IMG/VR virus record: IMGVR_UViG_3300042923_000474
Location: 62,001-126,000 of that record
Direction: 5' to 3' (one strand)
Length of the DNA stretch: 64,000 nt
The notes under the pieces are model-generated. The model worked only from the letters and a program-made list of their open reading frames with translations. It was not told where the DNA came from and made no database searches. This document shows positions 1 through 64,000 of this stretch, one piece after another (position 1 is the stretch's first letter; each line of letters opens with the position of its first letter). The translations under genes were made by a program, and so were the position numbers.

Positions 1-2
1 CC

Positions 3-2327
3 ATGCATTACAACGGCGGAGGTCTGCCCTTCCCTGCAGATAGCCTGATCAACGGTAACTGGATCAGCGACCCGATGAATGCTCAACTACCTGTTCCCCA
101 AAAGCAGGTATTCGCCCAATATCCACAAGTTCAGTGGGTGCTGGGATTTACCGCAGCATTGTTGGTTACGGCATTGCAAGACAAATCGCGTGGCGGTCCT
201 GTGTCGACATTCGCGTACAACCTGTTCTCCAGCAACGGTTACAACAACCAGTTCTGGCTGACCATCGTGGACGAAGCTTCTGACTTCGCGCTGGCTCAGT
301 TGCAGGCATCACCTCAGCACAATGCTCAGCAGGTGGTGGCGGGTGCAGTGAACTTCTACTCTGACTACGCGGCCGCTGCTTGCGTGCTCAAGTGGCCTGA
401 TCTGCAACGCTGGCTTCAACCAGACCAGCTGGCACGCTGCCAGCAGGCAATCAACCAGTGGCATGCGGCGAACGGCCATCAGGCTGCAGCGCCCATTCCA
501 AGCAACACGGCGAACTACGCAACGGCGAACGTGGGTGCAGGTATCACAACCCCGAGCGCCAGTTCCTTTGCGTACAACGTCCAACCCCTCGAAGCTTCTT
601 CTAAGTACGGTGGTCGTCCGAAAGTAAAACCGGATGCCCGTCGCTTGCAAGGAGAACCTACTGACGATCTGAAGGATCTGGGCGTGACTGAAGTCGATAG
701 CATCGGTAAGCAGCAACAGCCAACACCTACGCAGTTGCAGCAACCCGCTATGGCCTCGGCTGGCGGTGCAGCACCTGTCGTGCGTCGTCGTCCACGTCCT
801 ACGCCGCTCGCGGCTGAAGCGATCGTGGTGACTGACAACGCCGGTCAACCTATCCAGCCGAACATTCAGCCTCAACAAGCTGAACGTCCACCGCAGGACA
901 TCCCTCGTGAAGCTCCGCAGGAATTCCTGCCGATGGATCAGGGCATTCCTTCTCTGGACGTGTTGGGCGTGGATGAAAGCGAGTGGGGCGAAATCCCTGC
1001 CTCGCACACCGGTGGCGCTGCTGCGGTAGTTGACAACGATACCCCGCCGGACGATTACGCGATTCACACCAGTGGTCGTTTCCTGATCCGTCCAAAGCAC
1101 AATGACGTGGTTCTGCCTAGCACCTTGGAAGACGCTCAGCTGGAAGAAGAAGACGACCTGGAAATCATTCAGATCTCTTCCCTGCCAGTCGAAGGCGACT
1201 ACTCGGCGCTGGAACTGGAAGATGGCAACGTTGCCGTTGTGGTTGCTCACGACGACACCGGCCGTACTTGGACGGTTGCTCAACCGCACAACTTCCCGTA
1301 CAGCCCACTCACCCACATCCGCTACCTCGTGCACGTCGACGACGATCTCAAGTACGAGGCATTCATGCCGCGAGACCCAGACGTGGAATACGAAGACCTG
1401 GAATTCGATGCGGCCAAACGCATCTCGGCGCGTCAACTGCGTCTGTCGGACAAGACCATCCTGGCTGACCTGTCGGTCATCACCGAGATCGTCCCTGCGG
1501 GTGCTCCGTACACGCTCATCGGTGCTACCGAAGATCTGGTGCGTGCATCTCAATCGGCCGACCAAGGCGCTGCACTGGAAGCTGTAGAACGTTTCCAAGG
1601 CAAGCTGACGTGGTTCGAAGGTACGCTGGAAGAAACCGCCCTGCACAAGGCGCTGTACCGTGTGGACAGTTTCTTCGATCAGGTCAAGGCGCGCAATGCG
1701 GTTATCGTGGCCTACGCCAGCGACACAGTGTCGTTCGTGGCTCACGGCATGGGTACCAAGATCAAAGAACTCAACACGGCACAACACAATCAGCGGCTGG
1801 CTAAACTGCTGCTGTTCGTTCGTGATCTGGAAACCGTGGTGCCACGAGCATTCGTGTACCTCAATGACTGGATGACGCGTGAAGTCAACCGTGTCCTGCA
1901 ATACGAAACGGGGCTCGCTGAGTACACCGTGACTGACTTCGCCCAGGATTACTTCGAACTCATCGAGATGGTTGAGGCGGAGAAGGGCGAACTGGCGGCC
2001 GAGAAGATCGGTACCGTCTTGAACGGCGTGGCACATGGCCTGACGATTGCCTACACTGGAATCGACCTCATGGTGACGCATGCCTACTCGGTAGTTGGTT
2101 TGCCGGTGGGGCTGGCTAGCTTCAAGTTGGAGACGGCGTCTGGGGAGGCGTTCGTTGTTAATTCCACTTGGGGTCCAGAGCTGAACGCTTTGCTGGATGA
2201 GGCAAAGAAAGATGAGGCGCGTCCTTTGAACATCAAAACTTACCTAAGCGGCCGCGATGGTGAGGTGTTTGAAGTGCGCGAGTCCGCTTGGGACGACGGC
2301 TACAAGATGCTCGTTCGTGTGAAGTAA
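3..2327 (+). CDS. Large hypothetical protein (774 aa) with a Gln/Pro-rich disordered middle; start at the window edge
   Basis: Long ORF, codon usage like neighbours, ends before a hairpin terminator; no motif recognised. Confidence 0.75.
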   Translation: MHYNGGGLPFPADSLINGNWISDPMNAQLPVPQKQVFAQYPQVQWVLGFTAALLVTALQDKSRGGPVSTFAYNLFSSNGYNNQFWLTIVDEASDFALAQLQASPQHNAQQVVAGAVNFYSDYAAAACVLKWPDLQRWLQPDQLARCQQAINQWHAANGHQAAAPIPSNTANYATANVGAGITTPSASSFAYNVQPLEASSKYGGRPKVKPDARRLQGEPTDDLKDLGVTEVDSIGKQQQPTPTQLQQPAMASAGGAAPVVRRRPRPTPLAAEAIVVTDNAGQPIQPNIQPQQAERPPQDIPREAPQEFLPMDQGIPSLDVLGVDESEWGEIPASHTGGAAAVVDNDTPPDDYAIHTSGRFLIRPKHNDVVLPSTLEDAQLEEEDDLEIIQISSLPVEGDYSALELEDGNVAVVVAHDDTGRTWTVAQPHNFPYSPLTHIRYLVHVDDDLKYEAFMPRDPDVEYEDLEFDAAKRISARQLRLSDKTILADLSVITEIVPAGAPYTLIGATEDLVRASQSADQGAALEAVERFQGKLTWFEGTLEETALHKALYRVDSFFDQVKARNAVIVAYASDTVSFVAHGMGTKIKELNTAQHNQRLAKLLLFVRDLETVVPRAFVYLNDWMTREVNRVLQYETGLAEYTVTDFAQDYFELIEMVEAEKGELAAEKIGTVLNGVAHGLTIAYTGIDLMVTHAYSVVGLPVGLASFKLETASGEAFVVNSTWGPELNALLDEAKKDEARPLNIKTYLSGRDGEVFEVRESAWDDGYKMLVRVK

Positions 2328-2393
2328 CTTCGACTAACCCTTCCATTAACTTGACAACCCCGGATTGACACCCAACGAAAGCGCCTAATAAGC

Positions 2394-2452
2394 GCATAGA
2401 CTCCAGGCCCACCGGGGGCCTGGAGTCACTTTCACCTATGCTATTTTTTTTT
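2394..2452. terminator. Bidirectional hairpin terminator, GCATA...TATGC flanked, with a + strand T-tract
   Basis: GACTCCAGGCCC/GGGCCTGGAGTC stem between convergent genes; TATGC 2437-2441 then a T-run. Confidence 0.85.
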
Positions 2453-2455
2453 GTC

Positions 2456-5197
2456 TCAGACAGTGCTGTCGTCGTTGGAGCTGTCGTCACTGGTGCTGGA
2501 AGAATCATCCTCGGAAGAGGAATCACCCGAGTCATCACCAAAGTCGAACTCACCACCATCGCCATCGCCGTCTTCGTCGCCCATGTCGAAGTCACCGAAG
2601 TCGTCATCGCCCCCGAAGTCAGAGTCGAAGTCGTCACCACCGCTACCACCACCTGTGGTCTCTGAACCCTCACCGGCCTCAGTGCCCTCAACACGGTTAG
2701 CATCCAGACGCTCCTTGAGAGTCGCCATCTGGTTCTCACTGATGAGTGCGGCAGAGTACAGCTGTAGGCCCATGCCTTGGATGATCTTGGTAAGACGCCC
2801 TGCGTTGACCACACCGTCCATAACCAGCATGCTGCCTGGATCTTCGGCGGTGTCGTTCTTGAACAGGTTGGTAACCTCTGGCAAGATCGAGTTGCTGCGG
2901 CAGTAATCGAGCACCAGCGTAGACTTCACAGATGCCTTCAGTACAGCCACCCACTCGTTCGCACTTTCACCCGTCACGTTCGACTGCATCAGATCGTCAG
3001 GAACAATGTTGTCCAAGACTTTCTCAACAGCGGTCACGTAGTCGTCAAGATCGGTCATGCGGTTGGCAAGGCCGGTATCAGGACGAGGGAGGGTGCAGGT
3101 ATAGATCGAGAAGAAAGCTGTGATGAAATAATCTTCACCGAGCTTGGCCACAATCTTCTTGTCCATCTTGTCGACGTGGTTACCCACAGCCTTACGCATC
3201 TTATCCATGTAGCCCTTGTGGTTAAGGACCAACTTGATAAGTGTTTCGCGGATGAACAGGTTAGTGCGATCTTGCAATGCCAGTGCACGTTTGAGCGACA
3301 GTTCGTTCGAGGTCGCCATCTTGGACGAGAACTCGATCTGAGTCGACAGGTCCACAATCTCTGGTGCCAGACCAAAGCCCATGGTTTGCCGCTTACGCAG
3401 ATCTTCATCCAGATCCAGGTTGACTTCCTTGTACTCAACCGGGCGAGAGTCGATAGACACCTCGGTACCAGGGTAGTTGTCACCACCCTTCACAGATACG
3501 GCCAGACCAGAGTTCTGAGCCACTTCAACCATACGACGAGGGTTGGAGCTAGCCCATGGAATGGAGTTGCCGCGGTTACGAGCGTACTCGTGGAGAATCA
3601 TCTCCTTGGTACGAGACTTGTTAGGGTCATCCTCGTCCACTGTGATGTTGAGCGTACGGTGATCGATCGAGTTGCGGATGTGCGTTTCGATGTTCATGAA
3701 CATGGTCAGTGCACGGATAGAGGACAGGATCTTGTTGTCTTCCATCAGCGAACGGCCAGTACCGTTGTCGTTGTAGTCGTACGTCCAGTAGATCACCATG
3801 TCGGCAGGGACATAAACCACACGAGTCTGCTTACCCGCCAGCGCTCGTTCGAACATCAGGTCGTAAGCCATTTCCACACGGCTCACGGTCACGTTACCCA
3901 CCGAACCATGCAACAGACGATTCTCGATGTCACGCAGAGCCAACTCACGGAAAGCCTGCACCGCTTGCATCGTCATCAACTGTTGGGAGAAACCATCCTC
4001 CATGTTCAGCTGGTCTGCCATGTTATTCAGCATGCCAGAGACAGCGTTACGGTTGTTGAACACACCCGCTGAGATGTTACGCATGTAATCGCTACGGGCC
4101 GAACGACTGATGAAGGCGCCGAACTCATCGAGCAAGAACAGGTAACCCACAGGTTTGCTCGGACTGCCTGGACGCACTACAGGCATGCAGGATTCAGTTG
4201 GAGCACCTTTCCACAAAGGAGGACCTACCGCTTCGCGGCTGGCTTCTTCCTGACGCATCATCATGACGATGTCTTCAGGCTTGTGGTCTGGACTGTGGTA
4301 CATGGCTTCGATGTTGCCGAACATGCTGTTGCCACCAAACGACTCAATGGCCATGTTGGTTTGCGTACGCTTGATCGAGGAGACGATGTCTTCCAGCTTC
4401 ATCATCTGCGGGTTATCAAACAGCTCAGGCATCACAAAGCCTGTCAGCTTGCTGAAGTCCCACTTGTTGCCATCCATCATGGTACCCGCTACTTTGAGCG
4501 GTTCGAGCTTGTCGACAACCTCAGGCGGTCTGGACAGGCCATCCAGCATGCTCTCCAGCGTCATCTTCACGCCGGCAGCTGGAGCGGTCTTTGGACCATT
4601 GGCCATGAAGCCGCGGGGCTTGCTGATGTCGTTGTAGAGACCCTTCTCACGGAACGATTCCAACGTGATCTTGTGCGCACCCCGGCCATTGATCAAGTCG
4701 TCCAACGAGTTCTCAGGGATGACGATAGAAACGTCAGCACCTTCAGAGACTAAGGCCTTACGCAGTTTTTCCTGCAAAAGGGACTTAATCTTATAGTTCT
4801 GCTCGGCCTCCTTCAAGATTTCGAGCATCTCCTGTGCCATTTCGGCAACCAGGATATTCGGTTCAACGGCATGCTTGAGTTCGATCTTGTCGATGTCTTT
4901 GGGTGTCAGAATCAACGACAACAGAACCTGGATGCAGAGTTCAATCTCCGGCAGCATGGCCATGTGGTTTTTGTAGTCGTCGATGTTTGTAGCCATGACA
5001 TCGGCGGATTCTTGCAGGTAGCCAAAGTTACCCAAGTAAGGACTGTCGGTACGCTCGCGACTTTCGCCGTTAGGGTCGCGAATCATCTTTGACATGATGG
5101 TGTTGTTATCAACACCCGCTCGACTGTGCGGGAGTCGGGTATTGGGTGCGCCAGAACGAATGACGTTCTGAGCAGAGACTCGACCTGACGGGTTCAT
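2456..5197 (-). CDS. Portal protein, phiKZ gp129-like (start moved to ATG 5197)
   Basis: About 900 aa, head-to-head with a gp128-like gene as recalled for phiKZ-like phages; AAGGA RBS before 5197; acidic Gly/Asp C-terminal tail. Confidence 0.7.
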   Translation of the reverse strand: MNPSGRVSAQNVIRSGAPNTRLPHSRAGVDNNTIMSKMIRDPNGESRERTDSPYLGNFGYLQESADVMATNIDDYKNHMAMLPEIELCIQVLLSLILTPKDIDKIELKHAVEPNILVAEMAQEMLEILKEAEQNYKIKSLLQEKLRKALVSEGADVSIVIPENSLDDLINGRGAHKITLESFREKGLYNDISKPRGFMANGPKTAPAAGVKMTLESMLDGLSRPPEVVDKLEPLKVAGTMMDGNKWDFSKLTGFVMPELFDNPQMMKLEDIVSSIKRTQTNMAIESFGGNSMFGNIEAMYHSPDHKPEDIVMMMRQEEASREAVGPPLWKGAPTESCMPVVRPGSPSKPVGYLFLLDEFGAFISRSARSDYMRNISAGVFNNRNAVSGMLNNMADQLNMEDGFSQQLMTMQAVQAFRELALRDIENRLLHGSVGNVTVSRVEMAYDLMFERALAGKQTRVVYVPADMVIYWTYDYNDNGTGRSLMEDNKILSSIRALTMFMNIETHIRNSIDHRTLNITVDEDDPNKSRTKEMILHEYARNRGNSIPWASSNPRRMVEVAQNSGLAVSVKGGDNYPGTEVSIDSRPVEYKEVNLDLDEDLRKRQTMGFGLAPEIVDLSTQIEFSSKMATSNELSLKRALALQDRTNLFIRETLIKLVLNHKGYMDKMRKAVGNHVDKMDKKIVAKLGEDYFITAFFSIYTCTLPRPDTGLANRMTDLDDYVTAVEKVLDNIVPDDLMQSNVTGESANEWVAVLKASVKSTLVLDYCRSNSILPEVTNLFKNDTAEDPGSMLVMDGVVNAGRLTKIIQGMGLQLYSAALISENQMATLKERLDANRVEGTEAGEGSETTGGGSGGDDFDSDFGGDDDFGDFDMGDEDGDGDGGEFDFGDDSGDSSSEDDSSSTSDDSSNDDSTV

Positions 5198-5243
5198 CGT
5201 ACGTCCTTCTTTTACAGGTGTCACAATTTTTGGGGTGCTGGCG

Positions 5244-7529
5244 ATGGCCAACGACTATTATCAAATCTACCGCGATAGCGTAAAGCGGATGGCCCGAACT
5301 ATGGTCATTCGTCATGACCTCAGCGCTCAGGCTACAAACCGTTACCTCATCAATGCCGGTATTCCCGTGGGCGATGATAGACGAGGCTGGCGTTACTACA
5401 TGAATATCGCCGGACTATATCATTCTACTAATGAAATGATGCAGGTCCAAAGTCTTGACACACGGGAAATGATTGACTTCACCCGCGAGAACATGGCCAT
5501 CCACCGGGCTACGGCTCGGGGCTACGCTTACGGTACTCGCTACTACAAAGAGCTGGTGGCTCAGTGGGGGCGACAAGAGCGACTGATTAAAGGCATCATT
5601 AACCCAGTGGACATTGATGTGGCTATCAATGCTCGGGAGAATGAGATCCTCTGGATTGATCCTTTGCTCATGAGTGAGAACGAGGACAACCTCAAGTTAC
5701 TCATCCAAAGTCAGATCGATGCAACAATGGATCGCTGGCATGTCGAGATGTACTCGTTGACCGAGAGCCTCTACGACTGCTCACGCTACGTGAACCTTTA
5801 TGCCCACATGCCGGCCTTCATCGAGTTCGCTCGTTGGAAGAACAGCCGTACAGAGCGGGCACACAGCTTCTACATCCGTCAGTTCCTCGCAGCCAACGGT
5901 CGATTGGACCAATGGTTCGATGCGATGAGTCTGGAACAGCGTTTGTTCTTCTACCGCAACCTGCCTTACCTGCACCGTTACCCGGGTTGGCAGGACACGT
6001 TCGACTGGCTCAAGGTCGAGGTGTTGGAAAAACGTCTGTTCCCATTGGCCGACTATCGACTGATTCAAAACGTCGAGAACATGCCGAATGACCTGACGCC
6101 GGCTGTGGAACTGATCCGTCAGGAAACCACTGCAGACTACGCTGGGATCAAGCCTACCAAGGCCTCGGTGCGGGATGTGTTGGTGAAGCAGCAACGCTTG
6201 GCACTGCGCAACGCCGAGACGCTGGAAGAGAACGAGATCGAAACAACTCAGTTGATGAGCAATGCTCAGGTCAGCGAGATGCAGACCAAGGTGTTGGAAT
6301 CGGACGTGCTGGACATGACCGATAGCCAGATCTTTAAGCTCGAAGAGTTTCTGATCAACCACTGGGCCTATCTGGCCTTAGAGGAACGTTACCTTGCCAT
6401 CGTAACCGTTGAACACCCTCGCACCGGTGAGCCTATCCAGTTGTCTGCACTGGATGCGTTCATTCTGTTCCTGTACGTGTACAACAAGTCCGTGCTGCAA
6501 GACCTGACACTGGTACCCGACATTCATGTCAGCTGCGTGTTGAAAGATCCAAAGCCTAGCGCCAAGGAAATGTTCGATGTCTGCTGCTTGGGCAAGAATG
6601 CTTCTATCAACCACGCCAATGCACTCTGGGACATGATCCCTGAGTTCACCTCCTACATCTCTACTGAATCGTTCTACAACGCTGTGAATGCTTTGTACAA
6701 CGCCGCAGTGGATCAGCACAACTTGGCAGCCTTCCAAGGCCACTTACAAACGCGTGCTGAAGTGGAGGCCATGGGCCTTTACATGTTCATGGACTACGGC
6801 GTAAGTCTAGCTGGTGAAGTGCCATACGACGATTGGATGAATGTGCGGGGTCTGTCCACGATCCGTGACCTGAACCAGACAGAGTGTGAAGGCTTGTCTT
6901 CTGCTCTGCTGCAAAGTGCTACGGGGATGGACCTCAACGTCTCGCTGTCGTTGAACGATATCCACAAGGCCATGATCGGCATCATGCAGCGCCTGTCGTC
7001 TTATTCGGTTCACTATGTGCGCCTGATGAACGACTCGCCACTGCGTCCGATCGACCTTAAGTGGATTCGTATTGGTGACACGCTCGGTACAGGTGAAGGG
7101 CATCACGAGTTCGATATCCTGAAACTCAAGGAGATCCACAGTAAGGGTCAGCTCAAGGGTAACTCGGTATTGCCGAACCTTGACAACATGCAGGTGCAGG
7201 AGTGGGAGACGGATCTGGCGGGTACATCGATGATGATGTTCGGCCTGACGTTTGAACAGCAGACCGAGAAGCATGGCCACTCGTACATTGAGATGCCACG
7301 TCTGCGGATGTTTGAACCCGTACTGCGTCCAGTGACAGACCTGTCGGTCTACAAGCTTTCCACAGACATCATCGTGGGGCCACTGGACCCAGAGGCAGAG
7401 CACGTGGGTGAGGTGATCTCTACTCGCTACTTGTCCGGCCTGAACTACCCGAACCATGCCAGTGAACTGACACCGCTGGATCGCGTGATCACCAACGTTA
7501 ACCTCAGGGGGCTTGAGTACCCTGAATAA
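5244..7529 (+). CDS. Virion structural/baseplate wedge-like protein, phiKZ gp128-like
   Basis: 761 aa; WRYYMNIAGLYH N-terminal block recalled from this family; synteny with portal. Confidence 0.6.
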   Translation: MANDYYQIYRDSVKRMARTMVIRHDLSAQATNRYLINAGIPVGDDRRGWRYYMNIAGLYHSTNEMMQVQSLDTREMIDFTRENMAIHRATARGYAYGTRYYKELVAQWGRQERLIKGIINPVDIDVAINARENEILWIDPLLMSENEDNLKLLIQSQIDATMDRWHVEMYSLTESLYDCSRYVNLYAHMPAFIEFARWKNSRTERAHSFYIRQFLAANGRLDQWFDAMSLEQRLFFYRNLPYLHRYPGWQDTFDWLKVEVLEKRLFPLADYRLIQNVENMPNDLTPAVELIRQETTADYAGIKPTKASVRDVLVKQQRLALRNAETLEENEIETTQLMSNAQVSEMQTKVLESDVLDMTDSQIFKLEEFLINHWAYLALEERYLAIVTVEHPRTGEPIQLSALDAFILFLYVYNKSVLQDLTLVPDIHVSCVLKDPKPSAKEMFDVCCLGKNASINHANALWDMIPEFTSYISTESFYNAVNALYNAAVDQHNLAAFQGHLQTRAEVEAMGLYMFMDYGVSLAGEVPYDDWMNVRGLSTIRDLNQTECEGLSSALLQSATGMDLNVSLSLNDIHKAMIGIMQRLSSYSVHYVRLMNDSPLRPIDLKWIRIGDTLGTGEGHHEFDILKLKEIHSKGQLKGNSVLPNLDNMQVQEWETDLAGTSMMMFGLTFEQQTEKHGHSYIEMPRLRMFEPVLRPVTDLSVYKLSTDIIVGPLDPEAEHVGEVISTRYLSGLNYPNHASELTPLDRVITNVNLRGLEYPE

Positions 7530-7546
7530 GGTGACTCCCCTCTAAG

Positions 7547-7575
7547 AGACGGGCCCAGTGCCCGTCTATTTTTTT
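7547..7575 (+). terminator. Classical intrinsic terminator
   Basis: AGACGGGC-CCAGT-GCCCGTCT followed by ATTTTTTT. Confidence 0.8.
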
Positions 7576-7593
7576 GTCAAATGGAAGAACATC

Positions 7594-8814
7594 ATGAGCG
7601 AGTTCTATGCTGCTCGGGCGGCGAGACTGCCCCCCAAAGACTTTGTGTTGTTCTTGTTCAACCATGTCTCTGGCCTGAACATCAACTCCTACGAGGCTGA
7701 AGTGTCTGCCCCGCTGGGGAAAGATGCCCAAGGCCGTACGGTGGTGAACATCCGTGGATTGGGTCAACCCGGTCCTAACGGAGACGGTGGCTACATTAAC
7801 CGTGCCGAGTTCGCCTATCGTCGTACACCGCTGGATCAGATCGATCTACCTACCGACGGTAGTTTCTTTGATGTGATTGGTTCTCGTCCGACGTTCGTTG
7901 AGATCGTGGATGAGCTGCGTCGTCGTACACAGTTGGGTTGCACAGTGGCCGACTTTATTCCCACGGAGTATCGCTCTGACCAAACCACAGGTTACGTGCT
8001 CAAGGCCGACCCCAACAGTCTGCGCTTTGAAGGCCGGGTCAACATCGGCAACCCACGTCGTGCCAACATCGATGAGTTCATCCCAGCCGACATCGGTGAA
8101 CTGACCTTCGAACAGTACGACGGCATCTTTGACCTGAACTTGAATCGCATCCCGATCAACTTCGACGTCACTGAGTACCCAGACCAGATCACCAAACTGG
8201 CGAAGGGTTACAAGATCCGTACCAATGACTTGGTCCTGTTCAGCCTGTTGCAGGTGCAAGCCGACTACAGTGGTCTGCCATTGACCAACGACACAACGCC
8301 AAATGACCTGCTCAACGTCTACCAAGCGGAAGTGACCTACCACGGTCCTCTACGTCAGGATGCCGATGACAAGCATTTGTTTGCCAGTCGTGATCGGGTG
8401 ATTGAGTTGACCCCCTCCAAGGTCTATGCCCCACGGGCTCAGGGTGTGCTCAAGCTCTACTACTCCACCGATGTTCCAGCCTCCCCGGTATTGGCCAGCC
8501 AGAACATCTACGCACTGAACCTACTGTCTACGCCCGCTTCTGGCAGTGCACAGGCAGCGTTCTGGGCGCAGTGCGTGAAAGGTAGACTGTTGGACCAAAA
8601 TGGGACAGCAGGGGTTATCTCCACGGCGTTCCAAGCCGCATTTGGGATAACATATGACCCCATCCTCAAGCAGGCGTTGAAAGTGACCTATAATGGCCCC
8701 GCTCGACCTATCGATCAGGTGCCCGCTGGCAAGACGACCTGCAACGTCTGTGAGCTTTCTGTTGTGGACAGCCCACTTGACTTCATCTACGGCCCAGGCA
8801 AGGTGTACTACTGA
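7594..8814 (+). CDS. Putative virion (tail/baseplate) protein
   Basis: 406 aa ORF in the structural operon, coupled to the next gene by a TGATG overlap. Confidence 0.6.
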   Translation: MSEFYAARAARLPPKDFVLFLFNHVSGLNINSYEAEVSAPLGKDAQGRTVVNIRGLGQPGPNGDGGYINRAEFAYRRTPLDQIDLPTDGSFFDVIGSRPTFVEIVDELRRRTQLGCTVADFIPTEYRSDQTTGYVLKADPNSLRFEGRVNIGNPRRANIDEFIPADIGELTFEQYDGIFDLNLNRIPINFDVTEYPDQITKLAKGYKIRTNDLVLFSLLQVQADYSGLPLTNDTTPNDLLNVYQAEVTYHGPLRQDADDKHLFASRDRVIELTPSKVYAPRAQGVLKLYYSTDVPASPVLASQNIYALNLLSTPASGSAQAAFWAQCVKGRLLDQNGTAGVISTAFQAAFGITYDPILKQALKVTYNGPARPIDQVPAGKTTCNVCELSVVDSPLDFIYGPGKVYY

Positions 8815-9380
8815 TGAGCGCTATCATTGACCTTCTTGCCGTGTCGCAAGAGGAAGCCATCATGCGCAACCTCGCAGAGCGCATGGGGGTGGACTTCGAG
8901 TTGATCCATCCCAAATACTTCACGTTCACGTACAACCAATTGGATGACGTGCGCGTGGCTATTCAAATTCGTGCACGAGCACAAACTGTCAATGGTGAGA
9001 AGTCTCCATGGCAGGCTGACCGCACCGTGCAGTTCCACCGTGCCAAGTTGCGAGGCCTGGCCAGCCAACGGATGCTCAATGTCAATTGGGTATCAGGCAT
9101 GGCCATCGAACACATTCTGCGCGCCCTGAAGCTGACCCACAGCTTTAATGTGTCGGCCAGCGAACTTGAGTTCCAGCAGGCTGATGGCAGTTGGATTCAA
9201 TTGGCTGAGTCCTATCGCCCTGTGGTCAAGACTCTGTACTGCCGCTTTGCTGCATCGCAAGGTCGGTTCCTGCCCAGCTCCAGCCAGTTCACGGTGGTGC
9301 TGTCCGATACCCAGCGTAATGACTTGGGCGAATACCTGCGCATCATCTCGGCAGGTACCGTAACGGGAGCACTGCAATGA
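8814..9380 (+). CDS. Hypothetical protein, probably virion-associated
   Basis: 188 aa, start/stop overlaps on both sides. Confidence 0.6.
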   Translation: MSAIIDLLAVSQEEAIMRNLAERMGVDFELIHPKYFTFTYNQLDDVRVAIQIRARAQTVNGEKSPWQADRTVQFHRAKLRGLASQRMLNVNWVSGMAIEHILRALKLTHSFNVSASELEFQQADGSWIQLAESYRPVVKTLYCRFAASQGRFLPSSSQFTVVLSDTQRNDLGEYLRIISAGTVTGALQ

Positions 9381-9883
9381 GTGGAATGATTACCCGTGAT
9401 GAGTTGCGGGGTATCTCGGTGAGCGGTTTGATTACACTGTACGTTAACCGTGCGGGTGATCTGAACATCGAGTCCAAGCACCTCAAGCTGGAAACCGCTA
9501 CTCGACTGGAGAACGGCGATGTGCGGTGCAAGCTGACACCAGCGCCTGAAACTGGTTGGAATAACGGTCCTATCGAAGTCGTCATCCCACCTGTGCGTGT
9601 CGGTGAGGTCTACGACGAGACCGAGATTCAGTGGGCCGACATTGGCACCCACACGTTGGAGGAGGTGTTCAAGCAAGCCAACCTGCCTCCACCAGCCCCG
9701 TCCAGTGTAGAGGTTGAGGAATACCTGATGCTTGATCCAGGCCCAGAGCTGAAACTCAAGTATCGTTTGACCTACACACACGCTTTCTTCATGGGTGACG
9801 TGATTGTCCGCATCGCTGGTGCGCCTAACAATCTTGACTCCCTCGAATTCCTTAACAACCTTTTCATCAGGGCTGAGCAATGA
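9377..9883 (+). CDS. Hypothetical protein, probably virion-associated
   Basis: 168 aa, ATGA overlaps on both sides. Confidence 0.6.
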   Translation: MSGMITRDELRGISVSGLITLYVNRAGDLNIESKHLKLETATRLENGDVRCKLTPAPETGWNNGPIEVVIPPVRVGEVYDETEIQWADIGTHTLEEVFKQANLPPPAPSSVEVEEYLMLDPGPELKLKYRLTYTHAFFMGDVIVRIAGAPNNLDSLEFLNNLFIRAEQ

Positions 9884-10734
9884 AAACCACAGTCACCACC
9901 ATTTACGGCGCCTTTGTACAAGCGTGCCAGTTCTTCAAGCAGAAGTTCGTCTTGGTACCCAACACCACGCTGAACGAAAAGCTTGGCTTCATGGCGGGCG
10001 TTGCTCCAGCCGATAACGAGATGCCGAGCGTGCAGTGGGTGTGCATCGGTAACTGGGGTCACCGTAACGTCAATGACGCCACCGGTCGACCGTACACCGC
10101 CAGTAACCAACACTTGCCGAGCGATGCTGGTCTGTACGGCATGATCCCGTGGGTTGTGCGTCCGATCAACAATGACCTCACGGCCAATGAGAAGAAGCAG
10201 TACGGCGGTCGCGTTGTCAAGGAACACAACGGCGCACGTCTGGTGCTCTACTACCTGCGCAAGGTAGACACCACCACTGCAGTACCGGCCATGACGATCA
10301 ACGTCAAGATCAATGGTCAAGTGTCGTCCAAGCCATTCGTGCCGGATGCCTCCAACCTGTCGCCTACTCCGCCGGTCATTCAGAACGGTGAAGTGCTGGA
10401 AGCCTCCGGCGAATACCTGGCGGTCAAGTCGGTCATTGACATCATCATCACCGCTCAGGAAATCGAAGCCATCATCGAAGGCTGCCGTATCCTGGACGAC
10501 AACGAAGGTCTGGCCATCATCTCCGAGATCGGTTTGGTGTCGGGCGTTCCACGTCAGAACTCGGGTCAGGGTGCTGGTGGTAACAACATCCAGTACGACG
10601 AAGTCATCGCCGCGCAGATCGTAGGTATTCTCAACACCTACTACTCGCTGCCTGCTGCAAACAGTCAGATCCGTGAAACCATGACACTGGGTACCAGTGA
10701 CCCGATGCTGCTCAATACTGGCTTGACCAAGTAA
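9880..10734 (+). CDS. Virion structural protein, phiKZ gp139-like
   Basis: 284 aa; CIGNWGHRNV and IISEIGLVSGV blocks; directly upstream of RuvC as recalled for phiKZ. Confidence 0.6.
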   Translation: MKTTVTTIYGAFVQACQFFKQKFVLVPNTTLNEKLGFMAGVAPADNEMPSVQWVCIGNWGHRNVNDATGRPYTASNQHLPSDAGLYGMIPWVVRPINNDLTANEKKQYGGRVVKEHNGARLVLYYLRKVDTTTAVPAMTINVKINGQVSSKPFVPDASNLSPTPPVIQNGEVLEASGEYLAVKSVIDIIITAQEIEAIIEGCRILDDNEGLAIISEIGLVSGVPRQNSGQGAGGNNIQYDEVIAAQIVGILNTYYSLPAANSQIRETMTLGTSDPMLLNTGLTK

Positions 10735-10744
10735 GGGGCAACTC

Positions 10745-11332
10745 ATGGAAGTCAGACACGATCGAGACTGTGTTCGTGTCATGGGCATAGACCCAGGGTC
10801 CCGGACCCTGGGCATTGCTATCACCACGGTGTTCCCGTATGAACAGGAATGGACGTTGGATGAAGCATGGACACTGAACACTGAGTTAGCTTTAAGACTC
10901 AAGCGTTATCGTGCTGAACGAGTGGGCGACCATCAAGTCAGGATTGAGGCGATTGAGGAAGAGGTGTTTGACGCTCTTTGCGAATACCATCCCGATGCAG
11001 TGATCATGGAGACGCCTTACCTAGGCCGGCTCCCACAACCTTTCTTTGTGCTTACTCAAGTCATGGTGGCCATTGGCCGAGCCGTTCAACGGTATTCCGC
11101 AGCCATGCACTTGGAGAAGATTGATCCTTCAACTGCGAAGAAGGCCATAGGAGTCCCTGGTAACTCCTCTGACAAGTCTCTGGTGCGCAAAGCGGTCCTT
11201 GGGTTGAAGAACCTGGAGAACGTCTCTGACACACCTCTGACGAGCCTGGACGAGCACAGCATTGATGCCATTGCTGTTGCACACTACTACTGTGTCACTG
11301 AACTCGGGTTGGAGTTTAAGAAGCCATGTTAG
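10745..11332 (+). CDS. ruvC: RuvC-like Holliday junction resolvase
   Basis: VMGIDPGSRTLG, PDAVIMETP, KKAIG and DEHSIDAIAVA catalytic motifs. Confidence 0.93.
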   Translation: MEVRHDRDCVRVMGIDPGSRTLGIAITTVFPYEQEWTLDEAWTLNTELALRLKRYRAERVGDHQVRIEAIEEEVFDALCEYHPDAVIMETPYLGRLPQPFFVLTQVMVAIGRAVQRYSAAMHLEKIDPSTAKKAIGVPGNSSDKSLVRKAVLGLKNLENVSDTPLTSLDEHSIDAIAVAHYYCVTELGLEFKKPC

Positions 11333-11847
11333 ACAAACTCAAGAGTTACCTACTCCTGGGCTGTGGCTTGCTGTTGATATCACTCATCGTGGTGAATCTG
11401 TACGGCGTTCGCAAAGTCTGGAACCGCCTCGATGAAGTGGCCAACATGCGGGTCGAAGTTGCAGGGGAAAAGGTAGTGGCTCAACTTGCTGACAAACAGA
11501 AGGAAGCCATTACAAAAATTAATCAGGCTGGTGAAGATTCCACCGCTAGACTACAGGAAATTCTCAGTGATGCGCAGAACGAGAATACTGAGCGGAGCCA
11601 GCCGGCCCCGTCCACCAACGTTATTCAAGTGGTCAATGTTCCGTCAGCCCCTGTGGTTGCGAAAGCTACGCCACGTCCTACTCCTCAAGCGAAAGTCGAA
11701 GCTGTCCCTAAGGGTCCTTCTGCTACCACCACTCGCACTATTGATGAGTTGTGGAACAACTACTGTACAACCTTCCCCACCGAAAGTAGCTGTGATCGAC
11801 AAACGGCTACAACACGGGGAGTGTCGCCCAGTACCGCCACCCGCTAA
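11326..11847 (+). CDS. Putative inner-membrane spanin (Rz-like)
   Basis: Single N-terminal TM helix, coiled coil, Pro-rich linker, C-terminal Cys pair; overlapped by a lipoprotein ORF in the +1 frame. Confidence 0.65.
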   Translation: MLDKLKSYLLLGCGLLLISLIVVNLYGVRKVWNRLDEVANMRVEVAGEKVVAQLADKQKEAITKINQAGEDSTARLQEILSDAQNENTERSQPAPSTNVIQVVNVPSAPVVAKATPRPTPQAKVEAVPKGPSATTTRTIDELWNNYCTTFPTESSCDRQTATTRGVSPSTATR

Positions 11848-12001
11848 GGAATCCGTGGCGGGTCGTACTGATCAGGAGATGGTTCCCATCCTCGGTCAGG
11901 TCATCGTAAAGCAGAACGGGGTGATCGCCAAATGTATCGAGCAGATCGATACCGGCAACGTTTACCTCGAAAAGATCAATGAGGAGCTGAAAAAGAAATG
12001 A
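11636..12001 (+). CDS. Putative outer-membrane lipoprotein spanin (Rz1-like), start uncertain
   Basis: Basic N-region, hydrophobic LLLPPLALL, lipobox-like LMS-C, Pro-rich then helical mature part; overlaps the Rz-like 3' end. Confidence 0.6.
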   Translation: MFRQPLWLRKLRHVLLLKRKSKLSLRVLLLPPLALLMSCGTTTVQPSPPKVAVIDKRLQHGECRPVPPPAKESVAGRTDQEMVPILGQVIVKQNGVIAKCIEQIDTGNVYLEKINEELKKK

Positions 12002-12432
12002 ACCTCTTTACCGCGACTACGCTGAACGAGAATGCACCCATCGGCACCCAGTCGTGGTATTCGATGGTCCCTCTGATTCAGTTGAGCTTTCCCTCGGGCA
12101 CCAACTTCGATCCTACCATGACGTGTAAGGATTTCCTCGCACAGATCATGGGTTTGGAAGTTGAGATCCGTTCCCGTATCCTGAACATGGATATCCCTGT
12201 CGTGGCTGAACAAGTCGAAGAAGCAAAGCGTGAAGGGCACAAGTCATTGCTCGTGGGCGTCATTGCCTGTGTGGTGGTGGCCAGTGTGTTGATTACCGGC
12301 GGCTACATTGTGGCAACCAGTCATCTGACCGGGGCGGCTGATGCGGGGCTGTTTGAAAAGTTCACCACCTTCATCCTGGAGATTCTCAAGATGTTGGTGT
12401 CTATGTTGAGTGGGTCCACCCCAGCAGCATAA
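11998..12432 (+). CDS. Membrane protein with two C-terminal hydrophobic helices (holin candidate)
   Basis: LLVGVIACVVVASVLITGGYIV and FTTFILEILKMLVSML; coupled to the spanin pair. Confidence 0.55.
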   Translation: MNLFTATTLNENAPIGTQSWYSMVPLIQLSFPSGTNFDPTMTCKDFLAQIMGLEVEIRSRILNMDIPVVAEQVEEAKREGHKSLLVGVIACVVVASVLITGGYIVATSHLTGAADAGLFEKFTTFILEILKMLVSMLSGSTPAA

Positions 12433-12467
12433 AGCCTGCCTGCCCCCAAAGGGGCAGGCAGTTATGC
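12427..12467. terminator. Bidirectional hairpin terminator, GCATA/TATGC flanked
   Basis: TGCCTGCCCC-CAAA-GGGGCAGGCA between convergent genes; no T-tract. Confidence 0.75.
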
Positions 12468-12469
12468 CG

Positions 12470-13738
12470 TCATTCGAAAATGTCACACTTGATCTCAAGG
12501 ATCTCAGGGTTAGCCACTCGTAAACGATCACGGTTGGACCTGACAGCGTCTACCGCGTTGACATTGCGCCAACGGATGTCGTGCATGCGCATGTGATCGT
12601 GTGTGCCCTCTGGAGCCAGCAGGGCCCACTTAGGCCATTGGTCGAGCAACAAGTAGTTCATCAGTCGACCATCGTGATGTACAACCGGTGCCTTAACAGC
12701 TTCGTGGTGGAAGAACGCACAAGGGTGACCACCCACTTCCAGAGGAATACGATTGACGTACACATCAGGGCTGTTGATCACCACAATGAACGACTGACTG
12801 ATGGTCAACAACTCACGCAGGAAGTCACGTTGCAACACTTCTTGCGTACTGGTTACCGACGGGGAGTCTTTCTTCTTGGAGAGTACGGAGCGGATCTGCG
12901 AGAGGTCCATGTACTTCTCAGCCGTCAAGAAGCGTTCCAGATACGGATACTGCAACAGGTTGATTTCAAACAACCCATCACCCGTGGCACGGAACACACT
13001 GCCCAATGGGATCAGATGGCCGAGGAGCACCAACATAGCAGAAGAACGGCTCCAGTCGATACCAGGGACAGAGACGTAAATTGGAGTGTCCAGTGTAGCT
13101 CCTGGTTCAGGTAACCCTCCAAGCATTGATTCAACAATCGGGACAACTTTACACCCCCCAAGTTTACTGAAGCTAATGAGTCCCAAGCTGTTGATATTGG
13201 AGACCGCTACCGTGCGGCCACCTTGCATGACGTACATCCCGCGGCTAGAACTGTAGGTGCGGTGCAGAAAGCCTGCCACGCTGGCCAGACAGTTCGCCTC
13301 TACCATACCGCCTTCCATTCCTTTTTTAGTGACGAGCAGGTCAGTCTTGGCAGAATGCACCAACATGTCACTGGGCCCACCGCCGGGTGTGACCATCTCC
13401 ACTTGAAACTTTGCATGGATCGCGTCGGAGTAAACCGCTTGCACGGTACGGGTGTCTTTAAACTCCGTGGTGGGTAGCGCCGTGTTGCCCAACGCTGTGA
13501 ACCACTCACCCAATGTCATCTGCTCTTCAAAGCTATTGACGAAGGGGAGGGAATCCATAAAGAAGTCGAACAGGAACAACTTGTCCTTGTCCGCGCTGTG
13601 GGTGAGGACCATGCGGGTTTGTCCCAACACTTGTCCTACAGAGTGCACCTCAACTGCGAGGGCGGTTGCCAGATCCTGTTCGATCCAGCGCAGGCCATTT
13701 AGATTGACCTTGGCGAAGATTTTCTGTGGGGTATACAT
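12470..13738 (-). CDS. Hypothetical protein (422 aa), probably virion-associated
   Basis: Long ORF convergent on the terminator, in the structural region. Confidence 0.7.
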   Translation of the reverse strand: MYTPQKIFAKVNLNGLRWIEQDLATALAVEVHSVGQVLGQTRMVLTHSADKDKLFLFDFFMDSLPFVNSFEEQMTLGEWFTALGNTALPTTEFKDTRTVQAVYSDAIHAKFQVEMVTPGGGPSDMLVHSAKTDLLVTKKGMEGGMVEANCLASVAGFLHRTYSSSRGMYVMQGGRTVAVSNINSLGLISFSKLGGCKVVPIVESMLGGLPEPGATLDTPIYVSVPGIDWSRSSAMLVLLGHLIPLGSVFRATGDGLFEINLLQYPYLERFLTAEKYMDLSQIRSVLSKKKDSPSVTSTQEVLQRDFLRELLTISQSFIVVINSPDVYVNRIPLEVGGHPCAFFHHEAVKAPVVHHDGRLMNYLLLDQWPKWALLAPEGTHDHMRMHDIRWRNVNAVDAVRSNRDRLRVANPEILEIKCDIFE

Positions 13739-13791
13739 AGGGCCGCCTCTCGGCTGAAGAAGTATGTTATGGACGATGCATCGGCTATAAA

Positions 13792-13807
13792 ATAGCCGCC
13801 CCTATAA
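13792..13807 (+). promoter_or_regulatory. ATAGCC-N4-CTATAA motif, putative phage promoter
   Basis: Recurs at 24824-24839 (+) and 49055-49070 (-), each at a divergent junction. Confidence 0.45.
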
Positions 13808-13838
13808 ACCCCGGAGACGGATTCGGAGTACCCGAGAC

Positions 13839-16040
13839 ATGTCAATTGATCTCAACACCGTCAGTCTCCCCTTCGACCGTTGGGGCACAGCAGCTACCAA
13901 CAAGATCGTGGGGGAACGACAAACTCTCACCAGCGTCGCCTGGACAGAGTTCAATATCCTGATTCCGAAGTACGCTCCGTACTACTCGGAGAGTATCCCG
14001 AACGACGGCATTACTCACTTGCCAAGTGGGCGCAAGCTGGTTCGTGGTAAGGACTGGATCGAGGGCTGGTACTTCCAATCCGCTTCTGGCGAACTGGGCC
14101 TGGACCTGCACTGCTGCATTTATTTCTACGACCCAACCTTGGCGGGTGAAGTCGAGATCCCATCCTACCAAGCGATGGGTGGTGAATGGCAACTCAATGC
14201 GGCGTTGCTCACCAAGATCCTCGCAGAGAAACTGCTCAACCCACTGCGTTACTACTGGGAGCAGATTGCAGAGCTGCCAGAAATCTTCAACCCGCTGGAC
14301 CACGACCAAGACATCGAAGACTTTACTCGTCTCGGCAGCTTGATCGACGTCCTGCGTGAGATCGCTCAGGCGATCGGCAAAGATGACCCGGCTATCCTGG
14401 CTCACATTGCCAACAAGAACAACCCACACGGCACCAACAAAGGCCACGTGGGGCTGCCGCTGGTAGAGAACTGGCGTCCGGCTGATCTGAATGACTTGGT
14501 TGTCGGTAACTTGACGTACCAGGCGTACATGAACCCGCCGATGACGTACCAGTTGATCCAGCGTACGGCCATCCCTGCGATCAATGCGCACATTGCGCGG
14601 GTGGACAACCCTCACAATACCCGTGCAGACAAAACCGGTGCCTACTTCAGAGAAGAAGTTGATGCCCTGTTGGAATCGCTGGCTCGTGGTCTGATCCACA
14701 ACGTCTATGCTTATCGCCTTGAAGGTAAGAGCGTGGCCGACATTGTGGCACTGGCTCGTGGTGATGCCTCCGGCAGCCTGGACGAACTGCGCAACCTGAT
14801 CACCGGCGTTTCGAATGCGGCGAATGCTCACGCCCAACGTACTGACAATCCGCACAACACGCGGGCTGACAAGACGGGCGCCTACTTCACGACTGAAGTG
14901 GATGCGTTGCTCGATGCACTGGCTACAGGTAACCTGCACAACCTCTACGCCTACCGTTTGGAAGGCAAGAGCGTACAGGATATCATCAGTGCCTCCATCG
15001 CCGGTGTGGTTGACCGGATGGATGAGATCAAGCAGGACGTACTGGACACCCTGACCGCCACGCTGAACAACTACAAGGCTGTCGACACCACCAAGTTTGC
15101 CGGTAAAACGGAAGACCAGTGGGTGGACATCATTGATGGCAAAATCGTTGAGGCGGTGAACCATTGGAACATCTGGCCACCGGGCGACGTCATCGGTAGC
15201 GAGACTGAGGCAAGCGTTATCCTCATTGCGGAAATGTCCGACTCTGAAGATTCAGGCGGCACCGACGCCTCGCACCGTGGTAGCTTTGGCTTCCGTGTTC
15301 TGATGGGTGGTCCTAACACCACTTCTGCAACCAACTATGCCGACATCTTTGTATCGCAGAGTACGGGTCAGGCGTGGGGTATCGCCTCTGCTGCATTGCC
15401 AACCGGCGTCTCGTTCTTCTTGGAAAACAAGTTCGGTGACGATGGTTCGCTGTGGGATGGTACCAAGCGTCTGTACATGCGTGCTCCGGCAGGCTTTGGC
15501 GCTGTGGGCGTTACTGCGTTCTCCATGACCGGTATCACAGTTCCGGGCGAGCAGGACATCTGGAAGCAGTCGACGTGGAATGGTTTGGGTTCCCCTACCA
15601 ACACCGTCAACATCCAGCTGACCACCAACGGCACCAAGGAAATGACGGACGCCGTGGCTACCAACGTAGGTCTGCTGACTACAGCACTGACCAACTTGGG
15701 CACCACTGTCGGCACCCAAGGCGGCAAGATCCTCGCACTGGAGAACAGCAACAAAGTTCGCTATGCGCAGAGTCGTCAAATCCCAGCCGGTCTCAAGATC
15801 ACCATCGACCTGCAAACGTTGGTGACCGATCCTGCAGACTACGCCAAGTACGATTACCTGGGCGCTCGTGTCAACGTATTGCTCCTGGACGAGGTGGCCG
15901 AATCCAACTCCAAGGATTCGTACATTGAAGCCTCGACCACTGTGGTCAAAGCTCTCCGTGGCAACCGCTATCTGGATCTGTGGAACTACGATACGGTTCC
16001 GGTTACGGTCGCCGTGCGAATCGAGCTGCCATTGCTCTAA
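13839..16040 (+). CDS. Tail fibre protein, phiKZ gp145/146-like
   Basis: N-terminal attachment-type domain, NPH motifs, 80-aa tandem repeat, Gly/Ser/Thr-rich distal domain. Confidence 0.75.
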   Translation: MSIDLNTVSLPFDRWGTAATNKIVGERQTLTSVAWTEFNILIPKYAPYYSESIPNDGITHLPSGRKLVRGKDWIEGWYFQSASGELGLDLHCCIYFYDPTLAGEVEIPSYQAMGGEWQLNAALLTKILAEKLLNPLRYYWEQIAELPEIFNPLDHDQDIEDFTRLGSLIDVLREIAQAIGKDDPAILAHIANKNNPHGTNKGHVGLPLVENWRPADLNDLVVGNLTYQAYMNPPMTYQLIQRTAIPAINAHIARVDNPHNTRADKTGAYFREEVDALLESLARGLIHNVYAYRLEGKSVADIVALARGDASGSLDELRNLITGVSNAANAHAQRTDNPHNTRADKTGAYFTTEVDALLDALATGNLHNLYAYRLEGKSVQDIISASIAGVVDRMDEIKQDVLDTLTATLNNYKAVDTTKFAGKTEDQWVDIIDGKIVEAVNHWNIWPPGDVIGSETEASVILIAEMSDSEDSGGTDASHRGSFGFRVLMGGPNTTSATNYADIFVSQSTGQAWGIASAALPTGVSFFLENKFGDDGSLWDGTKRLYMRAPAGFGAVGVTAFSMTGITVPGEQDIWKQSTWNGLGSPTNTVNIQLTTNGTKEMTDAVATNVGLLTTALTNLGTTVGTQGGKILALENSNKVRYAQSRQIPAGLKITIDLQTLVTDPADYAKYDYLGARVNVLLLDEVAESNSKDSYIEASTTVVKALRGNRYLDLWNYDTVPVTVAVRIELPLL
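14583..14975 (+). repeat. Intragenic tandem repeat, 240-nt period
   Basis: DNPHNTRADKTGAYF..EVDALL..LA.G..HN.YAYRLEGKSV twice, starting 14583 and 14823. Confidence 0.9.
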
Positions 16041-16100
16041 ACCTTCATTGGGCGCCCCGCTCGTCGGGGCTAGTCCACGTTCGATTCAGGAGCATTCTTT

Positions 16101-17564
16101 ATGTCCCTTCGCCCGTTTAAGTTCGAGGTTGATAACACGGGTGTCAACCCGAACAACCTCGTACCGGCAGAGGCGCACACCCTACAAGCGTCGGGTAAGC
16201 GCTTCATCGTTACGGATCATGGCCCGTTCTATACGGACTCGTTGATCCTGATTGATCTGGCAACAGGTCAACAGTTGGCACCCCGTACACAGTTCACCGC
16301 TATCCAGCTGGAAGAAGATGCAACCGTTGAGTCCGGTAAGGAAGTCTGCTCGATTGTTATCATCGACGACCCCAAGGTCTCCAACCGTGTAGCGATCACT
16401 TACCAAGCCTACGGCGGCTGGATGTCCTATTCGGTTACGGCCATCATCGAGATGATCGAGAACCTGGACTTGGACAACCGAGTCATTCACTGGGCAGACA
16501 TTGTGGGCAAGCCGGATCGCTATCCGCCTGCTCCGCACCAACACCCATTGTCCGACGTTTATGGTTGGCACAAACTGTTCCCATCGCTTAATGCCATCCG
16601 TGAGGCTATCCTCGCCGGTGACCAGGCGGTGTTCGACCAGATCCGTGCATCGTTCGCTGCTGAGATTGCAAGGCTTGAGGCTAAGGATGCTGACATCCTG
16701 AACAAGCTGAACTCTCACATCAGTAACCTTGCCAACCCGCACAACGTTACCATCCATCAAATCGACGGTCTGTCCTCTAGCGAGATCTACGCGCTGTTGG
16801 CTCAGAAGCTCGGCAAGACGGAGACCGCGGTTAACTCGATGAAACTGGAAGGGCGTAGCTTCCTGCAAACTCGTGATGAGATTGTAGGCTCTATCCAGAA
16901 CCCAGAGCTGAGCCGTGGCCTGTTCAACAAGCCCAACTTGGGTGAGAACTGGAACACCAGCGATGCGTCGTTGCTGTTGACCCGCGATGGTTGGAAGAAC
17001 TTCAAGCAACACGAAACTCAGTTCGGTCGCAGCATTACTGAGCTGGGCGGCTACACCACGTCTGAAACAAACAACCTGCTCAACCAGCGTCTGCCTGTAG
17101 GCGGTACCGCCGTCAATGCCAACGCGTTGGAAGGCCGCTCGTTTGGTCAGACCCGTGCCGAGATCGTGGGCAGCATCCAGAACCCTGAACTGGTTCGTGG
17201 TTATTTCAACAAGAATAACCTCGGTGAAAACTGGAACCCTGTCAACAACAAGTTGGTCCTGACCGCAACTGGCTGGCGTGAGTTTGCCACCATGGCGGGT
17301 GAGAACGGCTTGGACGGCGGCTCTCTGATCTGGTCGGGTGGCATGCGTTGGGCTCAGGTGCAAGTGGCGTACGCTGACAACACCCGTTACAAGCCCGGCA
17401 CTGCTGTGATCTTCGTGTACACCAACTACAACGTTTGGGGTACCGGTAACGGTACGGCTTCGACCTCCGTTGACACCTACGGCATCATGGTCAAGATTGC
17501 CGCTGGTCAATGGATCTTGGTAGCAACCTCTGGCCCAGCCACTAACCAGGCCAACAATCTGTAA
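16101..17564 (+). CDS. Second tail fibre protein
   Basis: Related N-terminal domain, NPHNVT motif, 94-aa internal repeat. Confidence 0.75.
   Translation: MSLRPFKFEVDNTGVNPNNLVPAEAHTLQASGKRFIVTDHGPFYTDSLILIDLATGQQLAPRTQFTAIQLEEDATVESGKEVCSIVIIDDPKVSNRVAITYQAYGGWMSYSVTAIIEMIENLDLDNRVIHWADIVGKPDRYPPAPHQHPLSDVYGWHKLFPSLNAIREAILAGDQAVFDQIRASFAAEIARLEAKDADILNKLNSHISNLANPHNVTIHQIDGLSSSEIYALLAQKLGKTETAVNSMKLEGRSFLQTRDEIVGSIQNPELSRGLFNKPNLGENWNTSDASLLLTRDGWKNFKQHETQFGRSITELGGYTTSETNNLLNQRLPVGGTAVNANALEGRSFGQTRAEIVGSIQNPELVRGYFNKNNLGENWNPVNNKLVLTATGWREFATMAGENGLDGGSLIWSGGMRWAQVQVAYADNTRYKPGTAVIFVYTNYNVWGTGNGTASTSVDTYGIMVKIAAGQWILVATSGPATNQANNL
16824..17285 (+). repeat. Intragenic repeat, 282-nt period
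   Basis: TAVN...LEGRSF.QTR.EIVGSIQNPEL.RG.FNK.NLGENWN....L.LT..GW..F twice, starting 16824 and 17106. Confidence 0.9.
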
Positions 17565-17573
17565 GGAGGCGTC

Positions 17574-18146
17574 ATGAACATTGCTGCATTGTCTGGTGCC
17601 TTCGCGCAGGCGCCGAGTATTGTGGGGGGTACCGCCAAAGTTTGGTTGATCTTCAACCGAGCCAACGGCGTGTATTGGGGTTTCGCTCAGTACGATGAAG
17701 ACCATGCGTTTGATGAAGACTACTTCGTCTTGGTCGAAGCTGAGATGGATGCCACCTATGAAGGCGTGGTTGGGACTTATCCCGATTACAAGATCATGGC
17801 CAAGGCAGACATGCCTCAGGAAATCGACGAGGCCATGCTCAATGCAATGACCTCCGAGAACATCGAAACCCGCTACCCTGTGACCAAGCAGATCAATAAC
17901 CTGGCTGCCGTGGTTATGTTGTTGGCCAAAACCGCTGGTCTACAAGACAACGAGTTGGTCGTCGCGCTACAGGAACAGGTGGATGAAATCGCCGACATCC
18001 TGCGCAACAACTCTCTGCGTAAGCAGGGTTACGCGGGTAACGATGCGTTCAAGTTCGTCACCACCGACGACCGTGCACGTGCCGAGAACTCCAAGTACGA
18101 AGGTGGTCTGCATGAGCGAATGGGTCCAAGAACAGTTGTATCCTGA
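17574..18146 (+). CDS. Putative tail fibre assembly/accessory protein
   Basis: Follows the fibre gene; acidic; YPVTKQINNL helix; AAGGAGG RBS. Confidence 0.55.
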   Translation: MNIAALSGAFAQAPSIVGGTAKVWLIFNRANGVYWGFAQYDEDHAFDEDYFVLVEAEMDATYEGVVGTYPDYKIMAKADMPQEIDEAMLNAMTSENIETRYPVTKQINNLAAVVMLLAKTAGLQDNELVVALQEQVDEIADILRNNSLRKQGYAGNDAFKFVTTDDRARAENSKYEGGLHERMGPRTVVS

Positions 18147-18618
18147 CGTTCTTAGTCCTGTTGTCTGTACGGAAATGCTGGAGCGGTGTAAAGCCCTCCA
18201 GCCGTTCCACTGGGTCAAAGTCGATCGAGCCATGGGAAAGCAGGGGTATGCCGGGGCGTGGTCCCGGTATGCCTATGTTACGCAAGATTCCGTACCTAAG
18301 GAATTGGCCGACTGGATCTGGGCACAGGCACCTAAGAACCCGGCGTGGGAGTTGGGGCGGTTTGTTGTGAACCGCTATCGGGTCGGGGAATTCATTGGTC
18401 TACATAAGGACCGTGGCACCCACGATCTGAATTTAATCATCCCTCTGCAGACTGGTGAAGACGGCGTGTCCATCGAAGACGTGCTGTATCCCGATGTGGT
18501 GGGTAATGGGCGACTCCATATCTACAACGGCAAACCTCATTGCGTGCCCCCTGTTAAGACAGAGCGCTACGTGGTGATTTACCTGTACAAAGAGGTAGGT
18601 ATCCATGATCAAGGATAA
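18112..18618 (+). CDS. 2OG-Fe(II) dioxygenase (P4H/AlkB-type fold)
   Basis: VNRYRVGEFIGLHKD (HxD), distal H in PHCVPPV, 2OG-binding R in ERYVV. Confidence 0.85.
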   Translation: MSEWVQEQLYPDVLSPVVCTEMLERCKALQPFHWVKVDRAMGKQGYAGAWSRYAYVTQDSVPKELADWIWAQAPKNPAWELGRFVVNRYRVGEFIGLHKDRGTHDLNLIIPLQTGEDGVSIEDVLYPDVVGNGRLHIYNGKPHCVPPVKTERYVVIYLYKEVGIHDQG

Positions 18619-19270
18619 TTTGGGTCCAGACATCAAACGTCTGTCCCCGCTTACAGACGAGCAGCTTAAAGGCCTTATCGCCTACGCTGACTCGCACACG
18701 ATGTTCCCTGGCAACTTTCCACACATGGGCATCAATGGCCGCGACAATGTCTCGGTCTATCTGCAACACTCGATGTACAAGCAACCGATCCGTGACCGTA
18801 AGGCGCTGCGTGAATTCATGCCGAGCCTGCATGAGAAGGCGATCTTGGAATACTTCTTGGAGTATCCAGCCAAGCGTGGTCACCTTGACCTGCAGACGTA
18901 CTGGATCGGTAAGCGTCCGGCCATGCGCATTGCAGCCTGGTGCCTGTCTGAAGAGGCCACCTTCTACAACTGCCGCAACATTACCAACCCAGCTTTCTCC
19001 ATGGATGAAACCATTCCAGTGGGTGACGTGGTGGCCGATGCCGACCGCATTGAGTTGGTGACGCTGGAGAATGCTGAGTATTGGGCGAACCGTGATGACA
19101 TCATTCGTCAGAACGCGCCGACTGAACATGTCTTCAAGCAAGGCGAAGGTTTCGTTTTCAACTTGAACAACGCGCACGCCGTGCTCAAGCAATCCACCAC
19201 TCAACGCTGGTTCTGCTTGGGGCTGATGATGGCTCCCGACAGTGTCCACGCACCCAAGTCATGGATCTAA
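18605..19270 (+). CDS. Divergent 2OG-Fe(II) dioxygenase/cupin-like protein
   Basis: GHLD (HxD), FKQGEGFVFNLNNAHAV (distal H), QRWF; about 50-aa insertion relative to the flanking paralogues. Confidence 0.55.
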   Translation: MIKDNLGPDIKRLSPLTDEQLKGLIAYADSHTMFPGNFPHMGINGRDNVSVYLQHSMYKQPIRDRKALREFMPSLHEKAILEYFLEYPAKRGHLDLQTYWIGKRPAMRIAAWCLSEEATFYNCRNITNPAFSMDETIPVGDVVADADRIELVTLENAEYWANRDDIIRQNAPTEHVFKQGEGFVFNLNNAHAVLKQSTTQRWFCLGLMMAPDSVHAPKSWI

Positions 19271-19274
19271 ACAA

Positions 19275-19799
19275 ATGGACTTCGACAAGACATTGGGGTT
19301 TCAATCCATCCCAGGGTTGATCACTCCGGTACTGTGCGACTTGGTTAAGGAAGCCCTCGAACGGTTGCCTGCCCAATACTGGGCCCTGCGCGATGTACTG
19401 GCTCCCGGTCGTGGTTACCCAGGTGAGTCCTGCCGCTACCACTGGGCAGGGCCTAATACGCTCCCTAAAGAGCTTTACCGGTCTTTGCTGGACATTGCCC
19501 CTAAGCATCCAGAACTCGACCTGTACGAGGCCTGTGTGAACCGCTATGAGCCAGGAGACTACATCGGCAGACACCGTGATCGAGACGGCTGCATTCTCAA
19601 CGTCACAGTACCTCTGCAAGCGGATGGCGATGGCCTGCTCGTGGACGATGTGTTTTACCCCGATGTCATTGGCCAAGGCAATCTGTTATACAAGTCTGGT
19701 CCTGCCCATTCAGTGCCGCCTGCCAAGCGCAGTCGTTACGTTTTGATCTTCCTCTATACGGAGAAGCCCCATGATCACCGTTTCCCGCCTGGGCAATAG
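19275..19799 (+). CDS. 2OG-Fe(II) dioxygenase, paralogue of 18112-18618
   Basis: VNRYEPGDYIGRHRD, AHSVPPA, SRYVLIFLY. Confidence 0.85.
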   Translation: MDFDKTLGFQSIPGLITPVLCDLVKEALERLPAQYWALRDVLAPGRGYPGESCRYHWAGPNTLPKELYRSLLDIAPKHPELDLYEACVNRYEPGDYIGRHRDRDGCILNVTVPLQADGDGLLVDDVFYPDVIGQGNLLYKSGPAHSVPPAKRSRYVLIFLYTEKPHDHRFPPGQ

Positions 19800-20466
19800 C
19801 TGGGCATCTGCCACTGACCCCAAGACAGGTGAGTTGGTATTGATTCATTTGGATAGTCTGCGCCAAGAGGTGAGTGATCCCCTCGAATCGTCCGCTATCG
19901 TTTCGACCTTCAGCTTCTATCGTCGCCCTCAACCGGGTGAAGGTGAAGTGGTCAAGCCTACCGCCGATAACCTCAAGCAGGCCAAGCGCTTCCCTAACGA
20001 AGTGGTTCTGCTGATGGGAATGGCTGACGGCGAGAACCCTGCTCGTTTGTTCGATCAGGTGGTCTACGTGTTGTTTGCGGTGTTGTTCGAAACCCATCCT
20101 CCGATGACGTACGAAGAATATCAGCTGTACCTCAAGCAGACTCCGCGTTACGGTCGCAATTACCTGGCCCTGCCAAACCCATCGAGCCCTACTGGGCGCT
20201 TTGCGGTGTGGAACATCCTCTTCACTCGTACCTACGGCTTGAATGCCGAAGGCGTGTTCACCAAGCTCTCGGCGAAAGCCAAGTATCGCTTTGGTTACAT
20301 GGGCGGTGTGGAAGTGTTCCCAGGCACGATCTACAACTTCCCTCAAGGCTTCATGCTGGAGCGTAGCGTGGAAGGTCATGACTTTATTGAACTCATGGCT
20401 AACCTGCTGACTCTCGCCAGTCAGAGTGAAGACGTGGCCAAGGTTGAGCCGTACTGGGTCAAGTAA
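19771..20466 (+). CDS. Hypothetical protein (231 aa)
   Basis: Overlap-coupled to the dioxygenase, RBS GGAGAAG, last gene before a terminator. Confidence 0.7.
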   Translation: MITVSRLGNSWASATDPKTGELVLIHLDSLRQEVSDPLESSAIVSTFSFYRRPQPGEGEVVKPTADNLKQAKRFPNEVVLLMGMADGENPARLFDQVVYVLFAVLFETHPPMTYEEYQLYLKQTPRYGRNYLALPNPSSPTGRFAVWNILFTRTYGLNAEGVFTKLSAKAKYRFGYMGGVEVFPGTIYNFPQGFMLERSVEGHDFIELMANLLTLASQSEDVAKVEPYWVK

Positions 20467-20472
20467 TGCTGC

Positions 20473-20505
20473 CCCGCTCTCCCCACGGGGAGGGCGGGCG
20501 TATGC
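20473..20505 (+). terminator. Hairpin followed by TATGC
   Basis: CCCGCTCTCCC/GGGAGGGCGGG stem; TATGC 20501-20505; tandem junction. Confidence 0.7.
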
Positions 20506-20534
20506 TATGATTCTCAATCCACAGGAGCAGTCCA

Positions 20535-23500
20535 ATGGCCGCTTACAACGTCTGGTTCGATAAAGAACCTGGCCGCTATACCAGTCCCCAGACCATTGGC
20601 TGGACTGTGTCTGATCAGGTTGACTTCTTTGCCATCTCGCAAGGTGACCTCCCGGCTGCTATTTCCGAGTACATCGCTTACGACACCCTGACCCCACCGA
20701 ACCCTTTCATCGCGGTAACGCAGGACGGTACAGGTAACGTCGTTTATGATGGCGGCTTCCCCAAGTTCATGAATGCGTCAGCTCCACCGGCTGGGATCAA
20801 TGCTTCGATCACTATGGAGTTCCGGGCTACCTGTACGGGCGTAGCTGCTGGTGTCAATGCCTTCTACTACAACGCATTCACCGATCTGGCATGTCTGATT
20901 GCAGCGGGTGACAAGCTCGTGTACGACATGTGGCAGAACAACAGCCTTGCCCGAGCAGGTATTGACGGGGTTACCTCCCTGACCCCACCGGACCCACACT
21001 ACTCATTGCGAGATTGGGAAGGCGGATACATCGTTGACCAGAACGGACTGGCCTCCCATCCTGCAACAGATCTGGGTGGTCGAGCCACTAACCAGTGGTA
21101 TCACCGTGAGTTCGACCTGACTCGCTGTGCAGGCTTCACGTTCAATCGTTGGTCGATGGCCTTCGAAGGCGAGTCTGCGGGCGACTTTGCTTGCCGCTTC
21201 CGTGACGTCTATATCTTGGACAGCGCCGGTCGTATTAAGTACACGTTGTTTAAGGATTCCATGCGTCTGCCGGGGAATTCCTCAACTGAAGTAGGGGCGA
21301 GTGGCTACACCAATCTGGTCAAGCAGCTTTACGACCCACGGGCTCAGTTAGCAGGTTCCTACAAGTACCTGTTCAACGCCGTGCATTTTTGCTCCAACAC
21401 CAAGAAGAACGCGGCGGGTAACAAGAAGATTCTGATCTTGGGTGACCACACCAATGCATCTTCTACCTATGCGGTTAAGAGCACTGACCCTAGTGGCTTC
21501 TTTACCAGCATGACCAACCTGTGTGCGGCGCTCGGCTACACGCCAACGTTCAAGGACTTGGGTGATTATGGTGGCACCCAACTGAATCCAACACTGGCTG
21601 AGTTGGAGCAGTACAGTCTGGTGTTGATGTTCTCTACGGCCTACCACCAGCAGAACGCTCCACTGATTACTCCGGCAGCTGTGGATGCGTTTGTGGCGTA
21701 TCGTTCGGCGGGTAGCGGCATTATCCTGATCACCGACCATGGCAGTGCCGTGATTACCGACATCGCCCAAGTCAACCAACAGGTGGCTACATCGGCGGGC
21801 TTCTACGGTACCTGTAACCGGATTGCCACGCGTTTCGGTGCATGGTTCACTGGTAACTTTGACCGCTCTCCGGTTAACGTAGGTTTCCTGCGTTCGACGT
21901 ATGGCGAGCATCCTCTCTGGGCGGGGCTGGCCAACGATGAAAGTATCATTGCCGGGGGCTCTGAATCCAAGGTAATGATCAGTCCCTTCACCAAGTACAC
22001 CAAGACCTCCCTGCCTCCGGCGATCTCACTGCAGACGCCGCAGCGTAAAGTGGTTCAGGTAACGGCCAAGCTGAAGAACGGTGAGGCTGAAACCTTCCGA
22101 GTGGTGTTCATCTACGGTGACGGTTCGCTGATTAAGTGGACGGCTGACGGCAGCACCGAAGTGACCAGCGTCGACATCAAGTGGGCATGGACCATGTTCC
22201 TCGATCTGAAGTTCGACACGGCAGGATTAGGTACGCTGACAGGTTCCATTTACAAGAACACCACCAAGATCGGCGAGATCCTTTCGTCCGACGACGGCGA
22301 TGTTAAGGTAACCTGGTATTCGGGTGCCGTCTCCAACCACACCTTCTTGAATGGGGATGTGTTGCGGGCGGCTCTGGAAAACCCAATCAGTGCTTCTGCC
22401 AGTGTGGCGATCAGTCGCTGGAACTTGGAACAACTCAAGGGGCGTTCCAAAGCAGAGATTGCTCAGCTGATCAGTCACAAGTACGGGGCTGACACCGTAG
22501 CGGGTCCAGAAGCCAAGTTCCCACAGCGAGCCATTCGTGCTGCGGGGCGTGGTGTTCGTTCCATCTTGCCGAAGGATGCCATCATTGATGGTTACGGTAA
22601 GGTGCTGGACTGGGTGAGTGCAGGTCAGATCATCCGCATGCTCAAGGAGTTCGCCAAGGGTAACTTCCCACGGGTTCCGCTGAACGTTCTACTGTACGAG
22701 GACCAAGCGAAAGCCAACGTGGCCATGGCCAACTTCACCCCACCCACGCCTAAGCAGATCTTCGACACATGGGGTCGCTTCTCGAATCAGGAATGGTACG
22801 AGCCTGGGGTTGTTCCGCCTGCTGGTTCTGAGGCGGCTGGCTGGTCGTGGGATGCAGCTTCCAACAGTGCCAAGTCCACGGTCAACTCTGCGAGCACGAT
22901 TGGTTTTGTGTCCAAAGAGAAGGTAGAGGAATACATCCACGATGTGACCTTCACCTCCAGCAATGCTGACGACGATTCCATCTGCGTGGTGATTGCTGCT
23001 GCGAAGACGGGTAATCTGGTTGAGCACTTGACGTTGGTGGCAAGCCCTGGTGGTTACGGCACTGCACCGATCATGTTGGTGTACAACCTCGCTACAACGG
23101 GTGCCAAAACACTGGTAGAGCGTAACGTCATTGCGTTCGGTACACCTAACAGTGGGCTGACGCCATGGAGCGGTCGATCCATCCGGGTTAACATCAACCG
23201 TCGTGGGTCAAGCGTTACCATCGGCTACACGAACTGGAACGACCCATTGGGCCCGATCGTGGATACCTTCACGTTCGACATGACCAGCGAACCTTTACTG
23301 CACAACCTCTTGGGGCCACAGCAGTACGGCTACGGTGCCATGTCTCAACCTGATGTGACGTTCAAGAACATCCAGTTCTATGGCGGGGTGATGCTGCAGA
23401 CACTGACCGTAGCTTCGACGGGTGCGGTGTATCGTTGGAACGGTTCGGCTTGGGCTCCGGTAAACGGGGTTAAGTTGAAGGATGTGTACGGGACGCAGCG

Positions 23501-24014
23501 TAAGTTGATCTCGTACCTGACAACGCAAGAGTTCTACATCGACAAGAATGGGGTGGTGACTAAACTGACCGACCCTGCTCCCATGTTGTTGTCCCCTCTG
23601 GTGAACTCCGCCTTCAAGAACCCTGTAACCAATGCGGTGTTGTCGCCACAGTACAAGGTTTACTCGGCCAGCTACGGGTGGCAATCTCTGCCGGCTAACC
23701 TGACGATGTATTACTACGCGGACATGTACTTCCCAGCGGGAGACTACTGGTTCATCGGTGCTGCGGATGATCAGTTGACTGTCGAGATTGATGGGGTGGT
23801 GTATGGAAATCTGGGTGGTGGTTATGTAGAAGGAGCCGCTGTTCAGAAATTCAAAGTCACACTCACTGCAGGTACACACAAGTTGAAACTGACTAACGTG
23901 AACGTCCCTGCTGGTACGCCTGGGTATTGGTACATGTTGATCCTCAACAGTGCAGGTGCCATATTCCACGAGCCTACTCCGGGCACTTGGAAAACACTCG
24001 ACGCAATCGGGTAA
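20535..24014 (+). CDS. Large modular virion/tail-associated protein (1159 aa) with lectin-like and PA14-like domains
   Basis: Gly/Ser/Thr/aromatic-rich; beta-sandwich-like segment SSNADDDSICVV; C-terminal FIGAADDQLTVEIDG...GTHKLKL PA14-like pattern. Confidence 0.6.
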   Translation: MAAYNVWFDKEPGRYTSPQTIGWTVSDQVDFFAISQGDLPAAISEYIAYDTLTPPNPFIAVTQDGTGNVVYDGGFPKFMNASAPPAGINASITMEFRATCTGVAAGVNAFYYNAFTDLACLIAAGDKLVYDMWQNNSLARAGIDGVTSLTPPDPHYSLRDWEGGYIVDQNGLASHPATDLGGRATNQWYHREFDLTRCAGFTFNRWSMAFEGESAGDFACRFRDVYILDSAGRIKYTLFKDSMRLPGNSSTEVGASGYTNLVKQLYDPRAQLAGSYKYLFNAVHFCSNTKKNAAGNKKILILGDHTNASSTYAVKSTDPSGFFTSMTNLCAALGYTPTFKDLGDYGGTQLNPTLAELEQYSLVLMFSTAYHQQNAPLITPAAVDAFVAYRSAGSGIILITDHGSAVITDIAQVNQQVATSAGFYGTCNRIATRFGAWFTGNFDRSPVNVGFLRSTYGEHPLWAGLANDESIIAGGSESKVMISPFTKYTKTSLPPAISLQTPQRKVVQVTAKLKNGEAETFRVVFIYGDGSLIKWTADGSTEVTSVDIKWAWTMFLDLKFDTAGLGTLTGSIYKNTTKIGEILSSDDGDVKVTWYSGAVSNHTFLNGDVLRAALENPISASASVAISRWNLEQLKGRSKAEIAQLISHKYGADTVAGPEAKFPQRAIRAAGRGVRSILPKDAIIDGYGKVLDWVSAGQIIRMLKEFAKGNFPRVPLNVLLYEDQAKANVAMANFTPPTPKQIFDTWGRFSNQEWYEPGVVPPAGSEAAGWSWDAASNSAKSTVNSASTIGFVSKEKVEEYIHDVTFTSSNADDDSICVVIAAAKTGNLVEHLTLVASPGGYGTAPIMLVYNLATTGAKTLVERNVIAFGTPNSGLTPWSGRSIRVNINRRGSSVTIGYTNWNDPLGPIVDTFTFDMTSEPLLHNLLGPQQYGYGAMSQPDVTFKNIQFYGGVMLQTLTVASTGAVYRWNGSAWAPVNGVKLKDVYGTQRKLISYLTTQEFYIDKNGVVTKLTDPAPMLLSPLVNSAFKNPVTNAVLSPQYKVYSASYGWQSLPANLTMYYYADMYFPAGDYWFIGAADDQLTVEIDGVVYGNLGGGYVEGAAVQKFKVTLTAGTHKLKLTNVNVPAGTPGYWYMLILNSAGAIFHEPTPGTWKTLDAIG

Positions 24015-24016
24015 CA

Positions 24017-24063
24017 GCATAGACCCCCTGCCCGCAATGGGCAGGGGGCTTGTGCCTTTATGC
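24017..24063. terminator. Bidirectional hairpin terminator
   Basis: CCCCCTGCCC-GCAAT-GGGCAGGGGG; GCATA 24017-24021, TGTGC 24051-24055 and TATGC 24059-24063. Confidence 0.75.
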
Positions 24064-24798
24064 TGCTTCCAGAACGTTGCCTGGTTTCAAGCCTTCGGCC
24101 ATCATGGCTTTCAGTTTGACCAGACATTCACCGCGAGTGATCGCGCCGTCTTTGTTCACGTCCAGACCCGAGTTCTGACGGTAGGTGGTAGGACGGCTGT
24201 TCTGATCCCAGAGGATGTAGTCGTCCGACTGACCCACGCCACGCGGCCAGAGAATAGCCATGTACAGGTCACCCAGGTTCTTCAACTTGCCAGTGTACGG
24301 CATGAAGTATTTGAGCACGTAATCCAGCTGCTCCTCTGCCGACATCTTGGCCAGTTTGGCACAGGCTTCGATACCCGCTGCTTTCTTCTGGGCATCAGAC
24401 ATCTTGGCGATGGCCGCTGGCGTGTTGAAGTAGGCAATCGCGGTAGCCGGCATGAACTGAATCAAACCAGTAGCGCCAGAGCCTGCCTTGTTCACTACGG
24501 AAGCCGAGAAGGTACGACCCGACTCCCACGCGATACAGGTCATGAGATCGGACAGGCCAGCAGGTGGCATGTTCAATGCGGCGACAATGTTACGGGCCTT
24601 GTCGAGGAAGGGTTTGGAAACCTTCGCACCCCATGCAATTTGCATTGGTTTAGTTCCTGTTTGAGTTTGTTGAACAATCCCGATTGCCCGATCAAAGGCG
24701 CCTTGGGACCCACTACCCCACAGCCCGTCAATGTCGCCCGTATAAAGGCCAACAGTCGCCAGACCACGTTGCAATTCTTTGAATGTTTCTTTAGACAT
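24058..24798 (-). CDS. Modular endolysin: peptidoglycan-binding domain plus lytic transglycosylase/lysozyme-like domain
   Basis: ELQRGL..VGLYTGDIDGLWG binding motif; CIAWESG (catalytic Glu), GATGLIQFMP, LYMAILWP; GAAGGAG RBS. Confidence 0.9.
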   Translation of the reverse strand: MSKETFKELQRGLATVGLYTGDIDGLWGSGSQGAFDRAIGIVQQTQTGTKPMQIAWGAKVSKPFLDKARNIVAALNMPPAGLSDLMTCIAWESGRTFSASVVNKAGSGATGLIQFMPATAIAYFNTPAAIAKMSDAQKKAAGIEACAKLAKMSAEEQLDYVLKYFMPYTGKLKNLGDLYMAILWPRGVGQSDDYILWDQNSRPTTYRQNSGLDVNKDGAITRGECLVKLKAMMAEGLKPGNVLEAA

Positions 24799-24856
24799 GT
24801 AAGTCTCCTTCACCAGTCACAGAATAGCCCTAGCTATAAGAAACTAGGAGCAAACC

Positions 24857-25339
24857 ATGAAGAATGACCTTACTATCTTCCACGACGCATCTGGCAACCC
24901 TACTCAGGTATTGATGTCGTGGGTGGAATATCAGAAGCTTTTATCCGGCAAACCCAAACTGGATGGAGCGGCACTGCAGACTAACCCTAACGAGATTCGT
25001 CTACCGGGTGCTGGTAACTATGCACTTAATGTTGTTGACTTGGTTGCTCGGTTAAAGACTTGGGGGTTTTCCATCATCCCCATCTGTGCCAGAGCCAAGA
25101 AGCTTACCGAGTTTGAGGGTTATGAAAAGAACTCTCTGGAGTACGTCATTCGTGCCGACATCCTTGGCCCAGAATCACCTTACCACAACACCATGCAATG
25201 TACGACGTTGGTCATAGAGGCCTTGGTACACAGCGGGTGGTTTGAGCGATGTAAGGACAAGGGCCCACGGTATTCCGATGGTCGACCTTTTGTTGAAACG
25301 TACTACCGCGCAGTAATGTGTCTAAAAATTAAAGACTAG
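24857..25339 (+). CDS. Hypothetical protein with a Phd/YefM antitoxin-like N-terminus
   Basis: IFHDASGNPTQVLMSWVEYQKLL matches the G.P..Vlms..eY..L pattern; AGGAG RBS. Confidence 0.6.
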   Translation: MKNDLTIFHDASGNPTQVLMSWVEYQKLLSGKPKLDGAALQTNPNEIRLPGAGNYALNVVDLVARLKTWGFSIIPICARAKKLTEFEGYEKNSLEYVIRADILGPESPYHNTMQCTTLVIEALVHSGWFERCKDKGPRYSDGRPFVETYYRAVMCLKIKD

Positions 25340-25343
25340 GGAG

Positions 25344-25658
25344 ATGGCAATGAGTAACATGTTTTGGATGGCGGCTGGTGGTTTGGTTCTGGCGATGGTC
25401 CTGTTGTTTGGCGCACTGCTGGTGGTGCAGTTGTCGGCTCGGGTGCGATACATCCCGTATTCGATTCCAGAAGGAGACTACGCCATCAGTGGAATAACGG
25501 CCAATCATTTCCGATTCTCTGGCTCTGTAAAAACTGACGACGTACATGATCACAAAGGAGCCGAATGGGCTATCCGTGCGTGGGCGTTCAGGCGTGGTGT
25601 TAAGGTTAAAGTAATCACGCACATTGCAAGTGGAAAGCTTATCTACGAACGTAAGTAA
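25344..25658 (+). CDS. Small single-pass membrane protein
   Basis: N-terminal TM helix, basic C-terminal domain. Confidence 0.7.
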   Translation: MAMSNMFWMAAGGLVLAMVLLFGALLVVQLSARVRYIPYSIPEGDYAISGITANHFRFSGSVKTDDVHDHKGAEWAIRAWAFRRGVKVKVITHIASGKLIYERK

Positions 25659-25768
25659 CAAAGGCTCAGCTGTATGTATTGAGGAACACGGCGTTAAATC
25701 CATTGGCGTGGCTCAGTCGACACCTCGCAACATCTCCTACTACAGCAGCACCTATCGAGACAACCACC

Positions 25769-27337
25769 ATGCAAAAGATTGCAGCTTTCGTAAGCAAGAC
25801 CAACCAGGATTGGCTAATCCCAATCAATGAGTTGAAGACACTGGACACGGGTATTTGCGATATCCTCAACTTCCAGCGTATGACACAAGACGATGAGTTC
25901 GCAGGCGACATCCTGTACGGTTGGTCCGAAGGCATTGCCGACAACCGTAAACACTGCGTAGCGCCATTGGTGCACGTACTGGTTAGCGAACGTCTGTCTC
26001 ACGCTGTCATGAGCAACTACGGCGAAGACAAGCAGCTGCCAGCCGTGTTCATCATGCCGAGCACTCCTCGCAGCATGGATTGGGTCATTGTACTGCATTT
26101 GTTCGCGTACAAGCGTCCGCAAGAATTCGCATTCACCGAGAGCCGTGGTCTGCTTAAGGTGAATCAAGAGAGTCCGGTCTACAGGCACTGGGCTGCCGAG
26201 CGTGTATCCCATGAGTGGCTAGGTGATACCGCTGCCCCTAACTTCTGCTATGGCCTGTTCCCGACCATGCCCCGACCTGCACCCCTCGGCGTCGATAAAG
26301 ACCTGACGGTGGAAGTGGCTCACGGTGGCATGATCTGTCGCGAATACTGGGCAGACTGGGTGTTCAACTACCATCATGGCAAAACCGCTGCCATCACGGT
26401 CGACTCTGTGGTTTCCCAAGTGCAGGAAGTCGAAGAGCGCATCCGCAAGATTGGTGGAACAGAGCGCCTTCTTAAGGTCATGCCATCGGACAGCGACGAG
26501 TTCCGTCTGGACATTCTTCGTGCTACTGGCCGCGATCTACTGGAAGCCATGCGCAGAGCTAAGCTGTCTGACCTGATTGTGTTCTTCTCCCAGGCAGGCG
26601 AACTGCGCTACGTGGCCGACCCAGAAGGTCATCTGATCGATACCGACTCCGGCGCTGGTGCAGAGATTGCTGCTGCTGTACTTGCAGCGGGTAGCCGAAC
26701 GACTGGTGATGGCATTGATACCGTGTCTGATAAACTAATGGTGGTCAGGCCAGCAGACACTGCACATTACAAGGAACAGGTCCAGCGGGTATTGGGCTCT
26801 CCAAAGTATCTGTCGGTGTTTACCACGGCCAAACAGTACGGCTTAACCCTGGAGTTCAGTCAGTCCGGTAAACTGGTTAGTCTGCGTGATGGGGCAGGTA
26901 ATCTGGCTGACATGCGCGGTGGTTGGGGGTTGCACTTGGTTGAGTTGTGTACCCAGGCAGCAGCGTCCAAGCGCGTCGTTGAGGTCGTCCCGGTCGGGAC
27001 CAAACTTAAGGCCGAGTTCTACGACCTGGCACAGTTCATCGGCAAGAACCGTCCCCTTAAAGGCATGGCCGACATTCCAACTCAGACTCGTCTGGGCAAT
27101 AAAGAGGCGTACCACTACCCTCCATACTGCTCACCGATTCAGGGCATTCTGGAAAAGTCACAGACCCTGCAATACGCTCAGGAAGCTGGGTTGGTGATCG
27201 TCACCTTGAACGACGACTTCCAGCAGCTGGTCACAATCTGTGATTCGTCAGGCCATGAGATCTGTATCTCTCGCGGGATGGGCAATGACATTGCTCGTGC
27301 CTTCGGTGGGGTCGTCGGACGCACCGCTCAGAAGTAA
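25769..27337 (+). CDS. Hypothetical protein with three C-terminal repeats (start uncertain, 25679 possible)
   Basis: Long ORF; repeat A...L...FSQ.G.L....D..G......G.G. Confidence 0.7.
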   Translation: MQKIAAFVSKTNQDWLIPINELKTLDTGICDILNFQRMTQDDEFAGDILYGWSEGIADNRKHCVAPLVHVLVSERLSHAVMSNYGEDKQLPAVFIMPSTPRSMDWVIVLHLFAYKRPQEFAFTESRGLLKVNQESPVYRHWAAERVSHEWLGDTAAPNFCYGLFPTMPRPAPLGVDKDLTVEVAHGGMICREYWADWVFNYHHGKTAAITVDSVVSQVQEVEERIRKIGGTERLLKVMPSDSDEFRLDILRATGRDLLEAMRRAKLSDLIVFFSQAGELRYVADPEGHLIDTDSGAGAEIAAAVLAAGSRTTGDGIDTVSDKLMVVRPADTAHYKEQVQRVLGSPKYLSVFTTAKQYGLTLEFSQSGKLVSLRDGAGNLADMRGGWGLHLVELCTQAAASKRVVEVVPVGTKLKAEFYDLAQFIGKNRPLKGMADIPTQTRLGNKEAYHYPPYCSPIQGILEKSQTLQYAQEAGLVIVTLNDDFQQLVTICDSSGHEICISRGMGNDIARAFGGVVGRTAQK

Positions 27338-27355
27338 GTAATACCACGCCAATGG

Positions 27356-27395
27356 CGCCCCCTAGTCTCCTAATTGGGGGCTAGGGGGTGTATGC
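27356..27395 (+). terminator. Hairpin followed by TATGC
   Basis: CGCCCCCTAGTCTCC-TAATT-GGGGGCTAGGGGGTG then TATGC. Confidence 0.7.
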
Positions 27396-27404
27396 CGTTA
27401 TGTG

Positions 27405-27434
27405 CGATTTAACTGATTTTCAAACCTACATTAC
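27405..27434 (+). promoter_or_regulatory. Putative early (virion RNAP) promoter
   Basis: CGATTTAACT-N6-CAAACCTACATTAC; near copy at 30445-30474; ends in a TATTAC-like core as recalled for phiKZ early promoters. Confidence 0.7.
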
Positions 27435-27488
27435 CAACATGAAGCGCGTCAATAAGCTTCTTCATTATCCACAGAAAGGAGTCTAGTT

Positions 27489-27632
27489 ATGTTGAAACAT
27501 ATCGCTGTACCTGCCATCTTCTTGGCAGTCGCTGTCGGTGTCTGCGGCCTGTTCGCTACACTTGAATCTGGTCGACAGGATGCATCGACTTATGCCACAC
27601 CCCAAGCTGCAATCGCGGCTAACTTCAAATAA
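27489..27632 (+). CDS. 47-aa membrane peptide (absent from the ORF track)
   Basis: AGAAAGGAG RBS; MLKHIAVPAIFLAVAVGVCGLFATLESGRQDASTYATPQAAIAANFK; TAA at 27630-27632. Confidence 0.7.
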   Translation: MLKHIAVPAIFLAVAVGVCGLFATLESGRQDASTYATPQAAIAANFK

Positions 27633-27641
27633 GGATGTTGT

Positions 27642-27965
27642 ATGTTTGACAATGATGTTACGGTTCTCTGCATCAGCGGTACTGCCTACTTGCTGTTGCT
27701 GATTGTGTTCTATTACAAGATCAAGCGTATGTACGCCAAGGTCTTGTCCAGGAAGGTTTCTCAAACAGAGGGAGGTAATCTGGATATCGTGGTATGGAAT
27801 GACACGCACGGCAGGACTGAGTACCTGAGTGTGGATACTTGCATACCGCTGGAAAAGTCTGCATCCGTAATTCGGGCTGTACGGATGTGGGGGATTGTAC
27901 GGAGAAAGTCCATCATCGAGATCAAGGATGTCAATGCATCCAAGATCCTGTATCGAACCTACTGA
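27642..27965 (+). CDS. Small single-pass membrane protein
   Basis: TM helix AYLLLLIVFYY; AAGGA RBS. Confidence 0.7.
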   Translation: MFDNDVTVLCISGTAYLLLLIVFYYKIKRMYAKVLSRKVSQTEGGNLDIVVWNDTHGRTEYLSVDTCIPLEKSASVIRAVRMWGIVRRKSIIEIKDVNASKILYRTY

Positions 27966-27975
27966 GGGGTTTTAC

Positions 27976-28818
27976 ATGAATCGTCGTATCTTACCTGCGG
28001 TGCTTATCATTGCGGGGGTTGTGGGGTTGGTCACTGTCTGGTTGGAGGTGATGTCTTCTGGCGTCGTGCCACGCTGGTCGGCCTTTACCTTCCCCATCGG
28101 CTGGGTGTTGTTTGCCATTCTGCTCATTTCGATCAACCGCACCATGACCGTCAAGGACGATCTGATCGCCCGGAAACAGGCGACCAATGATCGACTGACT
28201 GAACAGTGCCGACTGACGCAGACGAATGTCGAGAATCTGGAACGTCAGGTTAGCGGCATACAGGACCAACTGCGTTCGGCGCAACATGCCCACTCCATGG
28301 TGTCGCTGGATCTGGCTACTCAGAAGTTGTTTGTTCGTCGCCTGAACGGCATCTGTGCGGACAACGGCATTGACACCCGTGCAGCCAACGTCCCACCTGC
28401 TGAAGCTGGACGTGAACTGAACAGCAGTCGTGTGGCCCGCGAGAACCCAGTAGCACCACCACCGGTGCCGCAATCTTTGCGTGGCCAAGTGGTCTCTCAG
28501 CGTCGTTCCATGTCTTCGCCTAATCCATCCAGTTCGCCTGTCATCCGTGACACCGACAATGGTGGTTTCGACGGTCTCATGGCCGGTGTGCTGATCGGGT
28601 CGATGCTGAGTGACGATTCTTCGGCGTCGCCACGTCGTGAGCCTGAACCAACCCGTTGCGAACCAGCCCCGACTTATTCGGAGCCTGTCCGTAGCGAACC
28701 GTCTTATTGTGAACCCACCCGCAGTTCAGGTGGCGACAGTTGGGGCGGTAACAGTTCCTCGTCCGAGTCGTCTTCCTCATCGGGTGATTCCGGTGGCGGT
28801 AGTGGCGGCGGCGATTAA
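27976..28818 (+). CDS. Membrane-anchored coiled-coil protein with a Ser/Gly-rich tail
   Basis: Two N-terminal TM helices, coiled coil, GGFDGLMAGVLIGSML, low-complexity C-terminus. Confidence 0.75.
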   Translation: MNRRILPAVLIIAGVVGLVTVWLEVMSSGVVPRWSAFTFPIGWVLFAILLISINRTMTVKDDLIARKQATNDRLTEQCRLTQTNVENLERQVSGIQDQLRSAQHAHSMVSLDLATQKLFVRRLNGICADNGIDTRAANVPPAEAGRELNSSRVARENPVAPPPVPQSLRGQVVSQRRSMSSPNPSSSPVIRDTDNGGFDGLMAGVLIGSMLSDDSSASPRREPEPTRCEPAPTYSEPVRSEPSYCEPTRSSGGDSWGGNSSSSESSSSSGDSGGGSGGGD

Positions 28819-28825
28819 CCCTCTT

Positions 28826-28855
28826 GCCCCCGGCCAAGTGCCGGGGGCTTTATAC
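28826..28855 (+). terminator. Hairpin followed by TTTATAC (variant motif)
   Basis: GCCCCCGGC-CAAGT-GCCGGGGGC. Confidence 0.55.
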
Positions 28856-28873
28856 CCACGTTCTAAGGAGAAC
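28855..28873 (+). promoter_or_regulatory. RBS-sequestering hairpin element 1
   Basis: CCCAC-GTTCT-AAGG-AGAAC, 3 nt before ATG 28877. Confidence 0.65.
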
Positions 28874-28876
28874 ACA

Positions 28877-29638
28877 ATGTCCTCAACTTTTCCAGGTGCA
28901 ACTCGTCCTAGTCGTGAAGCAGACGATTGCCCATGTCAATACGACGACTGCACTGAAGTGGCCACGCAGGAATACTGCACTGAAGTGGACAGCATGGGCG
29001 GTGAGTGGCTGCCCCTGTGCGATGAGCACATCGTGCAGTTCAAAGAAGATGTAGCCAATGCCAATGCCATCTCTGACGGTGAGTGTGATTGGTGTAAAGC
29101 AAGAGATGTGCAGGTAGCCCCCTTCCGTGACTGGCAGGAAGGCACTCAGGGACCCGTGTACGAGGTTTGCGAGACTTGCCGCGGCAAGAGTATAGATGAG
29201 GCCAACAAGCTGGCAGACAACGTCCCAGAGGACGAGGAGGATATCAATGGCGACGTTGATACTTTCGCGCAGATGCCAGAGCTGGACGATGACGCCATCG
29301 GTGAGATGTTCTTTGCCCCAGGCGTTGGACGCAGTGCTGATTACGACTGTGATGAACTGAACCTGTTCAAGCATTCGAACATTGGTGAACCCATTCGGTC
29401 TGACCACCACTTCAACCTCAATGGTCCGATGCTGGTAGATGGTCAACTGGGTTTCTCTGCACACTTCCAGGACGGCATCCACTTTGTGATTGCGCTGGAT
29501 CTGGATCTGGGGATGATGTTCTGGGGGGTTAGTTTTGATAACCCGCTTTACTTCATCGCCATCGGCCCTCGTGTTAATCGCATTCGTCTTCGCCTAGCCG
29601 CCCTTGGCTACCGCGTACTTGACACTGAAGAACTTTAA
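28877..29638 (+). CDS. Cys-rich, acidic putative Zn-binding protein
   Basis: CPCQYDDC, LCDEH, CDWC, CETC motifs. Confidence 0.7.
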   Translation: MSSTFPGATRPSREADDCPCQYDDCTEVATQEYCTEVDSMGGEWLPLCDEHIVQFKEDVANANAISDGECDWCKARDVQVAPFRDWQEGTQGPVYEVCETCRGKSIDEANKLADNVPEDEEDINGDVDTFAQMPELDDDAIGEMFFAPGVGRSADYDCDELNLFKHSNIGEPIRSDHHFNLNGPMLVDGQLGFSAHFQDGIHFVIALDLDLGMMFWGVSFDNPLYFIAIGPRVNRIRLRLAALGYRVLDTEEL

Positions 29639-29648
29639 GGATAGTCCC

Positions 29649-30452
29649 ATGACTACTGCAAACCCGCTCCAAGACAAACTGCGTTCGTTGTTCCTGCTGT
29701 GCGACTATGCCAACATCAGTTCTAACGATCACCGTGACTGCTACAGTACGGCTGAGGAGGAGATCAAGAAACGCAATCCTAAAGTCAGCGAAGACATCCT
29801 GGCTGGGATGATCGAAAGCAACGTGTGGCACGAGATCACCATCCACCCAGTGGGCGCTCGTAGCCGCATGTCCTTCATCGGCCATGACTTCATCTCTACG
29901 TTGAACGATGCGTTCGCCATGGCGGTGATGTTCTCCAAGGAAGCCTGTCCTGAAGGGGATGACATTATCCTTACTGATGAAGAGGATAACGCCACCCTCA
30001 ACTACGTCAAGCTGAGCAATACTTGCCGTGCGTCTGTTGGACTTACCTTCAACGGCTGGCGGGATGATCAGGTGAGCACGCAGGACGGTCCCCAAGAGGC
30101 GACTGCCGAGAACCACCTGCGTAACCACATCGAGTGGGAAGACGATGAGGAGTGCACCGAGTACCTGACCGAGGAGTTGATTGCTGCAATGTGTGAGCCA
30201 GGCTCTGAGTCTGTCTTCTACATCCACGCTTACCCCAACACCCCTGTCGGCAGCTACAGCTTCTATGGTCTGAACTCTCATCAGGTCATCAAGGCCATGC
30301 TGCAGATCTGCACAGAAGCCACCCAGTTCGATGCTCCCCAGCCAGCCGGCATGAACATTGAGTTGTCTCGTGTGGCAGCAGAGCTGCGTCGTCAAGGCGC
30401 TGAACCGTCCGAATTCTGGACTAGCCGTGAAAAGCCAAACGATTCGATTTAA
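29649..30452 (+). CDS. Hypothetical protein with a tandemly duplicated domain
   Basis: ND HRD..STAEE..K...VSEDILAGMIE..ITIHP echoed by NGWRD..TAE..L...LTEELIAAMCE..IHAYPNTPVG. Confidence 0.7.
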   Translation: MTTANPLQDKLRSLFLLCDYANISSNDHRDCYSTAEEEIKKRNPKVSEDILAGMIESNVWHEITIHPVGARSRMSFIGHDFISTLNDAFAMAVMFSKEACPEGDDIILTDEEDNATLNYVKLSNTCRASVGLTFNGWRDDQVSTQDGPQEATAENHLRNHIEWEDDEECTEYLTEELIAAMCEPGSESVFYIHAYPNTPVGSYSFYGLNSHQVIKAMLQICTEATQFDAPQPAGMNIELSRVAAELRRQGAEPSEFWTSREKPNDSI

Positions 30453-30474
30453 CTAAAAATCGAACCTATAATAC
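30445..30474 (+). promoter_or_regulatory. Putative early promoter, copy 2
   Basis: CGATTTAACT-AAAAAT-CGAACCTATAATAC. Confidence 0.7.
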
Positions 30475-30516
30475 CCACGTGAATAAGGTTGAATAAACTT
30501 CCTTGTTCACATCAAT

Positions 30517-30536
30517 CCCCATGTTCTAAGGAGAAC
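30517..30536 (+). promoter_or_regulatory. RBS-sequestering hairpin element 2
   Basis: CCCCAT-GTTCT-AAGG-AGAAC before ATG 30540. Confidence 0.65.
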
Positions 30537-30539
30537 AAA

Positions 30540-30875
30540 ATGGAAACTTACTTCATCGTTTCTGGCGTTATCGCCAATGCTGTTGTTATCGCTGCTGCCC
30601 TGCTGTGGATCGTCTACTGGGTGATCCTGCGTAAAGGTGTGGATGTACGAGAGGTAGGCGTTATGAACGCCGAAGTGAAGGAAGGCGATGACTGGGTTGA
30701 GGTGGTTGAAGAGGGCGGAGTGGTTAAGCACTATATCCTGACCTTCACGGCTATCCGTCACCGTTACTACTCCATCTGGTCCATGCGCCGTCAGATCTGG
30801 AAGTCTGTAAAGCGCATGCATCCAAACGTCAGAGCTGTTAGCGTGGAAGGCTTCGCTTACGGTTTCGACGACTAA
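30540..30875 (+). CDS. Single-pass membrane protein, paralogue of 30911-31222
   Basis: N-terminal TM; IWKSVKR...VRAV...GFAYGF. Confidence 0.75.
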   Translation: METYFIVSGVIANAVVIAAALLWIVYWVILRKGVDVREVGVMNAEVKEGDDWVEVVEEGGVVKHYILTFTAIRHRYYSIWSMRRQIWKSVKRMHPNVRAVSVEGFAYGFDD

Positions 30876-30884
30876 TCAACCTAT

Positions 30885-30904
30885 CCCCAAGTCCTAAGGA
30901 GGAC
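30885..30904 (+). promoter_or_regulatory. RBS-sequestering hairpin element 3
   Basis: CCCCAA-GTCCT-AAGG-AGGAC before ATG 30911 (compensatory C-G pair). Confidence 0.65.
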
Positions 30905-30910
30905 ACTGTA

Positions 30911-31222
30911 ATGACCGCTATCATCGTTATCGCTGTACTGGCTGCAATCGTACTGACTGTTGTTGTAGCACGTCGTATGCGTCACCATGGCTTCACCTTG
31001 CAAGAGGTATCCATCTATCAAGAAGCTGCCTCTCAAAAGGCTGACAACTTCGTAGAGATCACTGTTGCTGGCTGCCGTCTGCGCAAGCCACTGGCTGTAG
31101 AGGTTGAACTGGAACGCCGGTTCAATCCAGAGAAACTGCGTGAAGCCATCTGGCGGAGCGTTAAGCGTTACGATGATCGTGTGAGCGCTGTGCGTTTCCA
31201 AGGTCACACCTACTCGTTCTAA
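30911..31222 (+). CDS. Single-pass membrane protein, paralogue of 30540-30875
   Basis: N-terminal TM; IWRSVKR...VSAV...GHTYSF. Confidence 0.75.
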   Translation: MTAIIVIAVLAAIVLTVVVARRMRHHGFTLQEVSIYQEAASQKADNFVEITVAGCRLRKPLAVEVELERRFNPEKLREAIWRSVKRYDDRVSAVRFQGHTYSF

Positions 31223-31230
31223 AACTAAAC

Positions 31231-31264
31231 GGTCCGGCTCTCAGGTGAGGGTCGGACCTTATGC
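31231..31264 (+). terminator. Hairpin followed by TTATGC
   Basis: GGTCCGGCTCTC-AGGT-GAGGGTCGGACC. Confidence 0.7.
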
Positions 31265-31283
31265 CGACTAAAGGAGCAAGATA

Positions 31284-31556
31284 ATGGCATCTGTAAAAGT
31301 AATGGTAAACCGCGTAAACATCCTCGTCCTCCCTGACTTCCGTAAGGTGCTCAAGGAGTGGGAGAAGTTTGGCAACACCACCGGCGAACGTCTGGTGGGC
31401 ATCGTCGTCACCCCTTGGGATGGCGAGTACAACCTGGAAGAGGTCATGACTTCTTCTCGCTTCTCAATCCCCGGCTTGCAAGATGCAAAACGGGACCTCA
31501 TGGCGACTATCGCCGAATACGACAAGGTCACTATCAATGAACGTCGAATTGCTTGA
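31284..31556 (+). CDS. Hypothetical protein (90 aa)
   Basis: AAGGAG RBS. Confidence 0.7.
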   Translation: MASVKVMVNRVNILVLPDFRKVLKEWEKFGNTTGERLVGIVVTPWDGEYNLEEVMTSSRFSIPGLQDAKRDLMATIAEYDKVTINERRIA

Positions 31557-31557
31557 A

Positions 31558-31719
31558 ATGAATAACCTGATCCTCTCCATCGGTGCACGCCTGCGTCAAG
31601 TCTCCCTGAGTCTTGCACAGGCTACCGGCCACTGCCGTGAACTGCTTTCCGTTGAACGAGACGTCCTGCTTAACCAGTACACTTCACTCTGCAGCCGTAC
31701 CTCCACCCTGACCGCCTAA
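31558..31719 (+). CDS. Possible 53-aa protein
   Basis: ATG 1 nt after the upstream stop; MNNLILSIGARLRQVSLSLAQ... Confidence 0.45.
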   Translation: MNNLILSIGARLRQVSLSLAQATGHCRELLSVERDVLLNQYTSLCSRTSTLTA

Positions 31720-31766
31720 GCTTAGTCTTAAGCGCATTGGGTGGCAGTGCATTTAAGAGTGAACTT

Positions 31767-31786
31767 CCCCACGTCCTTAGGAGGAC
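31767..31786 (+). promoter_or_regulatory. RBS-sequestering hairpin element 4
   Basis: CCCCAC-GTCCT-TAGG-AGGAC before ATG 31793. Confidence 0.65.
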
Positions 31787-31792
31787 AACCCC

Positions 31793-32053
31793 ATGAGCGA
31801 ACAAAATGATCCACTCGATCAACTAACCCCTGAGAATCGCATCAAGTATGAAAACTACAAACGCGAAGATCAGTTAACCGCAGACCTGCTCCACGGCATT
31901 GTCGCCATGGCAAAGATGTTGCGTGGTCGTGACATCTTCGGCTTGGAAGGCAAGGGTGCTCTGGACTCTTTCCAACAGAGTGAAGACATTCAATGGCTGA
32001 TGGACCACACTGGCGTAGCCGGTTGGGATGACCCCATTGACCCAGCAGACTGA
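31793..32053 (+). CDS. Small acidic hypothetical protein (86 aa)
   Basis: Strong RBS; ends at a terminator. Confidence 0.75.
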   Translation: MSEQNDPLDQLTPENRIKYENYKREDQLTADLLHGIVAMAKMLRGRDIFGLEGKGALDSFQQSEDIQWLMDHTGVAGWDDPIDPAD

Positions 32054-32055
32054 CA

Positions 32056-32111
32056 GCATAACCGCCCTCCCATTACGGGAGGGCGGCTACCTGCTTGCTA
32101 TTTATTTTTTT
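32056..32111. terminator. Bidirectional hairpin terminator
   Basis: CCGCCCTCCC-ATTAC-GGGAGGGCGG; TATGC on the minus side, distal T-tract on the plus side. Confidence 0.75.
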
Positions 32112-32244
32112 GTTTCTGAACACGATCACTGATCTTGCTCAAGGCGATCCCCGCAACAATTTCACGGATAGCCTGACGACCCTGGCACATTTGCTGACTG
32201 GTCATGATGGGTACGCGCTCTGCCACTGCTTGCATGTTCGATCC

Positions 32245-32718
32245 TTACTTGATCTTGGAAAGCACCATGGAGATGAATTCCTCTAGGGATTTGGCGATGA
32301 TCTGCCGTTTAGGTTTACCGGTGCGGAAAAGGATGATCTGACCCCGTCGCCCACCGGCTGCTGGCGCTTGGTCAATGCAGTAATAGTCTGCCCCATTGAT
32401 TTTGGCAAACGGAATCCACGCAGGGTTCCACCAGGTAGCTGCGACCCCAGAGTCCGGCACAGCTTTCTTGTCGTCGGTCTTGCCATCGGTGTAGGTCTCG
32501 TTGAAACCTTTCCAGAGGGTCAACACCTTCTGATGAGGCAGGAATACAATCTTGCCCCCTTCAGTCTTGATGGACATCCCGTTGGATTGTTCCAGCGCAG
32601 AGCGCAGGTCCTTGGGCATGTCGATCTTTGCTTTCTGTTCGTTCGCATCGGCCTTGGCCTTATCGAGTTCAGGTCCCTTTTTTACACCTTCCGGCAGGGA
32701 TGACAAGTTAACGGCCAT
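32245..32718 (-). CDS. SMI1/KNR4 (SUKH) family immunity-like protein
   Basis: MPKDLRSALEQSNG, WWNPAWIPFA, DYYCIDQAP..GG..GQIILF, IAKSLEEFI. Confidence 0.85.
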   Translation of the reverse strand: MAVNLSSLPEGVKKGPELDKAKADANEQKAKIDMPKDLRSALEQSNGMSIKTEGGKIVFLPHQKVLTLWKGFNETYTDGKTDDKKAVPDSGVAATWWNPAWIPFAKINGADYYCIDQAPAAGGRRGQIILFRTGKPKRQIIAKSLEEFISMVLSKIK

Positions 32719-33154
32719 TGCGAGGCTCCTGATTGATTTGCTCTATATAGTTCAACCAGTTGGTGAGGAAGTCACGAGCCTTATCGTGATTGCCCACTGT
32801 CTTACCGGTCTGACGACCCGCTACAAAAGCTGCACGAGACAGTTCACGAATGCCATGGTAGGCTTGCTCTTTACGACGCAGGCTTTCCCAGTCCAGACGT
32901 TTGTCGATGCCGTGCAGATGGGAACGGATGTGGAAGGTGATCATGTTTGCACGGTGGCCACCAATGGGTTCCGGCAACTCTACAGCTTCCAGCTTTTCCA
33001 ACTCCTGACCCGCCACGTGATCGGCGTAGATCTCCTTGTGCATCTGTTCATGCATGTCCATGCCGCGTTGCTCTTCTGGAGTCAGCGGCTTCTGAAGATC
33101 TGACTGATAAGTGAAATCAGACATCAGACCTGCATTGAAGGGTGACGATCGCAT
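32708..33154 (-). CDS. Hypothetical protein with an isolated terminase-type Walker A peptide (GRQTGKT)
   Basis: GGAG RBS; AFVAGRQTGKT encoded at 32798-32818. Confidence 0.7.
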   Translation of the reverse strand: MRSSPFNAGLMSDFTYQSDLQKPLTPEEQRGMDMHEQMHKEIYADHVAGQELEKLEAVELPEPIGGHRANMITFHIRSHLHGIDKRLDWESLRRKEQAYHGIRELSRAAFVAGRQTGKTVGNHDKARDFLTNWLNYIEQINQEPRNGR

Positions 33155-33363
33155 ATGAAACTCCGTAGTCTTTCAGGGAACCCTCGCATGCTCACGTACT
33201 GATTCCGAGCGTGCTGCTGGCCACACAGATAAATAAAGTCACGACGCTGTTGGGCATCGAAAGTGATTGCACCCAACTGCATGCAGTAGGGCAGGGGCTT
33301 AAGAATCCCGCCCACTCGGTTCGCCATCATCTCCAGCATCGGAGTCGGTAACGTCAGGTTCAT
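33124..33363 (-). CDS. Possible hypothetical protein (79 aa)
   Basis: Fills the gap in the operon but overlaps both neighbours. Confidence 0.4.
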   Translation of the reverse strand: MNLTLPTPMLEMMANRVGGILKPLPYCMQLGAITFDAQQRRDFIYLCGQQHARNQYVSMRGFPERLRSFICDRHPSMQV

Positions 33364-33913
33364 TGAGCGACTCCATTAGCATGCGATCGATGGGGTCCAT
33401 GGGACCGTACTCGGTAGGGGGCACCATCAGGAAATCAATGTCACTTGACGGCGTGGGTTCGGAATGATCAACAGTGCCCGTAGGGACTATCCGGCCCAAG
33501 TAAGGGACACCATCCTTACTGACATCAATACGGGAGACGGGGTCTGGCATGAAATCGCAATTGCCAATGCTCAATGAGTCAATGGACAATGGATGAGGAT
33601 ACTCGGTCACCATCTGACGAATGCCACCGTCCTCTACGGCCGTCGGGCGAGTGGCGAAGAACTGCCGTTCGAATTCCCGCTCCCGATGACGCAACTTGAT
33701 CCATTCCAACTGGGCCCTGAAGTTGATGTCTTTCTCAAAGCCAGACACATGACTCGTGACACAAAAGCTCAGCGCCTTGATGTACGAGGGAGGCTGGCTA
33801 AGGGCGTAGCGAGGAACGCCCTCTTCAACCAGACTGGTGGCCAAAGCGTCCAGCTGTTCCTGTTCACGTTTCCTGTCTGCTTGACGCTGGAGGCGCTTTC
33901 TACGGTTGGCCAT
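33299..33913 (-). CDS. Hypothetical protein, basic N-terminus and acidic C-terminus
   Basis: AAGG RBS; 204 aa. Confidence 0.65.
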   Translation of the reverse strand: MANRRKRLQRQADRKREQEQLDALATSLVEEGVPRYALSQPPSYIKALSFCVTSHVSGFEKDINFRAQLEWIKLRHREREFERQFFATRPTAVEDGGIRQMVTEYPHPLSIDSLSIGNCDFMPDPVSRIDVSKDGVPYLGRIVPTGTVDHSEPTPSSDIDFLMVPPTEYGPMDPIDRMLMESLNEPDVTDSDAGDDGEPSGRDS

Positions 33914-33926
33914 TTTCTTACCTTGA

Positions 33927-34625
33927 TTAACGTGGTTGCCTGAAAGATTGCTTGGATCTGTGGCGTATTACTGAGCCCCGCATCTTCTTGGTACGGTTCT
34001 GCCGCTTACGGTTGCGCAGGATGTCCAGCGTGACCATTTGCAACAGTACATCACAGATGAGGTTGTGTGCAGCATCCGCGCGCTCTGGAGACATCCCTAC
34101 GACGTACTGTTGCATGGTGTCTGCATCCATCACAATGTCGCCCGGCAGTGGACCATCAGGACGACCCAACGCATCACCACCGTGCCACATCGGAGGAACC
34201 TTGACGTTGCGCAGGGGTTCTGGGATGTCGACAACGACGGGGCCAAAGGCATTTAAGAAGGTGGGTTCAAAGTCCGGCGTAGATTTTCTTTCACCACGCA
34301 ACATTGTTTGAACACTGGGTTGCAGGTGACTGTCGCACAGGCCGAAGCTTAAAACGTCTTCGCCTTTACCTAGGCCATTGACCAAACCGACCTCGGAGAT
34401 AACTGCGTAGGCTTGACCTTTGTGCTGGGTCATGTTCACCTCGTAGACCTTACCGTTAGACAACTCCAACGGTGCCTGGATGATGTCTAACAGCTCCTTT
34501 GGGAACTCGTAGAGGTGCCGGGCAATACCTGTCTTCTCCTCGACAGGTTCAGCAACCTTCGGAGCGTCACCTATCCGGGTGATCTCCATGGCGGTTATGT
34601 CGCACAGCTTATTGCCTTTTTCCAT
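33927..34625 (-). CDS. Hypothetical protein with an Arg/Lys-rich C-terminus
   Basis: Start moved to ATG 34625; overlap-coupled. Confidence 0.65.
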   Translation of the reverse strand: MEKGNKLCDITAMEITRIGDAPKVAEPVEEKTGIARHLYEFPKELLDIIQAPLELSNGKVYEVNMTQHKGQAYAVISEVGLVNGLGKGEDVLSFGLCDSHLQPSVQTMLRGERKSTPDFEPTFLNAFGPVVVDIPEPLRNVKVPPMWHGGDALGRPDGPLPGDIVMDADTMQQYVVGMSPERADAAHNLICDVLLQMVTLDILRNRKRQNRTKKMRGSVIRHRSKQSFRQPR

Positions 34626-35220
34626 GATTGATATCTCGAATGGCTTGTTGTAAAGGTGGGAGGATCTCTTGTTGAGGTCCCATGTAATCGCAATGGCCGA
34701 TAGTTCCCACATTGACAATGGGTTTCTTCAGCCCGGCCAGAGGATCTTCGTACATACCACCCCACGCCTTGTACGAGACGGTGTAGCGATCACGCCATGG
34801 CTCGATAGCGATCACGTTGGCAGCGATCATGTAGCGAGTCATGGCCTCTGCATCACGCAGGTGCACGATGTGGTCATGGAGAGGATCTGCCAGCGGCCCA
34901 CCGAACATGGGTTCCATGCTGCACTTGGTGTGCCCGGTGTAATACAAGATGCGCTCATTGGGATCACGCTCGTCTACGACCCGCCTGGTCCTTAGGTCGT
35001 AACCACGCGCACGATAAACCGAGTGACGGTGTGCATTGGGTTCAACGACCGATTGGAGTGGAGAGTTCTCCAACATCTCCACATGGGCTGCATGGATTTT
35101 GGATTGGTAGAATTCATTGCGGGCTTTATGCCACTCGTCCATGGCTTGCTCGTGGGCCAATTCCCCTTTCTCAAAGAGGCGATGCCAGCTGCTCTTCTTG
35201 AAGCTTACAAAGGTATCCAT
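34609..35220 (-). CDS. Hypothetical protein with an EF-Tu-like peptide KPIVNVGTIGHCD
   Basis: 203 aa; motif encoded at 34687-34725. Confidence 0.7.
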   Translation of the reverse strand: MDTFVSFKKSSWHRLFEKGELAHEQAMDEWHKARNEFYQSKIHAAHVEMLENSPLQSVVEPNAHRHSVYRARGYDLRTRRVVDERDPNERILYYTGHTKCSMEPMFGGPLADPLHDHIVHLRDAEAMTRYMIAANVIAIEPWRDRYTVSYKAWGGMYEDPLAGLKKPIVNVGTIGHCDYMGPQQEILPPLQQAIRDINHGKRQ

Positions 35221-36353
35221 TGATCTTCTACCCGATAAGAGAAGGAAGGTTCGCCAGCTCTAACCTTAACCTGCACGCGGTTTGGGCCGACAGCCTTAAT
35301 GACCTCACGATCAAAGAGGCATTCCAATTGACCCTCAGTTACGAGGGGGTGATTGCCATGTTCCTTAACCACCTCATTCCATGCAGTGATCGCTGCAAAC
35401 TTCAGCTCTTCGGTACTCATAGGCGCCTTGACCGACGGCATGATTATCGAGGAACCTGTGTCGATGCGACGGAAGTGGTGACCTTCACGAGGCCTGATGC
35501 CCGGCAGGCTGTATACCCACTCGCCATCGCCAGCCTTGAACTTGAAGCTGACCTTGTCGTACTTCTCATCCTTCCAGATGGCCTCAGCGGAAACCATCTC
35601 TGGTCCAACTTCACGCCAGAAGTCTTGGAACTTGGTTGCCACGACGGTGTGAGGTGGGCTTTGGTGATGGGCGAAGTACACCATGGTGAAGCTCCACGCT
35701 TTCTGAGCCAGTTCTTCATACGTGGCCAATGAGCTGGGTGTGGGATATCGTGAGGAAGGCTCTACCGTGACCGTAGGGAAGTAGATCTCAGCGAACTGTG
35801 CCGGCTTCCCGCCCAGATATTCATCCAGCGAGATCGGACGCTCAATCTCTTTCCACTCACCCCAGACCAGTTGCTCGTAACGCACACCCATGCCGACGAA
35901 ACGAACACGAGCCAGCTCGGAGCCAAACTTCTCACGAGCAGCCCGTGCAAATTCAGCCTGCATGTGCTCGCCGTAGCGGTCGCGGTTAGCGGAGTAAATG
36001 CGGCTCCATGTTTCATCGCACCATTCCCACGTTGGGCCGTCTACCATCTCTTCCCTGTAGTAGTCGCCGATGGAGAGGGCCGGTGGGAACAGAGGAGGGG
36101 TGCCGATCGCCTTTTTCTCAATCTCTGACCACGTCAGCATGTCGCCGTCCATATCGCCCGGTGTCTTGTCAGGATACTGAGGCAGTGTACGGATGGCATC
36201 CCATGCGTAACGTTCAGCTTTCGCGCCGAGGATACGTGTGAAGAAGTATTCTGGATTAACCCTGACTTCTTCCAGAATGAGTTCCTTCTGCTCCTGAGTC
36301 AGGTTCGGCGAGAAAGGGTCAAGCGCCTTTACGTTCTTGTTAATCAGTTCCAT
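35205..36353 (-). CDS. Hypothetical protein with a terminase-N-like first 40 aa
   Basis: ALDPFSPNLTQEQKELILEEVRVNPEYFFTRIL; start moved to ATG 36353. Confidence 0.7.
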   Translation of the reverse strand: MELINKNVKALDPFSPNLTQEQKELILEEVRVNPEYFFTRILGAKAERYAWDAIRTLPQYPDKTPGDMDGDMLTWSEIEKKAIGTPPLFPPALSIGDYYREEMVDGPTWEWCDETWSRIYSANRDRYGEHMQAEFARAAREKFGSELARVRFVGMGVRYEQLVWGEWKEIERPISLDEYLGGKPAQFAEIYFPTVTVEPSSRYPTPSSLATYEELAQKAWSFTMVYFAHHQSPPHTVVATKFQDFWREVGPEMVSAEAIWKDEKYDKVSFKFKAGDGEWVYSLPGIRPREGHHFRRIDTGSSIIMPSVKAPMSTEELKFAAITAWNEVVKEHGNHPLVTEGQLECLFDREVIKAVGPNRVQVKVRAGEPSFSYRVEDQWIPL

Positions 36354-36729
36354 GCTGTTCCCCCACAGTTGTAATGTCAGTAAGTTGGTAAGCTTCTTTC
36401 CCGTCGACGCAGACCGAGATAGCATTGAACGGTTCGCCCACAGGGATCGCAGTGATGCGCCCATGGATCTCCACCGGCAGCTTAACGGAGTTAGCCTTCT
36501 CCACAATTGCTCGGGCCAGTGTGACGTGAATGTCTTCGCCTTCCAGTTGGACATTGGTTTCATCGTCCAATGCCAAGTCAACTACCTGACAGGCAATCCA
36601 CAAGCGTTGACTGGTCGCCAAGGCCTCTGGGTTGCTGTCGTACATGGTGGACAGAGTCGGGTACTGCATTGCGCGCAGCATCTCGGTGGCTTGATCTGCT
36701 TCAACCTGAGGGATGAATTGCTTTACCAT
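36340..36729 (-). CDS. Hypothetical protein (129 aa)
   Basis: GGAG RBS. Confidence 0.7.
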   Translation of the reverse strand: MVKQFIPQVEADQATEMLRAMQYPTLSTMYDSNPEALATSQRLWIACQVVDLALDDETNVQLEGEDIHVTLARAIVEKANSVKLPVEIHGRITAIPVGEPFNAISVCVDGKEAYQLTDITTVGEQHGTD

Positions 36730-36746
36730 GATTTACTCCAAAATTA

Positions 36747-36774
36747 GCATAAAGGCCCACCCCGAAGGATGGGC
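36747..36774 (-). terminator. UUCG hairpin followed by CTTTATGC on the minus strand
   Basis: Minus strand GCCCATCC-TTCG-GGGTGGGC-CTT-TATGC. Confidence 0.7.
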
Positions 36775-36943
36775 ACAATGGGGGCTTATGCCCGAGGCAG
36801 GCTGGTAGCCAAGGCTACCCAGAAGTCACGCCAAACTTTCTGCACGTCCAGAAGCGCTTTCGCATTTCCATACGGGCAGACGAGAGGGATAGACTGCTGT
36901 GGGATTACAACAGGAAGCTTTCGGTTCATGACGCCCCCAGACA

Positions 36944-37774
36944 TTACTTCTGCTCAGCCTGATCTTTCTTGGCCTGCTCTTCAGCAGCCAGATCTTCAGC
37001 CGACTTTTCTACAGGCGCCGGAGCGTCGGTATTTGGTTTGTCGGTATTGACCTGTTCCAGGCCGGCAGCAGAGCTGGCAGCAGGTGGAACCTGTTCAGGG
37101 TTTGGCGCAGAGGGCAGATCGTTGCTTGCAGGCACAGCGCCTTCAAGTACGGTCTTTTCTTCTGGCAGTTTCATGTCGGTTGGAGCAGAGCCAGTTTGTG
37201 CTTCAGCGGCCACTTCCGAAGTGGTCACAACCACTGCAGAGTCAGGCTGCCCTTCAACTGGTGCTGCACCCGCTTGACGACCAGCGTCAGAGATGGTCAG
37301 ACCGTTGTCAGCCGACGGAGCGACGTATTCAACGCCGTTCTGTTCGTTCAGAGAGGCATTGCCCTCGTGCAGAACATTGTCGACCACAGGGGCTTGCAGG
37401 TCTTCACCAGCGCCATTGCGGTGACTGCCCGGAGCCCAGGTGCCCACCACTTCGCTTTCGTGCAGGACGTTGGCTTTACGCTCGCCTTGGCTACCGTCAG
37501 AGACGGACACTGCCAGAAGGGCCAGACGCGGGTGGTGGTTGGTGGCCAACTGGTTGAATCGACGGACGAAGGTCGACGTTTCCAGATGTTCCTTGTTGGC
37601 CTCGGCCACACCGACAACCTCATTGATGAGGACGCCAACTTTCGACTTGATGACATCGGTCGAAGGTTCCGGGGTGTTGTCGCGTTTCGGTTCAGTTGCC
37701 TGAGCCTTCACTTGAGCGTCTGCAGCTTGGGTGCGCTGCTGCTCTTGCTGGCGACGTTGGTTCTTCTTGGACAT
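36944..37774 (-). CDS. Acidic, largely disordered hypothetical protein (276 aa)
   Basis: GGAG RBS; Ala/Glu/Pro/Gln-rich. Confidence 0.7.
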   Translation of the reverse strand: MSKKNQRRQQEQQRTQAADAQVKAQATEPKRDNTPEPSTDVIKSKVGVLINEVVGVAEANKEHLETSTFVRRFNQLATNHHPRLALLAVSVSDGSQGERKANVLHESEVVGTWAPGSHRNGAGEDLQAPVVDNVLHEGNASLNEQNGVEYVAPSADNGLTISDAGRQAGAAPVEGQPDSAVVVTTSEVAAEAQTGSAPTDMKLPEEKTVLEGAVPASNDLPSAPNPEQVPPAASSAAGLEQVNTDKPNTDAPAPVEKSAEDLAAEEQAKKDQAEQK

Positions 37775-37827
37775 GTGATTTCTCCATGTTTCAGTTGAAT
37801 GTGGAGTGGGGTCCCCACATAAGAATG

Positions 37828-38121
37828 TCAGGAGTGCAGGATTTCCAGCACGTGATCCACCAGATCCTGGCCCTCTTTCAGCTCAGGTGTCATGGGGTAC
37901 AAATTCTCAGCCTTGGTACGGTTCAGGCGGAACTGCTTGAACACAGGAGGACCCTCGCCGTACCACTGACCTTTATCGGCTACCATGACCGAGTAGCGTC
38001 CTTGCTTGGCGCCGAGGTGATGTACACGCTTATCACCGATCATGACTTTGTTGGCGTTGAAGAAGCAAAGACGCAGGTGGTCTGTGGGTACCGAAGTACC
38101 CATCACGTTAAGCCCACTCAT
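37828..38121 (-). CDS. Hypothetical protein (97 aa)
   Basis: Start moved to ATG 38121, TAATG overlap with the upstream stop. Confidence 0.6.
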   Translation of the reverse strand: MSGLNVMGTSVPTDHLRLCFFNANKVMIGDKRVHHLGAKQGRYSVMVADKGQWYGEGPPVFKQFRLNRTKAENLYPMTPELKEGQDLVDHVLEILHS

Positions 38122-38411
38122 TACGAAATCTCGACGTCGGCCAGTTTCAGGAAGCGGTGGTACCAGTACGACCAGTTGTGACGGCATTCCAGACGAATGG
38201 CTTCACGCTGCTCTTCGGTAACATCCGGGCTGAAGGGGTCCAGCTCTTTCAGGGCAGGGTTGACGTAGTACAGGCCTTCCGGTACCTGGATGAGTTTAGA
38301 AGCAGCTGCACGCTGCTCCTGAGTCATCTCCTCGTAACGGCGAGCCAACTTGATGCTCTCATCGTTTTCGAGGAAGGTGGCGTCAAACTTAAATTCACTA
38401 TCGGTATTCAT
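38121..38411 (-). CDS. Stand-alone 96-aa protein resembling the N-terminus of phiKZ-like large terminase
   Basis: NDESIKLARRYEEM...NPALKELDPFSPDVTEEQREAIRLECRHNWSYW; TAATG-coupled to SbcC. Confidence 0.65.
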   Translation of the reverse strand: MNTDSEFKFDATFLENDESIKLARRYEEMTQEQRAAASKLIQVPEGLYYVNPALKELDPFSPDVTEEQREAIRLECRHNWSYWYHRFLKLADVEIS

Positions 38412-40891
38412 TAACTAATCTCCACATGCAGATTGGCGTCGGCTGGACGCGTGATATTTCGGTCATCCAATACCACGAACTCGGCTTGGTTAAATGAACC
38501 ATAGACCGACGAATAGTGACTGACCATGAACAACTGACTGAACCGACCCTGCTCCATCAGCGACTGAATGTAATTGACCAGACGCTCGCGGTGCTCATCG
38601 TCAAAGTCCTTACCGAACTCATCGGCCAGCAATGGGAAGTCGTGTAAACCTGTCAACTCCATCACCACCAACTTGAACACCCAGTCAATCATCGAGACCT
38701 GACCGGTAGACCCATCGGCAATATCGCCATCGGGGTTCGGTTGGTTGTTGACAATGATCGGGAGTTTCACGTTGAGGGTAGCGCCTTCCTCCAAGACCGC
38801 ATCAATCTCCATCGGGTACGTCCACACCATCGCAATGTGTTCGTTGATCATCCCAGTGAAGTGACGAATGAAGTTCTTGGTGATGTCTGCCACAATGCCA
38901 TGAGTAGGTGACAGGGCGCGAGCCAGTAACTTGTACGACGTGAAGCGAGACTCCACATCAATCAGCTCACTGCGAGAGTTCTCGTAACGGGCTTGTAGGT
39001 CACGGTAACGCTGGGTGGATTGGTGCAGGGTAGCCAGACGGGTCATCACCTTGCCACGCACCTGATCCAGATGCTCATCACGCAGTGCATCTTCCACTTG
39101 CTTACGCAGGGAGTTGAACGATTCAATGGCGTTGGACATCTCCATCATCAGAGTATCCAACTTCTCCAAGTGATAGAGTTCCTCACTGAGTTGGGCCATT
39201 GCGATCGTTGCCTGGTTCACCGCCTCGTACTTGTCGTGCAGCTCACCTTCGAGCAGGTCAGCACGCTGCAGCAGGAACTTAGGATCACCACTGTTCTTGA
39301 TCAGCTCCAGACGCGATGTGAGGTCCTTTAGCTCTGCAGTGATACGCTTGGCGTAAGCAGTGTCCAAAAGCTTTCTAATCGTGTCTGAGAGCGCCACAGA
39401 GATCATGGCAGGGTTAGTGCGTACATAACCTCGTTCACTCACCATCTCCCAGAAAGCAGACAACACTTTGGAGCCTTCACGAATACGAGCCAACTCACCG
39501 AGCTTACGGCTGTAGTCATCAAAGTCTGAGATGTGGACAGACAACTCCTCCATCTCCCGCTGAGCCTGCTCCACCTTTTGACGACGACTGTCCAACCGCG
39601 CCTGAGTTTGCTCAACCAACCCAGCAGGCCAGCCCGGCTTGAAGGTGTGTTCACACTTAGGGCAGTTGGTATCAGCGGTGTGGGTCGCATGTTCCAGCGT
39701 CGCCTCCATCTTGGAGATGACGTTGTTGGATTCAATGCACCACTGACTGAGTTTGGTGTAGCGCTCCATCCTTTCAGAGTGAGTACCACGAGCGTACAGT
39801 CCTTCGGTGTTGGCAGGGATCGTGACGCACAGTTCAGTCAGTTGCTGCTGGATACCTTCCGCTACGGCCAGCAACGCTTCAGGAGACTCGCTACCGCATT
39901 CGTAGAGACTGCCTTGAGCTTGGATACCCGCCAGCTCTTCTTCGATCTGTGCAACGCGTGTAGTGAGCTGAGAAGGATCGTCCAAAGACTCACGACCTAC
40001 GTGACGGATCAGCGACTGGATACCTTCCAGTGCTTTCTCATGGGTGTCACACTCCCCACGGGTCTTCATCATCCGATCACGCAGCGAGGAGATCTCGCCA
40101 TCCACCTGCTCTTTGGTCTTGCCACCGTACTTGGAGTTGTCACGAATGACCGTCTCCGCCACGATGGTTTGAGAGCGCTGGTGAATGGTCTTGTACGCGT
40201 CCTGCATGCGCTTGATCAGACCACTGGAATCGGCTACCGACATTCGGCCATTCAAAGCGTGGTTGAGTTCAATGCCCAACTGCTTGAGTTGAGTGACCTC
40301 ATCATCCGTGTCCTTGAAGTCATCCTCCATAGAACGGATCTCATCGGACATGTCATGTGTCAGGTCCAGCAGGTACTTCATCGTACCCTGCATGTCACGG
40401 GCTTTGACACGAAACTGTTCGAACAGACCCAACACGTAATCAAAGTCAGTCCCTGAGATACGCATCATCCACTCACGGCGTTTGGAGGGACTCATCTGAG
40501 ACAGGCGTGCTCGTCCTGTCAGAATGTCACTCACCTCTTGGGTCAACCCCACGTAACGCTCTACCAACTCTTTCTGAGTGGCCTGAGTGTTGCCGTCGTT
40601 CAGCTGAACACCGTTCATGTTAAAGGTGTGGTGACCGGCCTTAACGTTATAGACGCTGATCAGGTTGAAGTTTGAATCGTTGTGTTCGAAGAAGTATTCG
40701 ACACCACCACCTTTGTGGAAACGGCTACCGTTAGGCACAAGGTTCAGAATCGCTTGTAGCAAAGAACTTTTACCTGCCCCGTTACTGCCCAGCACAATTT
40801 GTTCCTGTGACTGCGGCGTATATTCGAAGCGCCAAATACCCGCTAGGTCAAAAGACTTGTAGCCGGTTAGGATGATTTTGAGAAGACGCAT
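38411..40891 (-). CDS. sbcC: SbcC/Rad50-like SMC ATPase
   Basis: Walker A GSNGAGKS, coiled coils, central CPKC zinc hook, signature GSTGQ, Walker B LLADE, H-loop MVSH. Confidence 0.92.
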   Translation of the reverse strand: MRLLKIILTGYKSFDLAGIWRFEYTPQSQEQIVLGSNGAGKSSLLQAILNLVPNGSRFHKGGGVEYFFEHNDSNFNLISVYNVKAGHHTFNMNGVQLNDGNTQATQKELVERYVGLTQEVSDILTGRARLSQMSPSKRREWMMRISGTDFDYVLGLFEQFRVKARDMQGTMKYLLDLTHDMSDEIRSMEDDFKDTDDEVTQLKQLGIELNHALNGRMSVADSSGLIKRMQDAYKTIHQRSQTIVAETVIRDNSKYGGKTKEQVDGEISSLRDRMMKTRGECDTHEKALEGIQSLIRHVGRESLDDPSQLTTRVAQIEEELAGIQAQGSLYECGSESPEALLAVAEGIQQQLTELCVTIPANTEGLYARGTHSERMERYTKLSQWCIESNNVISKMEATLEHATHTADTNCPKCEHTFKPGWPAGLVEQTQARLDSRRQKVEQAQREMEELSVHISDFDDYSRKLGELARIREGSKVLSAFWEMVSERGYVRTNPAMISVALSDTIRKLLDTAYAKRITAELKDLTSRLELIKNSGDPKFLLQRADLLEGELHDKYEAVNQATIAMAQLSEELYHLEKLDTLMMEMSNAIESFNSLRKQVEDALRDEHLDQVRGKVMTRLATLHQSTQRYRDLQARYENSRSELIDVESRFTSYKLLARALSPTHGIVADITKNFIRHFTGMINEHIAMVWTYPMEIDAVLEEGATLNVKLPIIVNNQPNPDGDIADGSTGQVSMIDWVFKLVVMELTGLHDFPLLADEFGKDFDDEHRERLVNYIQSLMEQGRFSQLFMVSHYSSVYGSFNQAEFVVLDDRNITRPADANLHVEIS

Positions 40892-40956
40892 GGGTAGGCT
40901 TTCCGTATTCGTAGGCATTCGCTAATAAGTGCCCCCAATCTGTTAGGAGATACACG

Positions 40957-41823
40957 GTGGATAACTCCAAATACCGCCTCTACGCATTAGGCCATGCAGC
41001 CGAACGTAAAGTGGACTGTTACAACTGGGAACTGGAGTGCACCCCTACCGAACGGGTTCAGTATTCTGACGGTGCTTTGACCAACCGAGGGGAGGCCATT
41101 GAGACCGAAGGTACTGACGGGGGTGAGAAACAGTACGCCAGTAAAGAACTGGTGTCCGGTACCGTCAATGCCGAATGGCTCTGTCGTGAAGCCAACCGTT
41201 TGACCTGCCCCAACGTTGAAGCCGGTGAAGAACTCTTCATCTGGACGTACGAGAAGACCGGTAAGTTCTTCTGGGAGACCCGCAACAACGGCAAGGTATC
41301 CCGTCGAGAGGAAACCGTGTGCATTGGTGTAGCAGCAGACCCTGCTGGTAATGAGGGTACCCAGCGCTCTCAGGACAACAGTTACATCCTGGACATCTCA
41401 GCCCACAAGAAGATCGTGACCATCTCAACCTCTGACAAGAATGATGAGTTGGCTCGCTTCACGTTGCAGTTGAATGGTGGTGAGGGCTTTGCTTCGTTGC
41501 AGGACAGTGAAGGGCAAGAGGTCACACTCGACCCTACAAGCAACCGTATCTCAGTGATCAACGCTGAGGATGTAGAAGTGCATCTGCAAGGCAAGAACCT
41601 CACGGTCAATGTCCCAGCCGATGAAACCCACAACGTGCAAGGTAACTTCACCATCACGGTTAACGGTGCGGCCTACATCAAGGCAGAGACTGCCACGATT
41701 GAATCCACGCTGAACACTATCGTGGGTCCTACCAAGATCGATGGTCCGCTGGAGGTAACAGGGCCTAGCAAGTTGAATGGTGCAGATTCACCACTCCCCA
41801 TTACAGCCCCCAACATCAAGTGA
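40957..41823 (+). CDS. Baseplate central spike-like protein, phiKZ gp164-like
   Basis: Gp5/GpV-like layout ending in short beta-helix repeats (GNFTITVNG, GPTKIDGPLEVTG); next to SbcC. Confidence 0.6.
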   Translation: MDNSKYRLYALGHAAERKVDCYNWELECTPTERVQYSDGALTNRGEAIETEGTDGGEKQYASKELVSGTVNAEWLCREANRLTCPNVEAGEELFIWTYEKTGKFFWETRNNGKVSRREETVCIGVAADPAGNEGTQRSQDNSYILDISAHKKIVTISTSDKNDELARFTLQLNGGEGFASLQDSEGQEVTLDPTSNRISVINAEDVEVHLQGKNLTVNVPADETHNVQGNFTITVNGAAYIKAETATIESTLNTIVGPTKIDGPLEVTGPSKLNGADSPLPITAPNIK

Positions 41824-41825
41824 CG

Positions 41826-41869
41826 GCATAGCCTCCCTCTCCCTACGGGGAGAGGGAGTGCGCTTATGC
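41826..41869. terminator. Bidirectional hairpin terminator
   Basis: CTCCCTCTCCC-TACG-GGGAGAGGGAG flanked by GCATA and TATGC. Confidence 0.75.
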
Positions 41870-42568
41870 GCCGATGGACTTCAGCGTGCGGGACAGACGG
41901 CCCGAAGCGTTGAACAGGTGGTACAGAGCACCGATGCAGATACGGGTCCAGTTTTCGTACGGACGATCTTCACCGCGCAACAGTTGCAACAGTGGAACCG
42001 GCTTGTGCATGATCTGGTTCGGCTCGTTCGACACGATCTTGCTGCCGGCAGGCAACAGAGCGATGAACACTGCAGCGAAGTGAACCTGGCCGATGGCGTT
42101 GGAGTTGTCGTTGATCCAGCCGATGTGCTTGTAGGTCGGCTTGATGACGGTGCCGTCTTTGTCGGTGATGGTGATTTCTTCGCCGTCTTCGCGCTCTTGG
42201 CTGGCGAGCAGGGAGGCTACGAAGTCGGTGTACTCGTACTTGTCTTCGCGGTAGTCGGTCTTCTTGTCAACGTGGCCACCGTAGCCGATGGAGAAATCGC
42301 CATGTAGCAGTTCTTCACCCACGGTCTTGGCACGCTGGTACAGGCTGATCTCGTCGGCGACGATACTGGTCTCGTCTTCGATGACGTAGATGTTGTACGC
42401 AATCGCCTGAGCGTCTTTGGCCGCAGCTTTGAGTTCTTTGCGATCACCCCAGACGATGTGTCCACGGATCTCTTCAGCGAAACGGTTCAGCGGGATGGAG
42501 TTGCTGAAACCTTCTGGCAGGATTTGGTCAATGACCTGACGCGGTACAGCCAATACTACTTCGCCCAT
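41864..42568 (-). CDS. Nudix-family phosphoesterase (YmaB/COG4112-like)
   Basis: LYQRAKTVGEELLHGDFSIGYGGHVD, NSNAIGQVHFAAV, YENWTRI. Confidence 0.75.
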   Translation of the reverse strand: MGEVVLAVPRQVIDQILPEGFSNSIPLNRFAEEIRGHIVWGDRKELKAAAKDAQAIAYNIYVIEDETSIVADEISLYQRAKTVGEELLHGDFSIGYGGHVDKKTDYREDKYEYTDFVASLLASQEREDGEEITITDKDGTVIKPTYKHIGWINDNSNAIGQVHFAAVFIALLPAGSKIVSNEPNQIMHKPVPLLQLLRGEDRPYENWTRICIGALYHLFNASGRLSRTLKSIGA

Positions 42569-42659
42569 GGGGATAGTCCTTTTAATGGATTGAGGGAATT
42601 GCACAAACAATCCAACGAGCCTGTTCGGCATAAAGACCAGCCCGAAGGCTGGCCTCTAC

Positions 42660-43274
42660 TTACACAGGGATGCCGGCTTGGATAATCAACTGCTCGTAGC
42701 GCTGACGAATCGACTTCTCAGTGTTGAGTTGTCGTTGCAGATCTTCCACTTTGGCAAAGAACGTTTGACGGTTCTCGACAGCTGCCAAGCGGTTCGCTTC
42801 GAAAGACGCGGCCTGTTCAGGCGTCAGGATACCGGTCATGGGAGCGGTGTACATGGTGACAGTGATGTCAGTCAAACCTGTCAACGCTGTAAACAACTCC
42901 TTGACTTCTTCCTGCACGTAGGTCAAATCCAACGTATCAGGAATGACCCCCACATCCAGACCCATCACCATGCGACTGAAACCAGACGTCACGGTAGTCG
43001 GTGCAACCTTGATGTAGGTGGTCGGTACCAGAACGTCTGCGTAGTCATCAGACTTCAGCGTCACCAGCGAGGTGCCATTGACCCGGTCACTGTTGTACTG
43101 CTCAAGCGTCAGTCCGTAAGGCTTGTAGTAAGCCTCAAAGATGTTGATGCCCTCAGCCAACACTTTACCGAAGTCGTTGATGCCGTTACAGGTGTAGCTT
43201 ACATCGTCTTTGATCAACGTGCGGTACGGGTCGAGCAACTCCCATTTACCGCGTGCGTGCATGATCGGTGTCAT
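42660..43274 (-). CDS. Putative virion structural protein (204 aa)
   Basis: Co-transcribed with the 455-aa gene; C-terminal coiled coil. Confidence 0.6.
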   Translation of the reverse strand: MTPIMHARGKWELLDPYRTLIKDDVSYTCNGINDFGKVLAEGINIFEAYYKPYGLTLEQYNSDRVNGTSLVTLKSDDYADVLVPTTYIKVAPTTVTSGFSRMVMGLDVGVIPDTLDLTYVQEEVKELFTALTGLTDITVTMYTAPMTGILTPEQAASFEANRLAAVENRQTFFAKVEDLQRQLNTEKSIRQRYEQLIIQAGIPV

Positions 43275-43285
43275 GAACTAACCCC

Positions 43286-44653
43286 TCAGTCAGTAACAGG
43301 CACCATGGTGGAGCCTTGAGAAACTTGATACAGCTCCAACACAGAGGCACGGGACACAACGATCAAGCTGGTACGCTCAAAGGTAGCGGTCACGTAGAGA
43401 ACGCCTTCACGGATCAAACGCATGTAGCCACGCGGCACTGCCGAGATAGCGGTCATGGTTTCAGCGATTTCCAGCATCTTACTCAGCGCCATGGCGAACT
43501 TGATGGTCGAGTCGCTCATACGCTTGAAGTCGATGCCGGCAGTGGAGACTGCGATGTAGTCCTTGAAGCGGTCACCGATCTGGTTAACGCCGTCACGGTT
43601 ACGGTAGCCGCCGATCACCGACATCTGCACCGACTTGTAGGTCGACTGCATCGTGTTGATGTTCGCATTGATGTAGGCTTCCGTGTAGCCTGCACCGCGG
43701 ATGAACTTCTTTGCCATGACCAAACGCTGGGCATCGTTGTTGATCGGCGAGTACACACCACTGTTTACCGCGTCGTCTGGAATGGCGATGTGGTTGAAGG
43801 TGGGGATGAAGATGAACTCGGTGCTGCCGAAGATGTCGGGAAACAACTTCTGCCATTCGCTTTCCGGGTACTTGCTGTGCTCGATGATCCACTTGCCAAT
43901 GGCGTCACGGATGGCATCGATATTGCGCCCGGCTTCACCGTAGATCACGCAGGTCCACGGCACCACGATCTTGCGTTGAGCGTTGGTGGGGTCAACCCAT
44001 TCAAACTCAGTCGGCTCGATGATGGTGGGCAGTTTGTCACCGACGATCACATTGGCACGGCTGAACTGATCCATCAGGGTCATCTCTTCAGAGACGATCT
44101 TTTGAACAGTAGTCGCGTCATCGAAGAAGCGGTCGATGTCATCGATCGGACCTACCACCTTGATGGTGTACAGGTCGTACTCGTTGCGGAAGCTCTGGTC
44201 GCTGAACCAGATCTGTACCTGGAACGGACTGGTGGTGCTCGTGCCTTCAAAGATGATCGAGGATGGCAACCACAACGTACCGTCAGACACCATGGTGTTA
44301 ACGATGACGTTCTGTACCTGGCCCTGCCACTGCGACAAGATGAACTCTTTGACCGGGATTTCCTGGTCATCGAAGTCACCGGCCACCGAGCGGGTGAACA
44401 ACGTCTCCATCATGTCCAGAACCAGCGAGGACACACCAGGCGGTACGTCGGCATACACCGATTCAACAGAGGAGATCTCGTTCAGGGACGAGAAGGTAAT
44501 GAGGAGGCTGGAAGGACGGGTGGTGTCTTTGAAGATACCACGGTCGAGGGCAAACGACTCCGAATAAGGAGTTAACTCACCCAGCCGGTTTACTTCGTCC
44601 TTGCTGTTGTTACTGATGGGCGGAAAGGCGCCAAATGCCTTTAGACGATACAT
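43286..44653 (-). CDS. Putative virion structural protein (455 aa)
   Basis: GELTPYSESFA and FPDIFGSTEFIFIP blocks recalled from phiKZ-like virion proteins; GGAG RBS. Confidence 0.6.
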   Translation of the reverse strand: MYRLKAFGAFPPISNNSKDEVNRLGELTPYSESFALDRGIFKDTTRPSSLLITFSSLNEISSVESVYADVPPGVSSLVLDMMETLFTRSVAGDFDDQEIPVKEFILSQWQGQVQNVIVNTMVSDGTLWLPSSIIFEGTSTTSPFQVQIWFSDQSFRNEYDLYTIKVVGPIDDIDRFFDDATTVQKIVSEEMTLMDQFSRANVIVGDKLPTIIEPTEFEWVDPTNAQRKIVVPWTCVIYGEAGRNIDAIRDAIGKWIIEHSKYPESEWQKLFPDIFGSTEFIFIPTFNHIAIPDDAVNSGVYSPINNDAQRLVMAKKFIRGAGYTEAYINANINTMQSTYKSVQMSVIGGYRNRDGVNQIGDRFKDYIAVSTAGIDFKRMSDSTIKFAMALSKMLEIAETMTAISAVPRGYMRLIREGVLYVTATFERTSLIVVSRASVLELYQVSQGSTMVPVTD

Positions 44654-44714
44654 GCTCGCTCCTAAGATTCAACAGAACTACTTTATGATAGCCTTGTTGG
44701 ATGAGTACCCGAAA

Positions 44715-45149
44715 ATGACAGCACTAGCCCAGGCGATTCTACGCTTACTGCTGCCTCTTATCCGGGATTGGTGGAAGAAAAAGAACTGGTCGGCTCATAG
44801 CATCAAGAACCTGAAAGAGATCCACTACATCTTCTTTGGTGGACTCTTTCAATTTGCTTTGCTCTTGGTAGTTGTGGATCACGGCCTTGGTTTGTATATC
44901 GCGTACACGGATGTCGTCCATGACAACGCGATAGAATCCAGCCGGGTGGAGCACACAAAGCTTGAGAATACGCGATTGATCTCGCAGAACCAAACCTTGA
45001 CGGAACAAGTAGACGCTGCAAACAGACTCATCCGTCAACTTATCGAAAACAACCCAAGTCTTGCTCCCAAGAAGACTGTAACCAATAACCCCTCGGTACC
45101 CCTGAGTGACAAGCTCAACGGGTTGAAGAAAAAGTACGGTGAACCGTGA
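44715..45149 (+). CDS. Membrane protein with a C-terminal coiled coil (start uncertain)
   Basis: IFFGGLFQFALLLVVV hydrophobic helix; ATGA overlap with the next gene. Confidence 0.6.
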   Translation: MTALAQAILRLLLPLIRDWWKKKNWSAHSIKNLKEIHYIFFGGLFQFALLLVVVDHGLGLYIAYTDVVHDNAIESSRVEHTKLENTRLISQNQTLTEQVDAANRLIRQLIENNPSLAPKKTVTNNPSVPLSDKLNGLKKKYGEP

Positions 45150-45613
45150 TGCTTAAACGACTCACAAACGTGATCTTGGGGGTGCTGCTGGTGCTGTTAA
45201 TAGGTGGGGTCTTCTTGCTAACCACAAAGGTTAACAACCTGGCCAGCCTCCTTACCGCAACACCACCCGCCACCACCTCGACCAAGTCCCCCACCACCTC
45301 TCTGTCGATTGGTGAATGTTCTGGCTCGGGTTATTGCTTGCGCTTTAAGCATGAGGCTGAACTGGCTTTGCCGGCTGTGTCTTCAACAGGATGCGCGCCG
45401 TACAAGTTGCCAGAGATGCCTGCCCTGCCCAACGTGAAGGAACTGGACATCAGTGCCACGACTTCCTCGGAGCAGGCAAGCGATACCCTACTCAAATATG
45501 TCGAGAAAGTGTTGGATGCAGACAAAGCGAACCAAGCTCTGCTGCTCAAGCATTATCAAGACTATCTGGCGGGTTGCTCTGAAGCTGCCAAGCCTTCGAC
45601 TCCTACCAACTAG
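45146..45613 (+). CDS. Signal-anchored protein with a Cys-containing periplasmic domain
   Basis: N-terminal TM, Thr/Ser/Pro linker, four Cys. Confidence 0.65.
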   Translation: MMLKRLTNVILGVLLVLLIGGVFLLTTKVNNLASLLTATPPATTSTKSPTTSLSIGECSGSGYCLRFKHEAELALPAVSSTGCAPYKLPEMPALPNVKELDISATTSSEQASDTLLKYVEKVLDADKANQALLLKHYQDYLAGCSEAAKPSTPTN

Positions 45614-45646
45614 CGGTATCTGGTAGCCGAGTATAAGGACAGCATC

Positions 45647-47302
45647 ATGACTGATCTCCCATTTGACGTTGACGAAGTTAAGGTTCCTCCCGTTCCACCA
45701 GTCGTTGAGGCTGAGGTCAAAGTCGAACCCAAGCCTGTAAAGGCAGGTAAGGCCAAGGCCGTTGTGGAAGTGGAAGAACCTGTCAACCAGTTTGCCGCTT
45801 TCTACATTGTGGAAAGCTCGATGCCGGACCGTGGTTTCTTCGGCGTCGGTGTACATGGGTACGTGACCACCCAGGTGAAGGCCAAGCGGGGCTACGGCCT
45901 CAAGAAGGTTGTGCCGACACCCAAAGGTTACAAGGACGATGGGAAGATGGAGTTGCAGATCATCCGTGAGGTGGTCGACATCCGTGCCCCATTGTCCAAA
46001 CCCGAACATACAGCCACTGTAGCCAACTGCATTTTGCAAGGCTGCGTGCTAGCGCTCGAATACGTGGCGCAGATGGAAGAGACACCCAAGACACTTTGCT
46101 TACTGGTCCCGCGCAAGAACCTTGCGTCGTTCATGACCAAAGGCTACCCCAAAGCAATTGAGGCGGGGTATGTGGATGGCAAGGGTAATCCCCTGGCGTT
46201 CCGTGAGGTCTTGGATGCGTACATTCGTGTTCTGGAAGTGCTCGCCTCAAAAGGGTGCAAGACTTCTATCGAGTACGTGTCTCTGGAGGACAAGCGTGGA
46301 CTGCCCGTCGCCAAGGCCAATGCCAATGACGCGGTGCTGTCTGCTCAGAAGTCCAAGGGTGCAGAGGTGGATGCCCATTGTATCGTGTCGCCGCCTGAAG
46401 GTTACTGGAACCACGATCATGGACGCCACCCACTCTTGGGTAAGTCTCGCATGGTCTTCAAGATGGCCAATAAGGAAGTCGTGGCTCAGGAACACGTCTA
46501 CCTGATGGACTTTGAGAAGTCTAGCAAAAAGAAAGAACACTTGCACAAGCTGGAAATCGAAGTTGGGCAGCTGTTGCCTTCGGCCTCGTACTGCGTGGCT
46601 CGAATCAACACACTAGATCCAATCATCCAGTCGATCCAAAAGCAGCATACGAACTATCTGGACACGAAAGTGGAACGGATGGCGGTGTTGTTTCTGGATG
46701 CGGTCTTCAAACCAGGTGCACACTCGGTCATGGAAAAGGTGGGCGCAGATTATCTGCACTCGACGACCTTTGTGACTGACTTGGCGGACAGCTACGGGGC
46801 GATGTACACCCACGAACTGAACCCGGCTCGTCAAGCACACAGAGCATGGAACGTGTACCTGGACATGGAGTCGCTGGTCCTGAGGTTTCTGGACCACAAG
46901 AAAGATAAAGGTGGTGCCGGTCAGTTCCATGGGGCGGACGGTATCTACATGGCCACCAATATCACCGAGCACTTCATTACCGTCACGGAAGACGCCAAAG
47001 GCAAACCTGTCTTTAAGGCATCGAAGCGGGTGGAAACGCCCAACACCAGCCTTCTAGTTCCAGCTGCTTACTGGGATGACAACGAGGAAAAGGTTAAGGA
47101 AGCTAAAATTAACCTGGCCATCGGACTCGACATGCCTAAACGTAACGCGATCGCTGCAATGGCGGGTGCGGAATACGAAGCCTACGTTTTGGTTCACCAG
47201 GACACGGCCTTCACGGTTAGACACTTTGTCGTAGTCACAAACGGGGATGAATACGGTATCTGGGCGGCGCCCTTTGCCAATCGAACCTTTGTCAAGAAAT
47301 AG
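45647..47302 (+). CDS. RNase H-like protein, phiKZ gp155-like, catalytic residues apparently degenerate
   Basis: GVGVHGY and HPLLGKSRMVF family blocks, synteny; YIVESS in place of Y.DG and no EL, DS or NE.AD motifs. Confidence 0.6.
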   Translation: MTDLPFDVDEVKVPPVPPVVEAEVKVEPKPVKAGKAKAVVEVEEPVNQFAAFYIVESSMPDRGFFGVGVHGYVTTQVKAKRGYGLKKVVPTPKGYKDDGKMELQIIREVVDIRAPLSKPEHTATVANCILQGCVLALEYVAQMEETPKTLCLLVPRKNLASFMTKGYPKAIEAGYVDGKGNPLAFREVLDAYIRVLEVLASKGCKTSIEYVSLEDKRGLPVAKANANDAVLSAQKSKGAEVDAHCIVSPPEGYWNHDHGRHPLLGKSRMVFKMANKEVVAQEHVYLMDFEKSSKKKEHLHKLEIEVGQLLPSASYCVARINTLDPIIQSIQKQHTNYLDTKVERMAVLFLDAVFKPGAHSVMEKVGADYLHSTTFVTDLADSYGAMYTHELNPARQAHRAWNVYLDMESLVLRFLDHKKDKGGAGQFHGADGIYMATNITEHFITVTEDAKGKPVFKASKRVETPNTSLLVPAAYWDDNEEKVKEAKINLAIGLDMPKRNAIAAMAGAEYEAYVLVHQDTAFTVRHFVVVTNGDEYGIWAAPFANRTFVKK

Positions 47303-47314
47303 CGGGTAATCACA

Positions 47315-47671
47315 ATGAGAACAGAAAGCCTCTGGAGTAAGTTTTTAGGACAGGTAGTTCCACAAGGTGTGAAGCGCAAACTGGTATTGGTGACAGTCTT
47401 CGTGGAATTGGAACGTGAGCGTGGTCATGACGAACCGCGCTTGTCTGACCTGAATGAGCAAATGCATTTGGTGGAAGACATTGATGTTCTCAACCGACTG
47501 GCTGACTTAGCCAAGGTGTTGTTTGGTGGGCGACACTGCCCGGTGGATAAGGACTCGATTACCGAGAACTGTTCCAAGGTGATGAGCTGGCTTCCCCAGT
47601 GGCTCAAATATGGCGAGCGTGACAAGATCTTCAATGATCTGGCCGAGCTGAACGTCAGTCATATCCGTTGA
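47315..47671 (+). CDS. Hypothetical protein (118 aa)
   Basis: Ends at a terminator. Confidence 0.65.
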   Translation: MRTESLWSKFLGQVVPQGVKRKLVLVTVFVELERERGHDEPRLSDLNEQMHLVEDIDVLNRLADLAKVLFGGRHCPVDKDSITENCSKVMSWLPQWLKYGERDKIFNDLAELNVSHIR

Positions 47672-47673
47672 CA

Positions 47674-47711
47674 GCATACTCCCCGCTCCCTAGGGAGCGG
47701 GGAGCCTATGC
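47674..47711. terminator. Bidirectional hairpin terminator
   Basis: GCATA-CTCCCCGCTCC-CTAG-GGAGCGGGGAG-CC-TATGC. Confidence 0.8.
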
Positions 47712-47713
47712 CC

Positions 47714-48937
47714 TTACCAGCCGCCTGGAGAAGCGTCTTGCGAGGATTGCCCTTGGTTGGTCCATGCAGAGATCAACTGCTCAGTGGTGGCTTCTACCAA
47801 ACGAATGGTGGTTGCACCCGACTGCACGTTAGCTGCCAGAACGTCCAAGTTCATGACCGGGTACAGACGACCACCCATGCGGATAGCGCCTACCAGATCA
47901 CCTGCCCAATCACGCTCTTCGTTGCCGAGCAGCGGATCACGGTCCAGCACTTCGAACACCCACGACACTTCATTGATGTCGACGTCCTGCTCCTGCTGCC
48001 ATTTGAGCGTGTCGTAGACGAATGTATGCGGGATATGCACACCACCCAATACCAACTCAGGTTCAGTGACGACGACCATCGACTCGGTCTTCATGGCGAT
48101 CTTGCGCGATTCAGCCAGAGGCTTCTTCAACTCGCCCACTTGGTGATCGCACGCCACTACCAACTCACGCACCAGGATACCGATCTGGCCGTACAGGTCG
48201 ATAGCCTGAGACATGTTGGCACAGATACCCGAGAGGATGACTGCAGTGTTCGCCGACAGTTTGGCGTTGCCTTCGTCGCTACCGTCTTCGATCTTGGTGA
48301 TGATGCGATCGATCTTGTCTGCAATCTCAATGGTCATCTTGACGATGCGCTGAGGATTGGTTTCCAGATAGCGGGTAGCCAGTGCGTTGGCATTGTCCCA
48401 CGTTGGTTTGACCTGAGAAAGGTTCTCGTAGATCGAAGACATGGGAAGGTGATCGACACGACCGGTTGGGTCAACGAACTTGGCCAGCGCAGCACGAGTG
48501 CCTTCGATGTCCTGCTCTTTGAAGTTCTTGAGGTCGGTGAGGGTGGCAGCCGAGGCCAGCGTATCAGGAGAAGCAATGCGCAGGGACAGCCAGATGCTGA
48601 ACGGCTTGAGCACTTCTTCTTCGATGTTCTCAACTTTCACCAGACCGTCGAACAACGATTCGGTGTAGGCCATCAGCGGACCCTTAAGGCCACGTGGCAC
48701 GCTGAGTTTGTTCGAAGAGATGTCAGAGTAGCGGCTACCCGCCAAGTCTTTCAGTACGCCGTTGTACGCCACCAGAGGGATCTTCACTTCTGGACGGATC
48801 TTGCCACGGGCCCAATCACCAATGGCACCAGCGATACCTTTGAGCTTGGCAGTCACAGAACCTGTGATGCTACCAGTCATGCCGTGGCCCAAAGCTTCCT
48901 GGACGATCATTTGGTGTTTCAGTTCAATCTCGTTCAT
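47714..48937 (-). CDS. Virion (head) protein, phiKZ gp153-like
   Basis: Divergent from UvsX as recalled for phiKZ; GAGG RBS before ATG 48937. Confidence 0.6.
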   Translation of the reverse strand: MNEIELKHQMIVQEALGHGMTGSITGSVTAKLKGIAGAIGDWARGKIRPEVKIPLVAYNGVLKDLAGSRYSDISSNKLSVPRGLKGPLMAYTESLFDGLVKVENIEEEVLKPFSIWLSLRIASPDTLASAATLTDLKNFKEQDIEGTRAALAKFVDPTGRVDHLPMSSIYENLSQVKPTWDNANALATRYLETNPQRIVKMTIEIADKIDRIITKIEDGSDEGNAKLSANTAVILSGICANMSQAIDLYGQIGILVRELVVACDHQVGELKKPLAESRKIAMKTESMVVVTEPELVLGGVHIPHTFVYDTLKWQQEQDVDINEVSWVFEVLDRDPLLGNEERDWAGDLVGAIRMGGRLYPVMNLDVLAANVQSGATTIRLVEATTEQLISAWTNQGQSSQDASPGGW

Positions 48938-49044
48938 TTCATTTCCTCGGACTTGGGCCGGGTGTGAACCGCAATAACGGCAATTTGGTTGTTGAGCGCC
49001 CATGCACGAATCTGAGCAGCGAGGCGTTTGCGTACTTCGGCCAT
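48934..49044 (-). CDS. 36-aa peptide (absent from the ORF track)
   Basis: AGAAGGAG RBS; MAEVRKRLAAQIRAWALNNQIAVIAVHTRPKSEEMK; ATGA overlap with the next gene. Confidence 0.65.
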   Translation of the reverse strand: MAEVRKRLAAQIRAWALNNQIAVIAVHTRPKSEEMK

Positions 49045-49142
49045 GATGGGCTCCTTCTAGTGACGGCTATAGTATTCCTTAAGGTGCCACGAGTCTGGGA
49101 AACCTATTGATTAGGATATTCCGTTAACTGGGGAAACACTCA

Positions 49143-50612
49143 ATGGCTCGTCGTGGAAACTTTGTATCGTCACCAGTGGTGATGCCGATCCTTAACACGG
49201 GTCGATTTTGGGACATTATCACCGGTAACCTCATACAGGGGAAACACGGTGACACTATCTGCATTGGTGGCTTGGCTTATCAAACAGGTATTGCGGGCCC
49301 CGGCAACACCTTCAAGTCGTTGTTCATGTGGGACATGCTGCTCGCCATCCTGAACAACTATATTTGCTCTCAGGGTAACATGTACGACACCGAGCTGTCG
49401 CAACAGCGCAGTCGTCCGCGTAACCTGTCGAAAATGTACGCACGTCTTAAAGAGATTGTGGACATCATCTTCGACGAGCAGATGAACGAGTCTGGTCAAC
49501 TGCAAATGACCAACGCTGCACAATACCTCGGTGACCAGTGGTACAACCTGTTCGCCGAATCCATGGACGAGAAGTTCGCCAAGGGCAAGAAAGAGATCGG
49601 CAAGAAGAATCCAGAGTACCTGCTGGAAACGCCGTTCATCAATCCAGACGGCACTCCAATGTTCGCCATGGTGCCAGACGTCTACGGCGTCGACTCCTTC
49701 TCCAACTTCCTCACGTCGTCCGTAGAGAAGCTGCAGAACGAGCATGACATCGGTGACGGTGGCCGTAACATGGAAGTGTTCCGCGGTGGTATGGCCAAGA
49801 CGCAGATGATGATGGAGCTGCCGGTCAAGACTGCACGCGGTGGTGGTTACATCCTGCTCTCTGCCCACATCGGTAAAGAGTTCGCCATGGACCCACGGAC
49901 TCCGCCTGCCAAGCAATTGGCGTTCATGAAACAAGGCGTGAAGTTCAAGAACGTGCCTGAGAAGTTCACTTTCCTTGTGAACAACTGCTGGCTGTCGATG
50001 AGTGCGTCGTCGTACTTCAACAGCTCCAGTGACCGTACACCGGCCTATCCTCGCAACAGCGACGACAAGATCGTGGGTGACACTGACCTCATGACCGTAC
50101 TGATTGCCAACCTGCGTGGTAAGTCGGGTGGTTCGGGTACGCCGTTTGAAGTGGTGGTGCGCCAGTCGGAAGGTGTGATGCACAGTCTGACCGAGTTGGA
50201 CTTCTGCAAGAAGTATGGTCGTTTCGGTTTGGACCCTAACGTCCAGAACTACTTCCTGCACCTGCGCCCTGATGTGAAGCTGTCGCGTACCACCGTGGAC
50301 AAGAAGTTCCGCGAAGACGCCAAGCTTGCTCGCGCCATGTTCATCACCTTCGAGATGTGCTACGCGCGTTACCTGCACCAGGACTGGCCAGAGCAGTACC
50401 GCAACATCACGCCTGAGGAGCTGTACAAGGGCTTGATCGAGAAAGGCTACGACTGGGACGTTCTGCTCGACACCGTGCCAAACTGGGACTTCGTGGACTT
50501 CGAGAAGGTTGCACCGAAGCCTCGTCTGACTACATGGGATTTGATGAACATGTACCACGGTACCTACCATCCTTACTGGATGAAGGACAAACCCAAAGCG
50601 GCTGCTAAGTAG
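49143..50612 (+). CDS. uvsX: UvsX/RecA-like recombinase, phiKZ gp152-like
   Basis: Walker A-like GPGNTFKS, MYDTE, Walker B YGVDSFS, ILLSAHIG, NLRGKSG. Confidence 0.8.
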   Translation: MARRGNFVSSPVVMPILNTGRFWDIITGNLIQGKHGDTICIGGLAYQTGIAGPGNTFKSLFMWDMLLAILNNYICSQGNMYDTELSQQRSRPRNLSKMYARLKEIVDIIFDEQMNESGQLQMTNAAQYLGDQWYNLFAESMDEKFAKGKKEIGKKNPEYLLETPFINPDGTPMFAMVPDVYGVDSFSNFLTSSVEKLQNEHDIGDGGRNMEVFRGGMAKTQMMMELPVKTARGGGYILLSAHIGKEFAMDPRTPPAKQLAFMKQGVKFKNVPEKFTFLVNNCWLSMSASSYFNSSSDRTPAYPRNSDDKIVGDTDLMTVLIANLRGKSGGSGTPFEVVVRQSEGVMHSLTELDFCKKYGRFGLDPNVQNYFLHLRPDVKLSRTTVDKKFREDAKLARAMFITFEMCYARYLHQDWPEQYRNITPEELYKGLIEKGYDWDVLLDTVPNWDFVDFEKVAPKPRLTTWDLMNMYHGTYHPYWMKDKPKAAAK

Positions 50613-50623
50613 CCGTATTACCG

Positions 50624-50645
50624 GGGGCAGCCTTCGGGCTGCTCT
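50624..50645 (+). terminator. UUCG hairpin without T-tract or TATGC
   Basis: GGGCAGCC-TTCG-GGCTGCTC. Confidence 0.45.
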
Positions 50646-50660
50646 CAAGGATTATTGCCG

Positions 50661-51005
50661 ATGAAAACCCTTCGAGATAATATTTATGATGTCCTCTCGG
50701 AGCATTGCAAAGTAACTGCGCGCCGCTGGCGCCAGAACTATGTTCCGTGTGCGGCCTTCGCCAGCCCTGAACAAGAACTTCAGGGTGTGGTTTCCTATTT
50801 CTTTCAGGCGTTCTCTCTCCTGCAAGGCAACTTCACACACGAACTCAGCTGCATTGTTTGCAACAGTCACGATAAGGATCTGTGGCTGGAAGATTTCCGT
50901 CGTGTGTTAGCCCCCGCATTTGTACAGAACGCCCGACACATCTTCTCCCCAGCACCGAAGCTTGACGACAACGTTAACTGGTTGAGTCAGTTGCTGAGCG
51001 GATAA
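50661..51005 (+). CDS. Hypothetical protein (114 aa)
   Basis: AAGGA RBS. Confidence 0.6.
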   Translation: MKTLRDNIYDVLSEHCKVTARRWRQNYVPCAAFASPEQELQGVVSYFFQAFSLLQGNFTHELSCIVCNSHDKDLWLEDFRRVLAPAFVQNARHIFSPAPKLDDNVNWLSQLLSG

Positions 51006-51022
51006 CACCTAAGGGGTGCCTC

Positions 51023-51703
51023 GTGGCCGGTAATCGTAAAGCTGCTGAAAAGATCATACTGAGCGACTTGGCTCTCTACGACAAGTCCCCCGGTAAGGAC
51101 AACGTCAAAAACTATGCCGCGTATTTCGCCGCAATGAATGATGCGCAATTCGATGGTTGGGTAGATCGGGTTGACAAACAGGAAGAATACATCCAGTTCA
51201 AAGTCCCTAACTTCCAGGGCAAAGACCTTACCTTCGAAGAGATCCTCGATATTGGGGATCGGGTAGGTTACAAGTTCTTCGAACGCATCTGGATCACCGA
51301 CCGGGCAACCGGCATCACCATGCTGTCGCCGCACGAGTACATGATTATCGTGCAGCCATTGCGACGCCAGTCTCAGTCGCTCATGGGCAAAATGTCCACG
51401 GCTGAAGATAACAGCCACATCGATACTTTGACCGATCAGCCAACTGGCGAGTCAAAGACCAGTAGCCTCTCGTTCGTAGAGACTCAGGTGGTGAGTAACC
51501 AAGGCATCCGTAAGCCCTTGGAAGAACTACTGCGGGTGCGTGGGGGTAACCTCAAGGCATTGGCACGGTTCGAACAGCAGTTCCTTGAATACGGGGAGGG
51601 GTCATTGGATGCGCCGGGCATGGAACAGGGTAAAGTAAAGTCTGTGCAAAACACGGCCATCTATCTGCGTGCAATGCACCTGGATAACAACTTCGATAAG
51701 TAA
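51023..51703 (+). CDS. Virion RNA polymerase split beta subunit, C-terminal part (phiKZ gp149-like)
   Basis: KMSTAEDNSHIDTLTDQPTGESKTSSLSFVETQV parallels the beta KmhaR...ltqQP.gG...rfgEmE region. Confidence 0.8.
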   Translation: MAGNRKAAEKIILSDLALYDKSPGKDNVKNYAAYFAAMNDAQFDGWVDRVDKQEEYIQFKVPNFQGKDLTFEEILDIGDRVGYKFFERIWITDRATGITMLSPHEYMIIVQPLRRQSQSLMGKMSTAEDNSHIDTLTDQPTGESKTSSLSFVETQVVSNQGIRKPLEELLRVRGGNLKALARFEQQFLEYGEGSLDAPGMEQGKVKSVQNTAIYLRAMHLDNNFDK

Positions 51704-52311
51704 TGGTGAAATTCATGGATCGTCAACAAGCCGCAATCCATTACATCTCCCAGGCAGAGATTGCCTTGAAGACGTGTTTGGAATGGTGTAAAGCCACGTA
51801 TGGAACTCCGGCTGCTGACCAGTTGTCTCGTTTGTTAACGAACACGCTGTTCAGTGAGAACTTGGCTGCCTACACTGAGCCAGGCGAGGTCCTTTCACTG
51901 TGGGGTGCCATCAGCCGTAGCCCGATCACTGAGAAGGTGTACGGTGGCGAATTCATCATGATGCTGTACAATCAGTTCAGCATGTATGTTGAACCTGCGG
52001 TGGTGGACAAGTCGGAAAGCCCTACCAACGTCAACAACCTGACCACTCTGGGTAAGCACCTGGTATCCTCAATTGCCCGTGCTCACCCGTTGGTCAAATA
52101 CCCTGAGACAGAAATGCACGTTGAGTTGGCGAACTTCAATTCGTTCCTCACCGACCTGCCCACCCCTGAGCAGGTGATTTCCATTCTGTCGTACTTCCCT
52201 TGGATCGCTCCACTGTACCTGCTGATGTTCTCCCAGCCTGCAACGCTGAAGAGCGTCTTGCACGAGTTCCAGATCAACAGTGGTTCGACCCCTAACGGCA
52301 CGGGTGCATAA
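51703..52311 (+). CDS. Hypothetical protein (202 aa)
   Basis: TAATG coupling on both sides. Confidence 0.7.
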   Translation: MVKFMDRQQAAIHYISQAEIALKTCLEWCKATYGTPAADQLSRLLTNTLFSENLAAYTEPGEVLSLWGAISRSPITEKVYGGEFIMMLYNQFSMYVEPAVVDKSESPTNVNNLTTLGKHLVSSIARAHPLVKYPETEMHVELANFNSFLTDLPTPEQVISILSYFPWIAPLYLLMFSQPATLKSVLHEFQINSGSTPNGTGA

Positions 52312-53114
52312 TGCGCAGCACTATCTTGATTGAACTGGATGCTTTGCTCGATACGCGCTTGGGTGCCATGCGTGTGTTCAGTGAAAGTCTCTGGACCAAC
52401 ACCTGGAACGATCCGGCGTATTACAATCGGTTGGTGGATGACTTCGACCATTACGGTGCGGGGACCACTCTGATGTGGCGCGGGATTTACGAACAGCGTG
52501 GTTCTCTGCGAGATGCGGAGAGTGGTCAACTCTTGGTGCTCAAGAACTCCATCATGACATGCATGGTGGGTAAGATCGGCATGCACCTACGTCAACTGTA
52601 CTCAACCAAAACCACCTCGCCTAACTTCATCGGTGCCGACGTGAAGGTTAACGTCTGGCCGTACGAGTTGGAACAGGTAGACATGGATGAGATCGTTTTG
52701 GCCCTGGAACAAATGATGGTCCCGGACGAAAGCGGGTCTGACGTTGAGATCGTTGATACCCAAATCAGTTGCGTGCGTTTGTCGCCTGCTGAATTGACGT
52801 TAGACGAGATCCGAGAGAAGTTCAGTCGGGTGGTGATGTACAACTTCAACGAGTGGTGGGACATTCAGGCTAAAGCAATCTACGAGGCGGAGCGCGGTGC
52901 TACGCTAACCGAGTTTGTGGTGCCTGAACTTCTGCGTTTGGACAAGACCCGCAAGATCGACAAGAAGGTCTTTGTCGATGACACAGGCAACATGTACAAC
53001 CCATTCACCGAGACTAAGCGCACGCTGTCTGTTTCGATGAACCTGAACTTCATGTCTCCGCTGTACTTCTCTGTCCCTAACCCCCAAGAGCTTATCAAGG
53101 ACTTGAAGGCATAA
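52311..53114 (+). CDS. Hypothetical protein with a HAD-like N-terminal motif
   Basis: ILIELDALLDTRLG. Confidence 0.6.
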   Translation: MRSTILIELDALLDTRLGAMRVFSESLWTNTWNDPAYYNRLVDDFDHYGAGTTLMWRGIYEQRGSLRDAESGQLLVLKNSIMTCMVGKIGMHLRQLYSTKTTSPNFIGADVKVNVWPYELEQVDMDEIVLALEQMMVPDESGSDVEIVDTQISCVRLSPAELTLDEIREKFSRVVMYNFNEWWDIQAKAIYEAERGATLTEFVVPELLRLDKTRKIDKKVFVDDTGNMYNPFTETKRTLSVSMNLNFMSPLYFSVPNPQELIKDLKA

Positions 53115-53150
53115 ACCCTCCCCCTCCCTGCAAGGGGAGGGGGAGTATGC
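53109..53150. terminator. Bidirectional hairpin terminator
   Basis: GCATA..CTCCCCCTCCC-TGCAAG-GGGAGGGGGAG-TATGC. Confidence 0.8.
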
Positions 53151-53153
53151 TCG

Positions 53154-53663
53154 TCACTTATCGTTTTCGAGCAAGTTGGTTCTGTCACGGGAGAAGCGGC
53201 TCTGCATGGCGCTGTACGTTATTGTGTGGCTGCCGGTATCCATTTCACCGGGTACCACTTCAATGTCGGGCAATTCGCTGTCCAGAGGGATAGCTGCACG
53301 CTGTACGGGTGCGCCTTCGACACGCATGACCGAACCGCTGCCTTGGCGGTTGGCCAACTCCAACAGAGCCTGTGCCACGATCTGGTCTTTCTTGGCATTG
53401 TTGTCGTCGGTCTTCTGACGCATGACACCCAGCTCTTGGGCGTCAAAGTCTTTCATCGTGTCGAGCAACATCTTCACACCGTCTTTATCGGTGGGGACTT
53501 TACCACCCGGTGCGAGTTCATCCATCATCTTCAAACGCACTTGTTGCGTAAGGCGAAGACGTTCTTCGTGGGTGGCGGGCATCACCGCGGGAACGATGGG
53601 GGTTACGTTCTCCAAGTGGGTTCCGTCTTCAACCACGCCTAAGTCTTTCAGTGCCTGATCCAT
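53154..53663 (-). CDS. Hypothetical protein (169 aa)
   Basis: Start moved to ATG 53663 with GAGG RBS. Confidence 0.65.
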   Translation of the reverse strand: MDQALKDLGVVEDGTHLENVTPIVPAVMPATHEERLRLTQQVRLKMMDELAPGGKVPTDKDGVKMLLDTMKDFDAQELGVMRQKTDDNNAKKDQIVAQALLELANRQGSGSVMRVEGAPVQRAAIPLDSELPDIEVVPGEMDTGSHTITYSAMQSRFSRDRTNLLENDK

Positions 53664-53673
53664 TGTAATGCCC

Positions 53674-53703
53674 TCTAATAACTCTTTCTCAAACCTAAAA
53701 CAT
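53674..53703 (+). promoter_or_regulatory. Possible early-type promoter, degenerate copy 3
   Basis: TAACT-N6-CAAACCTA with the same spacing as 27405 and 30445. Confidence 0.45.
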
Positions 53704-53766
53704 CTATTTGAATACCTACCTATAAGGTTTTGGTTATTCACCTAGGATGGATATGTGAGGCGTAAC

Positions 53767-54318
53767 ATGCTCGCACAATCATTTAGCTTTCCGGCTACTG
53801 GACGCCAATCCATGTTTCATCGATTGCTACGCTGGCTAGGATTTGGACAGGGGGACGCTCCTGCTCCAGATGAACGATTGGACAAGATGAATGCTATGCT
53901 TGTACAGGTAGACCGACTTCGACGTCTGATCGGTCAACACACTTGGAAAGGTCGCAGGGGAACCTGGCGTACCTCCAAGTTGGAAAGTGTTCATCCGAAC
54001 ATTTTCTACCTCATCAACACCGTACGGAGTACCACAGATGCAGTCATATCGAAATCGCCACCCCCGCGTGAAGCAATCCTGTCACGCAAGTTCATGGACA
54101 ACTTGTATCCCGTAACACTTGATGGCTATCTAACCGATGAGCAGGGACTGACCTGTCCACCGGAAACGATCATGCGGGAGCTGATAAAGGCCATCGAAGA
54201 TTTGGTCAACAACATCCGCATGTACGACCAAACGGACTCGACGTACTACGATTACTATCTTCGTCAGTGCTCGACTCTATTTGGCGAGTTGGAGATCATA
54301 ACAAAAACATACCTCTAA
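53767..54318 (+). CDS. Hypothetical protein (183 aa)
   Basis: GAGG RBS before ATG 53767. Confidence 0.65.
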   Translation: MLAQSFSFPATGRQSMFHRLLRWLGFGQGDAPAPDERLDKMNAMLVQVDRLRRLIGQHTWKGRRGTWRTSKLESVHPNIFYLINTVRSTTDAVISKSPPPREAILSRKFMDNLYPVTLDGYLTDEQGLTCPPETIMRELIKAIEDLVNNIRMYDQTDSTYYDYYLRQCSTLFGELEIITKTYL

Positions 54319-54347
54319 CTCAGCCAAGGTTACGAAGGACTTTTTGG

Positions 54348-55040
54348 ATGAGTGCTAAAGGTAATGACATCTACACGATGTTGGCTACCCCCGACAAACG
54401 GATTCGAGAAGCCCATGGCATTCTGTCACGGATGTATCGTCTCATTTTGTGGGAGTTGCAGATTACCCCTTACAAGTGGAATCTTTTCCTGATCAACTAT
54501 TTGGACAAGTTGACTGACCAACTCAATCTGTCCCAAGACCGGGTAACCAATGAGCGGAACAATCTGCGCAAAGGCCTATCCGATCCTGACATGACTTTCG
54601 AGATGCTTACTCGTGGTCTGTCTGTGTTGGCCCCCAGGGGGATGATCTTTAAGGTGGAACTGTTTTACGACAACGACGTTACCGTTCATTCCAGCGTTGA
54701 CATGCTGGCACCTGATACCGGTGACGTGGGCAAGTTGTCTGGGCTGTATCAGAACCTCTGCGCGATTATGGGTAAGGACGTCAATCATCTGGAACCTGAG
54801 ATTGAAGCCTACCTATGTAACAGTCTCGTACGCGAAGATACAAAGGGGCGCAAGAAGGGCAACGACAAGGGCAACCTGCGTCGGGAGTTGCCTGGGATGC
54901 AGATGACATGGGACGTGTTCAAGAAGGGCTTGCGGGTCTTGGCACCGAACATGACGTGCATCAGTGTAGAGCTTAAGTGGAACCGTAACCGGACCACTCG
55001 GCACATGTTGCGAATTGCAACGCCGAAGAAAGCTGCGTAA
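54348..55040 (+). CDS. Hypothetical protein with an internally duplicated domain
   Basis: NERNNLRKGL..PDMTFEML.RGLSVLAP echoed by NDKGNLRREL..MQMTWDVFKKGLRVLAP. Confidence 0.7.
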   Translation: MSAKGNDIYTMLATPDKRIREAHGILSRMYRLILWELQITPYKWNLFLINYLDKLTDQLNLSQDRVTNERNNLRKGLSDPDMTFEMLTRGLSVLAPRGMIFKVELFYDNDVTVHSSVDMLAPDTGDVGKLSGLYQNLCAIMGKDVNHLEPEIEAYLCNSLVREDTKGRKKGNDKGNLRRELPGMQMTWDVFKKGLRVLAPNMTCISVELKWNRNRTTRHMLRIATPKKAA

Positions 55041-55044
55041 CATG

Positions 55045-55093
55045 CTCCCCCACCTTCGGGTGGGGGAGTTTATGCTGCCTGTTTATTTTTTTT
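55045..55093 (+). terminator. UUCG hairpin followed by TTTATGC and a distal T-tract
   Basis: CTCCCCCACC-TTCG-GGTGGGGGAG-TT-TATGC. Confidence 0.8.
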
Positions 55094-55131
55094 GTCCAAT
55101 TCTATGAATCTTTTCCTACGAGTCCGATGCC

Positions 55132-56145
55132 ATGCGTACTACCCTAGCTCCTACCACGTTGAGCATCGGCTCAACGGACAAGGTTCTTGAGAAGAGTGCT
55201 TCTGAAGTTACCAGCGCTGCAGACAACACGTCCATCAAGGACATGCTGGTTGGTTTAAAGGATGAAACGGTTGATGCCCTGCGTAAGACACCCAAGCTTG
55301 CCTCGCAGCTCACCAAGCTCGTTGTAGACGCCAAGACAGGCAAGCTCAATGCAACCAATGCGTTGTCTCGTCTGAGTTCGGTGTTTGGCAACAAAGGTGG
55401 CATCATTGACAAGCTGTCGACTAAGACAGTCTCTCTGATGTCTGACACACTCGGGATGGACCCCAAACTGTCCAAGCGTGTCATGATGACGGTCAAGGAT
55501 GTGGCCACAGGTCGCAACACCAGCATCCTTGGTTACTCTGCCAACGTGTCGTCTTCTCAGGGGCTGGTAAACACCATACAGCGTCTGCTGGGCGACAAAG
55601 ATGTAATCGGCTACGTTGACCTCGATGCTGAGGCTTCGTTGCTCTCAGGCCTGCTCAAGGAAGCTGTGAAGGCAGGTATCCCTCAATCGGTTGACATCCT
55701 GCTCAAGGAAGCCACGAGCGAGGAAACAAAAAGAAGAGTCATCAGTGAAAACGTCTACGCAGTTGTGTTCAGCGGTAACCTGAACACAGTAGAGAAATTG
55801 ACCACGCACATGACACCTGAACAAATCAGGGCGCAGTACCCACACTTTGCCAGGGATTTCTTGGCACAATTCGCTCTCACCCCAGCAGACACTGTGGCCG
55901 AGTATGCGAACATCAAAACCCGAATCATCACTCTGTTCAACCAGATTGATGTCCATTGGGATAAGTCCTTGCGTGACGGGGCTTGGGTTCCTGCACTTGC
56001 TCCTTTCAGCAAGGCATCTGAAGACGCTACGATCATCTTCAATACGTCCCCAGCGTATCGTAGTGCTTTGGTCCTGGCCAAGAACTTCCCCTCCATTGAG
56101 ATCAAATCCTGGATCAAAAAGCACTACGCCTTTTTCCCCGGTTAA
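55132..56145 (+). CDS. Putative virion structural protein (337 aa)
   Basis: Long ORF in the tail gene neighbourhood. Confidence 0.6.
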   Translation: MRTTLAPTTLSIGSTDKVLEKSASEVTSAADNTSIKDMLVGLKDETVDALRKTPKLASQLTKLVVDAKTGKLNATNALSRLSSVFGNKGGIIDKLSTKTVSLMSDTLGMDPKLSKRVMMTVKDVATGRNTSILGYSANVSSSQGLVNTIQRLLGDKDVIGYVDLDAEASLLSGLLKEAVKAGIPQSVDILLKEATSEETKRRVISENVYAVVFSGNLNTVEKLTTHMTPEQIRAQYPHFARDFLAQFALTPADTVAEYANIKTRIITLFNQIDVHWDKSLRDGAWVPALAPFSKASEDATIIFNTSPAYRSALVLAKNFPSIEIKSWIKKHYAFFPG

Positions 56146-56160
56146 TAAAGGCGAGCCGAC

Positions 56161-56739
56161 ATGGAAGATAAAATCCTGATTGTGCCAATCAGAAAGTTTG
56201 ACCAGTACAGTGTGTCCTTCAATCAGGAGTTCACGAAAGCGTTGGGCAAACAGCATTGGCTCACTAACGAAAACTACGTCTACTACTTGGGAGAGAAGTA
56301 TTCCAATGAGTGGGTTGTGGTTCCTCGCGGATACGCCACTGATGGCGCCACTGTTCCACCTGCGTTTCAAAGTATCCTGCCTGTGTTTGGCAAACATGGC
56401 TCTGCCGTCATTCTCCATGACTGGCTGTGTGAGTACGGCTTTGTGTGGCATCGCAACCTCATGTCGGGAGAAGTCACAAAACGTGTACTGACCCGTGAGG
56501 AGATCGACAATGTCTTCTTAGAAGCGTTGGCGGTTATCGAGATGGACCCCGGTACCATTCACTGGGTGAAGTTAGGCTTTGCTACCCACCGTGCACTTTC
56601 GCGTCCTAAAGTTCCCAACATGGACCACGCCAAACAACTCCTGGAGTTTAACTACGCGCAATCGAAGGGCTACCACCCTTTCGACGGCAGTTTGTTATAC
56701 GACGTGATTGATCACCCCCCGCTCTGGGCAATCGCATAA
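56161..56739 (+). CDS. DUF1353 family protein
   Basis: VVPRGYATDGATVP...GSAVILHDWLC...TREEIDNVFLEAL. Confidence 0.85.
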   Translation: MEDKILIVPIRKFDQYSVSFNQEFTKALGKQHWLTNENYVYYLGEKYSNEWVVVPRGYATDGATVPPAFQSILPVFGKHGSAVILHDWLCEYGFVWHRNLMSGEVTKRVLTREEIDNVFLEALAVIEMDPGTIHWVKLGFATHRALSRPKVPNMDHAKQLLEFNYAQSKGYHPFDGSLLYDVIDHPPLWAIA

Positions 56740-56777
56740 AGGTCACTGCCTCTCCCTTGCGGGAGAGGCAGCTATGC
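56734..56777. terminator. Bidirectional hairpin terminator
   Basis: GCATA..CTGCCTCTCCC-TTGC-GGGAGAGGCAG-C-TATGC. Confidence 0.8.
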
Positions 56778-56779
56778 CG

Positions 56780-58912
56780 TCAGTTGTTAGAGACGGTACC
56801 TTTGGTGAAGAGGTTCAACATTCGAACAGGCATCCACCCACCCACCTTGTTCTGGAAGGCAGAGGTTGTTGTCCACGACTCGTAACTGGAGATCATCTTC
56901 GTCATGGCGATCTTAAGCTTCTGCGTGGTGTAGATCTGCTCTTGCAGCGTCAGACCACCGAAGACTGCCATCAACTCGGAATACTTGTTCGAGTCATCCC
57001 ACGTGGTTGGGTCAGTGAGCGTAGCCGCCCCTTGGAAGAAACGGTTTTCACCCACCACAGCGCCAGTAGCACCGTCAGCCATCTTGCCCACAGTCTGCTT
57101 CACACCGCTCCAGAAGCCCGCCTCGGTAGAGATCGGCATGGTAACAATGCTAGACAGGTCCACAATCGAAAACGTCACAGTGACGCCCAGAGGGTCACCG
57201 TCCTGGTTACGACCCATGGTACCCACACCGGTAGTGATGGTGAGGTCACGGATCATGCCCAGTTTGATCGTGTGCCGGCTACGCGAGTAGGCTTCACAGA
57301 TGAACGGAGACGTGTACGACTGCTTACCTGTGGCCAGAGGCAGAACACCAGCGAGCAACATCGAGACCGGAATCCAGATGTTCTTGAAGCGACTGATAGG
57401 GTCACCCGACCAGCTACGCAACTCGATGGTGTACGACGGAGCAGGCAGCGATGCTGCAGCGCTCTGCCATGTCTGCGGAATGTCAACGAAGGCGTTACCC
57501 ATCAGGGCTGTCAGGTTGGACACACCAATCATGTCCAGACCGCCAGCCATCATCCCCTTAACAGCGCCTGCCACCTCATCGATCACGCCGATACCCGTTT
57601 GGAACTGGGCAGCGTTAAACATCACCGAACGAGCCCGAGCAGTCATGCCGTTAGCGTTCTGAGAGATCTCAGATTCACCGACGGTGTTACTGAACGAGGT
57701 GGTGGTAGGGCCTGTGGAATCCACGCGGAAGGTTACGAATTCAGAGCCATCGTTCATCGAGGCCTTTTCGTGTTCTTCCATGGCATCAGTGAAGCTCCAC
57801 TTCGCCATCGTACTCGGGTCGGCAATCTTCTTACCCGTGGAGTCCACCTGTACGTTGGTTTCGTTCTCCACCTTAAAGGAGTTGACCTGCCGCTCCAATG
57901 CCTCGGTTGAGATGTTCTCGAACTGACTGCCCTGCGCATTGAGATAACGACTGACGTAGTCTCGCACGTTACCCACGTTGGTGTCCGTCAGGGCACTTAA
58001 GTAGGCAGCATTGGTCCAGTTACGGAACGCATCGACAAAGGCTCCCTTGGAGGTTGCCTGAATCGCCAGTTCGTTCACCGACTCTTGGAACTTGAGTGCC
58101 AGTCGGTTGTAACGGTTGGCCACACCGAACAAGTCAATACCACCGTCCTTACGGAAGATGTCAGGGAGCTGTTCGTTGTAGTGCTTGATCTCCTCCATCC
58201 GCGCTTGGGCTTCTTCCTTGGTCTCATCGCGGCCACCGACACGGGGAATGATCCCCATGTTGACAGCAATGGAGTTGGCAATGTTGTTAGCTGCCGACCA
58301 GTAGTTGTGCATGGTAGGGTCGAGGTAGTAGAACCGCGACACCGACGAACCCAACAGGAAGCTGATTGCCTTACCCGCAAACATCACAGGAGCGTAGGCA
58401 AAACCTACCACCCAACCGAGTGCCTGACCCATCCGGTAGAACAAGCCAGGACCTTTACCTGTACGCGCAATGACCGAAGCCTCTGGGTCGTAGAAGGTAA
58501 AGAAGAACGAGAGCAGGGAGTTGAACTTGGGGACACCGAAACGCATGGTGATATACTCACCGGTGTCATCGTACATCTCCGAGTAGGCCCTGCCCATACC
58601 CCTCGAAGCAGTTGCCCCCGATCGAATGTCATCCGCCATGTCGTTGGCCGCAATAAGCGGCTTCATGACCGGGTTGTCAATCGAGTAGGAGAACATGGTG
58701 TTCAGGCCAGCGACTGTCATGTCAGCATAAACAGTGAACTGGGGTGGTGGGTTGATGCAGCGTGCACCGCCCAGAGTGGTGTCGGCGAATTTGATACGTG
58801 CGCCAGACTCCAAACGCGCTCGTCTATCGTTACTCGACCTGCCCGCTCGGGCGATCAGAAAGCTGGAGCGCACCCAGCTGTCGTTGCGAATACCCGCAAG
58901 AGCTGTTGCCAT
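56780..58912 (-). CDS. Virion tail/baseplate hub-like protein, phiKZ gp182-like
   Basis: 710 aa, directly downstream of the gp181-like gene; GGARCINPPPQFT block. Confidence 0.6.
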   Translation of the reverse strand: MATALAGIRNDSWVRSSFLIARAGRSSNDRRARLESGARIKFADTTLGGARCINPPPQFTVYADMTVAGLNTMFSYSIDNPVMKPLIAANDMADDIRSGATASRGMGRAYSEMYDDTGEYITMRFGVPKFNSLLSFFFTFYDPEASVIARTGKGPGLFYRMGQALGWVVGFAYAPVMFAGKAISFLLGSSVSRFYYLDPTMHNYWSAANNIANSIAVNMGIIPRVGGRDETKEEAQARMEEIKHYNEQLPDIFRKDGGIDLFGVANRYNRLALKFQESVNELAIQATSKGAFVDAFRNWTNAAYLSALTDTNVGNVRDYVSRYLNAQGSQFENISTEALERQVNSFKVENETNVQVDSTGKKIADPSTMAKWSFTDAMEEHEKASMNDGSEFVTFRVDSTGPTTTSFSNTVGESEISQNANGMTARARSVMFNAAQFQTGIGVIDEVAGAVKGMMAGGLDMIGVSNLTALMGNAFVDIPQTWQSAAASLPAPSYTIELRSWSGDPISRFKNIWIPVSMLLAGVLPLATGKQSYTSPFICEAYSRSRHTIKLGMIRDLTITTGVGTMGRNQDGDPLGVTVTFSIVDLSSIVTMPISTEAGFWSGVKQTVGKMADGATGAVVGENRFFQGAATLTDPTTWDDSNKYSELMAVFGGLTLQEQIYTTQKLKIAMTKMISSYESWTTTSAFQNKVGGWMPVRMLNLFTKGTVSNN

Positions 58913-58941
58913 GGTAGAGTCCTTTAATAAAGGGGGTTAGG

Positions 58942-58980
58942 TCATAAAGTAGACAGGGCGCCCCCGAAGGAGCACCCTGA
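58942..58980 (-). terminator. UUCG hairpin followed by CTACTTTATGA on the minus strand
   Basis: Minus strand CAGGGTGCTCC-TTCG-GGGGCGCCCTG. Confidence 0.6.
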
Positions 58981-58986
58981 CTAAAC

Positions 58987-61900
58987 TCACACGGACGTTG
59001 GAGCTTTGACACTCATTGGACCACCTGCCCCAGTAGCTGGAGCACGTTGACTTTGTGCTGCAATGATCTGCAACAGCTGCACTTGTTGTTGCTGCAACTG
59101 TAGAGACTTCGAACCAATGTCGATCAGCTTGTCAATGCCTGCACCAGAAGTGTTAGCCGCTGATGTAGTATTGGCTGCTGCTTGCGCTGCACGCTGTTCC
59201 GCCTGTACCTGGGCTTGGCTTGGGGATGGAGCAGATGTACCCGGAGCCGAAGCACCCGTGTCGCCACCGCCGCCACCCGAAGAACCGCCACCAGAACTGG
59301 TAGGAGCCAACGAGGTTTTGAGCAACTCTGGAGGAGCGCCCGGTGCTGCTGCAATGTCGGCACCACCCGAGTTAGCATCACGCGCCATGGAGGCCACGGA
59401 TGGTTTACCCTGTTCACCAACTGGACCACCTGTCGTCGGAGCATTGCCAGCAGCCGAGGCATCAGGGTTAGGACCCGTATCCTTAGGCTGACCTGCAACA
59501 GTCTGCTCTGTACTGCTCAGTGGGTTCACACCTTCGCCAGCACGCAACATGCTGTCGTCAACCTTCTCACCCTTGGACTTCATGTAGGAGTACATCAGCG
59601 AACCGAACTTGTTCCGGTTGCCCACCTGCTTAGCAGCCATGAGATCGATGATCTGACGGAACGTACGCGGCTTGGATTTGTCGCCACCCACGTAGAAGAT
59701 CGGTTTGTTATAACCTGCCTCCTTCGGCATGACATCCGCACCGTACTTGTCCAGATTCTTGAGCGCGGTTTTGTAACCACCGGAACCCAAGAAGTGAGCC
59801 ATGTACGCATCCACATCCGTCAGTGGACGGTTGAGAGTACCTTTGAGCGACTCCATGTTGTCCTTCATGTACATTACTGTCATGAGGGCGTTAGCACGTG
59901 GATCGTTCGGGTCGGTACCTTCCTTGATACCAAACTTCGCACCGTGCTTTTTGATCATCGCTTTCCAGGTACCCGTGATGAACTGACCCAGACCAGTCGC
60001 AGAGCCACCCATAGAAGATTTAACCGAGGAGTCAAACCCAGACTCAGTGGCCATGAGGCCAGCAAGTACACCTGGATCTACGCCGGTCATCTTCGCTACA
60101 GCCGCAATCAGCTCTTTGTGAGCGTCAAAACCTTTGCGGGATGTAGGCATTGGCAAGTCATTGACATTGCCGGCACTGCCACCATTCGGGTCAAACGTCA
60201 GACCGACGCCACCACCATTCTGAGCATTGTACTCACCCGGCTTACCACCTACCCCTTGGTTGTAGAGATCCGTCTTGTTCTGGTTGTAGGTATCGGAAAG
60301 GTTGCCGCCCGCGGTACGTTCACCGGAGCTTGGACCTTTGAACATGTTGGTGAACCAGTTGCCGCCTTCCGAAGAAGGAGTAGCGCCCTTATCACCGCCT
60401 GCACCGAAGAAGTTCTTGACGCTATCCACAGCGCCAGAGAAGAAGTCTTTGGTCTTAGACATCAGACCGGACTTCACCTTACCAGACTCACCCGCCACCT
60501 CATCGAGTTGTTGCTTCTCGATGTCTTTGATGAGCGCCTTCATGTTATCCGCCGCAGTCGACGAATCCATGTTAGGTGCATCACCGTAGTACGGAGACAG
60601 GGGGACCTTCCAGATGGCTACAAAGTTGTCTTTGTAGTACGAACCCGCAGAGATCACCGCCTCAGCCAACTTGTATTGCTCAGTTGGTTTGCAGTGAACG
60701 TGAGCCAGCAATGGATCGGTGTTACCCGACACCGCCTTGAGAGCACCCACGTAGGCTTTGTACACGGGCAAGAAGCGATAGTTCAACCAGTCCTTGAAGG
60801 TGTTGAAGCTTTCCGACCCAGGTTGCCCCACGCCGAACTTCGCACCCGCCAGACCAATCAAGTCTTCCAGCGTGCCGGTGTAATCAGCCGAGCCGTCCGA
60901 ACTTGCCCGCATCTTCTGCTGAGCAGCCCACTCCAGATACAGCAAGGCATGAACCTTCTGCACATCCAAAGTGATCAGGCCATACGCACGCATACGGATC
61001 GTACGCAGTGGGTCCAATGGACCTTTAGGCAACAGCGATGTTGGGAACTCATTCGCAGCAGAGCCAGACGTTGGACGCGTACCACCACTCATGGCCAGCG
61101 CACCCGCCATGACAGGCGTCACAGAACCCACTGCCATAACCGCAGCAGCAGAGCCCATGGTTTGCTGGGTGGTCATCACCTTGGACGGTGCAGCGACTTC
61201 AGCCACCACGGCAGCCCCAGCCACACCTGTACCCAATGCAGCAGCCTCAGCCGCCAGTTGCCGCGCCTTGTCGTTCCCACCCTCTGGCAGCGGTAGGTCA
61301 GTCTTGGCGTTGGCTTTACCGAACTTCTCCACAGCAGCGTCAGCCAGTGCTTTGATAGCTGATGGATCGGTGAGCATGTTCATGTCTTCACCGGGAGCCG
61401 AACCAATGGTCCAACCCGCGCTACCCGCCGTCTTCACCAATTCGAGCAAGGTCTTCTTGGTTTCGTCGTTGAGCTTGTCATCCACCTCAGGTAGTTTGGC
61501 AGAAGCATCTACCTTGTTCAGGGCCATGACCCAAGTGTCGAACACCAAACGGAATCGCTTGTCGTACCACTCTTGGAAGCTTCTGAACTTAAGGTCACGT
61601 GGCTTCTCTGGATCGATGTCAAACTCTTTCAGAGCTGCGATTGCATCATCGCCACCTGCGCCCACGTCGATCTTGCCGTCGGTGACTTTGGTGTGTTTGA
61701 GAATCTTCTCCTCAAAGGCCAACATCTTCTTGGCCACATCGCTATCCTTACCATCCCACCCGTACTGAGCCAACCTGAGTCTTTGCAGCGGACGATCTTT
61801 CGATGCGTCGTACCACTTGTACGCAAGCCATGCCACAGTACCCACAGCCATCGCAATACCCACAGCCGCCATAACAGGAGCCGACACAATACCTGCTGCC

Positions 61901-64000
61901 ACAGCGCCTGCACCCAGAGCCCCACGCAATGCCCAACCACCGGCAGTGCGCAGACCCAACCCAATGGCACCCCGAGCACCCAAACCGCTTACAGCACCGC
62001 GTAGGGCACCTACACCGGGGATTCGACTAAGCATGCCACCAAGGCGACCAACACCAGGGATACGGCCCAGTTTGCCACGCAGCCAACGACCAGCTCCCTT
62101 GGTCTTGTTCCAGAGCTTACCCAGTCCTTTCTTACCATGCTCTGCCAAATCAGCAGCATTAGCAGCGTCCTGCAGATCCAACCCACCTTCTTCATCCTCC
62201 TCTTTCTTCTTGCCCCCGAACAAACCTTTGAGCTTATCACCCAAAGCGGCCAGTAGCCCACCGCCAGCAGCGGCCTTACCAGCACCCCCAGCACCCATGG
62301 CCTCACGATCCTTATCCTTCTCGGACTTGGCGTTGCGCTTGGCTAGGATGTCCTGCCAGCTACCTTCCACGACACCGTCACCATCTCGGTCACCGGTCTT
62401 ACGCTTCTTGTTCGCTGGGTTCATCTGGGCGATCTGTTCAAGGATCGCAGTTTGCACCTCAAGTTGAGCCGACAGGATTCCGTTTGCGCCCGAGTCTTCA
62501 CTCAGCCAACGGTTGATCTTGCCACCCAATCCAGACAGGGAACTCAACGCCCAGTTGCCGAAGCCCTTGGCACGTTTCAGTACGCCCTTACCGAAGTTCT
62601 TGAGACCTGTGTAAAGCTTCTTGCCATTTTCCCACGCAGCATTGCCCATCGCTTTAACGCGACTGACTGCCGTGAGCCAGTTGGCCTTGACCTTTTCGCC
62701 GTACTGGTCGACCAAGCCCTTACGCATGTCATCCAATGACAGTACGAGGTTACCCTGCAAGTCCACCACGTCGCCCTTGATGTCGCTGAGCTTGGTGATG
62801 ACCTTGTTAGTGGCCTTGTCGATGTACCCGCCGTTCTGCAACACGAACTTGAGCAGACGAGGTGTGTCCTCACCCGCCACGTAGACGTCGTGCAGCTCGG
62901 TCATCTTGCCCCAGGCCCAGTCTTTAGCAGACTTGAACGCGCCAGTGATCTTGCCGGCCAAATTACCCCAAGCCCCAGATACCCGCTCAAACAGGTTCTT
63001 GCCCAAGTCCTTGACGTTCTTGATACCGGCCATCACAACACGGCGACCCAGTCGGTCATGCAGACCCTTCTTGATGTCGTCGATGGTCAGGACAATGCGA
63101 GTGGTACCGTCGTCCATCAACTCTTCCACTTCCCCGGTGATATCGGAAAGCTTCTTGATGATTTTGCCGGTGACCTTGTCGCGGTACATGCCCAGTTCAA
63201 TCTTGCGGGCTTCCAGTGCAGCGCGTTCCCAACCCTTGACATAGACGTCAACGATCTGACCTTTCCAGTTGTCGGCAAAGGTAGCGAGCTGCCCCATCTT
63301 GTCCTTACCGAAGGACAACGCCTTGCCTGCTGTTTGACGAGCAGAGGTCAGACGATTGCCGACTGCTTTACGGGCTTTACCGAACATGTCACGAGCGCCT
63401 GTGAGCGCGCGCTTGCCACGGTTCTTCCACACGGCACCTTCGGTACCCAGTTGCTTGCCATTCACGATGAACAGATCGTCAGACACCACCACGTTGGCTT
63501 GTTGACGGCCGTCCGTGAGAATGTCCATGATCTCTTCCAACACCAGCGTTTGATAGCCTGAGTTGTAAGTGTCGTTCATGCTTTGCAGCGCTTCAATGAT
63601 CTTGTCCATACGGGACATGTATTCATCGATTGGACCACAGCATGCATCATCGTCGTTCTTAGCCTTGGTGTCTTGCAGAGCCTTGGCCATGGCTTCGCCC
63701 ATCAGGTTGTAATTGATGGTGCCACCGGTTGGGAGCAGGGGTTGCTTACTGCGGTTCTGTTGAGCCAGCAGCTGTTGGTTGGTGAACTGTTGCAACGAGG
63801 TGGACAGATTGTTGATGGCCTTGTTACCAGCACCTTTACCGCCGCCGCCCCACTGACGACCTTTAGGTGAGTAGGCCCGTGGACCGAAGTCCTGACCCGC
63901 CTGCCCTTCACCCAAACGCAGATCATTGATCGCATCAAGGTTCAGTGTAACGTGGCCGTCCTTCTCATTCAGCAGACCAGCAGCAATCAGTTCTTCCTTG
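58987..64000 (-). CDS. Tail tape-measure/lytic transglycosylase, phiKZ gp181-like; 5' end beyond the window
   Basis: VDPGVLAGLMATESGFD, SATGLGQFITGTW, YMAHFLGSGG SLT motifs; frame stays open upstream of TTG 63915 to base 64000. Confidence 0.88.
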   Translation of the reverse strand, partial: KEELIAAGLLNEKDGHVTLNLDAINDLRLGEGQAGQDFGPRAYSPKGRQWGGGGKGAGNKAINNLSTSLQQFTNQQLLAQQNRSKQPLLPTGGTINYNLMGEAMAKALQDTKAKNDDDACCGPIDEYMSRMDKIIEALQSMNDTYNSGYQTLVLEEIMDILTDGRQQANVVVSDDLFIVNGKQLGTEGAVWKNRGKRALTGARDMFGKARKAVGNRLTSARQTAGKALSFGKDKMGQLATFADNWKGQIVDVYVKGWERAALEARKIELGMYRDKVTGKIIKKLSDITGEVEELMDDGTTRIVLTIDDIKKGLHDRLGRRVVMAGIKNVKDLGKNLFERVSGAWGNLAGKITGAFKSAKDWAWGKMTELHDVYVAGEDTPRLLKFVLQNGGYIDKATNKVITKLSDIKGDVVDLQGNLVLSLDDMRKGLVDQYGEKVKANWLTAVSRVKAMGNAAWENGKKLYTGLKNFGKGVLKRAKGFGNWALSSLSGLGGKINRWLSEDSGANGILSAQLEVQTAILEQIAQMNPANKKRKTGDRDGDGVVEGSWQDILAKRNAKSEKDKDREAMGAGGAGKAAAGGGLLAALGDKLKGLFGGKKKEEDEEGGLDLQDAANAADLAEHGKKGLGKLWNKTKGAGRWLRGKLGRIPGVGRLGGMLSRIPGVGALRGAVSGLGARGAIGLGLRTAGGWALRGALGAGAVAAGIVSAPVMAAVGIAMAVGTVAWLAYKWYDASKDRPLQRLRLAQYGWDGKDSDVAKKMLAFEEKILKHTKVTDGKIDVGAGGDDAIAALKEFDIDPEKPRDLKFRSFQEWYDKRFRLVFDTWVMALNKVDASAKLPEVDDKLNDETKKTLLELVKTAGSAGWTIGSAPGEDMNMLTDPSAIKALADAAVEKFGKANAKTDLPLPEGGNDKARQLAAEAAALGTGVAGAAVVAEVAAPSKVMTTQQTMGSAAAVMAVGSVTPVMAGALAMSGGTRPTSGSAANEFPTSLLPKGPLDPLRTIRMRAYGLITLDVQKVHALLYLEWAAQQKMRASSDGSADYTGTLEDLIGLAGAKFGVGQPGSESFNTFKDWLNYRFLPVYKAYVGALKAVSGNTDPLLAHVHCKPTEQYKLAEAVISAGSYYKDNFVAIWKVPLSPYYGDAPNMDSSTAADNMKALIKDIEKQQLDEVAGESGKVKSGLMSKTKDFFSGAVDSVKNFFGAGGDKGATPSSEGGNWFTNMFKGPSSGERTAGGNLSDTYNQNKTDLYNQGVGGKPGEYNAQNGGGVGLTFDPNGGSAGNVNDLPMPTSRKGFDAHKELIAAVAKMTGVDPGVLAGLMATESGFDSSVKSSMGGSATGLGQFITGTWKAMIKKHGAKFGIKEGTDPNDPRANALMTVMYMKDNMESLKGTLNRPLTDVDAYMAHFLGSGGYKTALKNLDKYGADVMPKEAGYNKPIFYVGGDKSKPRTFRQIIDLMAAKQVGNRNKFGSLMYSYMKSKGEKVDDSMLRAGEGVNPLSSTEQTVAGQPKDTGPNPDASAAGNAPTTGGPVGEQGKPSVASMARDANSGGADIAAAPGAPPELLKTSLAPTSSGGGSSGGGGGDTGASAPGTSAPSPSQAQVQAEQRAAQAAANTTSAANTSGAGIDKLIDIGSKSLQLQQQQVQLLQIIAAQSQRAPATGAGGPMSVKAPTSV

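What the first reader, a model, noticed from the sequence alone, without database searches (positions are those of the whole stretch)
2394..58980. Intergenic hairpins carry a TATGC signature in place of U-tracts, oriented with transcription
Seen: GC-rich hairpins at about 2399, 12437, 20473, 24024, 27356, 31231, 32062, 36755, 41833, 47679, 53118, 55045 and 56746, with variants TATAC at 28826 and TATGA at 58955. Most are followed within 0-10 nt by TATGC. Most convergent junctions carry it on both strands (GCATA...TATGC), and tandem ones usually only downstream. Few have U-tracts. Caveat: several GCATAA copies double as Ala plus stop codon. Knowledge: TATG is the reported phiKZ non-virion RNAP late promoter core. 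Inference: a phage-RNAP-specific terminator class, or hairpin-assisted re-initiation sites that would give antisense RNAs at convergent junctions.
Basis: partly seen in the sequence, partly recalled or inferred. Interest (0 to 1): 0.7.

Follow-up and report, generated by a model that had tools for sequence, protein, structure and literature searches.

The report
phiKZ-type hairpin-TATGC transcription terminators
The GC-rich hairpins followed by TATGC are this jumbo phage's copies of the conserved transcription terminator already mapped in phiKZ and 201phi2-1, so the pattern is real but largely known, and it marks where transcripts end rather than where they restart.

Summary
The window is part of a 231.7-kb, 54% GC phiKZ-like (Chimalliviridae) phage genome that encodes both phage RNA polymerases. 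Intergenic GC-rich hairpins are followed within 0-10 nt by TATGC (extended consensus Y-TATG-C-Y-G-T). The motif sits on the side where a gene ends: 41 of 67 such hairpin sides carry it against 7 of 45 other sides, and chance gives 0.7%. In the window, 7 of 8 convergent junctions carry it on both strands; tandem junctions carry it only downstream.

Stem mismatches are G·U in the transcribed strand (9 against 1). Stems covary in two related phages while TATGC does not change.

The same motif (hairpin plus YTTATKYYGT) was published for 61 phiKZ terminators and 59 in 201phi2-1. Laying the published phiKZ coordinates on its genome, 3' ends fall within -2 to +3 nt of the TAT. Of 76 hairpin-TATG sites, 29 hold a 3' end and only 1 a 5' end.

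So these are terminators, not re-initiation sites. "Phage-polymerase-specific" is unproven: eight 201phi2-1 terminators also work in uninfected cells.

Possibly new: TATGCCGT is conserved after hairpins in 81 related metagenomic loci (31-62% GC), which suggests sequence-specific recognition.

The parts
2394..2441 (.). Bidirectional terminator at a convergent junction. GCATA at 2394-2398, hairpin at 2399-2427, TATGC at 2437-2441. A T9 run follows at 2444-2452.
   Evidence: (-29.6 kcal/mol, z -5.4)
7544..7575 (+). Canonical-looking terminator: hairpin directly followed by T7, with no TATGC. Listed as the contrast case in the window.
12427..12467 (.). Bidirectional terminator. GCATAA at 12427-12432 doubles as Ala plus stop. 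Hairpin at 12436-12461, TATGC at 12463-12467.
20473..20509 (+). Unidirectional terminator at a tandem junction. Hairpin at 20473-20498 with a U·G wobble on the + strand, TATGC at 20501-20505. A second TATG follows immediately at 20506-20509, in the same layout as the phiKZ terminator plus late promoter P049.
24017..24063 (.). Bidirectional terminator. GCATA at 24017-24021, hairpin at 24024-24048, TATGC at 24059-24063.
27356..27395 (+). Unidirectional terminator. A 15-bp hairpin at 27356-27390, TATGC at 27391-27395. An early-promoter-like motif follows at 27421-27441.
   Evidence: (-35.1 kcal/mol, z -5.0)
28826..28855 (+). Unidirectional terminator with a variant tail. Hairpin at 28826-28848, then TTTATAC.
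31231..31264 (+). Unidirectional terminator. Hairpin at 31231-31258, TATGC at 31260-31264.
   Evidence: (-23 kcal/mol, z -4.1)
32056..32089 (-). Terminator at a convergent junction with TATGC on the - strand only (GCATA at 32056-32060). Hairpin at 32059-32089. The + side has no TATGC, but a T7 run lies at 32105-32111.
36747..36791 (.). A - strand unit: hairpin with G·U pairs followed by CUUUAUGC (GCATA at 36747-36751). A weaker + strand TATGC lies at 36787-36791. Gene context on the + strand is uncertain.
41826..41869 (.). Bidirectional terminator. GCATA at 41826-41830, hairpin at 41833-41858, TATGC at 41865-41869.
42628..42655 (-). GCATA at 42628-42632, hairpin at 42634-42655. Its one stem mismatch is G·U on the - strand.
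47674..47711 (.). Bidirectional terminator. GCATA at 47674-47678, hairpin at 47679-47704, TATGC at 47707-47711. In orthologs, 4 of 19 pairs change on both sides while TATGCC is invariant.
53109..53150 (.). Bidirectional terminator. GCATAA at 53109-53114 doubles as Ala plus stop. Hairpin at 53118-53145, TATGC at 53146-53150.
55045..55075 (+). Unidirectional terminator. Hairpin at 55045-55068, TATGC at 55071-55075. A conserved T8 run follows at 55086-55093, then a conserved block containing TCTATGA, a candidate late promoter for the gene starting at 55132.
56734..56777 (.). Bidirectional terminator. GCATAA at 56734-56739, hairpin at 56746-56771, TATGC at 56773-56777. In orthologs, 7 of 16 pairs change on both sides.
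58942..58983 (-). Unidirectional - strand terminator with a variant tail, UUUAUGA (+ strand coordinates 58942-58946). Hairpin at 58950-58983. It lies between the homologs of phiKZ gp181 and gp182, the same position as the mapped phiKZ terminator T087.
   Evidence: (-25.5 kcal/mol, z -4.9)

Best explanation
These are the conserved intrinsic-type transcription terminators of phiKZ-like (Chimalliviridae) jumbo phages.

Proposed mechanism:
- The nascent RNA folds into a stable GC-rich hairpin, usually 9-13 bp with a tetraloop. In this genome the 5' arm is C-rich and the 3' arm G-rich.
- The short, weak U/A-rich segment that follows (Y)UAU takes the place of a long U-tract.
- The transcript ends within or just after UAUG(C).
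- At convergent gene pairs one hairpin serves both directions, so the tail appears on both strands as GCATA...TATGC. At tandem junctions it appears only downstream.

Shown here: the anatomy, the orientation rule, RNA-level selection, covariation and family-wide conservation.

Shown in phiKZ and 201phi2-1 by others: 3' ends map there, and some of these elements terminate host RNAP in reporter assays.

Inferred: this phage's elements act the same way, and the conserved G-C-C-G-T beyond the U/A segment adds a sequence-specific contribution (a pause or release signal, or a protein contact) rather than being neutral.
For: 1. Context. The genome is a phiKZ relative with complete nvRNAP and vRNAP gene sets, chimallin and a major capsid protein.
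2. Enrichment and orientation. 41 of 67 gene-end sides carry TATGC against 7 of 45 other sides. Convergent junctions carry it on both strands in 17 of 22 cases. Tandem-plus junctions split 21 against 3.
3. RNA-level structure. Stem mismatches in unidirectional units are G·U in the sense strand 9 times and in the antisense strand once. The sense-strand fold is more stable in 23 of 30 cases that differ (Wilcoxon p = 0.003).
4. Orthologs at about 78% and 70% nucleotide identity keep the hairpins through compensatory changes (4 of 19 and 7 of 16 pairs), while TATGC is invariant at the four sites with a TATGC tail, and the fifth keeps its variant tail (TCATAAAG on the + strand).
5. The extended consensus Y-TATG-C-Y-G-T equals the tail of the published phiKZ terminator motif BCCYCCCCHWWDGGGRRGGBYTTATKYYGT, found in 61 terminators (PMC10914365). 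The 201phi2-1 motif A (n = 59) resembles it (PMC11512511).
6. Published phiKZ TTS coordinates laid on the phiKZ genome cluster from -2 to +3 nt around the last T of TTAT. 29 of 76 hairpin-TATG sites hold a TTS within 5 nt.
7. In 81 related IMG/VR loci, 297 of 930 hairpin sides carry TATG against 24 expected. The top tail words are TATGC, TTATG, ATGCC, TGCCG and GCCGT. One-sided units keep TATG-C-C-G-T.
Against: - There are no RNA data for this phage. Most of the 20 listed public runs are DNA-type (some of unknown kind), and of the three laid, the one labelled RNA behaves as DNA contigs.
- ONT-cappable-seq 3' ends cannot separate true termination from cleavage followed by trimming back to a protective hairpin.
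- The spacing between stem and TATG varies from 0 to 10 nt, which is loose for a strictly coupled hairpin-and-release mechanism.
- About half of tandem junctions with gaps of 20 nt or more have no such unit.
- My gene calls are home-made, so a few junction classes may be wrong.
Confidence: 0.85

Rival explanations
1. Re-initiation sites. The TATG after the hairpin is an nvRNAP late-promoter core, with the start at the G. Polymerase restarts there, feeding the next gene at tandem junctions and producing antisense RNA at convergent ones.
For: - TATG is the established nvRNAP late-promoter core, with the TSS at the G (PMC12809450).
- In my check of phiKZ TSS coordinates, 51 of 123 lie at the G of a TATG or one base after it.
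- Some terminators are followed at once by a further TATG: window 20506-20509, and phiKZ P049 and P075.
- 7 of 14 residues of the gp123 TATG pocket are identical in this phage, including the Phe that stacks on G+1.
Against: - Only 1 of 76 phiKZ hairpin-TATG sites has a mapped primary 5' end within 2 nt of its G, whereas 29 have a 3' end within 5 nt.
- Adjacent late promoters use a separate TATG 5-20 nt further on.
- At 17 of 22 convergent junctions the motif points into the 3' end of the opposing gene.
- Divergent junctions, where promoters are needed, mostly lack it (11 of 18 none).
- The conservation extends to C-C-G-T, which late promoters do not share.
- Away from hairpins, TATG is not enriched in the sense orientation upstream of genes (32 sense against 27 antisense).
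Confidence: 0.04
2. RNA processing or stability element rather than a site of polymerase release. Transcripts read through, an endoribonuclease cuts at or after UAUGC, and the hairpin protects the upstream fragment from 3' exonucleases.
For: - An 8-nt conserved sequence next to a hairpin would suit a sequence-specific nuclease or RNA-binding protein.
- 3'-end mapping alone cannot tell termination from processing (methods in PMC10914365).
- Phages of this family encode ribonuclease-like proteins. The window ORF at 45647-47302 matches a PHROG annotated as ribonuclease.
Against: - The published TTS calls required a drop in read coverage of at least 20% across the site.
- Eight 201phi2-1 terminators placed between two reporter genes strongly reduced downstream expression in uninfected cells, with no phage nuclease present.
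- The anatomy is that of an intrinsic terminator: ARNold classed most motif-bearing phiKZ sites as intrinsic.
Confidence: 0.08
3. A DNA-level palindromic element unrelated to transcript ends. Possibilities are a protein-binding or cruciform site, an N4-like DNA-hairpin promoter, or a REP/MITE-like repeat that spread through intergenic regions.
For: - The elements are repeated, palindromic and intergenic.
- GCATA...TATGC is itself an inverted repeat.
Against: - At tandem junctions the tail is one-sided and follows the direction of transcription.
- Wobble pairs are G·U in the transcribed strand 9 to 1. On DNA that asymmetry has no meaning.
- Stem sequences differ between sites and between orthologs while pairing is kept. 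This is selection on structure, not copies of one repeat.
- The spacings on the two sides of a hairpin differ, so GCATA and TATGC are not a simple extension of the stem.
Confidence: 0.03

Closest known systems
Conserved phiKZ terminator motif (Putzeys et al. 2024, Microlife, PMC10914365; 61 terminators) and 201phi2-1 terminator motif A (PMC11512511; 59 terminators)
   Same: - GC-rich stem-loop whose 5' arm is C-rich and 3' arm G-rich, matching the published phiKZ motif.
- The tail YTTATKYYGT corresponds to Y-TATG-C-Y-G-T here.
- The elements lie after genes.
- Bidirectional pairs occur at convergent genes.
- The host phage belongs to the same family and carries two phage RNAPs.
   Different: - This phage has 54% GC against 37% in phiKZ. 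The U-rich part is shorter here, often only UAU directly on the stem.
- G and C after TAT are near-invariant here: G follows in 46 of the 53 terminator-direction tails that hold TAT, and C follows TATG in 41 of 47. In phiKZ the G follows in about half of cases.
- No RNA ends have been mapped for this phage.
Canonical bacterial intrinsic (Rho-independent) terminators
   Same: - A stable GC-rich RNA hairpin followed by a weak U/A-rich hybrid.
- Factor-independent in reporter assays (201phi2-1 elements in an uninfected host).
- Can be bidirectional.
   Different: - There is no 7-9 nt U-tract.
- A specific, family-wide conserved 8-nt tail (TATGCCGT) is present, which bacterial terminators lack.
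- One window site (7544-7575) does have the canonical hairpin plus T7.
phiKZ nvRNAP late promoter core TATG (Ceyssens 2014 and Yakunina 2015, as cited in PMC12809450)
   Same: The same tetranucleotide on the non-template strand. In phiKZ many mapped 3' ends fall at the U just before the G, which is the register in which the promoter complex holds TATG at -3 to +1.
   Different: - Primary 5' ends do not map at the terminators' TATG (1 of 76).
- The terminator tail continues C-C-G-T.
- The orientation at convergent junctions makes no sense for a promoter.
Sequence-specific (class II) pause/termination signal of T7 RNA polymerase (from my own knowledge, not checked here)
   Same: A phage polymerase responding to a short conserved sequence at a termination site.
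   Different: The T7 class II signal needs no hairpin and belongs to a single-subunit polymerase. No sequence similarity is claimed.

Membership tests
phiKZ-type conserved terminator (Putzeys 2024 motif) | GC-rich stem-loop with a C-rich 5' arm and a G-rich 3' arm, and a short loop | tested here: met
   Stems of 9-15 bp, mostly tetraloops, energies of -23 to -35 kcal/mol.
phiKZ-type conserved terminator (Putzeys 2024 motif) | Tail YTTATKYYGT directly after the stem | tested here: met
   The position matrix gives Y, TATG, C (41 of 47), Y, G, T. The most common spacing is 1-2 nt.
phiKZ-type conserved terminator (Putzeys 2024 motif) | Placed after gene ends and oriented with transcription; bidirectional at convergent pairs | tested here: met
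phiKZ-type conserved terminator (Putzeys 2024 motif) | RNA 3' ends accumulate at the element during infection | not testable with these tools
   No RNA run holds this phage. The feature is met in phiKZ itself: TTS lie -2 to +3 nt around TAT, and 29 of 76 sites hold one.
phiKZ-type conserved terminator (Putzeys 2024 motif) | The host genome is a Chimalliviridae phage with vRNAP and nvRNAP | tested here: met
   Homologs of gp55, gp68, gp71, gp73, gp74, gp123, gp80, gp149, gp178, gp180, chimallin and the major capsid protein are present.
Canonical intrinsic terminator | U-tract of about 7-9 nt immediately after the stem | tested here: not met
   Only 9 of 67 gene-end sides have T4 or longer, and 4 have T5 or longer, within about 20 nt. 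The usual tail is (T)TATGC.
nvRNAP late promoter | TATG with transcription starting at the G, placed upstream of the gene it drives | tested here: not met
   TATG is present, but 17 of 22 convergent junctions point it into the opposing gene. In phiKZ, 1 of 76 hairpin-TATG sites has a TSS.
N4-type DNA-hairpin promoter or DNA cruciform element | The structure acts on DNA, so there should be no strand asymmetry of wobble pairs | tested here: not met
   G·U falls in the sense strand 9 to 1, and the sense-strand RNA is more stable in 23 cases against 7.
REP/MITE-like intergenic repeat | Copies of one sequence, placed regardless of the direction of transcription | tested here: not met
   Stems differ between sites and covary between orthologs. 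The tail follows the direction of transcription.

The most novel reading that the evidence does not exclude
TATGCCGT is a sequence-specific termination or pause signal read by the phage's own multisubunit RNA polymerases across the whole Chimalliviridae family.

One possible route is the gp123 beta-lobe pocket, the same pocket that holds non-template TATG at -3 to +1 in late-promoter complexes. When an elongating polymerase reaches TATG just after a hairpin, it would stall with the RNA ending at the U before G and then release. One tetranucleotide would then mean 'start' or 'stop' depending on the hairpin.

My evidence does not exclude this:
- The 8-mer is conserved in one-sided units over 31-62% GC.
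- 10 of 33 phiKZ TATG terminators end at the U before G, and none at the G itself.
- Half of the pocket residues are kept in this phage.

Against it:
- The pocket is reported as incomplete in the transcribing complex.
- The stem-to-TATG spacing is loose.
- Some of these terminators work with host RNAP.
Probability: 0.15. Interest if true: 0.75.

Novelty: new member of a known kind. Interest (0 to 1): 0.3.

Why it matters
For this genome the practical value is annotation. The hairpin-TATGC units mark transcript ends and operon boundaries, including strand, in an uncultured jumbo phage. Together with the early-promoter-like motif they give a first transcription map without any RNA data.

The motif also works as a recognisable signature of phiKZ-like phages in metagenomes.

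The broader point concerns mechanism. An 8-nt tail, TATGCCGT, is conserved after terminator hairpins in 81 related loci spanning 31-62% GC. It shares its first four bases with the nvRNAP promoter core. Termination by these non-canonical polymerases has not been studied biochemically in any paper I found. The conserved tail gives a defined sequence to mutate.

Tried and rejected
- Near-identity DNA search of the phage collection found nothing. The phage is identified only by protein similarity.
- Public runs: most of the 20 listed are DNA-type (some of unknown kind). The one labelled RNA-Seq (X11) carries a roughly 90%-identical relative as assembled contigs and is flagged as probably DNA. No transcript ends could be read from it.
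- Selection against TATG or TATGC inside genes: both are about 2-fold depleted against synonymous-codon shuffles, on both strands. Control words with TAT (TATAC, TATGA) are depleted equally. This is general TA avoidance, not evidence of function.
- Enrichment of hairpin-free TATG upstream of genes, as a sign of late promoters: 32 sense against 27 antisense, so there is no signal.
- Conservation of the gp123 pocket: 7 of 14 residues are identical, and the alignment is uncertain around residues 398-406. The result is inconclusive.
- Rfam: no family matches the window.
- Loci without TATG tails (L041, L055) were checked for an alternative tail. They simply lack intergenic hairpins in the stretch sampled.
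- The supplementary tables of the two journal papers are not held. I used the bioRxiv supplement for phiKZ and did not read T119-T130, P005-P007 or P127-P149. The phiKZ counts therefore cover about 250 kb of the 280 kb genome.
Full report
**What the window is.** The window is bases 62001-126000 of a single 231,724-bp contig with 54% GC. Its large proteins match PHROGs and tblastn hits of phiKZ-like jumbo phages, and the closest record is Pseudomonas phage pPa_SNUABM_DT01 at 49% amino-acid identity. The genome encodes homologs of all five phiKZ non-virion RNAP subunits, four virion RNAP subunits, chimallin and the major capsid protein. The best-matching public runs are soil metagenomes. This is therefore an uncultured Chimalliviridae phage that should transcribe its genes with its own two polymerases.

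**The observation.** The hairpins are strong, at -23 to -35 kcal/mol, with z-scores of -4 to -5.4 against dinucleotide shuffles. Only the 36755 site is weak, with z -1.0 on the + strand and -1.6 on the - strand.

TATGC is a rare word. The window holds 50 copies against 77 +/- 9 expected. The genome holds 198, of which 89 lie in the roughly 12.5% that is non-coding.

I made rough gene calls and split the sides of 56 intergenic GC hairpins by whether a gene ends upstream of that side. Of 67 such "terminator-direction" sides, 41 carry TATGC within about 17 nt, against 7 of 45 other sides (Fisher p = 1.8e-6). Chance is 0.7% per side.

A junction-by-junction scan with RNAfold gives the same picture.

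| Junction type | Window | Genome |
|---|---|---|
| Convergent | 7 of 8 on both strands | 17 of 22 on both strands |
| Tandem-plus | 6 '+ only', 0 '- only' | 21 '+ only', 3 '- only' |
| Divergent | 4 of 6 none, 2 weak | 11 of 18 none |

Only three window copies double as Ala plus stop. In relative L007 the GCATA at 56734 persists although the stop codon has moved.

**Anatomy.** Aligned on TATG, the consensus is Y-TATG-C-Y-G-T-Y-A. The stem ends most often 1-2 nt before the T, with a range of 0-10 nt. The spacings on the two sides of a bidirectional hairpin differ, so GCATA and TATGC are separate flank elements rather than a longer stem.

**RNA or DNA.** In unidirectional units, stem mismatches are G·U in the transcribed strand nine times and in the opposite strand once. 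The sense-strand RNA fold is the more stable in 23 cases against 7 (Wilcoxon p = 0.003). Two related IMG/VR contigs have about 78% and 70% nucleotide identity in these regions. They keep the hairpins through compensatory changes, 4 of 19 pairs at 47679 and 7 of 16 at 56746, while TATGC is invariant at the four sites with a TATGC tail, and the fifth (58955) keeps its variant tail. The structure is selected as RNA, in the direction of transcription.

**What is known.** Putzeys et al. (Microlife 2024, PMC10914365) mapped 133 termination sites in phiKZ by ONT-cappable-seq. They reported that 61 share a stem-loop followed by a TTAT region, with the motif BCCYCCCCHWWDGGGRRGGBYTTATKYYGT. Its tail reads TAT-K-Y-Y-G-T, which matches TAT-G-C-Y-G-T here.

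The 201phi2-1 study (PMC11512511) found a closely similar motif in 59 of 132 terminators and 15 bidirectional sites. It also showed that eight terminators strongly terminate between two reporter genes in uninfected P. chlororaphis. The class is thus already described, and at least some members do not need a phage polymerase.

**Published ends laid on the phiKZ genome.** I fetched the phiKZ genome. I then entered 121 TTS and 123 TSS coordinates from the bioRxiv supplement.
- 3' ends cluster from -2 to +3 nt around the last T of TTAT. For tails with TATG the counts are 10 at the U, none at the G, and 18 at +2 or +3.
- Of 76 hairpin-TATG sites in the covered region, 29 have a 3' end within 5 nt on the same strand. 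Only 1 has a primary 5' end within 2 nt of the G.
- As a check on the register, 51 of 123 TSSs do lie at the G of a TATG or one base after it.
- Late promoters next to terminators use a separate TATG 5-20 nt further on (P049, P054, P075). The window site 20501-20509, TATGC followed by TATG, has the same layout.

3' ends map there and 5' ends do not.

**How far the motif reaches.** A profile of the gp182-homolog protein brought in 81 IMG/VR loci, 2 close relatives and 79 at 29-39% identity, with 31-62% GC.
- Of 930 hairpin sides, 297 have TATG within about 12 nt, against 24 expected.
- The commonest tail words are TATGC, TTATG, ATGCC, TTTAT, TGCCG and GCCGT.
- Among 395 distinct hairpins, 78 carry the tail on one side only. 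These still show C, C, G, T after TATG at 51-65% each.

The CCGT is therefore not just the reverse complement of an opposing stop codon. An 8-nt sequence kept over this range of base composition suggests recognition by a conserved phage component. I could not identify which.

**Mechanism and its limits.** The best-supported reading is an intrinsic-type terminator in which a strong hairpin plus a short weak U/A segment ends the transcript at UAUG(C). I hold this at 0.85.

Whether the conserved G-C-C-G-T is read by the phage polymerases is open. The idea that the gp123 pocket that binds promoter TATG also stalls elongating polymerase at terminator TATG fits the register of many phiKZ 3' ends. 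It also fits the partial conservation of the pocket (7 of 14 residues). Against it, the pocket is described as incomplete in the transcribing complex, the spacing is loose, and host RNAP also stops at some of these elements. I give it 0.15.

The rivals are processing instead of termination (0.08), re-initiation (0.04) and a DNA-level element (0.03). They are set out with their tests in the Rival explanations section.

**Verdict.** On novelty, this is a new member of a known kind. Interest is modest, at 0.3. What may be worth following up is the family-wide TATGCCGT tail and the unexplained + strand T-run.

Noticed in passing
window 2444-2452, 7569-7575, 32105-32111, 55086-55093; genome-wide list: Runs of T6 to T11, usually followed by GT, begin 12-19 nt after the terminator stem at 12 of 42 + strand units and 0 of 25 - strand units. 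They occur even at convergent junctions where no + strand gene follows. The phiKZ terminator tails T016, T019, T025, T034, T082, T090, T100 and T110 show the same thing. The run at 55086 is conserved in both relatives. It may be a second stop signal for + strand early transcription or the upstream part of early promoters. This remains unexplained.
   Followed up: partly
window 27421-27441 (+); ten more copies elsewhere in the genome: A conserved motif of about 21 nt, roughly RARACCTANANTATCAANNTG. All 11 copies are on the + strand, and 9 of the 11 lie 44-105 nt upstream of a + strand gene start. It sometimes follows a terminator and a T-run directly. It is probably this phage's early (virion RNAP) promoter, the counterpart of the AT-rich phiKZ early promoter.
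   Followed up: partly
window 55094-55112 (+): The block CAATTCTATGAATCTTT between the 55045 terminator and the gene starting at 55132 is identical in the window and in relatives L008 and L007, although the flanks differ. It is a candidate late promoter, with its TATG 26 nt before the start codon.
   Followed up: no
window 58942-58983 (-): The hairpin between the homologs of phiKZ gp181 and gp182 lies where phiKZ has terminator T087. It is also where the 201phi2-1 paper reports a 5'UTR-derived sRNA conserved upstream of gp182 homologs. Distant relatives L010 and L015 also have a hairpin about 60 nt before this gene.
   Followed up: partly
window 7544-7575 (+): One terminator in the window has the classical form, a hairpin directly followed by T7 with no TATGC. 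At least two terminator types therefore coexist in this phage.
   Followed up: no
whole genome, all intergenic hairpins: In this genome the 5' arm of the stems is almost always C-rich and the 3' arm G-rich, whichever strand is read. Across the 79 related loci this bias does not hold: 62 are C-rich and 86 G-rich.
   Followed up: partly

What the first reader, a model, noticed from the sequence alone, without database searches (positions are those of the whole stretch)
17574..20466. Three 2OG-Fe(II) dioxygenase-like genes coupled to the tail fibre operon
Seen: fibre, fibre, chaperone-like gene, three HxD...H...R genes and an unknown gene, tightly packed with mostly overlapping junctions and closed by one terminator at 20473. 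The outer two are paralogues and the middle one has an insertion. Knowledge: such enzymes hydroxylate proteins, lipids or nucleic acids. Inference: late co-expression suggests modification of fibres or receptor rather than DNA repair, a possible virion-tailoring system.
Basis: partly seen in the sequence, partly recalled or inferred. Interest (0 to 1): 0.62.

Follow-up and report, generated by a model that had tools for sequence, protein, structure and literature searches.

The report
Oxygenase-like cassette in tail-fibre operon
A giant phiKZ-like phage carries, directly behind its tail-fibre genes, two intact prolyl-hydroxylase-like iron enzymes and a related protein from a family that has mostly lost the iron-binding residues; this small gene set also travels with tail-fibre genes in unrelated phages, so it probably helps make or chemically finish the fibres, but nobody has tested that.

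Summary

**The correction.** The middle gene B (18605-19270) has the same fold and a roughly 60-residue insertion. However, its family has Phe in place of the first iron-binding His in 34 of 46 members and lacks the conserved Arg. B's own "HxD...H...R" is therefore a strain-level peculiarity, and B is probably not an enzyme.

**Wider context.** The cluster corresponds to phiKZ gp136-gp137-gp138; gp137 is labelled "DNA endonuclease" in RefSeq. Here it is expanded by a second gp137-like copy (C) and an orphan gene (D). The three-gene cassette also sits inside tail-fibre clusters of T4-like environmental phages whose fibres belong to other families. A phage with the closest fibre homologue lacks the cassette.

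**Published data.** phiKZ transposon data show insertions tolerated in gp137 and none in gp136 or gp138.

**Best reading.** This is a fibre-linked accessory cassette made of a protein hydroxylase plus non-catalytic partners. Fibre hydroxylation itself is unproven. I rate it a new variant of a known kind, of moderate interest.

The parts
13839..16040 (+). fib1: tail-fibre protein with a phiKZ gp131-type N-terminal attachment domain (733 aa)
   Evidence: Matches phrog_2163 and phrog_13857. tblastn to phiKZ gp131 gives 29% identity over 360 aa. The fibre role of gp131 and gp133-135 comes from PMC13250141.
16101..17564 (+). fib2: tail-fibre paralogue, like phiKZ gp133-135 (487 aa)
   Evidence: phrog_2163, E 1.3e-74. 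It is 33% identical to phiKZ gp135. It shares an N-terminal domain with fib1, E 1e-9.
17574..18146 (+). gp136-like protein (190 aa), first gene of the conserved cassette; function unknown, possibly an assembly factor
   Evidence: phrog_13209, E 2.8e-33. It is 35% identical to phiKZ gp136. The family has a C-terminal EGGLHExxGPR motif. phiKZ gp136 has no transposon insertions.
18112..18618 (+). A: gp137-like, prolyl-hydroxylase-like 2OG-Fe(II) oxygenase with intact catalytic residues (168 aa)
18605..19270 (+). B: gp138-like divergent paralogue of A (221 aa) with a roughly 60-residue insertion; its family has lost the first iron-binding His and the 2OG-binding Arg
19275..19799 (+). C: second gp137-like oxygenase copy (174 aa) with intact catalytic residues; found only in this phage's close relatives
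   Evidence: 40% identical to A. HRD...H...R is retained. It is one of exactly two family copies in the genome. A second copy is seen only in L002 and is absent from L018.
19771..20466 (+). D: orphan protein (231 aa), last gene of the unit
   Evidence: No hit in Pfam, PHROGs or NCBIfam, none in phage records, and no usable ESM Atlas hit. The only relative found in the viral-contig scan is in the close relative's contig. dN/dS 0.097 and a good codon-usage score.
20473..20500 (+). GC-rich hairpin after D (terminator-like, no U-tract), followed at once by GTATGCTATG at 20500-20509
   Evidence: Fold of 20455-20540: -39.6 kcal/mol, z -3.1. The motif also occurs at 13762-13771, upstream of fib1. TTATG and TTTATGC are enriched upstream of genes across the genome.

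Best explanation
The region is a conserved tail-fibre accessory cassette, probably transcribed with the fibre genes as one unit. The likely unit runs from a TATG-type motif at about 13762 to the hairpin at 20473-20500.

Its core equals phiKZ gp136-gp137-gp138 and has three parts:
- a small protein of unknown fold (gp136-like);
- a minimal prolyl-4-hydroxylase-like Fe(II)/2-oxoglutarate oxygenase (A, with a second copy C in this phage);
- a divergent paralogue of that enzyme (B), from a family that has lost the first iron ligand and the 2OG-binding Arg.

Proposed mechanism: A and C bind Fe(II) through His-x-Asp...His and bind 2OG through the conserved Arg. In the host cytoplasm they hydroxylate a protein substrate tied to fibre assembly. 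The most likely substrates are a fibre subunit or the gp136-like partner. B, and probably the gp136-like protein, act without catalysis as adaptor or assembly factors.

Shown here: gene structure, paralogy, fold, residue conservation, the linkage to fibre genes across phage lineages, and purifying selection.

Inferred: enzyme activity, a protein substrate, timing of expression, and the non-catalytic role of B.
For: - **Fold and catalytic residues of A and C:**
- **B is a degenerate paralogue:**
- **The cassette always lies next to fibre genes.** This holds in phiKZ and phiKZ-like loci L001-L009 and L015. It also holds in the T4-like or unclassified contigs L003, L010, L013, L014 and L018, whose fibre families differ.
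- **Conserved 26-50 nt overlap of the gp136-like stop with the oxygenase start.** It suggests translational coupling, though I did not test that.
- **All genes are under purifying selection:** dN/dS about 0.1. The stretch 16101-20540 (fib2 through D) is collinear without indels in contigs from four other studies.
- **Published phiKZ transposon data:** gp137 tolerates insertions (577 reads at 2 sites). gp136, gp138 and fibre genes gp133-135 have none. Source: bioRxiv 10.1101/2025.11.23.690004, Table S2. This fits an accessory enzyme working with required non-catalytic partners.
Against: - No direct evidence exists for hydroxylation of any fibre residue, and none for enzyme activity.
- The intact enzyme is dispensable in phiKZ under laboratory conditions.
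- The lack of insertions in gp136 and gp138 could be a polar effect on the essential downstream gp139. The authors of that study warn about polar effects.
- The gp131-type fibre domain occurs in 241 phage records of many genera. gp136 and gp137 occur in only 72, all Pseudomonas phages. The closest fib2 homologue, in Burkholderia phage FLC9, has no cassette. The fibre type therefore does not need the cassette.
- A and C score below Pfam gathering thresholds.
- Expression timing was not measured.
Confidence: 0.4

Rival explanations
1. The whole cassette is a non-catalytic fibre assembly or chaperone set. The oxygenase fold serves only as a binding scaffold, and hydroxylation plays no role.
For: The B family has lost its catalytic residues yet is retained under purifying selection. 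phiKZ gp136 and gp138 have no insertions while gp137 is dispensable. The cassette sits in the gene position that trans-acting fibre chaperones take in T4-like phages (own knowledge). The FLC9 homologue of fib2 has a different C-terminus and no cassette.
Against: The A/C family keeps His, Asp, His and Arg in 71 of 71 sequences at 26-40% overall identity. That is hard to explain without catalysis. No chaperone family match was found for any member.
Confidence: 0.2
2. A and C hydroxylate a host or non-structural phage protein, for example a translation factor as the Pseudomonas prolyl hydroxylase does with EF-Tu. Their place in the fibre operon then only sets late timing.
Against: The cassette stays next to fibre genes in distant lineages with different fibre families and genome layouts. 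That is unexpected for a host-directed enzyme. Identity to P4H is only about 15%, and PHD2 scores equally well.
Confidence: 0.15
3. A and C modify a non-protein substrate such as a sugar, lipid or small molecule connected with fibre or receptor chemistry.
For: Foldseek matches include small-molecule 2OG oxygenases: HalB, PasI, PolD, AviO1 and PiuC. The enzyme is a minimal domain without obvious peptide-binding extensions (my inference from its 168-residue length).
Confidence: 0.1
4. A and C are AlkB-like nucleic-acid demethylases or repair enzymes, or the "DNA endonuclease" that RefSeq names.
For: There are weak hits to PF13532 (E 0.0035) and TIGR00568 AlkB (E 0.0012) over the NRY..G....HxD segment. 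27 of 71 members hit PF13532. ALKBH8 is the best PDB sequence hit, E 7e-4.
Against: The AlkB equivalog scores 18.8 against a 231-bit cutoff. The match covers only the shared metal-binding strand. After the conserved Arg the sequence reads RYVLIYLY, so the second Arg of the AlkB R-x5-R motif is absent (sequence read, motif from own knowledge). More members hit the P4H-type model PF13640 (48 of 71). No nuclease domain was found. The fibre-cluster context fits poorly.
Confidence: 0.07

Closest known systems
Prolyl-4-hydroxylase / PHD-type 2OG-Fe(II) oxygenases (Pfam PF13640), e.g. P. putida PPHD (4j25, 4iw3), human PHD2, PBCV-1 collagen prolyl hydroxylase (5c5t)
   Different: Identity is only 13-21%. 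A and C are shorter (168-174 aa). Their own Pfam scores fall below the gathering threshold. The substrate is unknown. They occur beside a degenerate paralogue in a phage tail-fibre operon.
Phage EGLN3-like 2OG-Fe(II) oxygenases, widespread in marine phages (PHROG 61; Phold paper PMC12774648)
   Same: These are also phage-encoded PHD-like oxygenases with conserved iron ligands and no known function.
   Different: The window's proteins fall in a different PHROG (2297), which is labelled "DNA endonuclease". The cassette with gp136-like and gp138-like partners and the link to fibre genes are not mentioned in any held paper I searched or read.
phiKZ gp136-gp137-gp138
   Same: These are direct homologues in the same order behind the fibre paralogues gp131-135.
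   Different: This phage has only two fibre paralogues. It has two gp137-like copies, a gp138-like protein with a roughly 60-residue insertion and a His at the lost ligand position, and an extra orphan gene D.
Mimivirus L230 collagen lysyl hydroxylase / glycosyltransferase acting on virion fibrils (own knowledge)
   Same: It is a viral 2OG oxygenase proposed or shown to modify the virus's own surface fibre proteins.
   Different: It belongs to a eukaryotic giant virus, has a different domain architecture and acts on a collagen-like substrate. No homology was tested here, and the window's fibres have no collagen repeats.
AlkB family dioxygenases
   Same: They share the NxY..G....HxD strand and the overall fold.
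   Different: The window's proteins fail the AlkB model by a wide margin, lack the second Arg of the AlkB motif, and are too short to hold a nucleotide-recognition lid (inference).

Membership tests
2OG-Fe(II) oxygenase superfamily (A and C) | Double-stranded beta-helix (jelly-roll) fold | tested here: met
2OG-Fe(II) oxygenase superfamily (A and C) | His-x-Asp/Glu...His iron-binding triad plus a basic residue that binds the 2OG C5 carboxylate | tested here: met
   H98, D100, H143 and R152 are present in 71 of 71 family members.
2OG-Fe(II) oxygenase superfamily (A and C) | Pfam model score above the gathering threshold | tested here: not met
   A scores 18.0 bits on PF13532 (cutoff 31.2) and 14.5 on PF13640 (cutoff 27). 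C scores 15.8 and 13.7. At E up to 0.01, 48 of 71 relatives hit PF13640 and 27 of 71 hit PF13532.
2OG-Fe(II) oxygenase superfamily (A and C) | 2OG-dependent oxidative activity | not testable with these tools
   This needs a biochemical assay.
2OG-Fe(II) oxygenase superfamily (B, gp138-like) | Double-stranded beta-helix fold | tested here: met
2OG-Fe(II) oxygenase superfamily (B, gp138-like) | Conserved iron triad and 2OG-binding Arg across the family | tested here: not met
   Position 93 is Phe in 34, His in 5 and Arg in 3 of 46. D95 is present in 45 of 46 and H191 in 45 of 46. The position aligned to the Arg is Gln in 34 of 46, and R201 is present in only 6 of 46. B itself does read H93-L-D95...H191...R201.
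Prolyl-4-hydroxylase / PHD subgroup | Closest structural neighbours are P4H or PHD enzymes | tested here: inconclusive
Prolyl-4-hydroxylase / PHD subgroup | Hydroxylation of a peptidyl proline | not testable with these tools
   No substrate is known.
AlkB family | Match to the AlkB equivalog model above its cutoff | tested here: not met
   TIGR00568 scores 18.8 bits against a cutoff of 231, over residues 49-111 only.
DNA endonuclease (RefSeq / PHROG 2297 label) | A recognisable nuclease domain or motif | tested here: not met
   Pfam and NCBIfam give only oxygenase-type hits. The structural matches listed for the A model are oxygenases apart from one cupin domain.
Tail-fibre assembly chaperone (gp136-like gene) | Match to a known chaperone family or fold | tested here: inconclusive
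   There is no Pfam or NCBIfam hit. PHROG 13209 has unknown function. The ESM Atlas leads to XkdW (0.84) and Phage_tail_APC (TM 0.30) fall below meaningful levels.

The most novel reading that the evidence does not exclude
The gp136/gp137/gp138-type cassette is a horizontally mobile tail-fibre maturation system. An active prolyl-hydroxylase-like enzyme, guided by a catalytically dead paralogue and a small adaptor, would place hydroxyl groups on fibre proteins. This would be the first 2OG-oxygenase post-translational modification of a tailed-phage virion that I know of. The duplication of the enzyme in this phage would reflect tailoring of two different fibre subunits.
Probability: 0.2. Interest if true: 0.75.

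Novelty: new variant of a known kind. Interest (0 to 1): 0.55.

Why it matters
- **Fibre biology.** Tail fibres decide which bacteria a phage can attack. phiKZ-like phages are model systems and candidates for phage therapy. If the cassette chemically finishes or assembles fibres, it would add an unknown step to fibre maturation and would matter when fibres are engineered or swapped.
- **Annotation.** The RefSeq label "DNA endonuclease" on gp137 homologues in dozens of Pseudomonas phage genomes is probably wrong.
- **Enzyme plus degenerate copy.** The pairing of an intact enzyme with a degenerate copy of itself is a testable example of a pseudoenzyme partner in a phage.
- **Ready to test.** phiKZ insertion mutants in gp137 were recovered in the pooled transposon library, so the first experiments are already within reach.

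Tried and rejected
- **Complex prediction of A with B:** no verdict (score 0.00). This is no evidence for or against binding.
- **DNA search of phage records:** megablast of the 10-kb region found no match, so I used protein searches instead.
- **Word-based homologue search with single proteins:** found only 2 and 5 relatives. Profiles and viral-contig scans were needed.
- **Genome-collection scan with alignments A5 and A4:** Cellular homologues were therefore not surveyed.
- **phiKZ timing data:** the Ceyssens 2014 paper is not held. The ONT-cappable-seq paper has no held supplements. Expression class is therefore unknown.
- **Public runs:** none is on record as RNA; three carry a guessed RNA label, and the one laid (X3) is tagged probably DNA. 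The four runs laid, including X3, are contigs, so expression could not be read. They only show collinear, indel-free relatives.
- **Cross-lineage similarity of the fibre C-terminal domain just upstream of the cassette:** hhalign probability 28%, too weak to claim.
- **Sigma-70 promoter scan:** fewer hits than in shuffled sequence, as expected for a phage with its own polymerases.
- **Greedy longest-ORF gene calling:** it picked antisense shadow ORFs. I replaced it with a codon-usage model.
- **Orphan gene D:** no informative hit anywhere.
- **Genetic code:** nothing other than table 11 was used.
Full report
**Setting.** The window is bases 62001-126000 of a complete 231,724-bp virus record with direct terminal repeats. 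GC content is 54%. Protein searches against phage records hit only phiKZ-like jumbo phages of Pseudomonas. Megablast of the region finds nothing. Public runs that hold the stretch come from soil, wastewater, leaf litter and plant samples.

**Gene structure.** On the + strand lie:
- fib1, 13839-16040
- fib2, 16101-17564
- a gp136-like gene, 17574-18146
- A, 18112-18618
- B, 18605-19270
- C, 19275-19799
- D, 19771-20466
- a 1159-residue virion protein, 20535-24014

The junctions are gap 60, gap 9, overlap 35, overlap 14, gap 4, overlap 29 and gap 68. Most starts have Shine-Dalgarno-like sequences upstream. A self-trained codon-usage model prefers these genes to the long antisense ORFs that overlap them. 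Against a relative at 83-92% protein identity (L002), all eight genes have dN/dS of 0.09-0.15, including the orphan D. Contigs from four other studies cover 16101-20540 collinearly without indels.

**The outer two genes.**
- A and C are 40% identical, E 1e-39.
- Their own Pfam hits to 2OG-FeII_Oxy_2 and Oxy_3 are below threshold. PHROGs places them in phrog_2297, labelled "DNA endonuclease".
- A profile search found 119 relatives of 100-186 residues. In an alignment of 71 of them, H98, D100, H143 and R152 are invariant. At E up to 0.01, 48 of the 71 hit PF13640 and 27 hit PF13532.
- The AlphaFold2 model of A has pLDDT 90.4.
- Foldseek ranks the PBCV-1 collagen prolyl hydroxylase first.
- The AlkB equivalog model scores 18.8 bits against a cutoff of 231.
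- A and C are therefore minimal, apparently competent Fe(II)/2OG oxygenases, nearest to protein prolyl hydroxylases. I found nothing that supports the nuclease label.

**The middle gene.**
- B has no BLAST similarity to A and no Pfam hit.
- An exhaustive profile search found only 47 relatives among 1.8 billion representative proteins. Most are about 160 residues long, so B and a few others carry an insertion of roughly 60 residues.
- Profile-profile comparison links the B family to the A family: probability 90%, E 1.7e-6 over 138 columns. The Asp and the distal His are aligned.
- The catalytic signature is not conserved in this family. The first His is Phe in 34 of 46 sequences and His in 5. 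The residue aligned with the Arg is Gln in 34 of 46.
- The 84%-identical relative reads TTC (Phe) where this window reads CAC (His).
- B is thus a divergent paralogue whose family has given up the canonical iron and 2OG site. Its full motif in this strain is most simply explained as a substitution at a position that is free to vary.

**Context in relatives.**
- In phiKZ the same order is annotated: fibre paralogues gp131 and gp133-135, then gp136, gp137 ("DNA endonuclease") and gp138.
- A cryo-EM study assigns gp131 and gp133-135 to the twelve baseplate fibres (PMC13250141).
- tblastn and ORF maps show fibres, then the gp136-like, gp137-like and gp138-like genes, in every phiKZ-like locus fetched.
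- The second oxygenase copy and gene D occur only in the near relative L002. In L018 the gene after the B-like gene is unrelated to the A family.
- The genome holds exactly two A-type copies.

**The cassette outside phiKZ-like phages.**
- L013 and L014 carry T4 gp13 and gp15 domains and Collar-domain fibres. There the three genes (phrog_13209, an A-family oxygenase recovered by the profile search, phrog_14616) lie between large proteins that hit many tail-fibre PHROGs.
- L003 and L010 show the same cassette among still other fibre families.
- The stop of the gp136-like gene overlaps the oxygenase start by 26-50 nt in all five loci with gene coordinates in hand (window, phiKZ, L013, L014, L015).
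- A maximum-likelihood tree places this phage's A and C on long branches. They sit in the clade that holds the T4-like-contig homologues, not in the phiKZ / PhiPA3 / 201phi2-1 clade. Whether A and C are sisters is unresolved.

**Limits of the association.** The gp131-type fibre attachment domain occurs in 241 phage records from many host genera. gp136 and gp137 homologues occur in 72 records, all Pseudomonas phages, and gp138 homologues in 55. Burkholderia phage FLC9 has the best fib2 homologue (45%) and the same neighbouring genes. After its fibres come two unrelated small genes, and its fibre has a different C-terminus. The cassette is therefore an accessory of some fibres, not a requirement of the fibre type.

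**Published functional data.**
- No held paper mentions phiKZ gp137.
- In the phiKZ transposon study (bioRxiv 10.1101/2025.11.23.690004), Table S2 gives PHIKZ137 577 reads at 2 sites. PHIKZ133-136, 138 and 139 have none. The unfiltered Table S3 gives 604 reads at 8 sites for 137, 4 reads for 136 and 1 read for 138.
- The average across the genome is one insertion per 42 bp, and the authors caution about polar effects.
- The intact enzyme is thus dispensable for plaque formation on PAO1. The gp136 and gp138 results suggest a fitness role but do not prove one.

**Transcription.**
- The sigma-70 scan is uninformative.
- A strong hairpin follows D; the fold of 20455-20540 gives -39.6 kcal/mol, z -3.1.
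- GTATGYTATG occurs exactly twice in the window: 76 nt upstream of fib1, and immediately after that hairpin.
- TTATG and TTTATGC are 6- to 10-fold enriched upstream of genes across the genome, often just after hairpins.
- From memory, phiKZ late promoters have a TATG core. I could not check this because the paper is not held.
- Two TATGCC sites inside gene A (18246 and 18267) arise from Tyr-Ala codons and are untested.
- Co-transcription with the fibres, and late timing, are therefore inferences.

**Other genes.** The gp136-like protein has a conserved C-terminal EGGLHExxGPR motif and only sub-threshold hints of tail-assembly families. D has no informative match anywhere.

**Interpretation.**
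- The best-supported reading is a fibre-linked accessory cassette with one catalytic member, duplicated here, and non-catalytic partners.
- I favour a protein substrate for three reasons: the nearest folds are protein hydroxylases, the cassette stays with fibre genes across lineages, and the AlkB model fails.
- The rivals are a purely non-catalytic chaperone role, a host-directed hydroxylase, a small-molecule substrate, and nucleic-acid repair. They are listed with their evidence in the rival explanations.
- The complex prediction of A with B gave no verdict and is not used.

**Novelty.** Phage PHD-like oxygenases are already known to be widespread and unexplained (PMC12774648). What appears undescribed is the rest of the picture:
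- this family's identity, which is currently mislabelled;
- its fixed pairing with a degenerate paralogue and a gp136-like gene;
- its linkage to tail-fibre genes in distant myovirus lineages;
- the lineage-specific duplication seen here.

Noticed in passing
L013:6493-7982, L014:6511-7942, L003:7460-8958, L010:7421-8869, L018:4960-6636: The three-gene cassette (gp136-like, oxygenase, degenerate paralogue) also lies inside tail-fibre clusters of T4-like and other environmental phage contigs whose fibre families differ from phiKZ's.
   Followed up: yes
window 18112-18146; L001:8513-8562; L013:7001-7050; L014:7001-7026; L015:7001-7047: The 3' end of the gp136-like gene overlaps the start of the oxygenase gene by 26-50 nt in every locus with gene coordinates in hand. 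This suggests conserved translational coupling. I saw no slippery site by eye and did not test for frameshifting.
   Followed up: partly
window 18100-18143 (gp136-like residues about 176-190); alignment A6: The gp136-like family ends in a conserved EGGLHExxGPR motif. GG and E are invariant, and GPR is present in 10 of 12. It could be a recognition or modification site for the neighbouring hydroxylase.
   Followed up: no
window 17200-17561 (fib2 C-terminus); L003:7087-7446; L013:6114-6473: In both phiKZ-like and T4-like contexts, the fibre gene just upstream of the cassette ends in a similar-looking 'YP.GT ... GNG ... W' domain. The profile comparison is weak (probability 28%, E 6e-4).
   Followed up: partly
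L012:7046-11496 (Burkholderia phage FLC9 gp69-gp72): The closest homologue of fib2 (45% in the N-terminal domain) has the same divergent 422-residue neighbour. Its C-terminus differs (a coiled, chaperone-like tail by eye), and two unrelated 168-169-residue genes stand in place of the cassette.
   Followed up: partly
phage RefSeq records, e.g. NC_004629 PHIKZ137: gp137 homologues are annotated "DNA endonuclease", the label of phrog_2297. Every test here points to a 2OG-Fe(II) oxygenase and none to a nuclease.
   Followed up: yes
window 18881-18883: Codon 93 of B is CAC (His) here but TTC (Phe) in the 84%-identical relative L002, and Phe in most of the family. The apparently complete iron triad of B belongs to this strain rather than to the family.
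   Followed up: yes
window 13762-13771 and 20500-20509; genome-wide upstream regions: GTATGYTATG occurs exactly twice, both times upstream of structural genes. TTATG and TTTATGC are 6- to 10-fold enriched upstream of genes, often right after GC-rich hairpins. This is likely the phage's own promoter motif paired with terminators.
   Followed up: partly
window 13842-15164 (-), 16182-17705 (-), 18554-19249 (-), 19666-20535 (-): Long antisense ORFs of 231-507 residues shadow the fibre and cassette genes. They lose to the + strand genes on codon usage and look like by-products of codon bias.
   Followed up: partly
window 24058-24813 (-): A 251-residue ORF on the opposite strand, just after the 1159-residue virion protein, looks by eye like an endolysin with a peptidoglycan-binding repeat, comparable to phiKZ gp144. 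I did not run it through any tool.
   Followed up: no
window 20535-24014: The 1159-residue protein after the hairpin matches phrog_11065 (virion structural protein, E 5e-130) and tail-fibre PHROGs. It is 83% identical in L002, with the highest dS of the cluster.
   Followed up: no

What the first reader, a model, noticed from the sequence alone, without database searches (positions are those of the whole stretch)
28855..31786. Four covarying hairpins that sequester the Shine-Dalgarno of early accessory genes
Seen: CCC(C)AN-GT[T/C]CT-[A/T]AGG-AG[A/G]AC at 28855, 30517, 30885 and 31767, 3-6 nt before ATGs. The T-A to C-G change covaries, so structure is conserved, and AGGAG spans the loop and 3' arm. 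Not noticed before core late genes. Knowledge: GGA-loop hairpins at the RBS are bound by CsrA/RsmA, though the loop register here differs from the canonical ANGGA. Inference: a translational regulon read by RsmA-like or phage proteins, or a tag for mRNA processing or export.
Basis: partly seen in the sequence, partly recalled or inferred. Interest (0 to 1): 0.68.

Follow-up and report, generated by a model that had tools for sequence, protein, structure and literature searches.

The report
Hairpin-wrapped ribosome sites, jumbo-phage early genes
A soil jumbo phage of the nucleus-forming kind, and its uncultured relatives, wrap the ribosome-binding site of a subset of early accessory genes in one small RNA hairpin whose stem changes only by compensating mutations, so it is a real, selected translation-start signal whose reader is still unknown.

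Summary
The four sites are exact. They belong to a family of 10 in this 231.7-kb phage genome and about 70 across nine related uncultured jumbo-phage contigs. All lie on the coding strand, 2-7 nt before a start codon.

The geometry is fixed: a 5-bp stem and an NAGG loop, with AGGAG spanning the loop and the 3' arm. The stem sequence varies (about 16 versions) and is always Watson-Crick complementary, including compensatory changes between orthologous genes.

The phage encodes a chimallin homologue and phage RNA-polymerase subunits. An AT-rich promoter-like box, present 18 times and always on the + strand (once before chimallin), marks presumed early operons. Of the 39 hairpins, 34 lie downstream of such a box. 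Core genes, chimallin included, lack the hairpin.

The hairpins are weak (-0.6 to -6.2 kcal/mol), so they cannot switch translation off alone. I read the element as a translational operator or structured ribosome-binding site of accessory early genes, probably with a common reader. The host CsrA/RsmA and export-tag readings are poorly supported. Gene gains, losses and swaps break at the motif.

The closest analogue is the start-associated sequence of Cluster K mycobacteriophages, whose function is also unknown. This is a new variant of a known kind.

The parts
28855..28873 (+). Hairpin-SD element 1: CCCAC box, stem GTTCT/AGAAC, loop AAGG. ATG at 28877.
   Evidence: 32.5 bits
30518..30536 (+). 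Hairpin-SD element 2: CCCAT box, stem GTTCT/AGAAC, loop AAGG. ATG at 30540. It starts 60 nt after an early-type promoter box.
   Evidence: (33.8 bits)
30886..30904 (+). Hairpin-SD element 3: CCCAA box, stem GTCCT/AGGAC, loop AAGG. ATG at 30911.
   Evidence: (34.6 bits)
31768..31786 (+). Hairpin-SD element 4: CCCAC box, stem GTCCT/AGGAC, loop TAGG. ATG at 31793.
   Evidence: (30.7 bits)
28877..29638 (+). Gene served by element 1: 253-aa ORFan with a Cys-rich N-terminus (PHROG 15864, unknown function).
30540..30875 (+). Gene served by element 2: 111-aa ORFan with an N-terminal hydrophobic helix. It is a distant paralogue of the next gene.
30911..31222 (+). Gene served by element 3: 103-aa ORFan with an N-terminal hydrophobic helix.
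31793..32053 (+). Gene served by element 4: 86-aa ORFan. The whole cassette (hairpin plus ORF) is missing in relatives (joint 31771 to 32056). A closer relative carries an unrelated ORF in its place.
30463..30483 (+). Early-type promoter-like box (AACCTATAATACC..GTGAA), one of 18 in the genome, all on the + strand.
   Evidence: description of jumbo-phage early promoters in PMC7598289
27423..27443 (+). Early-type promoter-like box heading the operon that runs into element 1 (1.4 kb upstream of it).
30479..30510 (+). Predicted stem-loop starting at the presumed transcript 5' end, directly after the promoter box.
   Evidence: 72-nt fold -21.6 kcal/mol, z = -4.2
28826..28848 (+). GC-rich terminator-like hairpin followed by TTTATA, directly upstream of element 1.
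   Evidence: phiKZ terminator motif (hairpin plus TTAT) in 10.1101/2023.10.13.562163

Best explanation
The element is an RNA stem-loop built into the ribosome-binding site of individual cistrons in transcripts from the phage's early-type promoters, presumably made by the virion RNA polymerase. The 5' arm (NNNCT) pairs with the last two bases of AGGAG plus the next three bases. This leaves (A/T/C)AGG in a 4-nt loop, 2-7 nt before the start codon. The loop, with the weak closing U-A pair, displays UAAGG, the complement of the 3'-terminal CCUUA of bacterial 16S rRNA (my knowledge of 16S). The rest of a very strong SD (up to TAAGGAGG) is held in the stem. I propose that it acts as a translational operator for a set of accessory early genes. 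On its own the weak stem only dampens initiation. The fixed geometry and the C-rich single-stranded 5' flank suggest a common reader, most likely a phage-encoded or virion-delivered hairpin-binding protein or endonuclease. Such a reader would shut these messages off (or on) together as infection proceeds, as coat protein does at the MS2 replicase operator and RegA/RegB do at T4 early ribosome-binding sites. Shown: the existence, position, strand bias and geometry of the element, its covariation, its association with promoter-box operons, and its weak predicted stability. Inferred: that the boxes are early promoters, that the element acts on translation, and that a trans-acting reader exists.
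For: Position and strand: there are 10 sites in the genome, all on the + strand. Across four genomes, 39 of 40 perfect hairpins have a start codon 2-7 nt downstream, the + strand carries 40 and the - strand 1, and none occurs before - strand genes of G000.

Structure, tested without circular selection: of 202 genes with AGGAG 3-12 nt before the start, 36 have all 5 pairs, against 2.4 in shuffles. Of 27 unique arms carrying CT, 10 are fully complementary at the three free positions, where 1.6% per arm (about 0.4 arms) is expected by chance.

Geometry: only the class with a 5-bp stem, a 4-nt loop and the 3' arm starting at the second A of AGGAG is enriched (36 observed, 0.3 in shuffles). After setting aside 13 counts that are these same hairpins with a sixth outer pair, all other hairpin classes over the SD total 9, no more than the roughly 24 in shuffles for all classes.

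Covariation: three of the five pairs vary, always on both sides, and no single-sided change occurs among the 39 sites. There are about 16 stem versions in all. Orthologous genes show GTTCT/AGAAC against GATCT/AGATC, and GTCCT/AGGAC against ATCCT/AGGAT, while the spacers and flanks diverge.

Not explained by gene duplication: most of the products are unrelated ORFans, and the two paralogue pairs share only 27-35% identity while the motif is identical.

Early context: there are 16-18 + strand intergenic promoter-like boxes per complete genome, and one lies 75 nt before the chimallin homologue. Of 39 hairpins, 34 lie within 6 kb downstream of a box in an unbroken same-strand run, against 331 of 725 + strand genes. 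Eleven start 32-61 nt after a box.

Weak stems argue for a reader rather than autonomous occlusion: stabilities are -0.6 to -6.2 kcal/mol, and the median SD opening cost is 4.8 against 2.9 kcal/mol.

Repetition before each cistron fits control of translation or of the message at the ribosome-binding site.
Against: There are no transcript, ribosome or binding data for this phage or any relative. The sequencing runs that hold it are served only as assembled contigs, and the one labelled RNA-Seq is probably DNA. No candidate reader was identified: there is no RegB, CsrA or RelE/ParE homologue, and the PHROG 'ribonuclease' in the window has no supporting family or structure match. The earliest genes must be translated by naive host ribosomes, so an element that needs no factor is equally plausible. 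The uniform geometry could be inherited from one ancestral cassette end spread by recombination rather than imposed by a reader. The free variation of three stem pairs shows that any reader recognises shape, not sequence, there. The element is absent from the five characterised relatives tested, so it is not essential to this phage lifestyle.
Confidence: 0.42

Rival explanations
1. The hairpin works alone as a structured ribosome-binding site, with no dedicated reader. The loop gives the 16S rRNA 3' end a toehold. The short stem tempers a very strong SD, insulates it from neighbouring sequence and protects single-stranded GGAG from nucleases. Unrelated accessory cassettes therefore get a uniform, moderate, context-independent start signal from the first minute of infection.
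For: The stems are weak and the predicted extra opening cost is only about 2 kcal/mol. Stem sequence is free provided it pairs. The genes must be translated by unmodified host ribosomes. The element accompanies gene cassettes that are swapped between relatives, where a portable self-contained start signal would be useful. No reader gene was found.
Against: Pure thermodynamic tuning should tolerate many stem lengths, loop sizes and registers, yet only one geometry is enriched. Stability varies ten-fold (-0.6 to -6.2 kcal/mol), which is odd for a tuned throttle. The conserved C-rich 5' flank (ATYCCCAN in the G000 group, CCC..A in the G002 group) has no role in this model.
Confidence: 0.27
2. The hairpins are targets of a RegB-like, phage-induced endoribonuclease that cuts inside GGAG of early ribosome-binding sites and so ends early protein synthesis.
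For: The T4 RegB/S1 strong-site consensus is GGAGRAYARAA, located in SDs of early genes. [quoted passage not shown] Here GG lies in the loop and the following G in the stem. The first 8 nt of that consensus are matched by 9 of the 10 genomic sites, and site 2 (window 30530-30540) matches 11 of 11. The four commonest stems all give GGAG-R-A-Y.
Against: The genome has no RegB homologue (PF10715) and no RelE/ParE-type fold by sequence. RegB is inhibited by secondary structure. An A-rich spacer after GGAG is also what a good ribosome-binding site looks like, so the resemblance may be generic. Several stems (ATC, TAC, TCT, GGA, CGC after GGAG) do not fit RAY.
Confidence: 0.1
3. Host CsrA/RsmA binds the GGA-bearing hairpins and represses, or times, translation of these phage genes.
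For: CsrA/RsmA sites are short stem-loops with ANGGA in the loop that overlap SDs (10.1101/2020.08.24.265819). Sites with an AAGG loop contain AAGGA. GTCCT-type sites carry a second GGA.
Against: The A of GGA is paired, so the register is shifted by one relative to the CANGGAYG hexaloop. The first loop base is T or C in 10 of 39 aligned sites and in most of the G002-group sites found later, which removes ANGGA. The outer stem pairs are maintained although CsrA does not need them. The host is unknown. The phage has no CsrA gene.
Confidence: 0.07
4. The main role of the repeat is evolutionary. Like the PeSL cassettes of T4-type phages, it would be a shared junction at which accessory early genes are gained, lost and swapped by recombination. 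The hairpin would then be incidental to a conserved SD.
For: Relatives in three runs lack the element-4 cassette, with the joint at window 31771 (inside the box) and 32056 (3 nt after the stop codon). Homology between G000 and G001 runs through hairpin 4, the ORF is replaced, and homology resumes at the stop. G001 carries an extra 554-nt cassette bounded by two motif copies. PeSLs behave this way (PMC4122927).
Against: Recombination needs sequence identity, not pairing. It cannot explain compensatory double changes within orthologues, the 16 stem versions, or the fixed distance to start codons. This is better seen as a side effect of a functional repeat.
Confidence: 0.07
5. It is a DNA-level signal: a palindromic operator for a dimeric DNA-binding protein, a promoter for the non-virion RNA polymerase, or a DNA hairpin.
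For: The arms form an inverted repeat. An AT-containing flank (ATY before CCCA) precedes many sites in the G000 group. Promoters of the later RNA polymerase in these phages are poorly defined (PMC7598289).
Against: Sites within one genome differ by paired changes in both arms, which one protein reading two half-sites would not tolerate. The sites are strictly on one strand and at a fixed distance from start codons. The loop is asymmetric and is the SD itself. There is no TATG-type late-promoter core.
Confidence: 0.04

Closest known systems
Start-Associated Sequences (SAS) of Cluster K mycobacteriophages (Pope et al. 2011, PMC3203893)
   Same: Both are short asymmetric repeats containing AGGAG, flanked by symmetric outer bases (GGG...CCC in SAS). 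Both have 11-19 (SAS) or 10-15 (here) copies per genome, in one orientation, a few bases before start codons of non-structural genes of unrelated families. Both are absent from the host genome beyond chance. SAS was proposed to act in translation initiation, possibly through a host or phage factor, and its function was still untested in 2025.
   Different: The sequence and phage lineage differ (siphoviruses of Actinobacteria against a chimallivirus-like jumbo phage). In SAS the sequence itself is conserved, a 3-bp stem at most is possible, and no covariation has been reported. Here the stem sequence varies and pairing is what is conserved. The extended SAS inverted repeats have no counterpart here.
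Translational operator hairpins of RNA phages (MS2/PP7 coat protein at the replicase start) and T4 gp43/gp32 operators
   Same: A small hairpin of fixed shape overlaps the ribosome-binding site. In those systems a phage protein binds it to shut off translation at a set time.
   Different: Those operators serve one gene each. Here one shape serves 10-15 unrelated cistrons. No binding protein is known here.
T4 RegB (and RegA) control of early mRNAs
   Same: Post-transcriptional shut-off of many early genes acts through their ribosome-binding sites. The RegB site consensus GGAGRAYARAA resembles the 3' half of the element.
   Different: T4 sites have no conserved complementary 5' arm, and secondary structure inhibits RegB. 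This genome has no RegB homologue.
CsrA/RsmA-binding stem-loops
   Same: A short stem-loop with GGA overlaps the SD.
   Different: The register is shifted, the A of GGA is paired, and the first loop base is variable. The 5-bp stem is maintained by compensation.
PeSL cassettes of T4-type phages (PMC4122927)
   Same: Repeated regulatory motifs in regions rich in ORFans coincide with the breakpoints of gene insertions, deletions and replacements.
   Different: PeSLs are composite early-promoter plus terminator units acting as recombination junctions. The element here is a ribosome-binding-site hairpin, mostly without its own promoter.

Membership tests
CsrA/RsmA binding site | ANGGA (CANGGAYG) displayed in the apical loop of a short stem-loop | tested here: not met
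   The loop is NAGG, and the A of GGA is the first paired base of the 3' arm. The register is one base off the hexaloop consensus.
CsrA/RsmA binding site | Conserved A two bases before GGA | tested here: not met
   The first loop base is T or C in 10 of 39 aligned sites and in most of the further G002-group sites.
CsrA/RsmA binding site | Overlaps the SD or start of the regulated gene | tested here: met
   All sites lie 2-7 nt before a start codon.
CsrA/RsmA binding site | Bound by CsrA/RsmA | not testable with these tools
   The host is unknown. The phage has no CsrA gene.
Start-Associated Sequence (Cluster K mycobacteriophages) | Match to GGGATAGGAGCCC with at most 2 mismatches | tested here: not met
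   The consensus here is GTCCTAAGGAGGAC or GTTCTWAGGAGAAC. Only the AGGAG core is shared.
Start-Associated Sequence (Cluster K mycobacteriophages) | Multi-copy, one orientation, 3-7 nt before starts of non-structural genes of unrelated families | tested here: met
   This is a functional analogy, not sequence membership.
T4 RegB target | GGAG in an early-gene SD followed by RAYARAA | tested here: inconclusive
   GGAGRAYA is matched in 9 of 10 genomic sites and the full 11 nt in one. Minority stems do not fit.
T4 RegB target | Cognate RegB nuclease encoded by the phage | tested here: not met
   PF10715 gives no match in the complete genome.
PeSL (T4-type promoter-early stem-loop cassette) | Composite early promoter plus terminator-like stem-loop | tested here: not met
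   Only 2 of 10 sites have a promoter box nearby. The hairpin has no U-tract and sits in the ribosome-binding site.
PeSL (T4-type promoter-early stem-loop cassette) | Coincides with indel or replacement breakpoints between related phages | tested here: met
   covering three events.
Any Rfam family | Match to a curated covariance model | tested here: not met
   No hit at E <= 1 in window 28000-33000.
Chimallivirus-type (nucleus-forming, RNAP-encoding) jumbo phage, as context | Chimallin homologue, phage multisubunit RNAP subunits, phiKZ-like virion proteins | tested here: met
   The phiKZ gp54 homologue scores E = 7e-29. The RNAP beta-like gene scores E = 1.8e-147. A virion protein is 30-35% identical to those of phiKZ-like phages.

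The most novel reading that the evidence does not exclude
A clade of nucleus-forming jumbo phages carries a dedicated hairpin-reading factor that coordinately switches a portable set of accessory early genes at the level of their ribosome-binding sites. The factor could be an RNA-binding repressor or activator, a site-specific nuclease delivered in the virion or made early, or a modification of the ribosome. This would be a RegA/RegB-like layer not yet described for chimalliviruses, in which the operator travels with each gene cassette.
Probability: 0.3. Interest if true: 0.8.

Novelty: new variant of a known kind. Interest (0 to 1): 0.6.

Why it matters
Gene expression in nucleus-forming jumbo phages is understood mainly at the level of their two RNA polymerases. 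Almost nothing is known about how translation of their early messages is controlled, although those messages must work in an unprepared host within minutes. This element is compact, clearly selected for its structure, and marks which accessory early genes are handled together. It therefore gives a direct handle: a 14-nt bait for pull-downs and a simple set of compensatory mutants. It also offers a covariation-backed parallel to the mycobacteriophage start-associated sequences, unexplained since 2011, which suggests that wrapped ribosome-binding sites may be a recurrent phage device. The motif travels with gene cassettes, so it also bears on how ORFan genes are shuffled yet remain expressible. 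As a practical matter, it is a portable, insulated ribosome-binding site for phage engineering.

Tried and rejected
- Megablast of the region against GenBank phages found nothing.
- Rfam gave no hit.
- Sigma-70 promoter and intrinsic-terminator scans were at chance level.
- The genome has no homologue of RegB, CsrA or ParE/RelE.
- Pfam, PHROGs, NCBIfam and PDB sequence searches of the hairpin-gene products and neighbours found only unknown-function PHROGs and chance-level hits.
- The covariance model found nothing significant in phiKZ, Xoo-sp14, RSL2, Goslar or Psa21. Only this AGGAG-based model was tested, so other wrapped SDs in those phages are not excluded.
- A 14-mer scan of viral contigs was at chance density and useful only for spotting more jumbo relatives.
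- A 19-mer scan of 596 Gb of prokaryote genomes gave 4 chance-level hits and no host clue.
- The sequencing-run search found only contig-level holders. The one library labelled RNA-Seq is probably DNA, so transcript ends and expression could not be read.
- A literature search for the remembered phiKZ early-promoter string was uninformative. The early assignment rests instead on the general description in PMC7598289 and on the box before chimallin.
- Pairing of the CCCA box with the start codon works only for the CCCAT sites and was dropped.
- Translational coupling by a terminating ribosome was rejected. Stop codons lie up to about 18 nt before the stem, and sites next to a promoter have no upstream gene.
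- An RNA thermometer was rejected for lack of any of the known architectures.


Full report
**What the window is.** The window is bases 62001-126000 of a complete 231,724-bp virus record with direct terminal repeats and 53.9% G+C. A virion protein from the window matches phiKZ-like jumbo phages of Pseudomonas, Erwinia, Xanthomonas, Ralstonia and E. coli at 30-35% identity. The genome encodes a phage multisubunit RNA-polymerase beta-like subunit (E = 1.8e-147). It also encodes a homologue of the phiKZ nuclear-shell protein chimallin (E = 7e-29, genome 727-2763). It is therefore a distant, uncultured member of the RNA-polymerase-encoding, nucleus-forming type of jumbo phage. The runs that hold it are soil, leaf-litter, plant and wastewater samples.

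**The observation.** All four sites exist exactly as described. The 19-nt pattern gives 4 matches in the window against 0.27 expected. The whole genome has 10 such sites, all on the + strand, in two clusters: the window cluster and a second at genome 159.8-164.9 kb. Each sits 3-6 nt before the ATG of a predicted gene. Three sites have the stem GTTCT/AGAAC and seven have GTCCT/AGGAC, never mixed. No other complementary version of NNNCT-NAGG-AGNNN occurs in this genome.

**Relatives and covariation.** The pattern picked up related uncultured jumbo-phage contigs. A looser search, with N at stem position 3 and two mismatches allowed, returned further stems within the three related jumbo-phage records. 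Every two-mismatch hit that altered the stem did so by a compensatory pair: ATCCT/AGGAT, GATCT/AGATC and GTACT/AGTAC. No hit in those records had a one-sided stem change. One single hit in an unrelated 35-kb contig (G005) has a C-A mismatch and is likely chance.

I fetched three relatives whole, called genes with my own rough ORF caller and made a census that does not select for pairing. Of 202 genes with AGGAG 3-12 nt before the start, 36 have all five Watson-Crick pairs, against 2.4 in shuffles. The distribution is bimodal, with 0-3 pairs or 5. Among unique arm pairs that carry the inner CT, 10 of 27 are fully complementary at the three free positions, where 1.6% per arm is expected.

Only one geometry is enriched: a 5-bp stem, a 4-nt loop, and a 3' arm starting at the second A of AGGAG (36 observed, 0.3 in shuffles). 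Thirteen further counts are these same hairpins with a sixth outer pair. All remaining hairpin classes over the SD total 9, no more than the shuffled level.

On the 39-site alignment, three pairs vary and always on both sides. This alignment was selected for pairing, so it serves only as a description. A covariance model built from it finds four hits above 30 bits in the window, with the next at 13.7 bits. It finds 15, 15, 3, 4 and 1 hits in five further uncultured jumbo contigs. Within each contig all hits lie on one strand, and they add the stems GCTCT, AAGCT, GTGCT, CCTCT and AATCT.

Orthologous genes show compensatory evolution directly. The MAFKDY membrane protein has GTTCT/AGAAC in this genome and GATCT/AGATC in G001. 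The MSK..LTPENRN protein has GTCCT/AGGAC here and ATCCT/AGGAT in G003. The spacers and flanks of both have diverged. The products are mostly unrelated ORFans, so recent gene duplication does not explain the conservation. Paired changes among sites of one genome, strict strand bias and a fixed distance to start codons point to an RNA hairpin rather than a protein-binding DNA palindrome.

**Context.** About 45-60 nt upstream of two of the ten sites lies a box, AACCTATAATACC-N3-GTGAA. It belongs to a family of 18 intergenic boxes in this genome, all on the + strand, with similar families of 12-18 + strand boxes in the relatives (plus one weak - strand match each in three of them). This matches the published description of early promoters of RNA-polymerase-encoding jumbo phages: a phage-specific, roughly 10-nt AT-rich conserved sequence centred near -10, upstream of early operons (PMC7598289).

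One box lies 75 nt before the chimallin homologue. From memory, chimallin is among the earliest phiKZ genes. That these boxes are early promoters is an inference, because no transcript data exist.

Of the 39 hairpins, 34 lie within 6 kb downstream of a box in an unbroken same-strand run, against 331 of 725 + strand genes. Eleven start 32-61 nt after a box. In the G002 group, about half of the boxes are followed directly by a hairpin site. In this genome only 2 of 18 are, and chimallin and the structural genes are not. The element therefore marks a subset of accessory genes in presumed early operons, not early genes in general.

The predicted leader consists of a stable stem-loop starting at the presumed 5' end, a C-rich linker (ATYCCCAN in this group, CCC..A in the G002 group), the SD hairpin, and then the start codon.

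**Strength.** The stems are worth -0.6 to -6.2 kcal/mol at 37 C and about 2 kcal/mol more at 20 C. The predicted cost of freeing AGGAG has a median of 4.8 kcal/mol for the ten hairpin genes, against 2.9 for 50 other AGGAG genes, and it falls within the range of ordinary genes. The SD itself is as long as TAAGGAGG. The hairpin alone can therefore only dampen initiation, not sequester the site.

**Mechanism.** I favour a translational operator with a common reader, at about 0.4 (0.5 if a RegB-like nuclease is counted as such a reader). The reasons are the single fixed geometry, the free stem sequence, the conserved single-stranded C-rich flank, the weak intrinsic stability, and the repetition before each cistron.

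The main rival is an autonomous structured ribosome-binding site, at about 0.27. It would give swapped-in cassettes a uniform, insulated start signal. The loop plus the closing U reads UAAGG, the complement of the 16S 3' end (my knowledge of 16S).

A RegB-like nuclease is an attractive special case. The T4 site consensus GGAGRAYARAA and the preference for unpaired GGA with a constrained fourth G (PMC3014915) resemble the 3' half of the element. However, no RegB homologue exists in the genome, and secondary structure inhibits RegB.

Host CsrA/RsmA fits poorly. An export tag is unlikely for a signal that repeats within polycistronic units.

**Cassette behaviour.** Contigs of relatives in three runs lack the fourth window cassette. 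The joint runs from 31771, inside the CCCAC box, to 32056, 3 nt after the stop codon. Between this genome and G001, homology runs through hairpin 4. The ORF is then replaced (86 against 107 aa), and homology resumes at the stop. G001 also has an extra 554-nt cassette with its own hairpin between the orthologues of window genes 30540 and 30911. This recalls the PeSL-mediated shuffling of T4-type phages (PMC4122927). I regard it as a consequence of having a conserved repeat at each cassette head, not as the reason for the pairing.

**Comparison and novelty.** The closest described thing is the start-associated sequence of Cluster K mycobacteriophages. That element is a 13-bp AGGAG-containing repeat with symmetric ends, present in 11-19 copies, lying 3-7 bp before starts of non-structural genes, and its function is still untested (PMC3203893, PMC12699233). 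The present element differs in sequence and lineage. It also differs in that pairing rather than sequence is conserved, which supplies the structural evidence that SAS lacks.

It matches no Rfam family. It is absent, in this form, from five characterised relatives. I found no description of it in the literature searches. I rate it a new variant of a known kind, namely ribosome-binding-site hairpins and operators.

**Limits.** My gene calls come from a simple ORF and codon-score script and missed a few small genes. Promoter assignment is by motif only. All functional statements are inferences.

Noticed in passing
window 27423-27443, 30463-30483, 53692-53712 (+); 18 sites genome-wide: A family of intergenic, strictly + strand promoter-like boxes, roughly (t)YnRAACCTA-R-A-Y-TAYC-N-A-NN-TGAA. 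One lies 75 nt before the chimallin homologue. Related genomes carry their own versions, for example cagATCTATATTAC. They are probably the virion-RNA-polymerase early promoters of this clade.
   Followed up: partly
window 30479-30510 (+); also L009:4785-4815 and G002-group leaders (L062:8705-8730): A stable stem-loop begins right at the presumed transcript 5' end, using the TGAA(T) of the box. It is conserved as a structure in the relatives (TGAATAGGATAC...GTATCC). It could stabilise early mRNAs or be part of promoter recognition.
   Followed up: partly
window 28826-28853 (+); genome 160745-160777: GC-rich hairpins followed by TTTAT(A) sit just before some hairpin-SD sites. They resemble the phiKZ terminator motif (hairpin plus TTAT) described by ONT-cappable-seq.
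   Followed up: no
genome 52590-52640, 191006-191047, 207009-207054 (outside the window) and equivalents in G001: A second recurrent leader type follows early boxes: a C-rich stretch, then (T)AAAAGGAAT(T), 5-7 nt before ATG, with no hairpin. CCCCAA is also about 3-4 times enriched in the 40 nt before starts in G000, G001 and G003, but not in G002.
   Followed up: partly
window 31771-32056; genome 92878-92881 against G001 34603-35156: Whole-cassette presence/absence and replacement polymorphisms among relatives have breakpoints at the motif and at the stop codon.
   Followed up: yes
window 30540-30875, 30911-31222; L009:5802-6218, 8853-9050: Four of the ten hairpin-served genes encode small proteins with hydrophobic helices, one with about four. 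Two pairs are distant paralogues: 30540/30911, and 31793 with L009:4847-5731.
   Followed up: partly
L009:7956-8825 (genome 162956-163825): A 289-aa hairpin-served ORFan has a 28-residue match to a PHROG of phage RNA-polymerase beta subunits (E about 1e-5 to 1e-6). This may be a chance match or a shared motif.
   Followed up: no
window 45647-47302 (+): A 551-aa protein matches a PHROG annotated 'ribonuclease' (E = 4e-49) but has no Pfam, NCBIfam or PDB sequence match. If it is truly an RNase, it is one candidate reader of the hairpins.
   Followed up: partly
window 58987-63999 (-), 38411-40918 (-), 49143-50612 (+), 20535-24014 (+): Other content of the window: a giant tail-fibre/transglycosylase-like ORF that runs off the window end, an SbcC-like nuclease subunit, a UvsX-like recombinase, and a virion structural protein with beta-propeller-like repeats.
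   Followed up: no
G003 19186-19198 (flipped coordinates); G001 106345-106358: Natural loop variants exist at orthologous sites: a 3-nt loop (GTTCT-AGG-AGAAC) and an AGGG loop. These could serve as ready-made tests of the loop requirements.
   Followed up: no
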